The position numbers and the translations under genes are program-made. The notes below the pieces were generated by a model, which saw only the letters and a list, made by a program, of their open reading frames with translations, ran no database searches and was not told where the DNA came from. A stretch of DNA of 64,000 nt from Lingula anatina (lineage: Eukaryota > Animalia > Brachiopoda): positions 2,604,001 to 2,668,000 of the forward strand of contig CM120646.1 in NCBI GenBank assembly GCA_051362555.1, given 5' to 3'. How positions within the stretch are numbered: the stretch's first letter is position 1; every line of letters begins with the position of its first letter. Shown piece after piece: positions 1 to 64,000 of the stretch.

Positions 1-1287
1 TTTTTGAATCTTGCTTCATTCCAAGTTTACTCAGATGTTCTGATGGGTCTTTGAGGGATTTTCCTGAAATAATGGCAACAGAATTGAAATGCAAATGGTT
101 TCTTTATAATGCTGTTTCTAAGTCCATTAAAAATAGGGTCAAATATTATCATATATTCAGAAAAAAAAGCATAAGATCATTCATGGTTCCAAATTTTTTT
201 GTTTACTGACATTTAAATAGTTGTTTTACTGCAATTTTTTTCTTCTTTGTGAACCAAATGAGTGACTGCTATCACTGAAATGTCATTAAATTAATTCTCT
301 TCCTTTGAAATGATATCTCCATCTTAACCATCTGTTAGCACCATTATTAAATAAAAACAAAATTAAAATTAAATACAAAATTAAATAAAAACATTTCCAG
401 GTCTAGCCCACCTTTGAAAATAAGTCTCTGTCCTGGGATGGGGACTCCTGTGGCTATGAACACCTCTTTGGCCAGGTGTCTCACTGTCAGGACATCCCCA
501 GCTTCTTCAGTGGGCAAAGCCAACAACAGGTTGTGGTGACTTTGTCCTGAATAAAAAGTATTATCTTTTACAATTCTATTTATTTATTTATTTATTTATT
601 TATTGTACTCAAACTGCTTGTTATACCAGTAGAGTTGTCTTAGTCTACCAAATTTGTCTACCATCTTGAATAAATTGGTTTCGTATTTTATAAAATTTGT
701 TCCAAATATTAACCAACTGGATTGCTACTGTATTTATTGACAAGAGTGGTATTCTTAAATCATCTTATGAAGAATTTTGATTCATTAGCTAACCACGATG
801 ACAGTCAAGTGTGTACTGTCTTCCTACATCCTTCACGTACAGTACAAATGTACATGGACCCCAGTGCTGTTTACATTATATACTGTACTGTATAATTTAC
901 ATTAATCTCACATCTCACATCACTTGGCACATTTTTTCTTGGCAAAACCATATTCTGGAAGTTCCAGATAGGGCAACTGTCTCGCCTACTTCAGACTTTC
1001 TGACAGCCACAATTACAGTTTTTATACTGTGTCCAATGCTCAAATTTAGGCCCGTCTCCACGGTAGAACAAGATACATGTACCTTGTACAGTAGGCAAGA
1101 AAACATCTTGGAGCCGACACCAGTTTACATTATTGTCACGTCTTCGTCTCAACATCATGATATTATTTATGTCGCCTACAGAACACACCTATAAACAAAG
1201 GCACAATTACAAGCAATTTGGATGTTAAAAACAATATTTACCATGAACAAGTTTAAGTCGTAACTCGTTCACTCCGTCCGCTGCCAT
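1..1287 (-). CDS. BAG1: BAG family molecular chaperone regulator 1 (ubiquitin-like domain exons; gene runs off left edge). Exons 1242-1287, 412-546, <1-63
   Basis: Manual splicing with GT-AG introns and matching phase 1 gives MAADGVNELRLKLVHGQSHHNLLLALPTEEAGDVLTVRHLAKEVFIATGVPIPGQRLIFKGKSLKDPSEHLSKLGMKQDSK. This resembles the BAG1 UBL motif QKLIFKGKSLKE...LSALG. Confidence 0.8.
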
Positions 1288-1529
1288 TTCTTATCTCAAA
1301 ATCCTAAATCACTAATGACGACGGAGGGTACTAACATTGACGTAAAAGAAACATAAGCAACCTGAGCACTTTACATGACACAGTAACATATACTTGTTCA
1401 AAATTAGCTATTTTGAGTAACATTAATGGTATGAGTGTTCATATTTTTTGCTGAAAAATCCTAATTTTATAGTTTTATGGGGATGATGAGGATGATGTTG
1501 TTATAGTATCCATTTACGATAGTTTGAAG

Positions 1530-4508
1530 ATGGCGGATGTTTTAAAAGACTGCATTTCGAATTTGAAGACATTAATCCGTAATTCACACTTTCTTGGAGA
1601 ACAGTTAGAGTCCATCAATGTGTTAGTAAGTATTTCCATGTTCATATTTAGAGGTGGGTTATGTTTCCATTAAGCACTACAATTGCTTGTTCTCTGATGC
1701 TTAGTATTTTATAATTTTTCCACGTCTCTCTTCGGTCTCTATCTATTTTCACTTTCTTCAGCTTTCGGTCTTACATGCTACGCAGGTAAGTGCTCCTTTC
1801 ACCCTCTGTCAGAAACTCTCGAGAAAAGCTGTGAATTCACGTATAAATGGTAGTATTTCTTTTATGCTTGGAATAAAAAGATCTAAAATCCAAATTGCCA
1901 TGTGATGGAGGGCACAGAGTTATCGAGTAAGGGATATAAAATCTGGTACTCATGTTTATGTCAGTCTCAGGATGTGGATATTTGTAGCCTCAAGAGCTTG
2001 AAACAAAAAGTGGAATGAGTTCTTACCTGGGTAGTTTTAAAGCCTGAGGTGAAATTTATGCATACTTCTCTCTCATTTTTAGAGGGATTTGTCGCTCTCT
2101 ACTCTAGGTTGTCTTTGATATCAGGGCTCTTGTCACTGTATAGAGGAGAGATGGAATACATTTCATTCTGTGATCCTTCTCCCCTAATTTCCCTTCTCTG
2201 TTTTGAGAAAATATGTTCACTATCAAGGCAACATTGGAAATAAATGTCCTCTCTTAAATGAGTTCACTATCCTTGATGATTTGTTTATGTTTGATGTCTT
2301 TCATATTTTTCTATTCAATAAACACACTTACTCACTCATATACTAATAGCAATTTCACCATGTTAACGATATCCATCAAACTCCCATATAATAAATCCAG
2401 CAACCAGGTAATCAGTAGCTTATTTTTAATTAGGCTCAGCCTTGAGTTTTTTTTTTTTGTAATTTGAAATGACCTTTTTTAATTGGTAAATTACAATAGT
2501 TTAATTTGAAGTGTATGCATTTATATATGTGTATGGTCCCACTTATTTCACCCCAGGTATTGGCTATTAACAGATATGCAGCAGATCCCCTGTCCTCTAT
2601 GATAACAAATGTGTGTGGTACTGATATTAGCAGTCTATACGATGTCACAATAACAGATGGAGCACTGAAGATGAAATGTGTATTCTCACCAAATCTCAAT
2701 GAAAAGATTCAGAGATATGAGGTAAGAGATGTTCTCAAGAAAATAAAATACTAGTACTGAGACATATAATCATTTATCGTGTAAAAAAGGTACATGTAAA
2801 TAGAGGTGAACATATCCCTGTTTCAAATAACAAGGGAGACTGACGCACACAAAGGCCATTCCATTGGGTTCTTTTATGTTATAATTGAATTCTCTAACTC
2901 TGAAATTATTTCTGATAAAAATGATTAGATTAAAGCAATTTTGATATTATTTAAAATGTACTTACGAATCAGAACTGGTTATGGCCATCTTTTTTAGAAT
3001 TACATTTTTTCTGTGTGCAATACAACAAGCATGCATGCATACACACAACATGTTAGTTATGTACTGATTTTAAATATGAATGTCTTGTCTAATTCACTTC
3101 CAGATCTGTGTTGGGAGTCTTGTGACCCTGGAAGAGTGTGAGGTGAAGGTCAGTGAGACTGACCTTGACCTGGACAGTGTCGTGGTCATAAATAGTGTGA
3201 CAGTGATACCATGTGACCTGCTGTGGCACAGGGTAATACCAGGTAATGGGGTGTAGTTGATGATCTATTTGATAAAGATATTTCATGGTCTCTAGGTAAA
3301 ATAAAAAGCGGTTATCTGGACTTGGAGACTAAATAACAAGCCTTACACCATCCCAATCCACCATCTGTGGATTTTGATCTTTTAATTTGTTTTGAGACCA
3401 CTTAATTTTGCTGAACATTTTTTGTCACACAGTTTACTAGTAATTAAAACCTAATAGTAAGCTACAGTGGCCTTGGTTAAGATTAGAATATACACTTTTG
3501 AAAGGATTTTTGCCCATTTTGTTTCCAGAGAGACTTGAGTGGCACTCTTTTGCCACAGATAAAGAGAAGGCAGAAGTACCATTGCTGGCCAATAGAGGGA
3601 GCTACCTGTCTACGTGGAATGTCAGTGATCCCAGTGGCAGGTTATGGCAGGGAAATGGTATGTTCACAAGGGCTTTGACTCCAGCAGCACTGGATGCCTC
3701 TGGTGAAAACCATAATAATAATAATAATAATAATAATAATAGTAATATGTTGTGCACAGTGCAGTATGGAGAGGACAAACTTGACATCACGTTGTATTGT
3801 GTTGTATAGTATTATATAACGTAACATTTTGTTGTGTTGTGTTGTGTTACATTGTATCACATAGTGTTTTGTTGTATTGTATTGTGTAGAGTCATACCAC
3901 ATTACTTGTATGTTATATGAAGACACAAGATAAATTATAATTTACTCAAACTCTATTCTCCGTGTATTTCACTTGCAGCGTGTCCCAGCTTCTATCCCAG
4001 TGGTCACTGCGACGTTTTAACACTGAAAGAGCTGTCACAGCAGTGGAAATCACTGAAGCGCCCTCTATCTGCTGTCATAGTTAGGGTGCTCTGTAAATCG
4101 AGGCTGCAGTCGTATCCTAGGCCAGGGAAGACAGACAAGTGGCCTTATCAGGTTTGTTTATCTTAATGCAGGTAATGCTGCTTTGTATTTTTTGTTATTA
4201 TTTATTTACTTTTTGTTATATATTAGACCACAAGTCAAAGATCTTAGATGCATTAACAAATGGTATTTCAAAATACCTAAGACTAGTGCTCCTGAAAAAA
4301 AAAGTAAAATTATTGAAAATTATTATTATTATTATTTTTAATTTCATTATTATTATAAAAAGAAGTTGTATTCACCTCTTTGAAATTTTACTTAGATTAT
4401 AACATAGAAAGGCAACCAACATTTCTGACAGCGTACATTGCTTTTGGGCTTTTTTGTCATAGATTGTTTTGTAAAGTGAATGTAAGATAAGCACTGGATT
4501 GTGAATTT

Positions 4509-4549
<41 letters not shown>

Positions 4550-7500
4550 TGCAATAGAAAAAAAGCAAGTACATAAATTTTTACAAGCACACAATATTCA
4601 TTACAATACCAAAGTCCACAAGGATTTAACGAATAAGAAAATTATAGTCAATAATTTGTATACATGCAACTACACAAATCCATATATACCCCTCCATTTC
4701 TGCCATATAACATTGAATTTATCTAAGTCTTGAGATACAATGTATTTTTGCTTATAGATTTTGTATATATTTTCTAAATAAAGTTGAAGTTTTGTGAGTA
4801 ACAGTGCGTCTTTCTGACATTTTGTTTTGTATATGAAAAACTTAATGTGTATAGTCATGATTATATTGGATACATTACGTTCATTAATGTCAATTAAAAT
4901 AAACTGTATATTACTGAAATTTAAATATATATTACAAGAAATTAACCATGCTTCTACTTGGCGTAAGAAGTTTTGTACAATATTACAATCCCAAAGTATA
5001 TGATATATAGTTTCTACCTCCTCGTGGCAAAATGTACACATAGGTGATTGACTTAGGCCAGTTTTATATACAAAGTTATTTGTGGTGAGGATTCTATAGA
5101 AAATTCGAAACTGGAACCACAGCATTTTTGTGTCCTTTACCGACACATTGGTTTTCTTATATATCTTTTCCCAAAAACTATGATCCCGAGGAGTAAAAAT
5201 ATTTGACCATTTTTCCTCAAAAATAGGCCTAACATTCGAGCTATTTAATATGTCGTACATATCTTTTGATCCCCTTGTTTGTCTTACAATAACTCGTATA
5301 CCTTCTGGTTGCCACGGACCGTACATTTTGATTTTATGTGGATTGAATTTTTTTCTGTATAGATCATTTATTGTTGCGATAATACCATTGTATTGTAAAA
5401 AATTGATTTTAATATTGGAGAGTTCAGAAAATTCTTTATATGAATAAAGTCTACCTTTTTCATTGATAAGATCGTTCACTTGTCTAAATCCTTTATCATA
5501 CATCTCTTTATGGAACAGCGTCTCTTTATTTATCCTCAAAGAGTCACTGTACCATAAGGGGACTTTATTCAACTCGGTCATTTGTTCTTTTTTTTTCAAC
5601 AATTCCTGCCAAGCTAAAAAAACATCCTTCCAAAATAAATTCTGTGTGCCTGTTTGACAGAAGCGCAAATATTCACAACCACAGTTTAGCATCAAGTCTA
5701 ATTTATATCTATGCAAAAGGATATTTTGCCAAATACCCTCCCTATTTATCAACCGTCTCACCCAAGTTAATTTTAATGCCATTATTGAAGCTTCTACGTT
5801 TATCATATTTAGTCCTCCATCTTTTATTTTTTTACATACTATTTCCCTTTTTACTTTATCCGGTTTACCTTTCCAAAGAAATCCAAAGATTAGCTTTTTT
5901 AGCTCCTTAATTATTTGGTTAGATGGGTTAGGCAGTGAAATAAAAAGATGGTTAAATTTCGATATTATGAGACTTTTAATCACTGTAATTCTGCCGACGG
6001 GGGTCAAAATTCGTCTTTCCCATAGTTTAAGTAATCGTTCAGTACTTTCAATTTTTCCCCGATAGTTCCTTTCACATATAGTATCTAGTTCGACATAGAA
6101 TTTAATACCTAATAATTTAAAAGACGTTGCACCCCATATTAATGTCCAATTTTTGCACAGTTTCTCATTTGAATTTTTTTTACTCCCTATTCAAATAACC
6201 TGAGTTTTGTCATAATTTATTTTTAAACCCGAAATTTTTTCAAACCATCTTAGATCCTGTAGGGAGGCGTTAAGGGATTGTTCAGAACCATCTAAGATTA
6301 AGGACGTGTCATCTGCATATTGCGATATTTTGTATTCATTTTCCCCAATTTGTATTCCTTTAATTTGAGGGTTATTCTTTATGCTTACCGAAAGAATTTC
6401 AGAACATAACAAAAATAAATATGGTGATATCGGATCACCTTGTCTCAGGCCACGCTGTGGTTGAAACATTTCGGATAAATGACCTCCTTGATTTACTCTT
6501 GAAGTAATGTTTTTATAAAAGGTTTTAATGTAATTTATTATGTCTGGACCGAAATTAAAGAAAATAAGAACTTGATTTAGAAAGTCCCATGATATACTAT
6601 CGAATGCCTTCTCAAAATCTATTAGAAGTAATATTCCAGGTACATGGTTTTCCTCAGTATATTGCATGAGATCATAGATTAAACGAGTATTTTCCCCTAT
6701 GTATCTCCCTTTTAGGAAACCAGTCTGTTCTTTACTTATCAGTTTATCCAATACCGTTTTTATTCTACTTGATACGACACCTGAGGCAATCTTGTAAACA
6801 GTATTCAATAGTGTAATAGGGCGCCAATTTTTTAAAAATTGTTTTGGTCTATCCTCCTTCGGAATGCATGTTATGATTCCCTCCCTTTGGGTGACAGAGA
6901 GCTGCCCATGTGTAAGACCATAATTTAAAGATCGTATAACAAAGGTCCCTACTTTCGCCCAAAAAAACTTTAAGAATTCCACAGTAAATCCGTCCGAACC
7001 TGGACTTTTATCGTTTCTCATTTTTGTGAGGAATATCTTGGCTTCAACATTTGTTATTGGACCTTCTAGGCTTTCCCTCTCATCTGTAGTCAGTTTTGGT
7101 ACATTAAAATCTTTTAAATTTGTTTGCCAATCAATATCAGCACACTGTGTATTTTCTGAGTACAATTTTTCGTAAAACTTTTTTGTTTCTTTTAAGTTTT
7201 CATTCTGCTCAGTAATATATTCATTTTCACCAACCTGTAGTCGGGGAATAATTTTTTGTGTAAATTTTCTTTTTTCAAGGCTAAAAAAATATTTTGTGGG
7301 TTTTTCTCCCTCAGTTAACCATTTCTCGCGCGATCTAATAATACTACCTTTTAACCTTGCACTTCTCATCTCAACTAACTGTTGTTTTTTCCTTTCTAAT
7401 TCTAGTTGAAGACGGGCATCACACTTTTCATAATCTTCTGTTAATTGTTCTATTTCTTTCATAAGCCCTTTTTCTACCTCTTGTAATTTTTTCTTTTTAA

Positions 7501-8819
7501 AACATGCATGGATTGTGAATTTGTTGCTCTGAACAATTTTGTAGAGGATATTTCGTGACATATTTTAGGCATATTTTGAGGTTGCAGACAGAAGTGGTGC
7601 CTGTACTGTAATTCTGTGGAATTCACTTTGTCCTGAGCTTTACAAAAGGTAAATCAGTTAATAGTGGGCAGACATTAAGAGAACTGTTACAATTGTTATG
7701 AATAGATTTTCCAACCAAATATTTGTTTAGAACTTTGTCTATATAATGTTTTAAGTCAAACTTAAATTGGTGGGTTGAATTCTTTGAATGAAAAAAAATA
7801 TAATCTTTGAAAAAAATGCACCTGACTGAAAACTATTCACAGGTTGTATAGAATTACTAACAGAGATGTGTTAAAATGTTAGAATGCATAAACTTTAGCG
7901 CAGGTTTTCTGCGTTGATTGTTTTCAACCTGATGAATTTGCTATTAACTGTTTTAACCATTTTAAAAGTGAAGTTTTATCTTATGTCAGCATCCAGGAGG
8001 GCTCTGTCCTGCGCCTTGGGAACTACAGAGTGAGGGAGAGGTTCCAGATGCACACACGCCCCTCACTTAGGAACAACGATCTGGAGCAGTTCGATATCGA
8101 GATCAGTGTGAACAAGCACCACCCTGTTGGCGAGGTACAGATGGTTCCTCTGGCTAGTGTGGACCAAAACTGGCACCTGCCTGAATTAAAGTACAGATTT
8201 GCTAATAGGAGGCAGCTAGGGTGGGTGTTGACTGTTGGTGGGTAGATTTTTAAGATAATGAAAGAATGCACACACATTAAAAACATTTTTTAAAATGCTT
8301 ATTGTGCTGCTTTTTGTAAATTAAGATTGGTTTTGGTATAGGTTATGTGTACTGAATGCAGAAATTTTTCTAGAAATGCCCTTGACCAATAATTTTTTAA
8401 TGAACTGCCCCTTGCCCCTGAAAAGATGTTTTCATGTATGGCACTATATTATTCACACAAGAAATGAATTCAAATTAATGACAACATTGTTCCTTTCCAT
8501 TAGAAACAAGTGATATGATCATATGAACATAAATTGTCTCAAACAATCACAGTGTATACCTGAGCTAAATATGGAAAATACACAGTCAACCAATTTCTTA
8601 TTTGTTCTGAAAATACTGTAATTTTCTTCATTACAGGAGCCTCCCAGAAGATAGCAATGTAGACATATGTGGTATTATCACTTACATGTCAAGGTACTGC
8701 AGACTGAGAAGGAAAGGTAACTATGTAAATATTTACCAGGACTGTAACATGAAAAATTGAGTTAGTATATGTTTTTATAGTGAAAGTTATATAGGTTATA
8801 TGCTAGAACATTTTACTTT

Positions 8820-8854
<35 letters not shown>

Positions 8855-9078
8855 TTTTAGCTTAATGGTGTTTTGGTCATAGTTTGTTGCCCTAATCAAT
8901 AATGGAACTAGTTTTTAACTGCAGAAATCACACCACCTTTAAGTTGTCCAAATATTTAGGTTTTTTAGTCTTTTTACCTTACATTACATGCTATAAATAT
9001 CATGGAAATGATCAATATTAATATTTTATCTACTGTGTTGTGATGTTTGAAAATGACTCTGAAAGTCATTTTTTATCA

Positions 9079-9129
<51 letters not shown>

Positions 9130-12100
9130 ACATTGATTTCAGGGACAGTATGTGAAGGAGGGTTTTGGACAATGCGTTGGTTACATGTTCACGATGAAAG
9201 TAGCAGGCAGCCTGTGATAGTGCAGCTATTTTCAACTTCTCAGGTAAAAGAAAAAACCTTTGATTTAATACAACCATGGGAAAGTTTTGGTAAAAATGCA
9301 TGTTTTGTAAAAATAAGTTATTGCATGAATTTTGGTTGGAGTTTTTTGGGTATGTTGAGAAAATTATCTCTTAACTTCCAAAATTGATTTTACAATAAAT
9401 CCTTACTAGATTGATATTTAACTATATAAAGAGAGATTTAGTTAAAAAAATGAACATGTATAACTATAAAGTGTGTGTTGTAATGTACCCAGCCCGAGTC
9501 TCATGCCCGTTTGGCCCCTGGTCAGATGTTGGTGTGTACACAGATGAGGGTGATGCAAGGACAGCTCCACACATCTTATCAACAGAGGTTTATGTATGTG
9601 ACCACCACCAATGAATCTCAGGTAAAGTATCACTTAGGGTGAGGTAACTGCTTAGCTGTTTTGGAGAGAGAGAGAGAGACTTTGGCTACGTTCACATGGA
9701 AAGTCTATTTTCTAAAAATCTATTTTCTATTCGCCGTATCTTATGATCATGGTCTGTGCCCTGAATATCCCGCGGCGTAATTACTGGCAGCGCGAGCCAG
9801 TTACTTAAAGTAACTTATAGTAACTGGCTCGCGCTGCCAGTAATTACGCCGCGGGATATTCAGGGCACAGACCGTGATCATAAGATATACTGCGAATAGA
9901 AAATAGAATTTAGAAAATAGACATTGCATGTGAATGAAGCCTTTAAGTGATCTTAAAGTTTAACCCCTAAACATTTTTCTTTTGTAGTACTGGACCCTCT
10001 CAGTCTTTAGATAACATCACTTAATCCTCTCCAAAATTTTGATTAGCAAGTAGCAAATACCATTTTTAAGTAACTAAACATTTGCTAAACAATGTAAATT
10101 TCCTTTATAATCTTTTGATGTCTGCCATTTTTATTCTTAGTTATTATAATTGATAAATGATGACAACAAAACTGAAGTTTAGTGAAACATTAACCTAAAT
10201 TGCCCAGTATATTGCAGTTTTAAAATAGTCACAGTAGAAGCATTTGATAAATATTAGAAATATAATATCCAAATATGATTTTCACCTAAGAATCACCCTT
10301 GATCATCATCCTAGGTATATACCACAGGGGACCACCATAGAGGTCAGTATATGACCTGTCCACAGGTCAAGGTTGTCATCCAGTGGTGTCAGAGGTCAGA
10401 GGTCAGGGACATGGTCTCCATGGCAACAGTTGGTGGTTACTATGACTACCCTCCACTGCCATCTACTCTTATGGAATATAAAGACTTGTTTAATGAGGAA
10501 AAACCACTGAGGGTGAGGGAAAAAAAGAAAAAGAAAGAAAAAGGAACATTTTATTAAAGATAACTATATAGAGCTACTTTTCATCAATCTAACCTGCTGT
10601 GCTGTTTTTCAAATCTAATTGCCAGTTTGACGTCACAAAACCACTGAAGTGACATAATATGCTCATTAAAATGATATGATCATGTTATACTGACAAAAGT
10701 CACTTAGCATTTTCAAAATTGTTATTTGATTTCATCATCACTGTTACCTGATAGTTCGCTTTGTCAGATTTCCATTGTGTGACTTGCAGTATTCTTGACT
10801 GGTGGTAATAAAATAAATCTAGCTTGAATGTGTAAGACAGAACAGTTTCATTGTTCTTTATATAATTAATGAAAAACATGGATAATGTTCTTCTTTTCAA
10901 GAGCTATGAGTAACTGTTAGGTATTATCTCCAATATTTCGGCAGCTGCTGTCTTTGGTCATTGTGGCTGGGGCCAGTTGATACTTATATTCACTGTTGAA
11001 AGTGGCTGACAGCTACAGAAATGAAGGTTGTAGAACTTCTCAGATCTCTCAATAAGAAGATTCACCAGTTTGTGAAGTTTCAACATGTACAGAACTTTTT
11101 TTAAAAAGATTTTGGTAGTGCATTGTATATGATAACTTCATGATACAAATCAATATTTCAGGTAACAACCAGTGACAACCTGGAGACAGAGCTGAGGGAT
11201 ATTTACTTCAGGGAGCAGAAGAGAATCACATTTCAGGGACTAATTGTACAGGTGAAATATGTACCCCCAGACCACACCCAACCTGGAGAGGGAGGAGAGA
11301 AGGGGGAGGGGGTGGGAGCAATGGAGGAGAGTGAATTCACACCAGTGGCGAGCAGGCTCAGGTAATGGAAAAATTTACCAATTTTTATAAAGTAGATCCT
11401 GTAATGATATATAATGCTTTGGTACCTTGTTCCACAATCTCCGTGCTGTGTGCAATATTAACTTTTAAGATGAAACCTTAGAAGAATGAGAATAAGATGG
11501 ATAATTGTAGATAAGTACACCAGTGGAGAGGTGGTTAAGTTTAATTATGAATAACTACAGTAACTGTTAGTAACTTTATTTCTACCCAGTAACAATCAAT
11601 ACTGACATTGATAGTACTCATAATTTTTATTGGCAATTTTAAGGACATGAGTACAATTTTGTATGTAAGGTTTTTTGTACGTGGTTAATATTAAAACTGT
11701 AAAATTTTTTAAATGAGAAAGATTGTGTGTGCCATGAGTAGAAAATTTGTCTCACTTTCCTAAAATCTGTTCTAAGGTCCAAGAGAAAACTCAGCCCTTC
11801 TGCAACATCCATTTCTCCATCAAAAGCAACAAAGACATCACCTAGACAAGCTTCACAAACGTCTCCATCCAAGACTAAAGGGGGGTCAACAAAGAAGGCA
11901 CAGTCACCTTTAAAAGGGAAAAAGACATCACCGAAGAAATCAGGCTCTAGAGAAGTACAGGACAAATCAGCAGCTGTGGACAGGGAGAATGAATTATCAT
12001 CTGAAGCAGTGGTGAGTACTGGAAAATGTATTGTTGATTAGTGAGTTCAGAAAACTTTTAGTTTCATTGAATTGGGAACTGTCAGCTTGGGCCAGTATAC

Positions 12101-13299
12101 ATGTTCGTGTAGTTTCCAGCCATTTGTAGAAATCTCCTCGTCTTGTTGTATACAGGGAACAGTTTTTACTGTGTAACTCTTCATACAAGAAAGAACTCCC
12201 ATTAGGATGTTCATTTACATTGCTAACAGTTATGTTAACACTTCCATTTATTTGTCATTGTGCGTTTTTTAAAAGAACTCATTTGGAACATCAGAGGACA
12301 GAAGGTTTAAAATGTTTACTTAGCTTTGTTACTGAATATTTATGGCTTATGGGAAAATTATGACAAACATTTGTGAGAAAAATGTCATTCCTTCATCAGA
12401 TAAAGATGTCAGTTGAAAACTTGGGATACTGCATAGCAGTATATGTTTTTTATACAATTTTGTCACTTGCAGGAAGAGCAGCAGGTGGTTGTAGATCCAA
12501 TATGGCAGAGACAGCAGTCTGCTGTGACTGTCCTTGGCTCCACCAGGTGTCAGCACTCTACACCAGTACTCCACAGTGATATGAGTGTAGTTGAATTGAA
12601 GAAAATTATAGGGCTGCCACCTGATTACTTCTCACCAGCTGACTTTGAGGATTTCTCTTACCCTGGTATTACTTTCAGTTTTATTAGTATAGAATGTCAG
12701 AATTCAAAAAGCATCATGAAAACATTAATGTGAAGTGATTTCAGTATCAGCCTTTGATGTCACCTGCTTCGGTTGATTTTTTTTTTAAATTACTTTATTA
12801 TTTGTTTTTGATACCCTGCAAGGCAAGTATATTTTACAGCAAATGTTTAAACATCCCACAGACATTTTTCTGTAAAAACTGCATTTCCTATTTGTGCATT
12901 GTGGCATTATCCTTGTTGCAATCATATTAATTTATTGCAGATTTAAAAAGGCCATCATATGGAGGGCATCTTGTAGTGACAATATTAGGGCTCAATGAAA
13001 GAGTAGCTGTGAACACCATTGTCCTTTTACCACCCCACCTTCCACAACACCAAAACTTTACAGACCTCTTGGCAGGCAAATTGGATAAAAGTGAAACTGG
13101 TAGAAATGAAAGTGAAACTTCTGAAAACGAAAGTGGCAGAAATGAAAGTGAAAGTAATAGGCCACCCACAGTACAGCAGTTGATGGACAGTGCCAGGGAA
13201 GTGCAAGGAAGGAGGGTGGTGTGTGTGATGGACTTGTACTCTCTTGGGGAGGGAGAAGAGGTGGAAGTGATACTGAACAGAGGTTATGTGGCCTCTTGA
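1530..13299 (+). CDS. RADX: RPA-related protein RADX (OB-fold ssDNA-binding protein). Exons approx. 1530-1625, 2557-2721, 3104-3242, 3529-3702, 3979-4151, 7569-7648, 7990-8220, 8637-8716, 9143-9243, 9493-9621, 10315-10512, 11162-11361, 11777-12011, 12473-12665, 12941-13299
   Basis: The GT-AG exon chain is phase-consistent. Motifs include YDVTITDG, VRVLCKSRL...WPYQAYFEVADRSG...LWNSLCPELY, VYTTGDHHRGQY...VIQW...GGYYDYPPLP and the C-terminal CVMDLYSLG...VEVILNRGY, all resembling RADX/CXorf57. Confidence 0.85.
4512..7508 (-). mobile_element. 5'-truncated non-LTR retrotransposon (L1/Tx1-like) in RADX intron 5, antisense
   Basis: ORF2 RT motifs KSPGSDG, NWRPITLLN, LIDFEKAFDS, RQGDPISPYLF, QYADD and a C-terminal CxxC...H...C knuckle are present. 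The poly(A) tail appears as poly-T at ~4510-4547. A 17-bp TSD TGGATTGTGAATTTGTT sits at 4495-4511 and 7509-7525. Confidence 0.95.
4670..7500 (-). pseudogene. LINE ORF2 remnant (RT plus C-terminal domain, no endonuclease) with one in-frame TGA at 6191-6193
   Basis: ORFs 6191..7561 and 4670..6007 share a frame. The gap translates openly (IGSKKNSNEKLCKNWTLIWGATSFKLLGIKF...LWERRILTP). Confidence 0.9.
9684..9941. mobile_element. Near-perfect palindromic MITE (Harbinger-like termini) in RADX intron 10
   Basis: Arms of ~120 bp run GGCTACGTTCACATG...GCGAGCCAGTTACT and AGTAACTGGCTCGC...CATGTGAATGAAGCC around a short spacer. TTT flanks both sides. Confidence 0.8.
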
Positions 13300-14009
13300 T
13301 AAGAAACTGAGCTTCATGCCTTAAACTTTATATAACAGCAAAACAAAGGAAGACCTGGAATTTCCAGCATTTTTTTTCCCTAAATCACCAAGGTGCATCT
13401 TATCTAAAAGTTCAGAAAATTGCAATCTAATTGTACTGGGTATGCACCTTTAACAGAGCATATTTAGTTTGTTCTGAAAATTTTGCCATATTAAGATGAA
13501 TAACTGGTGTTTGAAGTGGGCATGTATCGATTGTGTACATTGTATGATGTTACTGTAAATAAGAAGTGTTACTATTGGGAAGTTCTATTACACTAAAACA
13601 GATTCTATAAATTTGTATTTATTCATTTATACATTTACATATTTAATATATACAGATTTTTAGTGCTATAGCACCACTTTTAGAAATAGTCCTGTTCTCG
13701 GGTTTTTATTCATTTACATCTTATTTTTAATGTTAATGTTATACATATTTTAAACACAAAATCTCAGATTTTGTTTCATTATTTTAAATAGCTATATTTC
13801 AGTAAAACAGTCAATTGGGAGACTTGATTGTATGAAATGTTCTTCGTTCTGAATTTTTACTTAATAATAAGTAAAATGAAAAATCTATGTCAGATCATTA
13901 CTTTCTGTTTTGCTAAAAAACAGTTATGACACTGTTGTTCCTTTATTTCTGATGTGCTTTAGCGAAGTTTTTTTCTTGTTGGTTCCATTTAAAATTCAAT
14001 TTCTTTCAA

Positions 14010-14354
14010 TTAAAGGGATAATAACTCTTCGTATGATATCTATATTTCACAATAAAAACCTTGTGAATAACTCATAGAAATATAATATATTCTGTTTTAC
14101 CACAAAAACAGCAGTTATAGCTTTTATTCTGATATCTGAACTTGTCTTTAGACCACGTGACCTCCATTGATGTCTATACTCTGTTAAAATCTCTTAAGAG
14201 ATTTTAACAAAAAAACAAACTTTTTTAAAAAAAACCAGGGACTAACTTTGAATGTAAAAATGGATTCATTAACTATTGGTAAGTATGGGAAAATTGTTGT
14301 TTACTCCAGGAAAATTCATTTTTTGGCCGAAACGAAGAGTTATTATTGCTTTAA
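14010..14354. mobile_element. TTAA-flanked MITE (Kolobok/piggyBac-like), copy 1
   Basis: TIRs are TTAA-AGGGATAATAACTCTTCG and CGAAGAGTTATTATTGCT-TTAA. An inverted related copy lies at 56575-56892. Confidence 0.8.
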
Positions 14355-14535
14355 CATCGAAGATCACAGCATGATATACACAGTAACTATCATTCTTGGG
14401 GTCCTACATACCAAACAACCATGCTGTTAAATGGTCAAGAGAATTTCCAGTCAATTTTGTACATAAATTTGAGAATGTATTTATCTTTTAAATTGCATTT
14501 TCAGCTTTTTTGTTCTTGATAATTTGTCCTTTAGG

Positions 14536-17500
14536 CTAGAACCTTGTTAGCTGAATGGGAAAGTTTTCTGTGACAAGGCGGTCATCTTGGAACACTATTA
14601 CAATGTTGACTTCAAATTCTGAAATTAAAGAGAAGGCACCTGAATTAATTATATTAAAAAACAGCTTTCAACCATTACATTAACTCTTGTATGCTTTTCA
14701 CTTTATTTCTGGATGAATAGATTACTAAACTTCAGTAAAAGCAATGACATTGCAAGTAATTTTTTAGACATAAAATATGAATTAATGGTTTATCAAAACC
14801 ATTTATATTAAAATAGCACCCACTTGATAACAAAACTTTCTTATCCAATTCTTTTTTTTAAATAAATAAAATATTGAAAAATTTTGTTTGACTCTACATT
14901 AAAAGAATTCACAATTTTGAGTCATGGCCATTCAGTTTTGATACACTGTAAAATCATTATTGCTTAAATAATAATAATTATTATTGTTATTATTTTTATT
15001 AATTCATATCCTTACCAACTTTGAAGTTATTAGTGGCCAGTGTTGGACAGGTAAAGAGGCGAGGGAAGACCATATAAATAGGAATACTAATACCACGGCA
15101 CACATCCCCCTCTGCTATCTGGATGTTCTGGATCTCTGTGGCTGAATAATAATAGTAATAATAATGATGATGATTAATGAACAATATATCAAACATATAT
15201 CAAAATGTCAAAAAAATAGCATCTGGACTGAATGTTAGTGCATTTCACTTGCCATGGATCATAGTAAACGAGAGAAAGATGGTACATTACATAACACTAA
15301 ATTTTCTTAGTGTTAACCTCTTTGAAAAAATTTCTCTTTCTAAGTAAAGCAACATAAATCATTCAGAGGCCTTTAAAAAGGAAAATAAAAACAATTAAAT
15401 GCAATGCGGTCTTAGAAACGAGAATTTTTCTTTTTTTTTTTTTTTGCTGGGCCAATTCCTTTAGGCTTAGACTACAGAAATTCCATCAAATGGACTGTCG
15501 TACCATCTTTGGCATAACCCTCCGCACAGCCGCACGTTTCCACCCTGACTAACTGCAGCTCTATAGACTTGAGTGGGGCTTCACTGCTTTCTACTGTTAA
15601 CTGAAATCAAAGGAAAATCCAAAAGTTGAAAGAGAAAACAAGCAAAAATTCTTTAAAATTTAAAATGTAAGAAAACCTGGATGATGTTGAAATAATTGTT
15701 AATACCTGTTATCTATCCTGAATATCTGCCCTTTGTGAAATTCACATCAAAACTTGTGAAGATGTTTTGAGACATCTTGTCTACAAACAAATAAACTAAC
15801 ACCAATGTAAAGATAACCTTTGTTTTGGCAGAGGGACTGTAATGTAACTTGAGGGTAAAATTATAAAATATATTGACTGCACTATTGGTACAGAAAACCT
15901 ACGAAAATATACAGATTGGAAATGAGGAGATTGAATTTTAGTAAAGTAACTGTTTTATAAAATGAATAACTCGAATATGAATAATCCTTTTGATGAAAAT
16001 TAAAATGAAGAATTTTCTGTTTTAATTATCAACGTTGGAGAAAATTTACCTCTCCAGTGAAGGGTTTGGTTATCAGGCAAACTGCTGTATCTAGCTTTCC
16101 TTTCACCTTGAATCTTGGCACATTTACTTTCTGAAAGGAAAGGACATCAGAACTTAAATATGCTTCATATTCTGAACCATCTGATGTGTCCTTCACTGTG
16201 TTTAATGTGTTGATGTAACTATTTAAAATATAAACGACCAAGTAACAAAGTGTCAAAATCCAAAGATTTTTTTTTGAGATAATGATTACATAGTGGAATA
16301 AATATTCTGAAGAAGAATAACGTGTGTGCGTGCGTGTTAGTTAGTGCCAAACCTCTTTCACATTCTGTAAAGTCTCTGGTGATATTGTAAATTGCACAAC
16401 TTTGGCTTTGGCTTTTTCTTCTTGTTCCTAAAATGTGAAAAACACTAGAGTCAAAGAAAATACCCGAGTCTACCAAACTATATTCTATACAACTATAATG
16501 CATTATATTATACCTGACTTGAATTTTTTCCTCTGGCACATATAAGAATCTTATGTTAAGAAAAATTCCAAAGTTGAAACATTTTGCAATTTCTGACCGA
16601 AGAAATACTGTGCCAGGAAAGTTATCTATTCTCGAACTTTAGGTTAAGATTTCTCACATCCCTGAATCGAGTCTCAAAAAGCCTTCAAATGGTATTCAGT
16701 TTATGCACTATACTCACCTTGTATTCTACAATAAATTCTAACTGTTTTTGCAAGTCTTTATTTAGCAGCGATCTCTTCATATCTACCTTAATGGTATACT
16801 GTGTAAGAAAGAAACAATAAACAATGAAAATTGCTAATAAATGCACATATACCAGTAGCATGTATCTGTATAATAATGATTTATTATATATAATGATATA
16901 TTATGTTTTTATTTGAAGTTTGAGGATCTACTAAAAAAAATCTGAAAATAAAAAGTGGAAATAATAGCTCCTTACTATTTTATGCCAAACAATTTAAAAC
17001 TGCTGAAAAGGTTATAAAAATATATTTAATCCTGCCTGCATTATTCACACACTTATTAACCTACTGTACTGGTGTACCAAGTTATTAATAATGATTTATC
17101 TCTCACAAAAAAAAATACATTATCTGAATAGAATTTCAGCCCATAAAATTAATCCAATTTCAAAACAGCTGTAAGTAACATAGTCATGTAACTATTAAGA
17201 AGATCCCTCTAATACCTGAATATTGACAAAGACTCCATGATATGTCTCATACAGTGTCTTATTGCCTTTGGGTTTGAGAGGAACTTCAAACGGAATCTCT
17301 GTCTTCCCTGACGGCAGTTTGCCTGGCTTGGCTATGTCAAGATTGTAGTGAAGGAGCTGGATTGGCTGTGGAAACAGAAATTGAGAAATTGATAAACTGT
17401 TACTAGAAGTAAAAAAGTTGATACTTGCTGTGAAATAAACCTCTCTCTGAAAATATATCTGCATCAGAAGTTCTCTGTCTAGGAAACTGCTATTATGATT

Positions 17501-18650
17501 TTATGCACATGTACATGAAAGTTACCCTGGGCCATTTTCACTTCTTACTGCTGTAATGTTTTAATGATTAAAATCTGTGATAAATAACACATTTTCAAAA
17601 CACCTACTTAAAAGATAATTTTATCATAGTCATGAATCTCTAATCTTCCCATTTAGTAAAGAATGCAACATTTTGTTCTTTTATAATTCGATGCAAAACA
17701 ATATCATATTCTGACATCTTGAAACCAGTTAATTGTTACGTACCTTCAGAGAGTTATAGAAAGCTTCAAAGAGTCCAACACTTTTAGCACTTAGCTGCAG
17801 TCCCACATTTCCCTCTACGGTCAGTGTGATGCCCTGGTGCTGGACACTGTCCTTGCTCTGGATGACCACTAACCCAGCCACCACATCCTGGATATTAATT
17901 ACACACTATTATACATACAGTGTGAACTACCGGTACAGTATATATCCATAATAACAGGAGCAATGAAACAGCCTTAGGACAAATATCGACACAAGGAAAG
18001 TTCTAGTCTCACCAAACCAGAAAACAGACAACAGGCCTGCAGATAGCAATTTCAAAGTTGGAAGTAGGGGGAGATCCCCCGCCCTCCCCCAACCCTTTGT
18101 TTACCCATCACGAGAAATGACAGAACCACGATTCAAGACAGAACCTTACATTCTTATTCAAAGTGGTCGTTTTCCGATCAAAATTGTGCTTGGTTCTTTT
18201 GCCACTGCTCTCCCCCGCCCCCCTCCCCCCCCCCTCCCCCGCCCACTGTGCCTTTATTTTAAGATGCACAGTAAATAATTCTCCCCCTCCACTTCTAGTC
18301 ATACATTAAGAATTTATGAATATTTTATTCCCCGATGTACCAAACACCCAGTAAAAATATAAATTAATTAAAAATATAACACAATTTAAATGACAGAAAA
18401 TTAGTTTAAGAGCACGACAAGCGTAAGACTTGGAGCAATAACGTTAACGATGTCACGAGTTGTAGTGAAACGGATCGAACACATTTTCGGTTAAACACTA
18501 TGTGACAACGGCGCAAATGTTGTATTTCGTCGATAGTTATCTAATATATGGAACGCATGTTTGCATACAATGTTACTGAAGTACTATACTTACCCCTTCT
18601 CTATAGATTTTATTTACTTTCTTTAAGCGGACGTCCAACAAGGTAGCCAT
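14536..18650 (-). CDS. VPS26C: Vacuolar protein sorting-associated protein 26C (DSCR3, Retriever subunit). Exons 18594-18650, 17744-17887, 17216-17365, 16718-16798, 16353-16427, 16050-16130, 15504-15600, 15016-15141, 14536-14618
   Basis: Translation includes MATLLDVRLKKVNKIYREG, LQLSAKSVGLFEAFYNSLK, LYETYHGVFVNIQ, IELQLVRVETCGCAEGYAKDATEIQNIQIAEGDVCRG, FPRLFTCPTL and EFEVNIVIVFQDDRLVTENFP, which are hallmark DSCR3 sequences. Confidence 0.97.
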
Positions 18651-19091
18651 TTTGGCTTGTCTTGGAACGCCTTACTTCCACATTGGCAGCTTAAAACAAC
18701 GAAAATAAAATGAGATGAAAACCAGAATTTGACAAAAACGGACAAAATTACAGAGTTATGATATAATGAAGTTTAAAGTGATCGTTAATTGGTAGTCACT
18801 GAATCAATCTGAAATCTCACACATGTATACATAAGAGAGAAGTATATACGTTTTAATGCTGTAAGCGATATCCCAAACCGAGTTCGCAAAAAAGTTTGGG
18901 TAATGTAATTCAAAGTACATTGCATTTCTAAGCAGGTGTTAATATATGTTTATTAAGTTATAAGAATGGTTAGGAGAAAATCCAGTGCTTGAATTAATTA
19001 TAATTATTGCAATACATTCAATAAACAGACATCACTCCTACCGGGGGAGGTAAATTCAACAGCCATTCACCCCGTCCCGTTGCCACCAGCG

Positions 19092-19105
19092 GTTGCTATG
19101 GGTGC
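19092..19105 (+). promoter_or_regulatory. Candidate RFX X-box upstream of the SAXO-like gene
   Basis: GTTGCTATGGGTGC resembles the X-box GTTGCCATGGCAAC, with a good left half-site. It lies ~270 bp upstream of the ATG of a ciliary-type gene. Confidence 0.35.
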
Positions 19106-19365
19106 TTGTACACACCACAACGTGCTACTACAATAATAGTATTGGATCTTTGCTACTTGACAGATCGGAGTGGCGAAACATTGACAGTGGATATTTAGGT
19201 GACTTTTGACTCCGACCATAAACTCAGGACCCACAATTTCGTGCCAAAAGAAGAAGACGGGCGCTAGGATCCATATTTGTTCCTAACAGAGCTTCCAGGT
19301 GAAGCAGAACTGTGTAATTCGGAAGCTAGAACTCAGCTGATCGCTTCACCGCCAAGGTTTCAACC

Positions 19366-22300
19366 ATGGCTTTGACTCACGATGACCTCGAGCAGATTAT
19401 GAAGCAGGAGTTTCCTGACTTTACGTGTATATGTGAAATATGTGATTGTGGGTAAGTGAGCATATACAGTATGTCTGATATATAGCAGCATATTTTTATA
19501 TTATACTTAAGTACACTAGCTGTGCGTAGGCCTTCATACCGGGTACGAGTACTCAGAGGGTAGGGAATGAATCCCCCCCCCCCCCACCCCCTTAATCACC
19601 AATCACCAAGATTAAAACAGCTCTTGAAATCACTAAGATATATTCAGGCCAAACACCAATCACCAAGAATTCCTGAATCACGTTTCACGCAGAATATATT
19701 GGGCTCAAATAACACATCACGCTCGAAAAATAAGACCAATCACGCGGAACGCAAAAGGTATTCCCTACCCTCTACTCAGAGCACGTATTGCACAGTACTA
19801 GCTCAGTGGTGATATACAGTCACAATCATACTGAGATTATAATTCGATCCCGACTTTAAAACATGCTTTTCTAGATTTCAGTGTAGTTTTAAAATAACAT
19901 GGTTGCTATATGTATATTTGTGTTTGATGACAGCATGAAAAGTTTTAGGTGGAATGTAATCTTTACAAGCTATATTATAGACTGATGGTCTGACTCCGAG
20001 GAGAAGAGTATTCTAAATATAATAGTGTACCGGTAGGATCTGAATTTGTATATGTGTCTCTCTTCAACAATGTGTGAACTTGAACCCGAGTTTAGATGTT
20101 GAAGATGAAACTGTGTGTCCTGGCACATCACAGTATACAGTATGCATGTATCTGGATATGTCTTTATGTAATAGAATCGGCCGGGCCTGTAGCCAGCAAC
20201 TTCAAAAGGTTTTTTTTTTTCTGAAAATGTTGAAATTTTTACCACATTAGTTGATTGAACGTGATCCATGGAATAGAACATAGGTAAAATTGTGATTCAG
20301 AGCGGCCCTTCTCCAACCAAAAGGGTGGCCCTTTTAACCTCCACCCCACCCCAAACGCCAGTGTCTAAGATTAATCTTGCTCATATGTGTATGGAAATTC
20401 GCATATTACTTTGTTTTCTTGCCTCAGTGTTTGCTTCCCATTTATATATACAATATATCTTCCCCTGACTTGGTTTCAGTTTTAATAATCAAAGGTGCAC
20501 TTCATACCTGACGCGGGGAGAATAAGGGGTGGGGGATGAGTATACATGTATATCATAAATAAGTTATAATACTGATGCATCTATGAAGATCTACATAAAA
20601 ATGTAATATATAATTCGAACTTTCCGCCCCATGCTGCACTATCCAAGATTCCAACCATTGGAAAACCCAAAAAAGATTATTTACTGTTGGAACTTACAGC
20701 AATATTGGATCGTAGTCTTATCAATTCGAGACCCCCACGTTTGCTAATAAAATTGATAGCGAGCGAAGTTATTATTTACCGAAGGTTTACACCAAATATG
20801 TACAACGTAGCAATCTTGCGGGTTTATCATTTAGGAGTTATTCTCGCGAGTCAACCGTAATATCTAGGTCTATAGCATTCCCATTTATTCACTAGTGACT
20901 AATTCTGTTTCTCCTTTCAACACCAGCTCCAAATCTCCGTATCAATATTATCCTCTTTCAAACTACAAATGCAACAACGAAATTTCAATTATTTGCACCG
21001 CTGATTGTAGGCCATACACAGTATGTGTAAATTAAATACTACTGGGGTGATTTTCAGGTGCTCAAGAGCGTTGAGGAAGCTGCTGGAATTCACTTACGTT
21101 AATGTGTTTATTGCTGAGTGTTGTTGTTGTTCCAGTAAATGTTTGTCGCAGGATGTTTACAGTCCCGCTTTTATCAAATAAAAGGCATGGGGGACTTTGT
21201 AAATAAAGTGAGTCCACTAAAAGTTTCGTCTAAGCAAGGCAAGTGCATTACGGTTCAGCAAATACCCTAGTCCTTTATGTTGCAAGGTGAAAAAGGATTA
21301 CTAGTAAGTGTATTTGAAGTGTCTGGGTCTGAGTTAAGGAAATGTATTCTAGATAGCACAGCCTACTGCGCCCGGGGGATTCGGTATCATTTGACATTTA
21401 AGATAACCAGAGATAATGCAGGTGTTATGACCACAATTAAGCGATATGTACCTGGATGGATAAGAATATCCTGGCTGATGATTCGGATACAATATACCCG
21501 AGTCTACTAGTAAGTTGCTGACACAATAACAATTTAGTCAAAGGTACTCGTCCTATTACTGCTGTGACGTGAGTCTATAACTCACTATCATGTACGTATG
21601 GCACGCCCCTTCCCTACCCGGGTTCCTCTTTTTAAGCGCCAACCACGTTTTAAACCCATTCCCCGAAAGAATGTTGATACACACGTCGACCTTGCAAGTC
21701 TTCTTCATTTTATTTAACCAACATATCTGTTTCCCTGTCATTTATGGTCAAATCAATCATGTACAGTGTGTATGGTAAGCCTCGCTCCCCTGAGTTCAGT
21801 TTTGAGCGCTGTAACTATAAAAGACTTATTCATATTATTTAGCCAACATATCCACCGTGTTTGTAAAAGAGTGCGCAAGTATAAAAAATAACCCAGTAAA
21901 AAGGTAGGGGATATCCCTGCTATTTTTGTTCATATTGTACGCATAAACTCCCATATAACAAGGCCCTTCATATATTACAGTGCTGCAGTATTCAATTTGA
22001 TAGATTTAACTTATTAAAGTGACAATGTTGTTTAAACGGATATCCCCTACCTTTTTACTGGGTTATTTTTTATACTTGCGCACTCTTTTACAAACACGAC
22101 TTTAAGCCATTCGCAGTAAATTTACAATGGTTTTGAAAGTATAAAGCTATCTACACTGGCGATCGATTGATCAAATTTGAGTGTTTTGTGAAAGGGTACA
22201 ATAGCTGAGTTGGGGTCGATAAAGTGTGTTAGGAAGCGTCAACAAATCACAGTAGCCCCTATTTATTTCATTTGTGAGTGTAAGCGACAAAATATATCAG

Positions 22301-22973
22301 CAATTAGTGAATAGGTGTTTTTTATAACCTTTAACGTGTGGTCGATTTGGAATTGTAGAGACACAAAGCCTACAGCGCATTAAAGATTTTCACTGCGTGG
22401 AATTGTTTCCTATTCTTTTTCTCGTATTTCACAATTAAGTTACGCATTTGTACTGGTACAGATGATCCAACAATTGAACGAACGTGCAAGCAAAAAACAG
22501 ATTTAACCATTTAAAAAATATCCCAGTTTTGACAAAGAAAAAAATAAATAAATAAAAAATTTTGATAACTTCAGGCGTCATAAGCACCACAAGAACTGCA
22601 AACGAGTGGGCAAAATAAATAAGCGTCGTCAAAAGCAATGTCTTCTAACGACCAGCCAGGAGACATTTAAAGCCTTCTCCGCCCGACCCCGCTCCAGCAA
22701 GAGACCACCACAGACACCACGTGACCCTAACCCACCCCCCATGATGTTCAAGACGAACCAGAGGGATGACTTCAGACCACACGGTGAAGTGCCTAGGGTC
22801 CAACCGTTCGCGTTTGTAAGTTGATTCACACTGTAAAAAAAATTCATAACAATATCATGTTTTAAAGGAATGGTTTTGAGTGGTGTCACGAATGTAAAAA
22901 GATCAAAATTACTACCGTGTCATTTTTGTTTCAACATAAAGTGCGTAAAATTAAATAGAAATGGCTGTCGTAA

Positions 22974-23008
<35 letters not shown>

Positions 23009-25828
23009 AAAGAAAAAAAAAGAAAAAAAAAGGATGACAATTTTATCTGGTTTCTTTGCAGCCTGACACATACGAGATAGACAAGGGACCGTTTCAAAAC
23101 GTCACTTTCTACAGCGCCGAATATGGTCCAAAAGAGCTCCCCTCAGAGACAATCTTGCGCCCCACTTCCCAGGGGAGGTACATGAGGAAAACGTCGGCAA
23201 AGTTAGACACACGGACGACCAATAAAGAATCTTTCAAACACTGGGTGCCTCAGCCAGCCATTCGTTTCGGAGAGCTTCCAAGTTTTACAGGTCGGTATTG
23301 ACGACATTTACTCCGGTATTTTTTATCATGCTGGCATGCTACAGTGTACAGTATGGTGTAATGAGAGTCTTTCTTTTCATTTCCTTTTTCTTTCTTTCTT
23401 TCTTTTTTTGTGGGGGGGGGGGGGGGGGGTGTCTGTTGTTAAGGGTATTTGTACCCGTCCAACTAATAACATCATCAATTTCATCAGTATCGTTTCAAAT
23501 CTAGTAACTCCCTTCAAGCGGATGTTATATTAAGATAAACGTATATATGAATGAATTATTTCAAATTGCTAAATATTTTTACTTAAAATATTTCAGGGTC
23601 TGTGTTGTACCCAGAACAGAAGAACAAGCTACCACAGAGCACGCAGCAGCAGTCCTACCCAGGAGCCTACGCCAAGAAACTAGAACCATGCAAGATCGGA
23701 GAGGGGGATATTAAGTTTGAAGGTGCGTGAGAGTATAAATTTATACTACCCAAATTTTAAAGTGTATTCCTATTATTATTATTATTATCATTAATTCAAG
23801 TCAGTGCTTTGTTAAGTTAATGTGAGATGTGAACAGGAAAGGATTAAGTTCACAGAAAGAAATTGTAATTTTTAGTTTGTTGACATTGAAGTGCAACTGG
23901 TAATGCATTGTTTTATACATCACCAGTCAAAGATTGATAGCGATCATGGTTCTCGCAAAAACAGAACAAATGGGGTGGGGGATAGAGAGAAAAAATTGCT
24001 GTTTGAGCACACTAACATTAATTAGTAATGTGATTGAAAATTAAAAGAAAAATAAAATTACAATAGATAGAAAAATAACACGTAATTTCATTATAACAGT
24101 ACGCCGTTTATCACAAGGTTGAACCAAGAACAATTTTAACATTCTCGTTATAGGCGAACAAGATCACAAGACAGTTAATATGATGACGTACAAAGGTGAG
24201 AGACAAGAGAGGCCCAAACCCTTCATACAGAGACCGCCAATTGTCTCACAAAAGCGCGGGAAATTCTTCGCGGAGACGCAGACTCAGAGGGACTACAAGG
24301 GAGCCAAAGCAAGCCGTGCTCCCATGGCCGTACCCGCTCCAGAAACCATCAGGATTAGATTTGATGACAAGTAAGTTACAGACATTTTGTGAACAAAAAA
24401 ACTTGAGAAATAATAATGATATTTATTAGAGGAAGAAGAAGAAGAAGAATGATGATGACGATTGAAATAAAAAGTATTTTCTTCCAATGATGCTTTAAGA
24501 ATATTTTAGAACATGATAAACAGAGAGCATGGCGAATTTCATAAAGCAACTTTTCAAAAAGGAAAGGAAGAGAAAACAAAGCATTCTTCGCAAACACTCA
24601 TTTTAACTACCATACACTCACTCCACTACTTATTTTATTCCAGTTCATGCTAATTTGTACATTTACACTATATATATATATTCAGGGGCCGTGGCGATAG
24701 TCCGAAGGTTCAATAGTCCGAAGGTTCATTGGTCCGAATGTTCACTATAGAACCTTCGGACCAATGAACCTTCGGACTATCGAGACGCCCCCTATATGCA
24801 AGCTGCGGTCCACCACTGTAATCTCAAATATCTGAATTCCTGTCTCACAGGCAAATGTTCGTGACAGAGCAGAGGGCCAATTTCCCAGGCCACGACCCCA
24901 AGCTGAACCCGATGCCAGAACCGTTTGTCAAGGAGGATCAGACATACAGACCTAAGGACGGCAAGTTTGATGGCCTCACTGTCACCATGGTATGTATTTT
25001 GAGGAAGTTTTATGCTGGTAGAGAACTTTTAAGGGTCGTTCAAGGCGTGTTTTTTCTCAGTAATGGGACTATAGATCTGATATAATGCATGTCTGGAAAA
25101 AATATTATTTTCTTTTTTTTATTTAGCTTTGTTTAGTTTCTGATATCATCAATGATTTTCAAGGTTTTGGATTTTTGAATTCATAATTTTAATTGATATA
25201 ACCATGTATAGTACATTGCAATGATGTTGCAAAACAAGAAAATAGTTTCATTTTTTATTTTGGAATTTTTAAAGGTCAGTGACATAAATAAACCAAAAAG
25301 GGCAATGCAAACAGAAATGATACATCATAAACATTATATTTTCAGGCCGACTTCACCGAGAAGGAACTAGCCGCTGCACACGTGCCACGGGCTTTGGCGC
25401 CAATTACGAAGTTGGACGAAAACAAGCCGAAGTTTGACGGCCGCACAAGCTTCAAGGAATTCTACAAGAACTGGAACGTGCAACCCAGAAAGCGATACGG
25501 AGACTTCCACGAGGCTCAGAAATATTTCCCTCCCATTGAGAAGTTCGACACTAAGTCTACGACCCAGGCTACTTACATTCCAAAAGAGTTTGACCCCGTA
25601 AAGCCATATATTCCCGAAGAGCATACTCTAAATAAGGACGGTAAGCTAGACTTTACTACCGTCAATGCAGACACTTATAAGCGACCACCCGTCAAATTGT
25701 GCAAGGCAGAGGCTTTTCTAATTCAACAAAAATTAAAAAAGGAACAGCAAGAGACATTGAGGCAGCAGCAGGAACCGTTGAATAAATCTCAAACGAGGCC
25801 AAACAAAACCCCGATTGCTGCGAAGTAA
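19366..25828 (+). CDS. Stabilizer of axonemal microtubules (SAXO/FAM154)-like protein. Exons 19366-19451, 22575-22815, 23062-23290, 23597-23722, 24154-24370, 24851-24989, 25346-25828
   Basis: The N-terminus carries CICEICDCGRHKH. Repeated Mn-like motifs follow (TTSQETF, TNQRDDF, TTNKESF, TQTQRDY, TSFKEFY, STTQATY, TVNADTY). Splice phases are consistent. Confidence 0.85.
19555..19773. mobile_element. MITE with 14-bp TIRs and internal AATCAC repeats
   Basis: Termini are AGAGGGTAGGGAAT and ATTCCCTACCCTCT, flanked by the direct repeat ACTC. Confidence 0.75.
21856..22098. mobile_element. MITE with ~60-bp perfect TIRs
   Basis: CGTGTTTGTAAAAGAGTGCGCAAGTATAAAAAATAACCCAGTAAAAAGGTAGGGGATATCC and its exact reverse complement bracket a ~120-bp spacer. 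Confidence 0.8.
24684..24793. mobile_element. Small foldback MITE with subterminal GTCCGAAGGTTC repeats
   Basis: AGGGGC...CGATAGTCCGAAGGTTC (three related units) is mirrored by GAACCTTCGGAC...ATCGAGACGCCCC. Confidence 0.7.
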
Positions 25829-28800
25829 TGTGGAGAGAATTTGATAAAGAAATGAACTTGCCGCAAGTAAAATTAATTGCTCACGAGGTATTGACGTCTA
25901 TTAAAGAATAACGCACATCTGTGCTTATTATAAAACTAGGAGACATTTTCAAAATAAAGGCAATGTGCCTGACAATCAATGGATGCAGAATTCTCAAGTG
26001 CATAGCTACGGGAGTCTTTGTGCCATATGTGAAAAGAAGCCACAGAAAAAAAAAACAGTTAGGTGTCGTTGTCGTGAGGTTATATGGATCTTAACAATTT
26101 TGCTAGTTTTTGTAATCATATCTCCTGTAATGTGCTTCCTGAGGTTTTCTTTTCGTGTTGAAAACTAAGTTATGATGGGGTAAACATTGTCAAAAGGTTA
26201 TACATTGTCCTTTTTATCTTGATTTTTTATGAGATAGTTAATGTGCTCAAACGAAAATGGTTTATTGTAAGCATAATTATTAAAAAAAGAGGTCAGTGGA
26301 AAGTATTAAGGGTAAATTGAATTCAGCATTTAAATATACATAGTGCTGTTACTTTATAGCAAAGTGGTTTTCAATTTTTCTGATGTTTTTAAGTGCTTTT
26401 GGAAAGGCGGCTCCTAAGAGGATAAATGGAGAGCTTTCCAGAAGTTATTTTCCCCACATACTATAATAACGGGGTGAGGCTTATAAAACCAATGTTACTC
26501 TACCTCTGTACTTACTCCCTAGGGTCCGCCAGAACCTTATTTTATATTTGAAGTTTATCCTTTTTTATACACCAAAGAGCTTCTGCACTTACGTCACCCA
26601 TAGGTTTGGCCACTGCATGATGTGAAGCATGTCTTAACATTAAGCATATAAAACGCTGGACATTTTCCTTAATCCGAAATATACATGTAGGTGACGTCAC
26701 AGACGTTCAATGCCAACGTTAAATATAACCTGGGAACAATATTTTGATACGTTTTACACCTTACTGCTTAAAGTGTTTAAAAACCCAAACCAAAAAAATC
26801 GATTCCCATGTTGTGATAAACAGTGCTTTTTGCACGCTTGTGATATCAATTTTTTATATATGACTATTATTGCTTGATATATAAAATGATAACAGCATTG
26901 TTTTGTGGGAATTTTTGCTGATGACAAATGTATGTTTAGATCAGTGTAAATGATATAAAATATCCGCCTTATCAAGAGCTATGGGAGATAATGAGGCATT
27001 TCCTCCGTAATTTATGACACCAGGTAATATTTTATAATTTCCGATAGGCATTGATAAGCATAGTTTTAATGTTTCCATCAATTTTTTTACAAAAACTATA
27101 TATAAATGCCATTGTTCTTTCAACGTTTACATTGTTTCTGTATTCAGACAAAACATGGGTTAATGTGTTGGTATTGAAGAATTTTTGGTAATTTTTACGA
27201 TAATTGAATTGTCACTGTATTGGAGAGGGAGTGAGATAAAAGTAAAGTTGTTTTTCCTCCGATAATATGACACTGACTGGACACACATATGATGCAGGGA
27301 AGGCAACTCACTCGGTGCAGAAATTTTGATAAAAATGAATTTCAAAGATCAAAATTTCAAAACTCATTTCAATTCTTTTCTTTTCACACCTGTAATGTAC
27401 GGAATGTTATTCTCCTTGTAAATACAATAAAATGAACGATAAAGAGAAATGCCTCGTTAAATTTTTATTTAGCCACTACATTTCAGTTCCAAGAAGGTTC
27501 CTGGAAATTAAGACTAGTACATATTTTCTATGAATCACCGTGTGTCACTCATAACATTATTTTTCCTTTAAAAGCAGTAAAATTGATACTATGGGAATAT
27601 GTTTGTAGATACTAATTTTTAATTTTCTGTTTGTACATTGAGCAGTACTCCTGAAAATGCAGGTGAAAAAGCACCTTGATGTTCTGAAAAGTCAGGTTGA
27701 TTTTCCTTACATCACGTGCCGAGATTTTAATTTGGAAAATAATCTGCATTTACATTTCAGAAAAATACCGACATCAGATACGCTTATTTGAAGGAGTTTA
27801 TTGTTTTCGCGGCCTGAACTGCGGGATATTGATAAAACATATTGCTATGGGATATGTTCAAACGCGTATAGTATACATAACGTTAGCTGCCACCGCTAAA
27901 TGACCCAGCGCCCCGAATGCATGTATTTGGCCTTAATAATTTTGATTTTTATGTTTGATTGTAAAAGTTTTTATTTCATCAGAAATTAATTGGCATATAC
28001 ACTGATATACGTGGACACGTATAACGATATTTCAAACAGTACAAAAATGAGACAGATATATTGTGCATACAAAGACATAGAGATTTTGGTTATAGGCTTA
28101 AATACACAAAAACGCTCAAACGAGTTTTTTCCTTTTCCCTTTTCTTAAATCTATCCCTTTTTCTTGTGTTCTCCCCTAACATTTACCCTGCACTGAGTAC
28201 AGAGTTCTTCCGTTTTTCAAGTGAGAAGAAACAAATTTGATCCAACTCATTTGTCACAACTACCGCATTCACACTCACTCACATGCGCACCCACTTTAAA
28301 TAACACCGAACCTGAAAGGCTGGAAAAATCTTCATAGCATTAATGCTAAAAGGTCACTGCTCCCCTGGTATTGCTTTAACCTTAAAGACAAAGGCCGCTC
28401 TGCCATTTCGTGCCTTCAAGCATACCTGTATAATTTAAGATATACACGCTGAGCTTAGCTAGCTCACAAGAAGTGGTGCACCACTGAGAATGACTAACGC
28501 AACATAGCACAGCTACAAGATGCCTAATGTAATATGATCGACTTTTTTATATTTTCACGTGCCGAAACCTTGTAAGCGGTCGGCTTATCAGTGAATGCAG
28601 AAGTCGAAATAAGAAAAAAGGTTCGGATAGTGCAGGTAATGGCTCGTTCTCACTATGTTACCCTACATATCCTGGACTTTTTCTTGCTAGTCTCTCTGCT
28701 TCGCTAACCGCGTCGACCTAAATAGGCACTTGACTTTTTTTAAATTCGACCTATATTTAAAAATAACTGTGCTCCACTTGCAAGCTTACGTGATGCTATT

Positions 28801-30113
28801 TGTTGAATGTGCACTGTAGCACATGAATCATTCAAAAATTACACGCTCAAGATATATCAAACATATAAATATTTTTATTTCCCCACAAGGGATATTTTTA
28901 AAACGATAACGTTCTAACATAGATACAATTATATCATTCACCAAGGGATCATTGCACATATTAACGGATTATTGTACTAGGGTACGTTAATTAAAATATA
29001 TAAATGACAGAGTTTCCATGTGGTTTGTGGTTGATGACATTTTAGGCCGACTTAAATAAAAGGGTAAACATTGCAAAGATCGAAGCTGTGCGGGTTAGCA
29101 TGTGTTTTTATACTCTGTGACATGCATATATCAGATATGCGGTCTATGTTACAAGCTTAGTACAAGTACATTCATGCGGTCGAGCATATGCATGTAAGTG
29201 TCTACGAACAACCTATATTTGCGTATTACTGAAGTTGAGAAGAGGGGGGAATGTAGCGTTTTAACCCCACCCCCCCCCTTCCCACCACCTCCAAGGCCAC
29301 GCTATTTAGTTCATTCCACCGTGCTGATAAAAACATGTAGCTTTGTTTTTATAACCCTTTCTGTTCTAGTGCACTTCAATGAGTAAATATATATGCTTTT
29401 TACCGCAAACGTAACTATTGAACGGTAGCCATATGCATCCGCTTTGGCTGCCAGCGACAATATACATGTGCATCTGGGCCTTTGCATGTGGGTCTATTGT
29501 ATGGGTGTGATGTGTGGTATCACAGTTGCATTACATACTGATGCCTAATACAAGATGCATATGACAGAGTATGAAAATAACAAAACACAGACAAATGTTT
29601 CCAAGTAGAATAGCCTATAATTTATAAACATTTGCAGCGCATACGTGCAGACACAGTTGGACTGGGCAGACTGGAAGCAACACACATACGGTTCTTTGCG
29701 GGATATAGTATATGATGGCGTACATACAGATCGAGACATAATTTCTGCTGTAATTTTAATCCGATGCTGGTGTCAGATCAGGACTAATGAACACCGGGAT
29801 TGGGTGTGGCCGATTTATTTAGCCAGGCGATATTGTGAAACCCAAGCGACCAAAGGCAGCTTGCCCAATTGTCAGCCAGTTTACCAATCGTGGAGACGGG
29901 CAAGTAAAGGTGTGGGGAAATTTTGAGACGTCCTAGCTGTCATTATCTGTACGTGACTGCAATTTCAAGTTATTTTTGCAGTACTCTGCCATGACCCCGA
30001 CGACTAGCTGCCATTGATCCCCAAACACGGAAATAAGGACGCTAGCTATTTATGGAAGGCCTCTAAAGCTCTAAGCTGCAATTGGGTCATATGTGCAATA
30101 AATTACATTGATC

Positions 30114-31166
30114 ATGGCTACTCGCACCAATGTGAATGAACAGCGGCCTCAGATGGAAGGTGAGATGTATACCAAGAATCCATGTTCAATGCACAGCAAC
30201 CCACAGACATGCAGCCGCCGTGTTGTTCGCTTTGCGTATCTCAGGCTCGTAGGGTTTTCCACGGTGTTCGTGTTCGTATTCACGGCGTGGAACGGGCTGC
30301 AGACCCTCCAGAGCAGTTTATACAGCGAGCATGGACTGGGACTTACTGTTCTGACTGTAGGTTACAGCGTCAGTGCCCTGGGCGCTTTATTCGCCCCAGT
30401 CCTGGTCGAAAAAATCGGTTGCAAGAAAGCCATCATTGCAGGCATCTGCTCAGCGATTGGCTTCTTTTGTGCCAATTTCTATCCTCGGATGTATACCCTC
30501 GTTCCTACTGTCTTCGTTTTCGGGTTGCTAGGCAACGTGTTAATGACTGCTGCTAGCTGTTTTGTGACCACCCTGGCCATAAAAGCCGCACGAGCGTCTG
30601 GAAGGGAGGAAGACATCCTAATAAGTGGATTTAATGGGACGTTCGCGTCATTCTTTAAAACCACTAACATATTTGGGAATCTCATTTCGTGGCTAGTGCT
30701 AAAACAGTCTGACCATACCGGCCAAAACCAATCGCTAGACACCAAAAATGACACATTTCTGTTCAATGTTTCCGAAATGCAGCGTACTCAGGATACAACA
30801 TCTACCATCAATGTAACTGTTTGTAGTTTATACAGCGACCCAAGCATCTTACGGAGTCTTCATTCCCACGCTAGCACTAGGTCCCCAAAACCTGACAAAG
30901 AGTTAGTCTTGCTACTTGTTGGCGTGTATGTAGCCCTGTCAGTTACTGGCGCTATTGGTGCTCTGTTTCTAATCAAAGAAGTCGATGTCCACAAAGATTC
31001 GACCCATGAAAAGCCTCCACCAGCTAAAGTAACACAGGTGTCCCAATTAAGACTTTCCATATTGTCCACTATTCTTTTGCTCCGAGAATTCAAGATGGCG
31101 GCGTTGCTGCCAATGATTGCGTGGAGTGCGATGCATTTAGGGTTCCTGTTTGCGGAATTCACAAAG
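30114..31166 (+). CDS. UNC-93-like variable exon V1 (N-terminal ~TM1-7)
   Basis: Motifs FTAWNGLQTLQSSL, ANFYP, FNGTF, FGNLISWLVL; ends FAEFTK|gtaggg in phase 0. Confidence 0.9.
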
Positions 31167-32496
31167 GTAGGGCAGCTATGTTGTAAAGATGATGGTTGGG
31201 TGTTCTTATAAACCACACTACACCTGAGTCTCGGCGCTGTGTTGTACCTTTTATTTTGGGATTAGATCTGTTGAATCGATAGAAAAGAAGCTGAAAACTG
31301 ACAGAAGAGTGTTGTTTACATTAACCAAATTAGATGCTTTGAAGTTCTCCTTCTCGATCCCTTACCTTTTTTTATTTCTTCCTTTTCCTTTTTTGTCTTT
31401 CTTTCTTTCTTTTTTCGCTTGTTTGTTCCTTGTTTTGAATTTATTTTTTTCTACGTGCTTTGGTATAGATTAGTTGTAGGCCTATTGCGACAAAATGTGT
31501 AATATACAGGTGCACGAAAACGGCGTATCTTTGAACTGTTTCAGACATTTAAAACGTGTAACTGATGTGGTAACTAATGTGTACTGCATTTATATGCTTC
31601 ATAATTACATTAGAAATGTATTTCCGTGTGTGCACTTTTCAGATAACAGATCAAAGAGGGTTGTGATAGGATTATACGGGAAACTAAAACTGAAATTGCT
31701 ATTCTCAGCTTTAATTCATTCTGGTAATGGTGTGCATGATTGACGTGGTTGTATAACGTAGTAAATACTTAAGGCTCACATACGCGCACCGAATATTGAA
31801 CTTATTAAACTATGCATTCATATGCATCATGATTGCGAAGAACGCACTGTATGGAATGTATTTAAGTGGCTGATTTCTAGGTTTTTGATTGATAGGAGAT
31901 TGTAGTACTACGGTATATTCAAGTCACGTTCACAACCAGCCGATTTTAAGACCCTCAGTCGTTCGTTCAATATTTTGTCGTCTTGTGACGTCAGTCAGGC
32001 TAGGCCCAGTTTGGAAAAATTTATCAAAGCGCCCGAGTTTGATCTACGGCACGCGACAGACTATATTTCCTGTATAGGTCGGCATGGATCGCCAAGAATT
32101 ACGCAAAATCTTTGAACACTACTGTAGTGTATGCATTGACTTGATACTGCGATGGAGTGATAGGTTATTTCAACACACTTCTCTGTATAAGAAACGCGCT
32201 GTTAATAAAAAGACGGAGAGATAATGTGCGCTGGAAAGAAGGGGGGTGTAGCATCCGGACGTTGGGCGTTTTCTTGGTCTACATTTAATCTGACGATTAG
32301 ATAGTGTCCATGTGAAAGAAAATCGTCTCTTTTGAAGAAATCCTTGATAGGGGCTAATCGGATGCGTGTTTACATTTTTCGTGTAGTTTATGGGTACGAT
32401 AACCTTTAACGGGCATTTTTTTTCTTTGTTACAGCTTGCATTTCATCACCAGTAATATAATGCAACGATAGCGATGGTTGATAACCGTTGATCGTT

Positions 32497-32531
<35 letters not shown>

Positions 32532-32567
32532 AAATTCCTCCTAAAGGGAGTGATAGTTTCAAGAATA

Positions 32568-32764
32568 TAAAACAAATGAGCATCATTTTTTAACGTTTCG
32601 GCCTAGTGCCTTCCTTAGTTTCATTTCCCGGTTTTCTTACTGTTTTCACTTTGAATGATTGGTTTTTCTTTGAAGGGAAAATGTAGTTTACAAGGAAATC
32701 GGGAGATAAGACTGAGGAAGGCACTACTGGGCCGAAACGTTTGACATTGGTGTTCATATTTTTA
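32568..32764. mobile_element. Inverted pair of Penelope-like terminal fragments with hammerhead-like core
   Basis: CTGAGGAAGGCACTACTGGGCCGAAACGTT at 32712-32741 on plus. A related CTAAGGAAGGCACTAGGCCGAAACGTT lies on minus at ~32592-32618. Confidence 0.45.
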
Positions 32765-32927
32765 CACTGTCATATTTAGGTTTATCAACAAGGGCATTTT
32801 GGCTAATCATTTTGTGGTTAGGATATCATTGAAGAGCATACATGTAGTAACAATTTACATTATGTTTTTTGATAGTCAGCAAGTTGAATTATATCAAACG
32901 CTATGATAGGCGCTGGTTATATCAATA

Positions 32928-32968
<41 letters not shown>

Positions 32969-34836
32969 GATGATGATCTGATGAAAAAAAGAACGGTTGA
33001 TAAATCAAACGGATTAAATCACGGCTTCGAGGTTTAATTGCTAGACCCCTGAAAGGAAGGCGAGTGTGGAGGCTTGTAGACCATCAGATGTTAGCGACAT
33101 CGCTTTTAAGTGTGTCGGCCATATTTAGTCGGCGGATCAGTTAGTCCGCGGATCAATTTGTTCTGAATGAGCTGTAAGTTAGATAGATTGCCTCAGACTC
33201 ATTACATGTATGTTTATATCTTGGTGAATACCCACCAAACCATAACACCCAGGATTAACACGTTTTAAATTTAAATGTAACAAAGATATAACTTTTTGAA
33301 AATACCAATACTTATTCTTTGGTCATTTAGGAATGCTATGGTATAGCCAAAACTGGTCATTAAGTTACGATCTATATATCGGGTGAACGTTTTCAGACAA
33401 GTTTTGAGTTATAGGGAAATTACAGGAAAATCATTTTGCGCCTTTTTTTTCTACATAAACATCAAAGAGGCACTGTTTGCCTCTAAATGTACCAAGTCTC
33501 ACTATATAATAAATGTGGTAACCTTGAACTGTGAAATACACTATCAATCTCATTTAATGTGTTTTGGGCGGACAGACAGATAAACTGTATGCTCTCGGAT
33601 AGAGGAGTTACTCATCAACAACCACAAAAAAAGGCGAGAATTTTTAAACATGTATTTTGGTCTGATGAAGCACAGACAGAAACCACACGGACACTTACAT
33701 ATATATGTTCTACTTACAAAACACCTACAGGAACGACAGGCATTCAGAACTGGCCGTGTTTTGTTAGCTGTTCCGAATATCTACAAACAAATAGATCATG
33801 CATTGGCAGGATTTTGTTTTTCTGTTCCGAATAACTACAAACACAAAGATCAGACATTGACAGACAACGGCATCGGCTTTCGTCAGCTGAAGATCCGATG
33901 TTTTTGTTAGACGAAATAATAACACTCCATTGGCAGTCCCAGAATTTCCCCATGGGTTGGGGGCAAAAGGACAAAAACTTGCGTTGAATGTTGTCGCCGG
34001 GTTAGCTAGTATGGTATAATACACTAGGAAATATTTAATGCGTTAAAATATGTGAGACTATGGAGATAGTGCTTGGTTTTGTCCTTTGCGGGAGGAGGGG
34101 GATGATGGGGTACTTCAGTACCCAGCTTAGGGAGGGGCACGTTCCTTTAGTATCCTCCCCTGGTTCTATAATTGCATTGTGACGATACATTATTGAAAGT
34201 CAAAAGCGCTAGACGTGAAAATTGCGCGTATATTTGCAAGCGCGTTAACGTTCAGGTTCGTGGGTCAATCAATCGCATCATTGCCCGTGTCATGTGCTCA
34301 TAATATAGATTTTGTGTGGGGCCCTTAGTTATGCCTGAAGTTCCGCAGTTATATAACTCTAGCTGGGGCCACTTGTTATACTGTAATATTGAAAATTAGT
34401 GTCGGTATAGGATTGTGGGGCCTGAAGCTATCACTGCCTTTTGTGGTTATTGTTTTGAAATTCCTGATGCGCGTCTAAAGTGGGTAATTCAGACATTATT
34501 GGTGTAGAAAGGCGTATTTTTATATCTTTTGTTAGATTAACCCAACTTGTGCTAAATATTGTATGCCTAGAGTCAATCAGATCAGTTTTTTTCAGATCAG
34601 AACCAGATCAGTCTTTTCTATGCAAATTGTTTTGACAGGTGGGGACTCACATGTTTGTTGAAGTTGCTGCCCGGTCATCTCTTTGTCATTTGGTCTTCAA
34701 AACAATAATATGAGACCGAAGAAAACGAATCTCTGTATGCACGTGCGTATCTGGTACACTGTTGTCGGACAACACAAAAGTGGTCCAAACCCATGATCAT
34801 GAGACGCTTATTGCGTTAGGTTTAGGAAGTCCATAC

Positions 34837-35045
34837 GGGGCTCATTCCCAATGAAACTATCGGTCTACTTAGATCGATCCAACTCCGCTGGGACTCACGC
34901 TGAATGCTATCAGACTGACAGATTAATCAGTTGAGTAAAAAACACCGAAAAGTTAGCGAAGAAACGAGTACGAGGAGAAGCGTTGGTTGCTCTACGGAGT
35001 TGGATCGAACGACGTAGAACGGCAGTATCTTTGGGAATGATCCCC
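34837..35045. mobile_element. Harbinger-like MITE, copy 1
   Basis: Termini are GGGGCTCATTCCCAATGAAACTATCGGTCTAC...GATCGATCCAACTCCG and CGGAGTTGGATCG...TTGGGAATGATCCCC. It is related to 46569-46808. Confidence 0.7.
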
Positions 35046-36716
35046 TAGAGGGCGACTGACGCCGTTTGCGCATGCGTTCACCTGCCTGTGATGTACAGCG
35101 CCCGTGGGTATTTCAATTACACGGTCGACTTGACTTGGAGTTACGCGTCTTTTTTTCTGCTTGAATATATCTGTCTCCCTCGCCCAACAAACAATGTCAT
35201 AATGACAGCACTTAGCCAACAGTTGATTCCCATATTTTTCACATTAAAAGTATAATTTGCAATGAACACGAAATTCACGGGCATTTTACGAAGGCGTGAT
35301 AATAATTTGTTTTCATGTTTAATAACAGGGCCTGTCGTTTTTATTGAATTCAGCACTACCGATATGTACACAGAAGGTCACTTTCCCTAATACCTACAAA
35401 ATACATGCTTTCCTTTAGTAAACGTGGGGGAGGCTGAGATTAAATGATAAAACGAGAATTAACCACTCCACTCGAATAAAATCAATAAAAATCCCTCCCA
35501 AATTTGTGTCAGCTGTAAACAGACCAAACACTCTATGTGGATTGATTAATATACAGTGCAAACATGTTTACAGTGATCAGCTTTAAAGCCCTCCTCGTTT
35601 ACTTTAAACGCTGATTTCCAGCAGATTTAAATAATTCACAAATCCCAATCAAACGTGTGGCAAATGATGTACGGCCTGACACGTGTGATTATAATGCCTG
35701 AATGAATAACCTGTCACAAATCAAGCCTTTGAAATAATGCATGAATTCTGACACTTGTAAGATGGGGAAACGCTATTCCTCTGACATAACACTTATTTAC
35801 TAATAATCCCATGTAAGGCATGTAACATATTGGCTATTAGCGCCACGTGGTTTCACCAAGCTTTTCAATCTGCAGAGGCCGTCACAATGTGGTACATTAT
35901 GGTTCAACGCTTACAAAGTAATAGTGACCACTACTATACTGACCGCCATGGACATTAGGCTTGTGGAGTGGACAGAAGGATAGTACGGCTACACTTAGGA
36001 CCCCAGCACACAGCTTTTCTACGCTGAGTTATTTCACATTAAGGCATCCTCCAGTTTGAAATGGCACCACTGACGTTGGTTGTGCATGGATCGCGTATAT
36101 CTACATGTAGATGAATTCTCAGCAGTGTATATGTACTTGTAAGCGCTTGCTACATATGTGTTGCTTAGCAGTCTCAAATAACAGGTTTGGAGCAAAATAA
36201 GTTCTAGATAGAGAATCGGGTCTCTTCGTTCTGTTGGCAGTACCTGGAAGCTTTCGGTCTCTAAACTGATTTTTATCTTTATGACACATGAGACTCGATG
36301 AAGGACCTACTTGTGAACATTATCTAAATAATTTTATCAGTTCTTTAATCCACTGCGTCAAGAGTGCATTTTCCATGAGCATTTTTCATTTCGGATTTTG
36401 TTTACTCGATCGTCCGAGAACGCAACTTTTGCTGCTGAAGTAATATCTAACGCAGTTCAGGGGACGCCATGGCTGTCACCCCGGAAACCCAACTATTATA
36501 CTTTCGGTTGTGCGGCTGAGAAAGATCATGTGCATACAAAAGTAGACACAGGACTGGAGAAGTTTAAAGTCTAGTCCATCGCATCTTAAAACAACATACA
36601 ATCATGCAGTACAAAACGTACGCATTAACAAACTGAGGCCACAGTTGTCACTTGCCCTCGGATAAACTTTGGACGACCAAGCTAAAATACTGTACATAAT
36701 TATCAGTTTAACAGAG

Positions 36717-37658
36717 ATGGAGCAGACGACGAAGTTTACGGCGGATTGTGGTGTCTCAGTACGGAAAGGATATCCGTCTCTCTCGCGGTTAATTCGAAAG
36801 ACCTACATCAACTTGGGAACGATATCTGCAATAGCCGTCGTTGTGTATAATGCCTGGTCGGGCCAACAAAACCTCCAGAGCAGCCTGAACTTCGAAGATG
36901 GCATAGGAGTTATATCTCTCAGCATATTCTACGCTGCGTCGATTGCATCCTCTTTGTATGCGCCGCTAATGGTGGACAAATTGGGCCCAAAGAAGTCGAT
37001 ACTGATTTCTGTAAGTGCGGCACTTTTGTATTACGCTGCTAATTTCTACCCCACAATGTATACACTCGGTATCGCAGCTCTGTTGTATGGGTTGGTCTCC
37101 ACGCCGTTCTTCACATGTCTGGGCTACATCATTACTACGGCTGCTTTAGACAACGCAATCCTTACGGGCAGGGACGGGGACGTGGTAATAAGTCGCTTCA
37201 ATGGCATTTACTGGTCACTTTTTAAAACGACACACATAACCGGAAACATGATTTCTTGGTTGGTTCTAAGCCAAGCGAAACACAAGGTAGATAACGGCAC
37301 GTATTTTGCCGAAACCCGGAACGAGAGCGCCGACGGTTTCTCGGTGTGCAGCGTCCGCAGTTGTCCGGATACTTGGGAAACAGCTCATCTGCACTCCGAA
37401 ACAAACTCTCCTCGGCCGGAAAAGTCATTAGTTTACACTCTGTTGGGTATCTACCTTGCCCTGGTAGTGACTGGGATTCTTATCACAGTTGTGGCTCTCA
37501 AAGAACCAAACCGGAAACAAAACGATAAAGCAGACGATACAAAGCAGATGATGTTCGCTACGGTGATCCTTTGGCGGGATTACAAGATGGCGCTGCTTCT
37601 TCCGTTATTCGTCTTTAATGGGGTCCAGATGGCTTTTCTTTATGCAGAATTTACAAAG
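36717..37658 (+). CDS. UNC-93-like variable exon V2
   Basis: Motifs QQNLQSSLN, ANFYP, FNGIYW, GNMISWLVL, CSVRSCP; ends YAEFTK|gtgagg in phase 0. Confidence 0.9.
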
Positions 37659-39487
37659 GTGAGGCGTGCATGTGATCGTGTGCTATCTTTAGCTAAAAGC
37701 TGTATTCCACAATCTGTATTCCGAGATAACCTAAAAAAGAGGCTGTCTGCGCTGCTTGACGTCATGCGAAACTAAAAGTCGCACGAGAATCCGCGTGACT
37801 TGGGGTTAACTTTTCAGCAGTAAGGTTGAAACTCTTTGCTCCGGGGATGTCGTTTTAGAAACTAATACCAAAGTTATACGAAAAATATGATACTCATTCG
37901 CATTGTCTTGCAACAGACTAATTCGACAAAGCTTCAGAGATATCAAATAGAAAATTGTCTGTGGATGACTTCTGTCTGGCTTTTAAGTTTCCTCCCCACA
38001 CTAGTTCCTCTGTCATTATTTTTATCACACGCTCCGTCAAATCCCGCGAAATGGCATTAAATTTTACGGTGGCGGCGAGATTTTGTGTGATCACGGATGA
38101 TTCTATCATAGAAAAAATACCCTTTTTCTTCAATGGTAATTATTGTAGGATAATATACGCAATGTCAAGTGTATGTAAGAAAATGTGGTCTACCACTACC
38201 TTATCTATCCTATGCTCTATATGTTTGAATTTTCTTTGTTTCTGAGTTGATGCGTGCTTTGGTACAGCGGAAGTGGGGGTGGTGGAAAATGAAGGAAAAT
38301 GATTTCCAACTCTTTCTCCCCCACGCCTACTCAGATCACCGAAGGCGGTCGCAGATGTATAGGTGAAGTATTGTGGGCTGTTGTATGGGAATATCGACGG
38401 ATGCACAAAGCGCAACCTGTGAGAAGTCAGTCATTCTGTGCCGCGTCATATTGAAGATACTATGCTTGATTTAAATGAATTGCACTTGGCTGGGAATTGC
38501 ATTCGCAAGACATACATAGTTCTTTTGATTTTTTCTTTTTCTTTCTCTCTATATCTTTTGTATTTTTTTTCTTTTTTTGTCACATATGCCCTTTGCTTTG
38601 AATGTTTTTCTATCCACTGCAATAACAAGGGAAACCAGGCGCTTTTTCTGTCCTGTGCAGTACATTTTTGAGTTCCCATCAACTAACCTGTTTTATATAT
38701 TTCTTTTGTGAACAGTGTAATTAAAAAGCGTGTATCATTGCGAAGATTAGTATAGTTTGTTACTTATATTGTTATTTTGTATTTTGTAGTAGTTAGCGAG
38801 CCTGTAAATGTAAACCATTTCTTTGTGCTCAATTAATTATTATTATTATTATCACTATATAGAGCTAACAGAGCTTACTCCTGGATCAGTGGTTATCATC
38901 TGGGCTTGTGAAATACGCAGAATCCAGAGATAACCTTTTCCAAGTGCTCTAGCTCTTATATCTTGGACGGATAAACTGGGCAAATGTTTACCCGAATGCA
39001 GTTGTCATGAAAAGAAGATGCCGTTTTTCAAGTCCTGTCGTTTAATTTGTCCATCACTTGTGTCATAGTGTATCACTGGTGCGAACAAACAGGTTTGATT
39101 ATTTTTAATTAAACACCATTTTTGTCTCTCTACCCCTACAGACCTAGTTAAGTCACAAGATGTGCTCGTTCCATATTAAATAGCTTTCCTCAAACACGAG
39201 TTACAGGGTGTAATTTATGCTTGCTTCACTAAAGGTTATTCCCCTGTACGAGTTACGCCTGCATAATAAACTATCAATGTGTTTCACCTGGTAAACTTTA
39301 GGAACGTGTACTTCGCGCTATATCAGTTCAGCTTATCAAATACATGTAGCTTACCAATTACGTAAACATGCTTTGATATTGTTCATAACAAGACTGATAT
39401 CTGAGCTAATGTCAGCAAAAGGGAAAAATGATAAATGAAATAATTATTGTAATTATAATGATACATAAAAAATTAAGGAGTAAAAGC

Positions 39488-39527
<40 letters not shown>

Positions 39528-40292
39528 AGGTACGCATTACATTTCGAAATGCATTCGAATTCGTTTAGGATTAAATGTTAATATATACCAGTGGACGTTT
39601 GAATTAGTTGTGTCAAAATGCCCAATGTTGTGTAAATATGTAATCTGCAACATGCGGGTGAGAGAAGGACAAATGCACTATTGATCGTCTAGTTTGTGTA
39701 AACCTTATCGACAGTCAAACGTAAAGGTATACTTGGTAAACAGAATCACACGAGAGCGTCATCCGCCACCCAAGGTTCCTGCAACCCAAATAAATACACT
39801 AGTTTGCAACTAGAAAATCAAAGGCTTCTCCGATCTCGCGATTACCACATATATGCCTAAAGCACTCCTCCTCGCCATACAATTCAAATATCAGATAACA
39901 AATGAAGCAATTTAAATGCTACACAAATGACTACACCGACTAAATTAATTCAAACTGCCTGGTCGCACCTCCCCTTGTTTTTCTAAAGCTCCGTATATAA
40001 TGTGGCCGACACACTGCGCGACCTCAAATGAAATATGCCCTTTGGCCTAATTGTTTATCAATGCTGTGAGCGCTACTGAGTATGAGTACACAGTAAAATA
40101 TATCATTCTAGTAGATTGAAATTACGGTCGTTTTCTTATATCAAGGTCAAGCTTAGGCGCGGGTCGATGCACATTGGTTTGAGATGACAGCAGGCGTGAT
40201 CAACTGTTCGGATAATTAACGTACAGTCTACCGTGTCCGGAGTGCGTCGACCTACCTCCTAGTACAAGCACACCGGTACCTGTGTCAACACG

Positions 40293-41378
40293 ATGGCTGA
40301 AACTGTGTCCTTGAATAGCGAGGGTAAAGCTGGTGTTATGGGCGAGTCCGACACGTTACAGGAATTTCCTCAATCTCGTGATCTATCCGGGGTCTGTAAA
40401 CCCGTAGACGAACACGCAGATGATTCAGATACCGACTGCAAGCCGTCAGGGATGGACGAAGAGGATTTACGCGTAAAGATCCGGAGAACATATCTGGATC
40501 TGGCTGTGATTACTATTATATTCACTGTGGTTTTTAATGCATGGCACAGCCAGCAGAATCTACAGAGCAGCCTCAATTTTGAAGGCGGCCTTGGTGTAGC
40601 AGCTATGAGTGTATGCTACGGGGCTGTGATTGTATCGTCTTTCTATGCACCGTACGTTCTCGTGAAGCTAGGGCCCAGGTATACCCTGCTTATCTACCTC
40701 GGCTGCGGTCTCTTGTTTTACGCCTCAAATTTTTACCCCAAGTTTTACACCATGATCCCTGGGGCCCTGTTATTCGGGATACTGGGGACGCCTATCTACG
40801 CCGCCCAGGGGTACATCGTGACCACCGCTGCCATCCAAAACGCCGCCCTCACCGGACGCAACGAGGACGAAGTTATAAGTACGTTTAACGGCGTTTTCTG
40901 GTCCTGCTTCTACACAACCCAAGTCTCGGGAAATTTGCTCTCTACGTTAGTGCTACAGGAGTCGGAGCATAATCGATATTCGGAGAGGAACAGTTCGCTG
41001 GGAAATGGCTCAGTCGGTCTCGGGGATAGCTTTTTCAATCGAACCCAAACGCAATCCGTCTGTAGCATTCACAGCTGCCCTGATAATTGGGTGATGGGAC
41101 ACATTCACTCTGAGACGCAGTCCCCGCGTCCGGAAGATCATTTGGTCTACATCTTGGTCGGGACTTACTTGGGACTGGTTGTGATTGGGATGTGCATTAC
41201 AGCGTTTGCCCTGAAAGAGCAAGAAGTGGAACACGATGTAAAGGCCACGGTGCACGAGACGAAGGAGCTGCTTCTGGCGACCTTCACCCTTATGAAAGAC
41301 CCCAATCTGTTTTTAATGATTCCATTGTATGTCTTCAATGGATTCCACATGATATTTTTGTTTTCGGAATTCACAAAG
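40293..41378 (+). CDS. UNC-93-like variable exon V3
   Basis: Motifs QQNLQSSLN, SNFYP, AQGYIVT, GNLLSTLVL, CSIHSCP; ends FSEFTK|gtacgt in phase 0. Confidence 0.9.
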
Positions 41379-41874
41379 GTACGTCATTTTTTATATTCAA
41401 AACAATTTTTCGATAAATAAATGATTTGTTGAAAGATCCAAGGCAGAATTATAATAAGAAAATAAAATAATAAACCTTTCGAAATGACCAGTCCGTCAAA
41501 GTCAGTCACAGCGTTCTTATAAATTCTCACCAAAATGAATGCCGAGGCAGGCACGTACATTGTGTAATCTATTTTCACAACCTGGTTGAGTTTCCTAGCT
41601 GCTTATATATGCATTCAAACTGAATCTTTCATTCTGCAGATTCCTAACCCTTTTGTCTTACTACCCTAAAAATCGAGTGAATTTGTATTTTTTCTAAAAT
41701 GAAGTTAGCAGATGAGCTTACTTGCAATATATCACAATGAACGATATCAGTTGCATATTTAACCAAAGATAGCTGTAGTGAAAAACCTAACATTATAAGA
41801 ACTGTATGGAGTTTTAGGTTTCCTTCCGTGAACCCTTGTAAATGTAACTGTTAAGATCAGGTAGATACATCTAT

Positions 41875-42027
41875 CAGGCCCTTAGCCAACAAATTCAGAA
41901 GGGGGGGTCTTTTTCTGAAATAGTGGACCTTTTACAATGAAGTTTATGTGTACCTATATAAAATTTTACCCAAAACGAACCTTTTTCTTTCGAACCCACC
42001 GCCCCCCCCCCCTTGGCTACGGGCCTG
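41875..42027. mobile_element. Short MITE with CAGGCCC-TAGCCA termini
   Basis: Termini CAGGCCCTTAGCCA and TGGCTACGGGCCTG are flanked by the direct repeat TCTAT. Related partial ends occur near 20183 and 42849. Confidence 0.7.
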
Positions 42028-42122
42028 TCTATGTTAAAAGGTTACTCTTATTGGCGATCGAAAACTCATTCTGATGAAACCCCCGTCATAGTTTGATAGA
42101 TATTAGATACTTGTAGGTAAGG

Positions 42123-42125
<3 letters not shown>

Positions 42126-42194
<69 letters not shown>

Positions 42195-42322
42195 TGTGTG
42201 AGTGTGTGTGTAAGTGTGTGTGTGTGTGTGTGTGTGTAAGTGTGTGTGTGTGTATGTGTGTGTGTGTATGTGTGTGTGTGTGTATGTGTGTGTGTGTGTG
42301 TGTGTGTCTGTGTGTGTGTGTG
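42126..42322. repeat. (TG)n microsatellite, ~200 bp
   Basis: Direct inspection. Confidence 0.95.
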
Positions 42323-42872
42323 AGTGAGGGGGGGAGGGGGGAGGGGATAGGAGGTCATTTCCTCTTCCCCTCCCCCATTTTATTCAACCGTGTCAGCCAA
42401 GAGTGATAATTGGACATCTTTTTTGTCAAATGTTTATAAATAAGACAATCACGTTACGAAAAAGACAATCATTCATTAAACAGTTCTATCAATATAAACT
42501 CTGCATTTTCTTCCTCTGTTTCTGATATTTTAACTCTGCCTGTCAATGCAGATATTATTAATATGATATAATATTGATTAATGTTTGTTATTCAGCGCTG
42601 TTGTTTGAACTTTCTCTTTTCTCGAAAAGTTAATTTTTTTGTCGTGTTTATGGTTCAGTGGTGCATTTTGAGTCATTAGAATAAAGATGTGGTCATTTTG
42701 ACCGTCCTGTGGTCAAAAATCACAATGTCTTTATTTTACATTTTGACGAAAGAAGACATAATTCAGTGTATTATTGTTACTCTTGAAATAGTACTGATTG
42801 CAATAAGCAGAACAATTTAGTAGTATATGAACTGTAAACCCCAAGTTGCAAGCCCGCAGCCAGCAATTTCAA

Positions 42873-42903
<31 letters not shown>

Positions 42904-43626
42904 TTTTTCTAAACAAGTGTACGTCTACCATGAAACCTTCGTGTACCTAAATCATTTTTTACCCAGAGTGGACCTTTTACAAGTTAGACACATCTATATA
43001 ACACATGCCAAAAACTAACTAGTTACTGAACATCTTTTGATATGCCACCATGCAAATCAAAACACAGGTGATCGCGGTTTATTGAGCTACTGTAGATAAC
43101 CGTATAATACTGACAACAACCGTGCATGTCAGCTGGTGACGCACGTGCAAACAATGAACCATCACAGTTAATCAGCATTGATGAAATTACCTATTTTCTG
43201 ATTTATTTATTTTCAATAACAATTGTTTGTTTGACACGGTGAGACAACTAATCATAAGTGACCTACTGGTTTTCTCACCGGCAGTACCCAGTACCCCAAC
43301 ACGTGCACCCCACTGTTAGTAAACAAACCGCTGCACCACTGCCCTTCACTAGCTCCCTCCGCCAGAGGTCACACGCTGTATCACACCTGTATCTGGGCCT
43401 GAAATAAAATCTGCAGTAGTTAACACCCTAGGCTGTTAGTCGACACCAACATTTTCATAGGCAACATATAAAAATGTCAAAAAAAAAAAAAAAAAAAAAT
43501 GAAAAAATTCACACAAGATAAAAATGTCGACAACTGTCTTTCAGACGTAGATCGCCCAGACAACTGTGGCATGTTGGAGACTTAATATACATTTTAGCAA
43601 AAAATCATATTAAGGTTAAATGTGTG

Positions 43627-43658
<32 letters not shown>

Positions 43659-43801
43659 CAAGGTTTTGAATAAAGACCTGACGAAACTTAGAGTTGCGGT
43701 TCACACCTGTCTCGGGTATATTTATTTATTTATTTATTTATTTATTTATTTTAATTGTATATGTGTGTGTGTGTGTGACCAGCAAACAGTTTCTTAAAAC
43801 G

Positions 43802-43840
<39 letters not shown>

Positions 43841-44672
43841 GAAGAATTTCAAGATGGATCAGCCTTCAGAAACCTGTAATTGTGTAAACTTTATAAAATC
43901 GCATTTTCAACTTTATAGAACATGCTCGAAACAAGCTCGCAGTTCATTCAATAATTCAATAACCAAAGGTTGTTGTTTTTAATTGAACGGACACTACGTT
44001 TTAAATAACCAAAAATAATGCTGATATAGGCATAGCAAATGCCTGAAGCTTGGGCACTATCATTTTTTTTTTTTGCTTATATGATACGCAGACGCTTCTC
44101 TTTAATTGGAATTGACATATCAATGCTTTTGTCTTAGTCTTGTGCTTTGTCTTACTTAATCTTGTGCTTTTTCTTAGTCTTGTGCGGAAAATTTACCTTT
44201 TTTCTACTGAAGTAACCCTGTTTATCATTGAGTGATTTCGCGTGAGAAATCGCAATGTTCTTAAAATGTCTGTCTGACATCGTTTATGTAAAGTTGGCTT
44301 GTTTGATGTAAGTTTAAATGTTAAACATTGTTGAACGTGGTAGCGCCGGCGACATGCATGTAAGAACACTTGTTTATGTAGGTTTTATTGTTTTAAATTA
44401 GCAAGGTGTCAGCGGAGGCAGAATTTATGAACATCCCATCTTTCAGTATCACTAACTGATATGTTTTTCATGACACCGAGTCAGTGTTTTACGTGCTTTG
44501 ATACCTAATAAGACACCTCAGTAGCTTAGTGATGACCCCTGTAGTTCTTTCACGTGAAAAGTTTGAAAACAAGGATATACCAATATACCGGTATCTCCTG
44601 TGCATAATACCATTTCTCTTTCGTTTGAAATGCATTCACTTATTAAACAGGTCGTGTAACTAAAGCAACATT

Positions 44673-45743
44673 ATGTCAGTTTTAGCTGCAGGTAAAGATA
44701 GACCAGACAGCATGAGCGGTTCCAAGATATCAGGTGAATTACGACTTTTTAATAACGAACATTCCTGCTATGAAGACATCTCAAATATTACAAACAATGC
44801 ATCGGAGTCGACTGAAATTGATGAAGTGGATTTAAATAGGAAAATAAGGAAAACGTATCTTGATCTCGTCGCTGTTTCAGCGATATTCACCATATCATTT
44901 AGTGGCTGGCTTGGTCTTCAGAATCTTCAGAGCAGCCTGAACGTCGAGGGTGGGCTTGGCGTGGCGTCTTTGAGTGTAAGCTATGGCAGTTTATTAGTAT
45001 CTTCTTTCTACGCCCCATTCTTACTGGCAAAGTTAGCATCTCGGCGTACGATCTTGTTACATCTCGTTTTAAGCCTTTTGTACTACGCAGCCAATTTCTA
45101 TCCCAAGTTTTATACAATGCTTCCCGCATCAGCGCTATTAGGTCTGTTCTGGACGCCTCTGTTTACTGCCCAGGGGTACGTCGTGACCACGGCCGCTGTC
45201 CAGAACGCCGCCTTCACTGGCCGAAACGCGGACGAAGTAATTAGCACCTTCAACGGCTTCTTCTGGTCGACCTTCAAATTAGCCCATGTAATCGGTTCCT
45301 TGCTCTCTATGGTCGTTCTTCAACCTTCAAAACACAATCACGACAATCTTTGGAATAATTCAGTGATAAATGATTCGGATAATCTAGGAAAACTGTTATT
45401 AAATGAAACATGGGTTCCATCCTTTTGTAGCGGACATAGTTGCCCGAATAACTGGCCGTCGGGTCCCGTGCAGGCGGAGTCCCAACCGCACAGGCCTGAA
45501 GATTTCTTGATTTACACCCTCATTGGATCTTACATGGGTTTGGTGACAATAGGGATATGTATCACAGTTTTTACCCTGAAAGATCAAAAAGTGGATCGTG
45601 ATCAGAGATCGACAGTGGGGGAGAACAAAAAGCACCTTCTTGCTATTTTCAGGCTTATGAAGGATCCTAAGATTTATTTAAATATTCCACTTTTTTGCTT
45701 CGTCGGAATGCAAATGGCGTTTTTGTTTTCGGAATTCACTAAG
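44673..45743 (+). CDS. UNC-93-like variable exon V4
   Basis: Motifs LQNLQSSLN, ANFYP, AQGYVVT, CSGHSCP; ends FSEFTK|gtatgt in phase 0. Confidence 0.9.
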
Positions 45744-46568
45744 GTATGTCACACATTTGTTAACAATCTCTGTATAAAACGTTGGGTTTTGTTTTGTGAG
45801 TTCTTCACTATAAATAATTATAACTGTCAATATTAGTAACATATGCCCAAGTAGCCAGTTCAGGGTACTGTTTTTGGTAAACAGTGGCTTAATCAGACGA
45901 ATCCCCCGTCACAGTTTGACAGGTAATGGAAAATTTCAGGGTAGGAACAAAGAGGGGGGGGATTGTTTTTAATATGCATTTTGATAAATTAGACAATTTT
46001 CGATTAAACATATCAGACTTTGTAAAATGGACATTTTCGCCTTTATCTCGTTTTGACACCCAAGCCCAAACAGTGATTGCAAATAACATTTTTACATGGC
46101 GTTCTCTTTGAGGTTTGCTCCTATGCGCTTTCTCTTTATTTGAGACAAAGATTTTTTTACATGTAAATAGTTAGGTGGTGCATTAAGTATTGTTGTCACA
46201 AGTCATTATGTACATCAAAGAATTTTAAAACGCTTTAATTTTTCTGACATTAAAAGCTCGTAATTTTTCTGACATTAAAAGCACACCCTCCATTACACAA
46301 TGGGTTTTTAGATTTGAACGAGTTGTCAAAGATAGTTCTTCACCTGATCAAAATGTGCTGTGATACAAGCCTGTTTAAGAATGTCGGTTCATTTAAGATT
46401 AAATTTCAAGACAGATTTGGAACTCTGCTGAGAAATAATTGTGTTAGGTGAGAAAAAGTATGTGTTATCATCTCTGCGGATTGCCCTGTTCTGCATGTTG
46501 AATCCTTTAGCCGTGTTGTTTGCTGACAAAAGCATTTATCAGATGTAATGTAAAACAGGAAAGTCTAA

Positions 46569-46808
46569 GGTCTCCTTCCCAATAAAACTATCGGTCTACG
46601 TCGATCGATCTAACTCCGCGGGGACTTTCGCTAAATGGAACCAGTTTAACACGCCTCCTCTTGTTTTAAACGAACTCGTATGATCACCAGCTTTTCTGTA
46701 ATCTACTCAACGCCAGTAGGAGGCGTGTTAATCTTTCAATCTGATCGCATCCAACCCGCGGAGTTGGATCGATGTACATAGAACGATGGTTTTATTGGGA
46801 ATCAGCCC
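46569..46808. mobile_element. Harbinger-like MITE, copy 2
   Basis: Same TIR family as 34837-35045, with TAA on both flanks. Confidence 0.75.
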
Positions 46809-47766
46809 TAAAAAGAAAGGCAATATACGTGATCCCGCATATGGAACTTGTTACCAGAATAATATGCGGAATATTATTATGTGTACAAATGATAAAAATC
46901 AATGCGGTAAGAAGACGACGTCATGTTTTCATGCATTAAATATGCGGAAAAAAAAGAATAGATATAGCTTTACCTGAAATATTCATAGTCATATAATTGC
47001 TGTGTGTGTGTGTGTGTGTGTGTGTGTTTTTTTAAACCAAAGTTCGAGTGTTTAATATAAATGAAATTTATGCGGAAATTTAAAGGGATAAGTTGTGATT
47101 GAATGTACGTTGAATTTAATTGAATTGTGTACTTGAATTACGACAGTAAATTTTCAACGGGCGCTACTGTTTAAGTTGTCTCGTTAAAGCAGCCAGAATG
47201 AAAGGTATTTCATCGTACTGACACTGAAAAGTCGTGAATCATTCATAAACTTGCAATCCCAGGGACAGAGTGATGAGAAAATTCATGTCTCGAGGATTGC
47301 TGTGGAATAAGAACACTTTGTTTCAAACGTGTGCATGCATGGTTCTTATAAATAAAACAAAGTAGGTGAACGTGCTTTAGAATGTATGAAGGCGCGTTTG
47401 CCATAAATTCCAGACAACAATTTTGTTTCATATCGTATATTACAGCAAGCAGCGTCCCTACCACTGTGGTTACATGTTTGTCAAGTGTTATAATTGCTTA
47501 GGGATAGAAATTTTGTGGTGTAAGGTAGTTTAAGACCAGTCCCGATGGAGAGAGTACATTATGTTATGGGACGTGCCTAACATGGTTAATTTATTTTGTG
47601 GTAGATCTGAGGTCAACCTTCGATGGCTGACAGAGTAGGTAAGGAAGAAGACGTGACTTGCCTTATGCATTAGAACTAGGTATCTATCATTTGAATTCTG
47701 CGATTTTGTAACCCATACTTTGATGTTAAAAGACTAGTCGTGTTTCGACTACAGTCAACAGGTAAT

Positions 47767-48831
47767 ATGTCAGTAAAAGAAGTGGGAAATGGTGTTCTGG
47801 AGACTGATTTAGAGATATTCCAAGAATCTTTTCGTTGTGAAAAGGAGGCCAAAAGCCGCGATGAATTATCAAGTGAAGGGAACAATGTGGAACGTTTTAA
47901 AGTAACTGTGAAGTTGGATTTACGTCGAAAGATACGGCAAACCTATTTTGACCTCGCCATCATCACTGCCATATTTAATATTGTATTCAGTGCATGGTTC
48001 AGCCAGTTGAATCTACAGAGTAGTCTTAACTTTAAGGGCGGACTTGGCGTTGCAGCCATGAGCGTCACTTACGGCACTCAGATAGTTTCATCTTTCTATG
48101 CTCCCGTTATCGTAGCTAAGCTAGGATCTAAGTACACTTTGCTAATGTTTATTGGATGTAATGTACTCTTTTACGCTGCAAATTTCCATCCTCGCTTGTA
48201 CACCATGATCCCTGGGTCTGTCCTTTCTGGGCTGCTGGCGACACCTATTTTCACGGCCCAGGGGTACATCGTGACGTCTGCTGCAATTCACAACGCTGCC
48301 CTGACCGAGCGAAATAAAGATGATGTTATTAGCAACTTCAACGGTATTTTCTGGTCATGTTTCAAATCAGCACAGATTTCAGGAAATTTGCTGTCAACCC
48401 TTGTGTTGCAGCAATCAAAACACTCTTATTATGACTACAGAAACAGCTCATTAAGCAATTTTTCTGAGAAACCCGGGGATGCTTCGTCAGAGGAAACCGG
48501 AGTTTCTTCTTTGTGCGGAGTCAAAAGCTGCCCAGACAACTGGGTTTCGGGACATGTGCACGTAGGAACACAGTCCCCCAGACCGGAAGATACCCTGGTT
48601 TACATCCTGCTTGGGTCTTACATGGGGTTGGTCGTGATCGGGGCGGGCATCACAGCATTTGCCCTGAAAGAACAGAAAGCGGAACGCAAGGAAAAGTTGA
48701 CGGCTGAAGACACCAAGCAACTAATTTTAGCCACTGTCAAACTTATGAAGTGCCCATCAATGTGTTTGCTGATATCTCTTTGTGTTTCTAACGGCGTACA
48801 GATGGCTTTTTTGAGTGCGGTCTTTACTCAG
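47767..48831 (+). CDS. UNC-93-like variable exon V5
   Basis: Motifs QLNLQSSLN, ANFHP, AQGYIVT, GNLLSTLVL, CGVKSCP; ends SAVFTQ|gtaccg in phase 0. Confidence 0.88.
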
Positions 48832-49483
48832 GTACCGTATGCTATTACTCTAAGTATTGCCAGCTCGATCTTGATTTCATATGCAACCCATATCAGCAAA
48901 AGGCTATCCCATGAAAAGCTATGAATAGTTAGCAAGCTAGCTTTACAGTGCCCTGACACTCAGGGTATATGTCATTTTAGTTATCCACCCGAATTGCGTG
49001 TAAGTAAATGAGAGACTGGTGCAGATTTAAATGTTCACTATATCCATTTGAAAAAGTCCCTTAAGTCAATTAATGTCTACATGTTCTGCACAGCTATTTA
49101 CAAGCTTCCATTCGGACTATAAAACGATAAAACCCCTCAAATTAAAGTGCTCGATGTGAATATTGTCCTTCGAAATGTACAGGAAGACCCGGCGGTCAGA
49201 ACGCCTGGGCAGATAGTTAGAACAGTATTTAAGAGAAAAGATGTTTTCGAGGTACATTTAATTTGGCGCGTAAGCTCCGGAAGTGATGAATTTAAAATTT
49301 AGATTTATATATTGCACAGGACCGTAACCCTGGCTGCAGAAAGAACGTGACTGTCCCGAAATCATTGCTCTCTCACTTGAGTGCCGAAGTCCTTTTATCC
49401 ATAATGCATGCATCAGTAAATGCAGTGCCTCACACCTCAGCGTGGTCGTACTTTGTATCTTCATATGATAAAACTAAAACAAG

Positions 49484-49522
<39 letters not shown>

Positions 49523-50951
49523 TGTGTGAGTTTGTGTGTGTGTGTGTGTGCTTTTGTTGGAAAATTTTGTTTGTGGAATACCAGAAAGTACAGTCAGTGG
49601 AATTACAATCACTGATCTGTTGCCTAATATAACCAGACTTCTCAATTAGCAATCTTATTTTAACTTTTGAAAAAAATGAGCAAATCGAAGAAGCAAGGTG
49701 AATTAACTTGAGGACGTGGTAGCAAACTGTTCACTTTAAGACGTTTGAAAAGCACAACTTCGTGAAGCCCGATGTGTAGATATGAATTTCTTCACTATAA
49801 CGCATTTCGTCTCGTCGCGGGTTTAATGTTTATTTATTTATTATTTTCATACACACAAACAAAAAAGCTGCTGGCGTAATGTAAATTATATATAGTTGTG
49901 TTCAGTTCTCTTTTCCCCAGCTATTCCATCCCGATATAATTCTCTATGTCAACCTCTGTGCTACTTCCCCCTTCATCGTTTACATTGGATCCCACCCAGG
50001 GACTTGAATTTACTTACTTTTTTTTACTTTCACCCCTTCCATCTTCACATCTCCATTTTCATTACATAGGCATTTAGGTACTCAGTCTTGCTCCTCATTA
50101 CCTTCACCCCCCCCCCCCCCCCCCTGCTCTCACTTCACGACCGAGCGCACTTTAGCTTGTAGGTTATTTTGGTGAATTGTCACCAGTAAAGTCATCTCCA
50201 CCTAAACAGACATCATCTCTATGTATGTTATTATGTATTCAATAACCAACTCAATTTGTATTCACGCTATCTTAAAAAGTAAAGCCCCTGTTTGACATTC
50301 GCTTAATTTCTTGCACTCGGTAAAGGAGGCTGGATACCAAGTTCAGAAAACATTTGCTCTAAATTTTAACCTCACGTGAATCAGTGATGTGCTTTTCAGT
50401 ATATAGCCGTGAATGCTTGTACTGTTTTGTGGTTTGTTAGGTGATTTAAGATAAGGGGTAAGTGGACATTTGTATCGTGACCTTTATCGGGGACACGTCT
50501 GGGTTTCATGTAAATGGATACCAAACGCTCTACGGGTGATGTAACTGCACGGTATCTCCACATTTAATTTGTTTCTGGCTATATGCATGTACGTCACGAG
50601 CAAGTGAGGGCATGTGAGACATGCACTGCATTTACAGTGATGTTCATTCACCAGACTAAAGTTTAAATACCACACAATCACATGATGCAGAGAGTGGCAT
50701 ATCGCTGGAGGGGCATGCAGGGAATCATGACCTCAAAAGGCCTGACAAGAGGTACAAAAAGGGCTTTAATGTATACCGGGTCAGGCGTAGAGAGGTACAT
50801 AAGCACCCCTGACGGTACATATTGAAACTTTGTCAAGACCACCTGTGCTGACACACGTTGGTGTTTTTGCACCACTTCAATACCAGTTTAAGGTCAAGAT
50901 AGTGTATGTTAGTTTACAGCCATATTTTTGTCTTCTTGTAGTTTATACATA

Positions 50952-51854
50952 ATGTCGATTTGTACAACCTGTAAAGATCTGCAAAACATATTGGCTTTGT
51001 CCACGGCCTTCCTGATCGTGTTCACGGGCTGGCACGGGTCAGAGACTATACAGACTAGCCTGAACAAGGAAGAGGATTTTGGTGTTCTCGCGCTCAGTCT
51101 GAATTATGGCGTGGCGGTTCTGTCTGCTCTAGTGTCTCCGGTTGTGGTAGAGAAGATAGGTTTGAAGCGAATCCTAATGGTCGGTTTCTTGACCCATGCG
51201 TTATTTCACGCTGCTAACTTTTATCGGTCTACCTATACCGTCGTACCTATAACTGTGTTGAAGGGGTTCACGGTGAACCCCGTGTGGACGGCCCAGGGGT
51301 ACCTGACCACAACATATGCCATGGATTTGGCGGATCAACGAGGACTGGCAAGCAGTGATGCGACAGTCAGTTCATTCCAAGGCATATTTGGACTAATGTA
51401 CAAATCCAGTTTTGTCTGGGGTAATCTCCTATCATGGGTTGTGCTCAAGAACAGAGCACATCCTTTGCACCCAAGTATCAACAGTTCGGTTGACGGCATC
51501 ACTGCTGCCAACCTGACAACAGTACCCACGTGCGGCATTGGATACTGTCCAGCTTCCTCGTGCAATGCATCTGTGGAAGAGCCGATTCAGGACAGCAACA
51601 CAAATGTGTCAGATGAGCTGAGGTACGCTTTAATGGGCGTCTATCTCTCCCTGGCCTTAAGTGGGATTGTTTTTACGTTCTTCGCCCTGAAAGATGAAAG
51701 CCTTTATAAACACGGCAACCAGAAGTTGGTGGGTCCGAAAGACCTTCTATTGTCCACTTTGGCATTATTGAAGACGGCCAATATGGTAATGCTGGCCCCA
51801 CTAATGACTTTTTGCGGAATGCACGGGGCATTTTTGTTGGGTGATGTTTCAAAG
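50952..51854 (+). CDS. UNC-93-like variable exon V6
   Basis: Motifs IQTSLN, ANFY, PVWTAQGYLT, WGNLLSWVVL, CGIGYCP; ends GDVSK|gtgagt in phase 0. Confidence 0.9.
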
Positions 51855-52987
51855 GTGAGTTGATTAGAATGTTTTTTTTTTAAACACACCTCGATTTTGG
51901 TGAAGTTTGCTTTTTGATTTACATATTTATACAAGGTTCAAATTATTAAAGATATTAAGAACAAATGTTTTCTGAACTTAGTTTACCGAGTGCTGTACTG
52001 TGCACTTCGTTTTGGGTGCGACCGAACGCATACGAAAGTTAATCACCCCTAACTGCTCGAGGAGGTGTGTCATCCAGTTAATATGATTGCATCCAGAGAC
52101 AGTCCCAGCAGAGCTGGATCGATTTTCGCAGAGTGATAGTTTCATTGGGAATTCGCCCATAGCTGTACATGTTCTTCGTGAAAACAATTATTGCAACTTA
52201 GAATGCACAACACAGATACAAATGTTATCTGTACGTGAAGTATAAATATGTCGTAAATATATTCACGACAAAGGGGAACAATAAACTACAACAAAACACG
52301 AAAGCATCACAAAGAAGACAAGAACACAAAACGTCTGGCATTTTCTGTGCAATGTGTTAAGATATAACTTGAAAGAGACGTACGCGTATTTATTTTTGAT
52401 AAGTCAAGTACATCCTTTATCTTATTGGTTAGATTTTATGACATATATAATAAGGACCACCGTACTTGAGTTTAACCTTAGTTAACCGCACTGCTAGTTC
52501 TCGCAAAAAGCTTCACAAATGTTTTTTTTCTGTGAGTGAAAACTGAACAGAAGAGCATGTCACACGAATATAGATTTAAAGTACATTTGAAAAAAAAAGT
52601 CCACCGCATGGGTAACACATTTCCATTAAGACAATGGAATCCAAGTTTTGCGACGTCATGAGAAGCTGGTACATAGAATACAATGACGGCGTAAAACAGG
52701 CGTGAAGGTTCCACGAGGACTTAGTTGTTTCTTTTTTCCTGTCAGGAAATTATTCCAAGCACTTACTACTAAACAATTTAACCAAAATGAAGCTATCGAG
52801 TTACAGCACTTCAACTATAGAAGTTTACTGCTGATTGTCTTGCCGGTCAGATAAGTCAGCGCTTTTCATTCTCGCCCGGTTATCTTGTTGCCTCAGAAAT
52901 CAGGTTATTGAAGATTAAATGCGTATTATTTGTGAGCACAGGAAGAAGACTCCATCCGTTGTTGGAAGAAGGAGAACTGGTGATATA

Positions 52988-53914
52988 ATGGCACCTTTTA
53001 AAGGCATCAAAAGTAGCAGTTCCACCAAGACGACATATCGGGATGTGCTTGTGTTTACGGTCTTATTCACTCTCGTATACATTCCGCATAGCTGCCTCGT
53101 TATGGTCCAAACAAGCCTCAACGCAAAGGATGGCCTTGGAACTCTTGCCATGGCTGTGATGAGTTTGGCAACACTGGCGTCAGCATTCATTGCCCCATTC
53201 GTACTACAAAAACTCACACCAAAAAGGACGTTACTTGCAGGCTTTCTGATCCAGGCGCTTTGGCAAGCGTCAAATTTCTACCCTAGTTTCTTTACGGTTA
53301 TCCCTGGCGCATTTTTAGTGGGATTGTCCCAGGGTCCCTTGTGGACTGTTCAGGGAGAATATGTTACAACCCTAGCTTTGAGCCATGCCTCTGTGACAGA
53401 GAAAGCGCCAGATATTGTCATAAGTCTCTTCAATGGGATATTTTACCTTATATTCAAAACGGCACATATATGGGGCAATTTGGTCACGCTGCTTGTGTTT
53501 ATGCAACGCGAGAAGAACCCGGATGATAATGGTATAAAGAATTTAACCCTCGGAGTGGACGCTAACAATATTACTGTAAATGTCAGCCTTACAGCCGAAC
53601 CAAACTTGAAATGTAGCGTTCACAGCTGTCCAATGGACGACTCCATAAGATCCCATAACAAAACTATCGTGCAGAGACCAGATGAGCGTCTGGTTTACAC
53701 ACTGCTAGGTGCAAACATTGGGCTGGTAGTATTGTCCACTCTTCTGGCCCTAATTTTGTTTAAACCGCCAAAGCAGATAGGACGTTTGCTTAAAACGAAG
53801 GATCTTGTGCTGGCGACAGTCAAGTTACTCAGCAACCATAAACTTACTCTTCACATTCCATTAATGGGTTACAATGGTCTGCATCAAGCTTTTCTGTTTG
53901 GCGAAGTATCTAAG
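52988..53914 (+). CDS. UNC-93-like variable exon V7 (alternative in-frame ATG at 52919)
   Basis: Motifs VQTSLN, SNFYP, PLWTVQGEY, WGNLVTLLVF, CSVHSCP; ends GEVSK|gtaggg in phase 0. Confidence 0.9.
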
Positions 53915-54062
53915 GTAGGGGTGTGTGTAAAATCAGTGTAGATATCGCCCAGTTTAATCGGTTATATTCATATCTTTATTTTATTCTCTTTTACGATTTT
54001 ATTAAGTTTATTATGCTTTTTTTACAGGATGAATTACTGTACATTTGCTTTCTTTGTTTTTG

Positions 54063-54408
54063 TTTGAAGTAAAAGCAAAGTCACTTTCTTACAAAACTGC
54101 ACTCCACACGCGTATCAGTGCGGTTTGCAGTGGTCAGTTTGGCACTATAATACAGACTCACTGGGTGTAGGGAATCTCCCTCCTTTCCTGGGTAGGATAA
54201 AGCCCATAAGAGGCGCTGAAAGCTACCATACGAACAATATCCTTCATTGTCACACCAGGAACTCTACCCTGCTTCAACCCTATTGTGCTGAGTGCCAAGC
54301 GGGGAAACAGCAAACACTATATATGAATATCTGATATGTCCCCAGACGGGGTCAAAGCCACGTCCTCCCGCTCCGGAGGCGGACAGTCTGACCACAAGGT
54401 CATACGGC
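54063..54408 (-). mobile_element. tRNA-derived SINE
   Basis: The minus-strand head has A-box-like TGACCTTGTGG and B-box-like GGCTTTGACCC. A core GCTTGGCACTCAGCA recalls the Meta-SINE core. Confidence 0.6.
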
Positions 54409-54437
54409 AATTTATTTATTTTACACCCGCGTGCGCT

Positions 54438-54439
<2 letters not shown>

Positions 54440-54521
<82 letters not shown>
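54440..54521. repeat. Compound (AC)n(AG)n microsatellite
   Basis: Direct inspection. Confidence 0.95.
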
Positions 54522-54525
<4 letters not shown>

Positions 54526-55105
54526 ATTTAGGCTATTAAGTCTTGTCCAGTGATCATCTTATCTTATTGGTGAGGTTGCATAAGTTTATTGTCACTCTAT
54601 CGTACATGATGTGATGCCAGCTGACTGCACTGTAGCTTTTCCTACACAGTGTTCTCACAGGTGCTGTCATACGTACTGGTAGATAATCATTAATCAGAAC
54701 GCTTGAAAATATATAGGGGCAATCCTCGTGTGTGGCACATTTCAGTTAAGACAATGGTGACTCTTGACTCTTCATGACAAGTTACCACGTAATACGAAGG
54801 TGGCCTGAAGCAGCTCACAGCACTACTTGTGCATAGCTGTGCTTTCCGACCTGCAGACAATTTATGCAGCGATTGAGTCTTTTTTTTTTCGAACAATTCC
54901 TAATGGCAGCTGCAAATTCAGAAACATCACAGTTGTCGAGTTGTGCCCCTTAAAGTTTAGTAGCTGAATGTCGGCTTTGGCACCAATCAGTTACGTAAGA
55001 AGCTATATTTGCACTATTTCCGTTTCGTTGGGTAATCTTGTACTGTCTCGGGTCGGGTTTGTATAACAGGATACAAAGTGCTTGTACGTTGAAACGTGGA
55101 GGAAA

Positions 55106-56077
55106 ATGGCTCCTCCTGTTACTGTGAGGAAGATTCGGCATGGTTCAACGCCTAACAAGGACAGAGAGCTTGAAACGTCCTCTAAAAGAAGTTACAGGGA
55201 TATTCTTGTATTTGCGATCTTATTTACGCTCATTTTTACACCGCATTGCTGCCTAAATACGATCCAGACAAGCCTCAACGCGAAGGACGGCCTGGGAACC
55301 CTCGCGTTGGCAGCAGCAAGTTTTACGACACTGGTGTCAGCATTCATTGTCCCATTTGTTCTCCAAAAACTCACACTTAAGAAGACGTTGATTGCAGGAT
55401 TCCTGATTCAAGCACTTTGGCAAGCATCAAATTTCTACCCTAGTTTCTTTACGGTTATCCCCGGGGCTCTCTTGATGGGATTGTCCCAGGGTCCTTTGAT
55501 GACTGTTCAGGGAGAGTATGTTACAACTCTTGCTTTGAACCACGCCTCTGCGACGGAGAAAGCGCCAGATGTTGTCATAAGTCTCTTCAATGGGATATTT
55601 TACCTTATATTCAAAACGGCACATGTGTGGGGCAATTTGGTCACGCTGCTCGTGTTTATGCAACGCGAGGGCAACGCGCCTGAAAATGGTGTCGTGAATT
55701 TTACTCTCGGAGTGGACGCTGCAGTCAGCAATAGTACTGTGAATGTCATTATTGCAGGCGAACCGGAGTTAAGATGTAGCGTTCACAGCTGTCCATTGGA
55801 TGACTCAATACGATCGAAGAACGAAACTAGCCTAGAGAGACCAGCAGAGCGTCTGGTTTACACACTGCTAGGTGCAAACATTGGGATGGTAGTATTGTCC
55901 ACTCTGTTGGCCATTATGTTGTTTAAACCGCCAAAGCGCAGGAAGGTCGTGCTCGAAACGAAGATTCTTCTTCTAGCGACAGTCAAGTTACTAAGCAACC
56001 ATAAACTTACTCTCCTCATACCATTAATGGGTTACAATGGCCTGCATCAAGCTTTTCTGTTTGGCGAAGTATCTAAG
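55106..56077 (+). CDS. UNC-93-like variable exon V8 (close paralog of V7)
   Basis: Motifs IQTSLN, SNFYP, TVQGEY, CSVHSCP; ends GEVSK|gtaggg in phase 0. Confidence 0.9.
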
Positions 56078-56574
56078 GTAGGGAAGAGTGCAAAAGACTG
56101 ACAATATCAACCATTTGACTTGGTCATGTTTATTTTTACATGATCCTCTTTTATATTTTAGTTACATGTAGGTTCGTTGGCACTTGCGTATTACTGTTAA
56201 AGGCAGCCTCGACCGTACGTTTGCACGCATTATGCGTAAGGCTATTTCACACACACGCACACACACGCACAGTAAATAAAAGAAACCATGTGAAATCCAT
56301 CAACCAGAAATCCACATGCCATCAATTTCACATGGGGTTGGCCAGTGGTTTACTGGCAGAGAGGTCACATAGGCAATAACAGAGCTCTCAGATGAGACTT
56401 GGGGCGCGTTCACAGTCAAAGTTAATCCTTCCCACTTGAGAGCTTGCAGCATAACCCATTCAGTGTCTGTTAAGGGATTTTGCAGCAAGCTTTTAGTGGT
56501 CGGACATATTTGATCGCAGATTTGAAGGTCCTCAGATCAAATCTGTTGTGCATGCGGCTAATATTTGCTTTATC

Positions 56575-56693
56575 TTAAAGGGATAATAACTCTTTGTTTT
56601 GGCCAAAAATATTAATTTTCCTAGAGTAAACATCAATTTTCCCATACTTACCAATGGTTAGCGAACCCATTTTTACATTCAAAGTTAGTCCCT

Positions 56694-56744
<51 letters not shown>

Positions 56745-56892
56745 CTGTTAAGTGAATATGACGTAGTATAGCCATCAATGGAGGTCATGTGGTCTAAAGA
56801 CAAGCTCAGATATCAGAATAATAGCTATAACTGCCAGAAAATATTATATTTCTATGAGTTGTTCACAATGTTTTTATTGTGAAATATAGATC
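56575..56892. mobile_element. TTAA-flanked MITE, copy 2 (inverted relative to 14010-14354; one end lost)
   Basis: Begins TTAAAGGGATAATAACTCTT. The body is the reverse complement of ~14036-14354. Confidence 0.8.
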
Positions 56893-57551
56893 TGATTTAA
56901 CATCCCGCTGTACACTATTCTTGTTTACTTACACCAGGTGATAACCTTTGTATAGTTTAATCATCAAATTAAATGGCAGCGTCTGTGCAGGAGTTGGACG
57001 CCCGGGCGAATTGATCTTCATGGCAAATATGTTCCAGGTGGAAAATCCTGTCACAGCGACGCAGTCTTCACCTTGACATGTCGAGTAAGACAAACTGAGA
57101 CGAAAATATCACATAAAGACTTATAATGAAAAACATATTCCTGTCTGCAACTTTTTTCCATTAAGATATCTATCTACACTGACTTCTTTTAAGGCAGCAT
57201 TTTAAATTGTGCTCGTTTGACGTGTCATATAACTGTAACACGACCACATGACTGAAAGAGGTTGCAGTATACTCAGTAATCTTCGCTGATGCCACTGGAT
57301 GCCACTAAAAGATATTGCTTATATAAAGAGATAACACCACACGGTCAGCCATGGTGTCAGTAAGGTGAAGTATGTGACCTGGCAGTGAGAAAATTTTGCA
57401 TAGGCCATTTAAGGCTGTAACTTACATTACCATTATTCTAGTTGAACATTATTGTTGGAATACATTTTGAAATCCACACAGTTAAGCAGTGCGGGGATTA
57501 GAGAGATGGATTCTTGACATAAAGCTTGAAAATCCCTTCAAAACAGACGAC

Positions 57552-58463
57552 ATGATGAGAAAGCGAGGAGATACGTTGGCCAGAAAAGTGTGGACGGATC
57601 TTTTCTTTCTGTCTGTATTGTACTCACTAGGTCACACACCAGTGAACGGGATGTTGGCTATTCTGAGTGGTCTTCTAGCTAAAAATGGCCTTGGTTTTAC
57701 AACTCTTGCTGTTCAATATGCGGGATACATTATATCGGGATTTTCGGGACCGTTTGTAATTGAAAAACTGACGCCAAAGGGATACGTCTTTTGTGGCTTT
57801 TTAAGTATTTTATTATTGCAAGTATCGCTGTTTTACCCCATTCCTTACACTGTAATTCCAGCAGCGGCGCTCGTAGGGTTGATACTTGGGACTCATTTAC
57901 CCGTAGCGTGCATGTACTGCACAGTTCTAGCTGAACAACATGCCACCAGAATCATGACCCGTGGTGATATTTCCATAAGCAAATTCAATGGGATTTTTTT
58001 CTCCTTCTATAAGTTGTCTTTTGTTTGGGGTAACTTGTTGTCTTGGCTGATTTTAAAGCAGGGCAGTGTTGTGACAAATGTGACAAGTGTGAATATGAAT
58101 ATGAATATTTCGGACAACAACACGCGCTGTCTGAATGTTTCGATCCAATGTGACACACGTGCTTGCCCAACTGATACTGATTCATGCGAAGAAGTTGGCT
58201 TTTCCTTACCGTCTAAATCAGCCACGTACACACTGGTCGGCGTTTACGCTGGCTGTGCCTTGTTTTGCATGATCGCAACTGTCGTATTCCTCAAACCATT
58301 GTCCGCGATTGGTGGGTGCTCAGTTCCAGCCGGGAAGAACACAAGTGTGACACTGATGTTGGCTACAGTGAGCATGTGGAAGAATGTGAACGTTTTGCTG
58401 TTATTTCCTATTTTTACATACAGTGGATTGATGCAAGGATTCCTCGTTGGGGATTTTAATAAG
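57552..58463 (+). CDS. UNC-93-like variable exon V9 (divergent)
   Basis: Motifs EKLTPK, FYP, FNGIFF, WGNLLSWLIL, CDTRACP; ends GDFNK|gtatgc in phase 0. Confidence 0.88.
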
Positions 58464-59797
58464 GTATGCTTTGTGACTCATACGAAAGTTGTATGTAGGT
58501 GTATTTTTCATCCAAAAATAAAATTCTGTTTTGAGTTGTTTTTAGGCAGGCAATGCCCAATGGCAATGTGACAAAATCGACACCTGTGAAGGACAAACGA
58601 GCAGCAAGCAAAAACCGCAGCAAGCAACGGTTTGTTCTCTGATAGGTCAAGATTACTAATGCCTGATAATATTTTGTGCATGACGCAACACGAGTCTCAA
58701 GCCAACACTTGTGTATGTCTTTTAAGCATCATGTATTTTATATTATCATTATAGTGTTCCCTATTACATTTAACAAAGTGGCCGCACTGCACATAGAATC
58801 TCGTTTTCAAACATTTCGAAATATTTCGGGATGTATGCAGAATATCCCTGGGTATATATGGCCATTTGGAGGTCAGAAGAACTATTGATGACATGGCTAC
58901 TATGGCCGCATTCAAAACCAAAGATAATCCGCAGACTAACAGATCCGCTGATCAAATATGGCCGATCCACTTGAAAGTTTGTGGCGGGGAATCTATTCAG
59001 TGCCTGTTAGAATTTTATGCGAAAAGCTCTCAACTGGGTTAGTCATATTTGATAAGCGGATCTTAGTCCGCAAATCAAAAGGTTGTGAATGCCGCCTATC
59101 TTGAGTTTGTTACTGATTTAGTTTCGAACAGGTAGGGAGGCATGTAGCACCGAAAGCCTATTGAAAGTTACTCGACCAGTCATGCATATCTATAACCGTA
59201 TACTGTAGTAAACTATTGGATAGCCAGGTCACCTAAAGACTAATTTTCACAAAGACCAATTTTCCCATATTGCATTTCACACAGCTAAAATATGAGTGCA
59301 CCTATGCCTTAGTCCAAGAGAGCAGATAGTTCAACTCGATTGAACTTGAACCGGTATGATATACTGATGAGTGGACGGTATTTGATATGATTGTGCAGAT
59401 GTTCATTTAGCTATGCCAATGTGTTAATTATAGGGTACAGTTTATGATAACTGACAAGCAGTGTCTGTCGCAAACTGGGGTTATATTTGTATTCATACTG
59501 GCAAGATAAACTGTTTTATATCATATGTATATGACCTCCTTCGTGGGCCAAGGCGAAGACAAGGCCGTGTTTATCTCTTCGTGGTTTGCATCCGAACCAA
59601 CACACTGATAGGAAAACATAGGCAGATCAAGTGGGTGTACTTTATCCAGAATCCTCAAATCTACACGCTCGTGTAAGATTAACAGAATGATGTCTTCCCA
59701 GCTTGTTAGTACAATGAAACTTTGCAGCTAAGACGGTCCAGTTTTCCCACCTGACCATGTAAAACGAAGCCTATGAGGAAACCAGAGGAGTAGAAAC

Positions 59798-60718
59798 ATG
59801 GATACCGGAGAGACAGATGAGTCGGATGTGCCCCTTACTCGCAGGAAGTTGCTGGGTGTTCGCATAATTGCTGAAGTGTTTTTGCTTGCATTTGTCTACA
59901 CTCTGGGATATACGTCGTTCAACGGACTGCAGGCCCTGCAAAGTACTTTGAACGGAGGTCTAGGGTTCACGCTGCTCGGCATAGTATATGCGTTCTCCAT
60001 TATTTCAGGGTTCATTGCCCCTGCCATTGTTGAGAAGCTGACACCAAAAGGGGCAATACTGGCTGGCCTCCTCGTGCATGGAACCTGGCAAGGGGTGCAC
60101 TTTTACCCAGTCGAATTTACGCTGATTCCGGCCGCCATTTTCCTTGGCCTTGGATTTGGGCCGCTGTGGACAGCGCAGGGCATGTACGTGACGTCATCAG
60201 GACTAGAGTATGCTGATAAAACGGGCCGAGAAGTTGATGGGAGTATAAGTCTGTTGAATGGAATTTTTTGGGCTTGTTACAAAACGACAGTGATTTGGGG
60301 CAATATTGTCTCCTGGCGTGTACTACAAAATGCTCAACACATACTGGGTAATAACACCACTCTTTCAAACAGCAGTGGGTTTCTCTCAGTGTGTGGGATT
60401 CATAACTGTCCGTATAGCAATGATGGAAGTGATACTCAAGTCTCTGACTATTCAACAATTCAACCCTCAAAACAGCAAATGTACATACTGTTAGGCATAT
60501 ACTCTGGTCTGGTGCTTCTTGGATTCGTCGTAGCTGCCGTATTTTTAAAGCCGTTAAGTCAGCAGAAAACGCACACAAGTGAAAACAAACTGGATGGGGT
60601 CAAAGACGCCCTGTTGATGACAGTTAGGACGCTGAGAAACCCAAAACTTTTGCTCTTATTACCTCTCTTCGTGCTGAATGGTTTAATTCAGTCATTCACA
60701 TATGGTGATTACACGAAG
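59798..60718 (+). CDS. UNC-93-like variable exon V10
   Basis: Motifs FNGLQALQSTLN, PLWTAQGMYVT, WGNIVSW, CGIHNCP; ends GDYTK|gtaagc in phase 0. Confidence 0.9.
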
Positions 60719-62092
60719 GTAAGCTTATCTGATCAACATCTAAAATGGTTTGATAGGGGTATATTTCTCGATGTCAGATAAGTCGGGTCTGTGACATTGG
60801 TTTTGGTATTATGCAATTTTCAATGAATATTATATATTTATTTCACCATGGATTTATCCCGAAAATTTCTCATAACATAAATGAACAAAAACATAAATTC
60901 TTATTGTGTCACTTATCATTGTTGTATAAGAAATTCCTATCCCAACTTTATCCATGGCTATGCACATAGCCTTGATTTCAAATAGCTGCACACTTTAAAT
61001 TCAAGAGGTAAGATACTCGTCCCATATCTCAATGGTTTCTCGATAAGAACATTCAGTGTAATGCACCAGTAGTCGGCTAGGTGCTTTATTTTTCACACAT
61101 ATCCGTCACTGAAAGTTTGACATGACATACATAAATACACGTTACTTCGTATTTGTAAAACTGTATCCGAACATTTTGTTCAGTGAACAAGTTAGGTTAA
61201 AGTTTTGTCACGTAGTGAGTTATTGAGTCCTTCGTATCATGAAAGAATCTATGTGGACAGTATAACGCGGTATGCTGTTAGCTGGTATGTGTATGGTGTC
61301 ATCTGAGTCAATTATGAGTCTGCTGTAAGTTTATACATACGTTGATAAGTTAGTCAACATACAACAATGTTTGCACTCACAAGAGGCCATCCACAATATT
61401 TGCAGTACGGAGGTCCAAATCTGATAAGGACTTATATTTCGTCGTACTGGGTGATTATAAGTTATTGGTATACAAGTGGGACTAGCTGGTCTGAACAACT
61501 CAATTTGTACAATATCCTTGGTTTGTGGTTATTTTGACAAAAATCGATATGTGATAGCACTGGTTGTGTTAAATTTAATCATTTATTATATGTGTAGATG
61601 GCACTGCACATTAGGGGCTATGTACCATGGATAGGCCCCTATATGATGATTATAACAGCATAACCTTAGATACTATATCCGTGGCTCAAATAGCGCTTAC
61701 TCACCTAAAAATGTCATAAACAGGGAACTGGTGTGCCTGTTACATGTAGTAGTAATACTACTGTCACTATCAGTATATCACTAGTAGGACTCGTCTTGTT
61801 GATAGTGTCGATAGATGGCGTTCCTCACACACAAGTGTCAATATTATTATTATCTGTTCCTGCCCTATAAACAAACTTTTCACTGATGACCAACATTTCT
61901 GTTTGTGGTCGCACAACTTCTGATAAAAGTTCACACGCCACCGAGCACATAGCTATGTGCAGCTTATTAATAGCTAAAGACAACAGAAACGCAAGTTTCT
62001 TAGTCCATGTTTAGATGATGAAAGGTTGACCAGATGGTTGTCCGGAAGGGGTTAGAGGTGTCCCACTCCTGTATCAGTTTATTTAAATTAAC

Positions 62093-62123
<31 letters not shown>

Positions 62124-63504
62124 TATTGATGAATTTATTTGGATTCAACAATACAAATATGTTCAGAGGACTTTACAATGCAACGAAAAAAATAATTTTA
62201 AGGCAAGTAAAAGAAATGAAAAATCAATTACCCGAGGAAAATTCAATTAAAATAAATTATGTAGAAATTAAAAACGTTGCTTAATCACACTCTTTAAAAG
62301 TCGTTTATAATAACTGTATTCATAATTTTTTTTTAAATTAAACTTGAAGAAATTTCATTCGTTGTAAGTCTACCTCAACTTGCTTTGGCCATGATGCCAT
62401 GTGTGTTATGGACGCATGAGACGGCACATACGCCCAACGCGACAAATGGTGTCTGTATCTGAACAATTTTGAAATTCCACGCAGTGCACACATTACGGAT
62501 TAACGTTACGTCGACATCCCTCATTATTGACCCGATATTATCCGTTACTAACCATGAAAAGGATTCTGCGCTACGTTTCTGGTAGCCGCTTTCAATTATA
62601 CACATCTTTAATTATACTTTTACGTATTGCGCCGGGATCTCCTTCTATCTTTGGTTGATCTTGACGCAATAACGTGCCGATCAAAGGTTTATAGAGAAGA
62701 TGAAACTTGCTGTGATGCTACATCGGAATATTTTGTCCATTTCAAATGTAAAGAACACAGGGAACGTTTATTGTCATTTTCCATAGTGCTACGTCTCAAA
62801 GTATTAAAACCATCTTGATTTAAGCAAATGGTCTATTTAGGGTCCAGTAAGTGTGGACTAAGTGTGGTCTGTCTGTCTGTCTGTTTGAATGAAGTGATTG
62901 TATTTTTAATAGGAGTTCGGGAGGGGAGTTCGACAGTGTTTCCTTTGTACTACACGCGTATGTTCTGACATTGTGTTTTTAATCTGTGAATTACAGATTG
63001 CATCGGTGGTTCATTGCACACAACCTAGAACCCAATGGGTCTTTCTTCTTGTGTAGATTCGTTTCGATAACCCAATTATTTCCGTAATTGTACACGCACC
63101 TAATGCGTGATTATCACGCCCTACCTCATGGTTGGCTAATATAGTGATGTTGTTATTAAGATTTTTGTCTTTTAAATAGACAGATATCCCTGATGGTTCC
63201 ATATAAGTGACAATTAAGATGACCTTCTTGGGACATTTATGCAACCAGTGTCACAATGACCCTAATGTTAACAGATATTGTAAAACATGACCTTTGTACA
63301 AGTATTTGCCGTTCGTAGTGACACAGTTCCGATTCGGTGGTTAATAACCTAATCTCAATACATAATACATAATCTCTGAGCATTTGGGTTTGTGGTCCTC
63401 TTCAGTGTAAGTTGTCTGTAAAGACGTGATCGCAGTCATGTAGAAAACGATTTTTTAAATAGTTTTCTAAAGTGTTTCTCTCTGTTCGAGGTGGACAACA
63501 GAAA

Positions 63505-64000
63505 ATGGCGACTGCCAGGAGCTCTTACCTGAAGCTTTTTGCGCTGGCATCGATGTATTTGATAGTTTATATTGCCCACAATGGCATACAAAATTTACAG
63601 AGCACATTGAATGCCAGAGGCGGCCTTGGAGTTGTCGCCCTCTGCTTAGTCTACACTGGGATTATCGTATCTTCCTTCTTCGCTCCCGCGGTGGTGGCGA
63701 AACTGGGGCCAAAGTTTGTGGTTGTCTTGGGCTTTGTGTCCCACGCACTTTGGCAAGCATCGAATTTTTACGTTGCACCGTATACACTGCTACCGGGCGC
63801 CTTACTGCTTGGACTTATGTGGGGACCTTTATGGACCGCCCAGGGGATCTTTCTTACCATCTACGCACTCGACTACTCCAAGGCTACCAATCAAAAGATT
63901 CCTATAAGCATAAGCCGCTTCACTGGGATATTTTGGCTGATTTTTAAGACGTCTCATATTTGGGGCAATGCGCTATCCTGGTTGGTTTTTAAGCAGACTG
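63505..64000 (+). CDS. UNC-93-like variable exon V11 (runs off right edge; absent from ORF track)
   Basis: Manual translation is open to the window end: MATARSSYLKLFALASMYLIVYIAHNGIQNLQSTLNARGGLG...SNFY...PLWTAQGIFLT...WGNALSWLVFKQT. Confidence 0.9.
   Translation, partial: MATARSSYLKLFALASMYLIVYIAHNGIQNLQSTLNARGGLGVVALCLVYTGIIVSSFFAPAVVAKLGPKFVVVLGFVSHALWQASNFYVAPYTLLPGALLLGLMWGPLWTAQGIFLTIYALDYSKATNQKIPISISRFTGIFWLIFKTSHIWGNALSWLVFKQT

What the first reader, a model, noticed from the sequence alone, without database searches (positions are those of the whole stretch)
30114..64000. Protocadherin/UGT1A-style array of at least 11 variable N-terminal exons for an UNC-93-like MFS protein
Seen: eleven same-strand, intact, intronless coding units, each with its own ATG. 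All 10 complete units lose homology at the same codon, which is followed by a phase-0 GT donor: 31166 AAG|gtaggg, 37658 AAG|gtgagg, 41378 AAG|gtacgt, 45743 AAG|gtatgt, 48831 CAG|gtaccg, 51854 AAG|gtgagt, 53914 AAG|gtaggg, 56077 AAG|gtaggg, 58463 AAG|gtatgc, 60718 AAG|gtaagc. The read-through tails after the donor are short and not conserved. Several spacers are only 1.1-1.5 kb and partly filled by repeats, and I see no exon for the rest of the protein in any spacer. Known: UNC93A-type proteins continue after this 'EYTK/R' motif with SYVTC.LG and several more helices. Clustered protocadherins and UGT1A join large variable first exons to shared constant exons. Inference: this is one gene making 11 or more isoforms with interchangeable N-terminal helix bundles on a common C-terminal part. 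I know of no such architecture described for UNC-93/MFS proteins.
Basis: partly seen in the sequence, partly recalled or inferred. Interest (0 to 1): 0.95.

Follow-up and report, generated by a model that had tools for sequence, protein, structure and literature searches.

The report
Swappable front halves, one membrane protein
A brachiopod carries a row of at least eleven large exons, each coding about seven of the twelve predicted membrane helices of an UNC-93-type protein; automated database gene models join three of them to one identical tail, and the other eight likely do the same, which would let one gene make a panel of likely transporters with different binding pockets.

Summary
Eleven intact UNC-93 units lie on the + strand. 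All 10 complete ones end at a phase-0 MAG|GTR donor at the same aligned codon. Named public proteins place the DNA in Lingula. RefSeq isoforms X1, X2 and X3 of one L. anatina gene are units 3, 1 and 2 (35-50% alike), each joined exactly at the predicted donor to an identical 256-residue tail. That tail is absent from the window, so it likely lies past unit 11. In an AlphaFold model the variable exon supplies TM1-6 and most of TM7; the tail supplies TM8-12. Units 4-11 show low RNA coverage in places and purifying selection where measurable, but their joining is inferred: no raw-read junction was seen. Own promoters are untested. TM1, a cavity helix, is unusually diverged, hinting at different substrates. 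The design is known (UGT1A, protocadherins), and this scan noted it for other genes in other genomes, but no look-alike of this sequence. I found no paper on it for UNC-93/MFS. New variant of a known kind.

The parts
30114..31166 (+). Variable exon 1 (351 codons), donor AAG|gtaggg
   Evidence: 351/351 identical to the N-part of RefSeq isoform X2, joined here to the shared tail
36717..37658 (+). Variable exon 2 (314 codons), donor AAG|gtgagg
   Evidence: 312/314 to RefSeq isoform X3; X3 is the protein folded
40293..41378 (+). Variable exon 3 (362 codons), donor AAG|gtacgt
   Evidence: 360/362 to RefSeq isoform X1; X5 is an N-terminally shorter form of it, 206/209
44673..45743 (+). Variable exon 4 (357 codons), donor AAG|gtatgt; joining inferred
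   Evidence: 58% to unit 3; RNA depth at most 0.5, in X1 with the opposite mate orientation to unit 10
47767..48831 (+). Variable exon 5 (355 codons), donor CAG|gtaccg; joining inferred
   Evidence: bin 47671-48324 depth 2.02+2.62 in X9, 0.45+0.92 in X7, 0.01 in X1, 0 in X4; dN 0.33, dS 2.6 against unit 3
50952..51854 (+). Variable exon 6 (301 codons), donor AAG|gtgagt; joining inferred
   Evidence: no reads in bin 50941-51594 in any of 4 runs
52919..53914 (+). Variable exon 7 (332 codons), donor AAG|gtaggg; joining inferred
   Evidence: depth 1.03 in X1; 74% to unit 8, dN 0.164, dS 0.51
55106..56077 (+). Variable exon 8 (324 codons), donor AAG|gtaggg; joining inferred
   Evidence: bin 55519-56172 essentially uncovered
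57552..58463 (+). Variable exon 9 (304 codons), donor AAG|gtatgc; joining inferred
   Evidence: depth 0.2-0.4 in X1
59798..60718 (+). Variable exon 10 (307 codons), donor AAG|gtaagc; joining inferred
   Evidence: X1 depth 2.71 and 4.86 on one mate orientation, 0 in the next bin 60751-61404; 0 in X4 and X9
63505..64000 (+). Variable exon 11, cut by the window end (165 codons seen; donor not in the window)
   Evidence: depth 0.11 in X7, 0.4 in X9

Best explanation
This is the variable region of one Lingula UNC93A-like gene: automated gene models splice exons 1-3 at the same phase-0 donor onto one identical 256-residue tail, exons 4-11 likely do the same onto constant exons that likely lie beyond the window, and each isoform is predicted to be a 12-helix MFS-fold protein whose swapped front part would change what it binds. 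Shown: the array, the donors, the absence of the tail from the window, and the three database isoforms with one tail. Predicted (AlphaFold): the variable exon gives the cytosolic N-terminus, TM1-6 with a Cys-bearing, sequon-rich TM5-6 loop, the linker and most of TM7; the constant part gives TM8-12 and the C-tail. Inferred: the array grew by tandem duplication of one large intronless 5' coding exon that an ancestral single gene already had; each exon is chosen by its own promoter and spliced to the first constant acceptor, skipping the others (about 0.65, against a shared untranslated leader); and the point is a panel of solute carriers or sensors with different central cavities, since the exon carries three of the four cavity helices (TM1, TM4, TM7) (about 0.5, against partner selection). 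Odds: shared tail for units 1-3 about 0.93; for most of the eleven about 0.78.
For: Identical 256-aa tail on X1, X2, X3 and X5, with junctions exactly at donors 41378, 31166 and 37658; N-parts 35-50% alike. Tail not in the window. 10 of 10 donors MAG|GTR against 2 of 3307 internal positions. All 10 complete frames are intact though synonymous sites are near or at saturation in 7 of 8 pairs tested; dN below dS in the 4 pairs with a finite dS. RNA over unit 10 stops at the donor bin and lies on one mate orientation; unit 5 and unit 10 are covered in different runs. Units 1-10 form one clade (support 0.77) beside the Lingula paralog P0004, and neighbours group together. Model pLDDT 82.7, junction at residue 314 in helix 289-321; top PDB matches are UNC93B1, E 1.7e-13. 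The intronless 5' part with this intron is old: a chiton protein (XP_064612643.1) and a genomic-type ORF of its 90% cluster agree over 438 of 469 residues and part at FTK|, and 66 of 83 short homologs have Val right after the junction against 1 of 66 full-length ones. Cavity helices TM1, 4, 7, 10: PMC8154325 (passages). TM1 identity among units 0.345 against 0.438 among 54 other full-length homologs (3 of 200 random sets of ten were as low), while TM6, the loop and the linker are more alike among units.
Against: No raw-read junction to the constant exon was seen for any unit; the loose-end and joint tables were filled by repeats (432 loose ends and 23 joints not shown). Units 4-11 were not found joined in any database protein (one search scored only 7994 candidates, only lengths 168-538). 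The constant exons were never seen as DNA (no genome held). RefSeq also holds a single read-through protein of unit 1 (XP_013394118.1, 365 aa, 98.6%, on a 60 kb contig). RNA depth is low; unit 6 had none in its main bin, and unit 4 reads in X1 have the opposite orientation. No shared upstream motif above shuffle level (best 12-mer in 5 of 11; shuffles 4-6), unlike UGT1. The TM1 result is post hoc (9 segments, comparators chosen by likeness to unit 10, clade support only 0.77). No substrate is known for the family: the fly UNC93A did not carry sugars or amino acids in HEK cells (PMC7591606, passages).
Confidence: 0.75

Rival explanations
1. Same exon architecture, different purpose: the isoforms are chaperones or auxiliary subunits, and the swapped N-terminal bundle selects a client membrane protein (Toll-like receptors, as for UNC93B1, or two-pore potassium channels, as for worm UNC-93).
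For: UNC93B1 binds TLR3 and TLR7 through its N-terminal six-helix bundle (PMC13682336, passages; TM6 contact in PMC8154325), exactly the swapped part. UNC-93/UNC93A are suggested regulators of SUP-9/TASK channels (PMC7591606). The TM5-6 loop differs in length and sequons among units.
Against: TM6 is more alike among units (0.391) than among other homologs (0.284), while cavity helix TM1 is less alike. The protein is 17-18% identical to UNC93B1 in the structural alignment and the units about 27-34% to hedgehog UNC93A. No Lingula client was examined.
Confidence: 0.35
2. A shared untranslated leader exon upstream is spliced to one of the eleven exons, so the choice is made by mutually exclusive splicing and not by promoters.
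For: Acceptor-like pyrimidine tracts sit just before the ATG of unit 6 (-11) and unit 7 (-23); no common promoter motif was found.
Against: Acceptor-like sites (12 or more of 17 pyrimidines) occur upstream of 3 of 11 units; background gives about 3.5 (0.32 per 150 nt). Private untranslated exons would explain such sites equally well.
Confidence: 0.2
3. Only units 1-3 (or 1-5) use the known tail; the rest splice to a second constant region further on, as two clusters in a row, or some are silent relics.
For: The tree splits units 1-5 from 6-10; only units 1-3 appear among the RefSeq isoforms retrieved; unit 6 showed no reads in its main bin.
Against: Units 1-3 must already skip units 4-11 to reach their tail. 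The tail search returned no other close tail, only the 48% paralog P0004 on a different contig (3 hits among 861 candidates). All frames and donors are intact.
Confidence: 0.14
4. The units are stand-alone single-exon genes making seven-helix half proteins by reading through the donor.
For: RefSeq XP_013394118.1 is such a read-through model of unit 1; 6 of 10 units have an AATAAA or ATTAAA within 500 nt of the read-through stop.
Against: Tails are 2-38 residues and unconserved; strong donors in 10 of 10; RNA over unit 10 drops to 0 after the donor bin; three spliced isoforms exist. The read-through model sits on a 60 kb contig and may be a second allele lacking the downstream exons (inference).
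Confidence: 0.05

Closest known systems
Vertebrate UGT1A, UGT2A and GCNT2 variable-exon clusters (PMC1885805, passages read)
   Same: Tandem paralogous large 5' exons in one reading frame, each coding the N-terminal part, spliced to common constant exons; about a dozen members; lineage-specific tandem growth with neighbours most alike.
   Different: There the cut falls between two domains of a soluble enzyme fold; here it is predicted to fall inside a 12-helix membrane fold, at the end of TM7. Distinct promoters and a conserved upstream motif are reported for UGT1; neither is shown here.
Clustered protocadherins (search listing, and passages of PMC1885805; the rest recalled)
   Same: Large single variable exon plus constant 3' exons.
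   Different: The protocadherin constant part is a short cytoplasmic tail (recalled); here it is five of twelve membrane helices and needed for the fold. Stochastic, CTCF-driven choice was not tested.
UNC93A / fly CG4928 / worm UNC-93 (PMC7591606, passages)
   Same: Pfam UNC-93, 12-helix MFS topology, same motif at the end of TM7.
   Different: No variable-exon array was found in the papers searched; several family-conserved TM1/TM4 residues are replaced in many units (for example the Trp at unit-2 position 132: 98% in 54 homologs, 3 of 10 units).
UNC93B1 (PDB 7c76, 7c77)
   Same: Best structural and sequence match among solved structures; its client-binding N-terminal bundle corresponds to the variable exon.
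   Different: 17-18% identity; one protein serving several TLRs, not an array.
RefSeq L. anatina 'protein unc-93 homolog A' isoforms X1, X2, X3, X5 (XP_013382517.1, 518.2, 519.1, 521.1)
   Same: The same locus: units 3, 1 and 2 on one tail.
   Different: Automated annotation only; units 4-11 were not found among database proteins; the isoform expected as X4 was not retrieved.

Membership tests
UNC-93 family (PF05978, MFS clan) | Profile match above the curated cut-off | tested here: met
   10 of 11 units above 22.9 bits; unit 1 19.1 bits as a half protein; RefSeq isoforms carry PF05978
UNC-93 family (PF05978, MFS clan) | Twelve-helix MFS fold in the spliced product | tested here: met
   AlphaFold model of X3, pLDDT 82.7; Foldseek top hits UNC93B1; a prediction, not a solved structure
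UNC-93 family (PF05978, MFS clan) | Transport, channel regulation or chaperone activity | not testable with these tools
   needs expression assays
Variable-first-exon cluster (UGT1/Pcdh type) | Tandem array of paralogous large exons, same strand, same 3' reading frame | tested here: met
Variable-first-exon cluster (UGT1/Pcdh type) | No private downstream exons between the variable exons | tested here: met
Variable-first-exon cluster (UGT1/Pcdh type) | Each variable exon spliced to one common set of constant exons | tested here: inconclusive
   met for 3 of 11 by automated RefSeq models; not shown for 8 of 11; no raw-read junction seen
Variable-first-exon cluster (UGT1/Pcdh type) | Each variable exon has its own promoter | not testable with these tools
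   read depth too low to show starts
Variable-first-exon cluster (UGT1/Pcdh type) | Conserved motif upstream of each exon (reported for UGT1) | tested here: inconclusive
   simple k-mer searches of 500-700 nt upstream found none above shuffles; a weak or more distant motif would be missed
Variable-first-exon cluster (UGT1/Pcdh type) | Tissue- or cell-specific use of exons | tested here: inconclusive
   unit 10 covered in X1 and not X9, unit 5 in X9 and hardly X1, at depth under 5; tissues unknown
Mutually exclusive cassette array behind a shared leader (Dscam-like; features recalled) | Splice acceptor before every unit and a shared upstream exon | tested here: inconclusive
   acceptor-like sites 3 of 11, background about 3.5; leader not examined by reads

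The most novel reading that the evidence does not exclude
One brachiopod gene builds eleven or more MFS-fold membrane proteins by swapping seven of twelve helices onto a fixed five-helix half, chosen cell by cell or tissue by tissue: a natural domain-swap library for an orphan carrier family, used either as a panel of substrate pockets or as receptor-specific chaperones for innate immune receptors. The same intronless exon and intron exist in other animals, so more such arrays may be hidden in annotations as truncated genes.
Probability: 0.4. Interest if true: 0.82.

Novelty: new variant of a known kind. Interest (0 to 1): 0.64.

Why it matters
Variable/constant exon clusters are known for enzymes and adhesion proteins; here the cut is predicted to run through a tightly packed 12-helix membrane fold, so one C-terminal half must pack against N-halves only 27-74% alike. 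UNC93A is an orphan with no known substrate (PMC7591606). Eleven natural variants that share TM8-12 exactly are a ready-made controlled experiment: any difference in transport, channel regulation or client binding maps to the swapped exon. It also warns annotators that short UNC-93 ORFs ending just after this motif (66 of 83 short homologs) are first exons, and some may belong to similar arrays.

Tried and rejected
Whole genome: none held, so the constant exons were not located. RNA runs: no RNA holder listed by index; nine runs were offered by species label. Reads laid on 44401-64000 (4 of 9 runs, 6-30% of each read): joints and loose ends shown all came from repeats, none at a donor; units 1-3 were not examined by reads. 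One search's C-terminal test used the whole protein by a script error and was redone. Exact look-up of nine read-through ORFs (units 2-10): 0 of 9 in the collection. Profile search with units 4-11: 3 hits, none a unit 4-11 isoform. Same architecture in other species: among 66 full-length homologs, only the Lingula isoforms pair an identical tail with a divergent front; the set is 50%-identity representatives, so this is weak. Ten homologs looked up for names: 2 clusters named a species (Owenia, Liolophura), neither with genomic context. Promoter motif and acceptor enrichment: none. Extra or decayed units in the window: none. Literature: 0 papers for UNC93A + variable first exons, Lingula anatina + unc-93, unc-93 + tandem + alternative first exons + invertebrate, variable exons + constant exons + major facilitator superfamily; 1 unrelated listing for Lingula anatina + variable exons; none of 12 listed (of 24) brachiopod TLR papers mentions UNC93. 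The library lacks most subscription papers, and no supplements were read. No complex prediction was run: no Lingula client protein was in hand.


Full report
Observation. The window is AT-rich animal DNA. Eleven + strand ORFs between 30114 and the window end all match Pfam UNC-93, 10 of 11 above the cut-off, and the ten complete ones cover only about the first 210 of 379 profile positions. All ten read MAG|GTR, a pattern found at 2 of 3307 in-frame positions inside the units. The read-through tails are 2-38 residues and unrelated beyond the first Val. Spacers are 1064-5550 nt. Neither a vertebrate UNC93A C-terminal part nor the gene's own tail has a match in the window, and a profile of the units finds no twelfth or decayed copy.

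What it is. A search of 1.84 billion representatives with unit 10 returned a protein 98.6% identical to unit 3 that continues, exactly at the donor, into 256 further residues. It is RefSeq 'protein unc-93 homolog A isoform X5' of Lingula anatina. Isoforms X1, X2 and X3, with neighbouring accessions and the same 703 kb contig length, are units 3 (360/362), 1 (351/351) and 2 (312/314), each followed by the identical 256 residues; their front parts are 35-50% alike. Because that tail is not in the window, these transcripts would have to skip units 4-11, if the RefSeq assembly and this window agree in layout. These are automated models; I could not see their RNA support. The isoform expected as X4 was not retrieved. 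Units 4-11 were not found joined in any database protein. RefSeq also has a 365-aa read-through model of unit 1 on a 60 kb contig, which I read as a second allele cut off from its downstream exons (inference).

Are units 4-11 alive? All frames and donors are intact although synonymous sites are near or at saturation in 7 of 8 pairs tested; the youngest pair, 7/8, has dN 0.164 and dS 0.51, and dN is below dS in all 4 pairs with a finite dS. Four of nine offered RNA runs were laid on 44401-64000. Depth is low. Unit 10 is covered in X1 (2.71, 4.86) on one mate orientation, with 0 in the bin after its donor; unit 5 is covered in X9 (2.02+2.62) and X7 but hardly in X1 (0.01); units 7, 9 and 11 have traces; unit 6 has none in its main bin; unit 4 reads in X1 lie in the opposite orientation. 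The joint and loose-end tables were filled by repeats, so no junction to the constant exon was seen. Joining of units 4-11 therefore remains an inference from anatomy, conservation and the three annotated cases.

Protein anatomy. An AlphaFold model of X3 (64-row alignment; pLDDT 82.7) has helices that I number TM1 22-57, TM2 60-89, TM3 91-108, TM4 114-150, TM5 154-184, TM6 236-260, TM7 289-321, TM8 324-351, TM9 353-373, TM10 381-409, TM11 414-434, TM12 441-484. The junction at 314 lies near the end of TM7. The best solved matches are UNC93B1 by fold (E 1.7e-13) and by sequence. So the variable exon is not only the N-bundle: it carries TM1, TM4 and TM7, three of the four central-cavity helices of MFS proteins (PMC8154325, passages), and a TM5-6 loop with two Cys (the second replaced in unit 1) and several sequons.

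Origin. In a tree of 127 front parts (proteins over 700 aa, fronts under 250 aa, unclassified tails and the five Lingula copies of units 1-3 left out), units 1-10 form one clade, support 0.77, next to the Lingula paralog P0004, with physical neighbours grouped: ((5,3),4),2,1 and (10,9),(8,7),6. The large intronless exon is older than the array: a chiton protein and a genomic-type ORF in its cluster agree over 438 of 469 residues and part at the same motif, and 66 of 83 short homologs have Val (GT) right after the junction, against 1 of 66 full-length ones. An exon holding start codon to donor in one piece can be duplicated without breaking frame, which is the likely route. No other species in the set showed identical tails with different fronts, a weak negative.

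How it most likely works. Each exon is likely transcribed from its own start and spliced to the first constant acceptor. This is by analogy with UGT1 (PMC1885805, passages): no shared upstream motif was found (best 5 of 11, shuffles 4-6), and acceptor-like sites before the ATGs are no more common than background (3 of 11 against about 3.5), so a shared leader is neither supported nor excluded. For function, the family offers two leads: partner handling (UNC93B1 binds TLRs with its N-terminal bundle, PMC13682336; UNC-93/UNC93A are suggested K2P regulators, PMC7591606) or transport of an unknown solute. Among units TM1 is less alike (0.345) than among 54 other full-length homologs (0.438; 3 of 200 random sets as low), TM4 is level, and TM5, TM6, TM7, loop and linker are more alike; family-conserved residues in TM1 and TM4 are replaced in many units. 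That leans toward diversified cavities, but it is a post hoc comparison of nine segments with a biased comparator set, and TM7, also a cavity helix, does not show it. I give about 0.5 to cavity diversification and 0.35 to partner selection.

Comparison and novelty. It works like UGT1A/GCNT2/protocadherin variable-constant clusters; membership is met for the array and the lack of private exons, met for 3 of 11 on splicing, and untested on promoters. Searches of the held library found no paper on such an arrangement for UNC-93 or MFS proteins; most subscription papers are missing from it and no supplements were read. Papers were seen as passages only or as listings. This scan's earlier notes report the same design for other membrane proteins in other invertebrates (unchecked), and nothing resembling this sequence, so the design may be commoner than textbooks suggest, which tempers the surprise.

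Verdict.

Noticed in passing
window 4670-7564 (-): LINE-type retrotransposon ORF2 in two frames: RVT_1 (E 9.9e-34) and zf-RVT (E 6e-07).
   Followed up: partly
window 11742-13299 (+): Probable exons of another gene; 12931-13296 matches the C-terminal end of RADX (PF17659, E 1.6e-06, below the cut-off).
   Followed up: partly
window 17195-17500 (-): Exon with a Vps26-family match (E 3.3e-05, below the cut-off); 16029-16340 (-) may be another exon of it.
   Followed up: partly
window 23038-25828 (+): Open frames that look like exons of a gene ending near 25828, no Pfam match; resemblance to SAXO/FAM154 microtubule proteins is recalled only. It bounds the array on the 5' side.
   Followed up: partly
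window 56572-56891 and 14038-14357: A roughly 320 nt element with inverted ends, two copies 79% alike in opposite orientation; related copies are very abundant in RNA reads. Other palindromic elements at 9684-9941, 21856-22098, 46568-46809.
   Followed up: no
protein P0004 (XP_013413708.1): Lingula paralog on another contig with a 48% similar tail; it is the best outside match for most units and may be the single-copy source or a second array.
   Followed up: partly
window 54267-54312: A 46 nt stretch matched by about 3100 reads of run X1 on one orientation: part of a highly expressed transcript from elsewhere sharing a short repeat.
   Followed up: no
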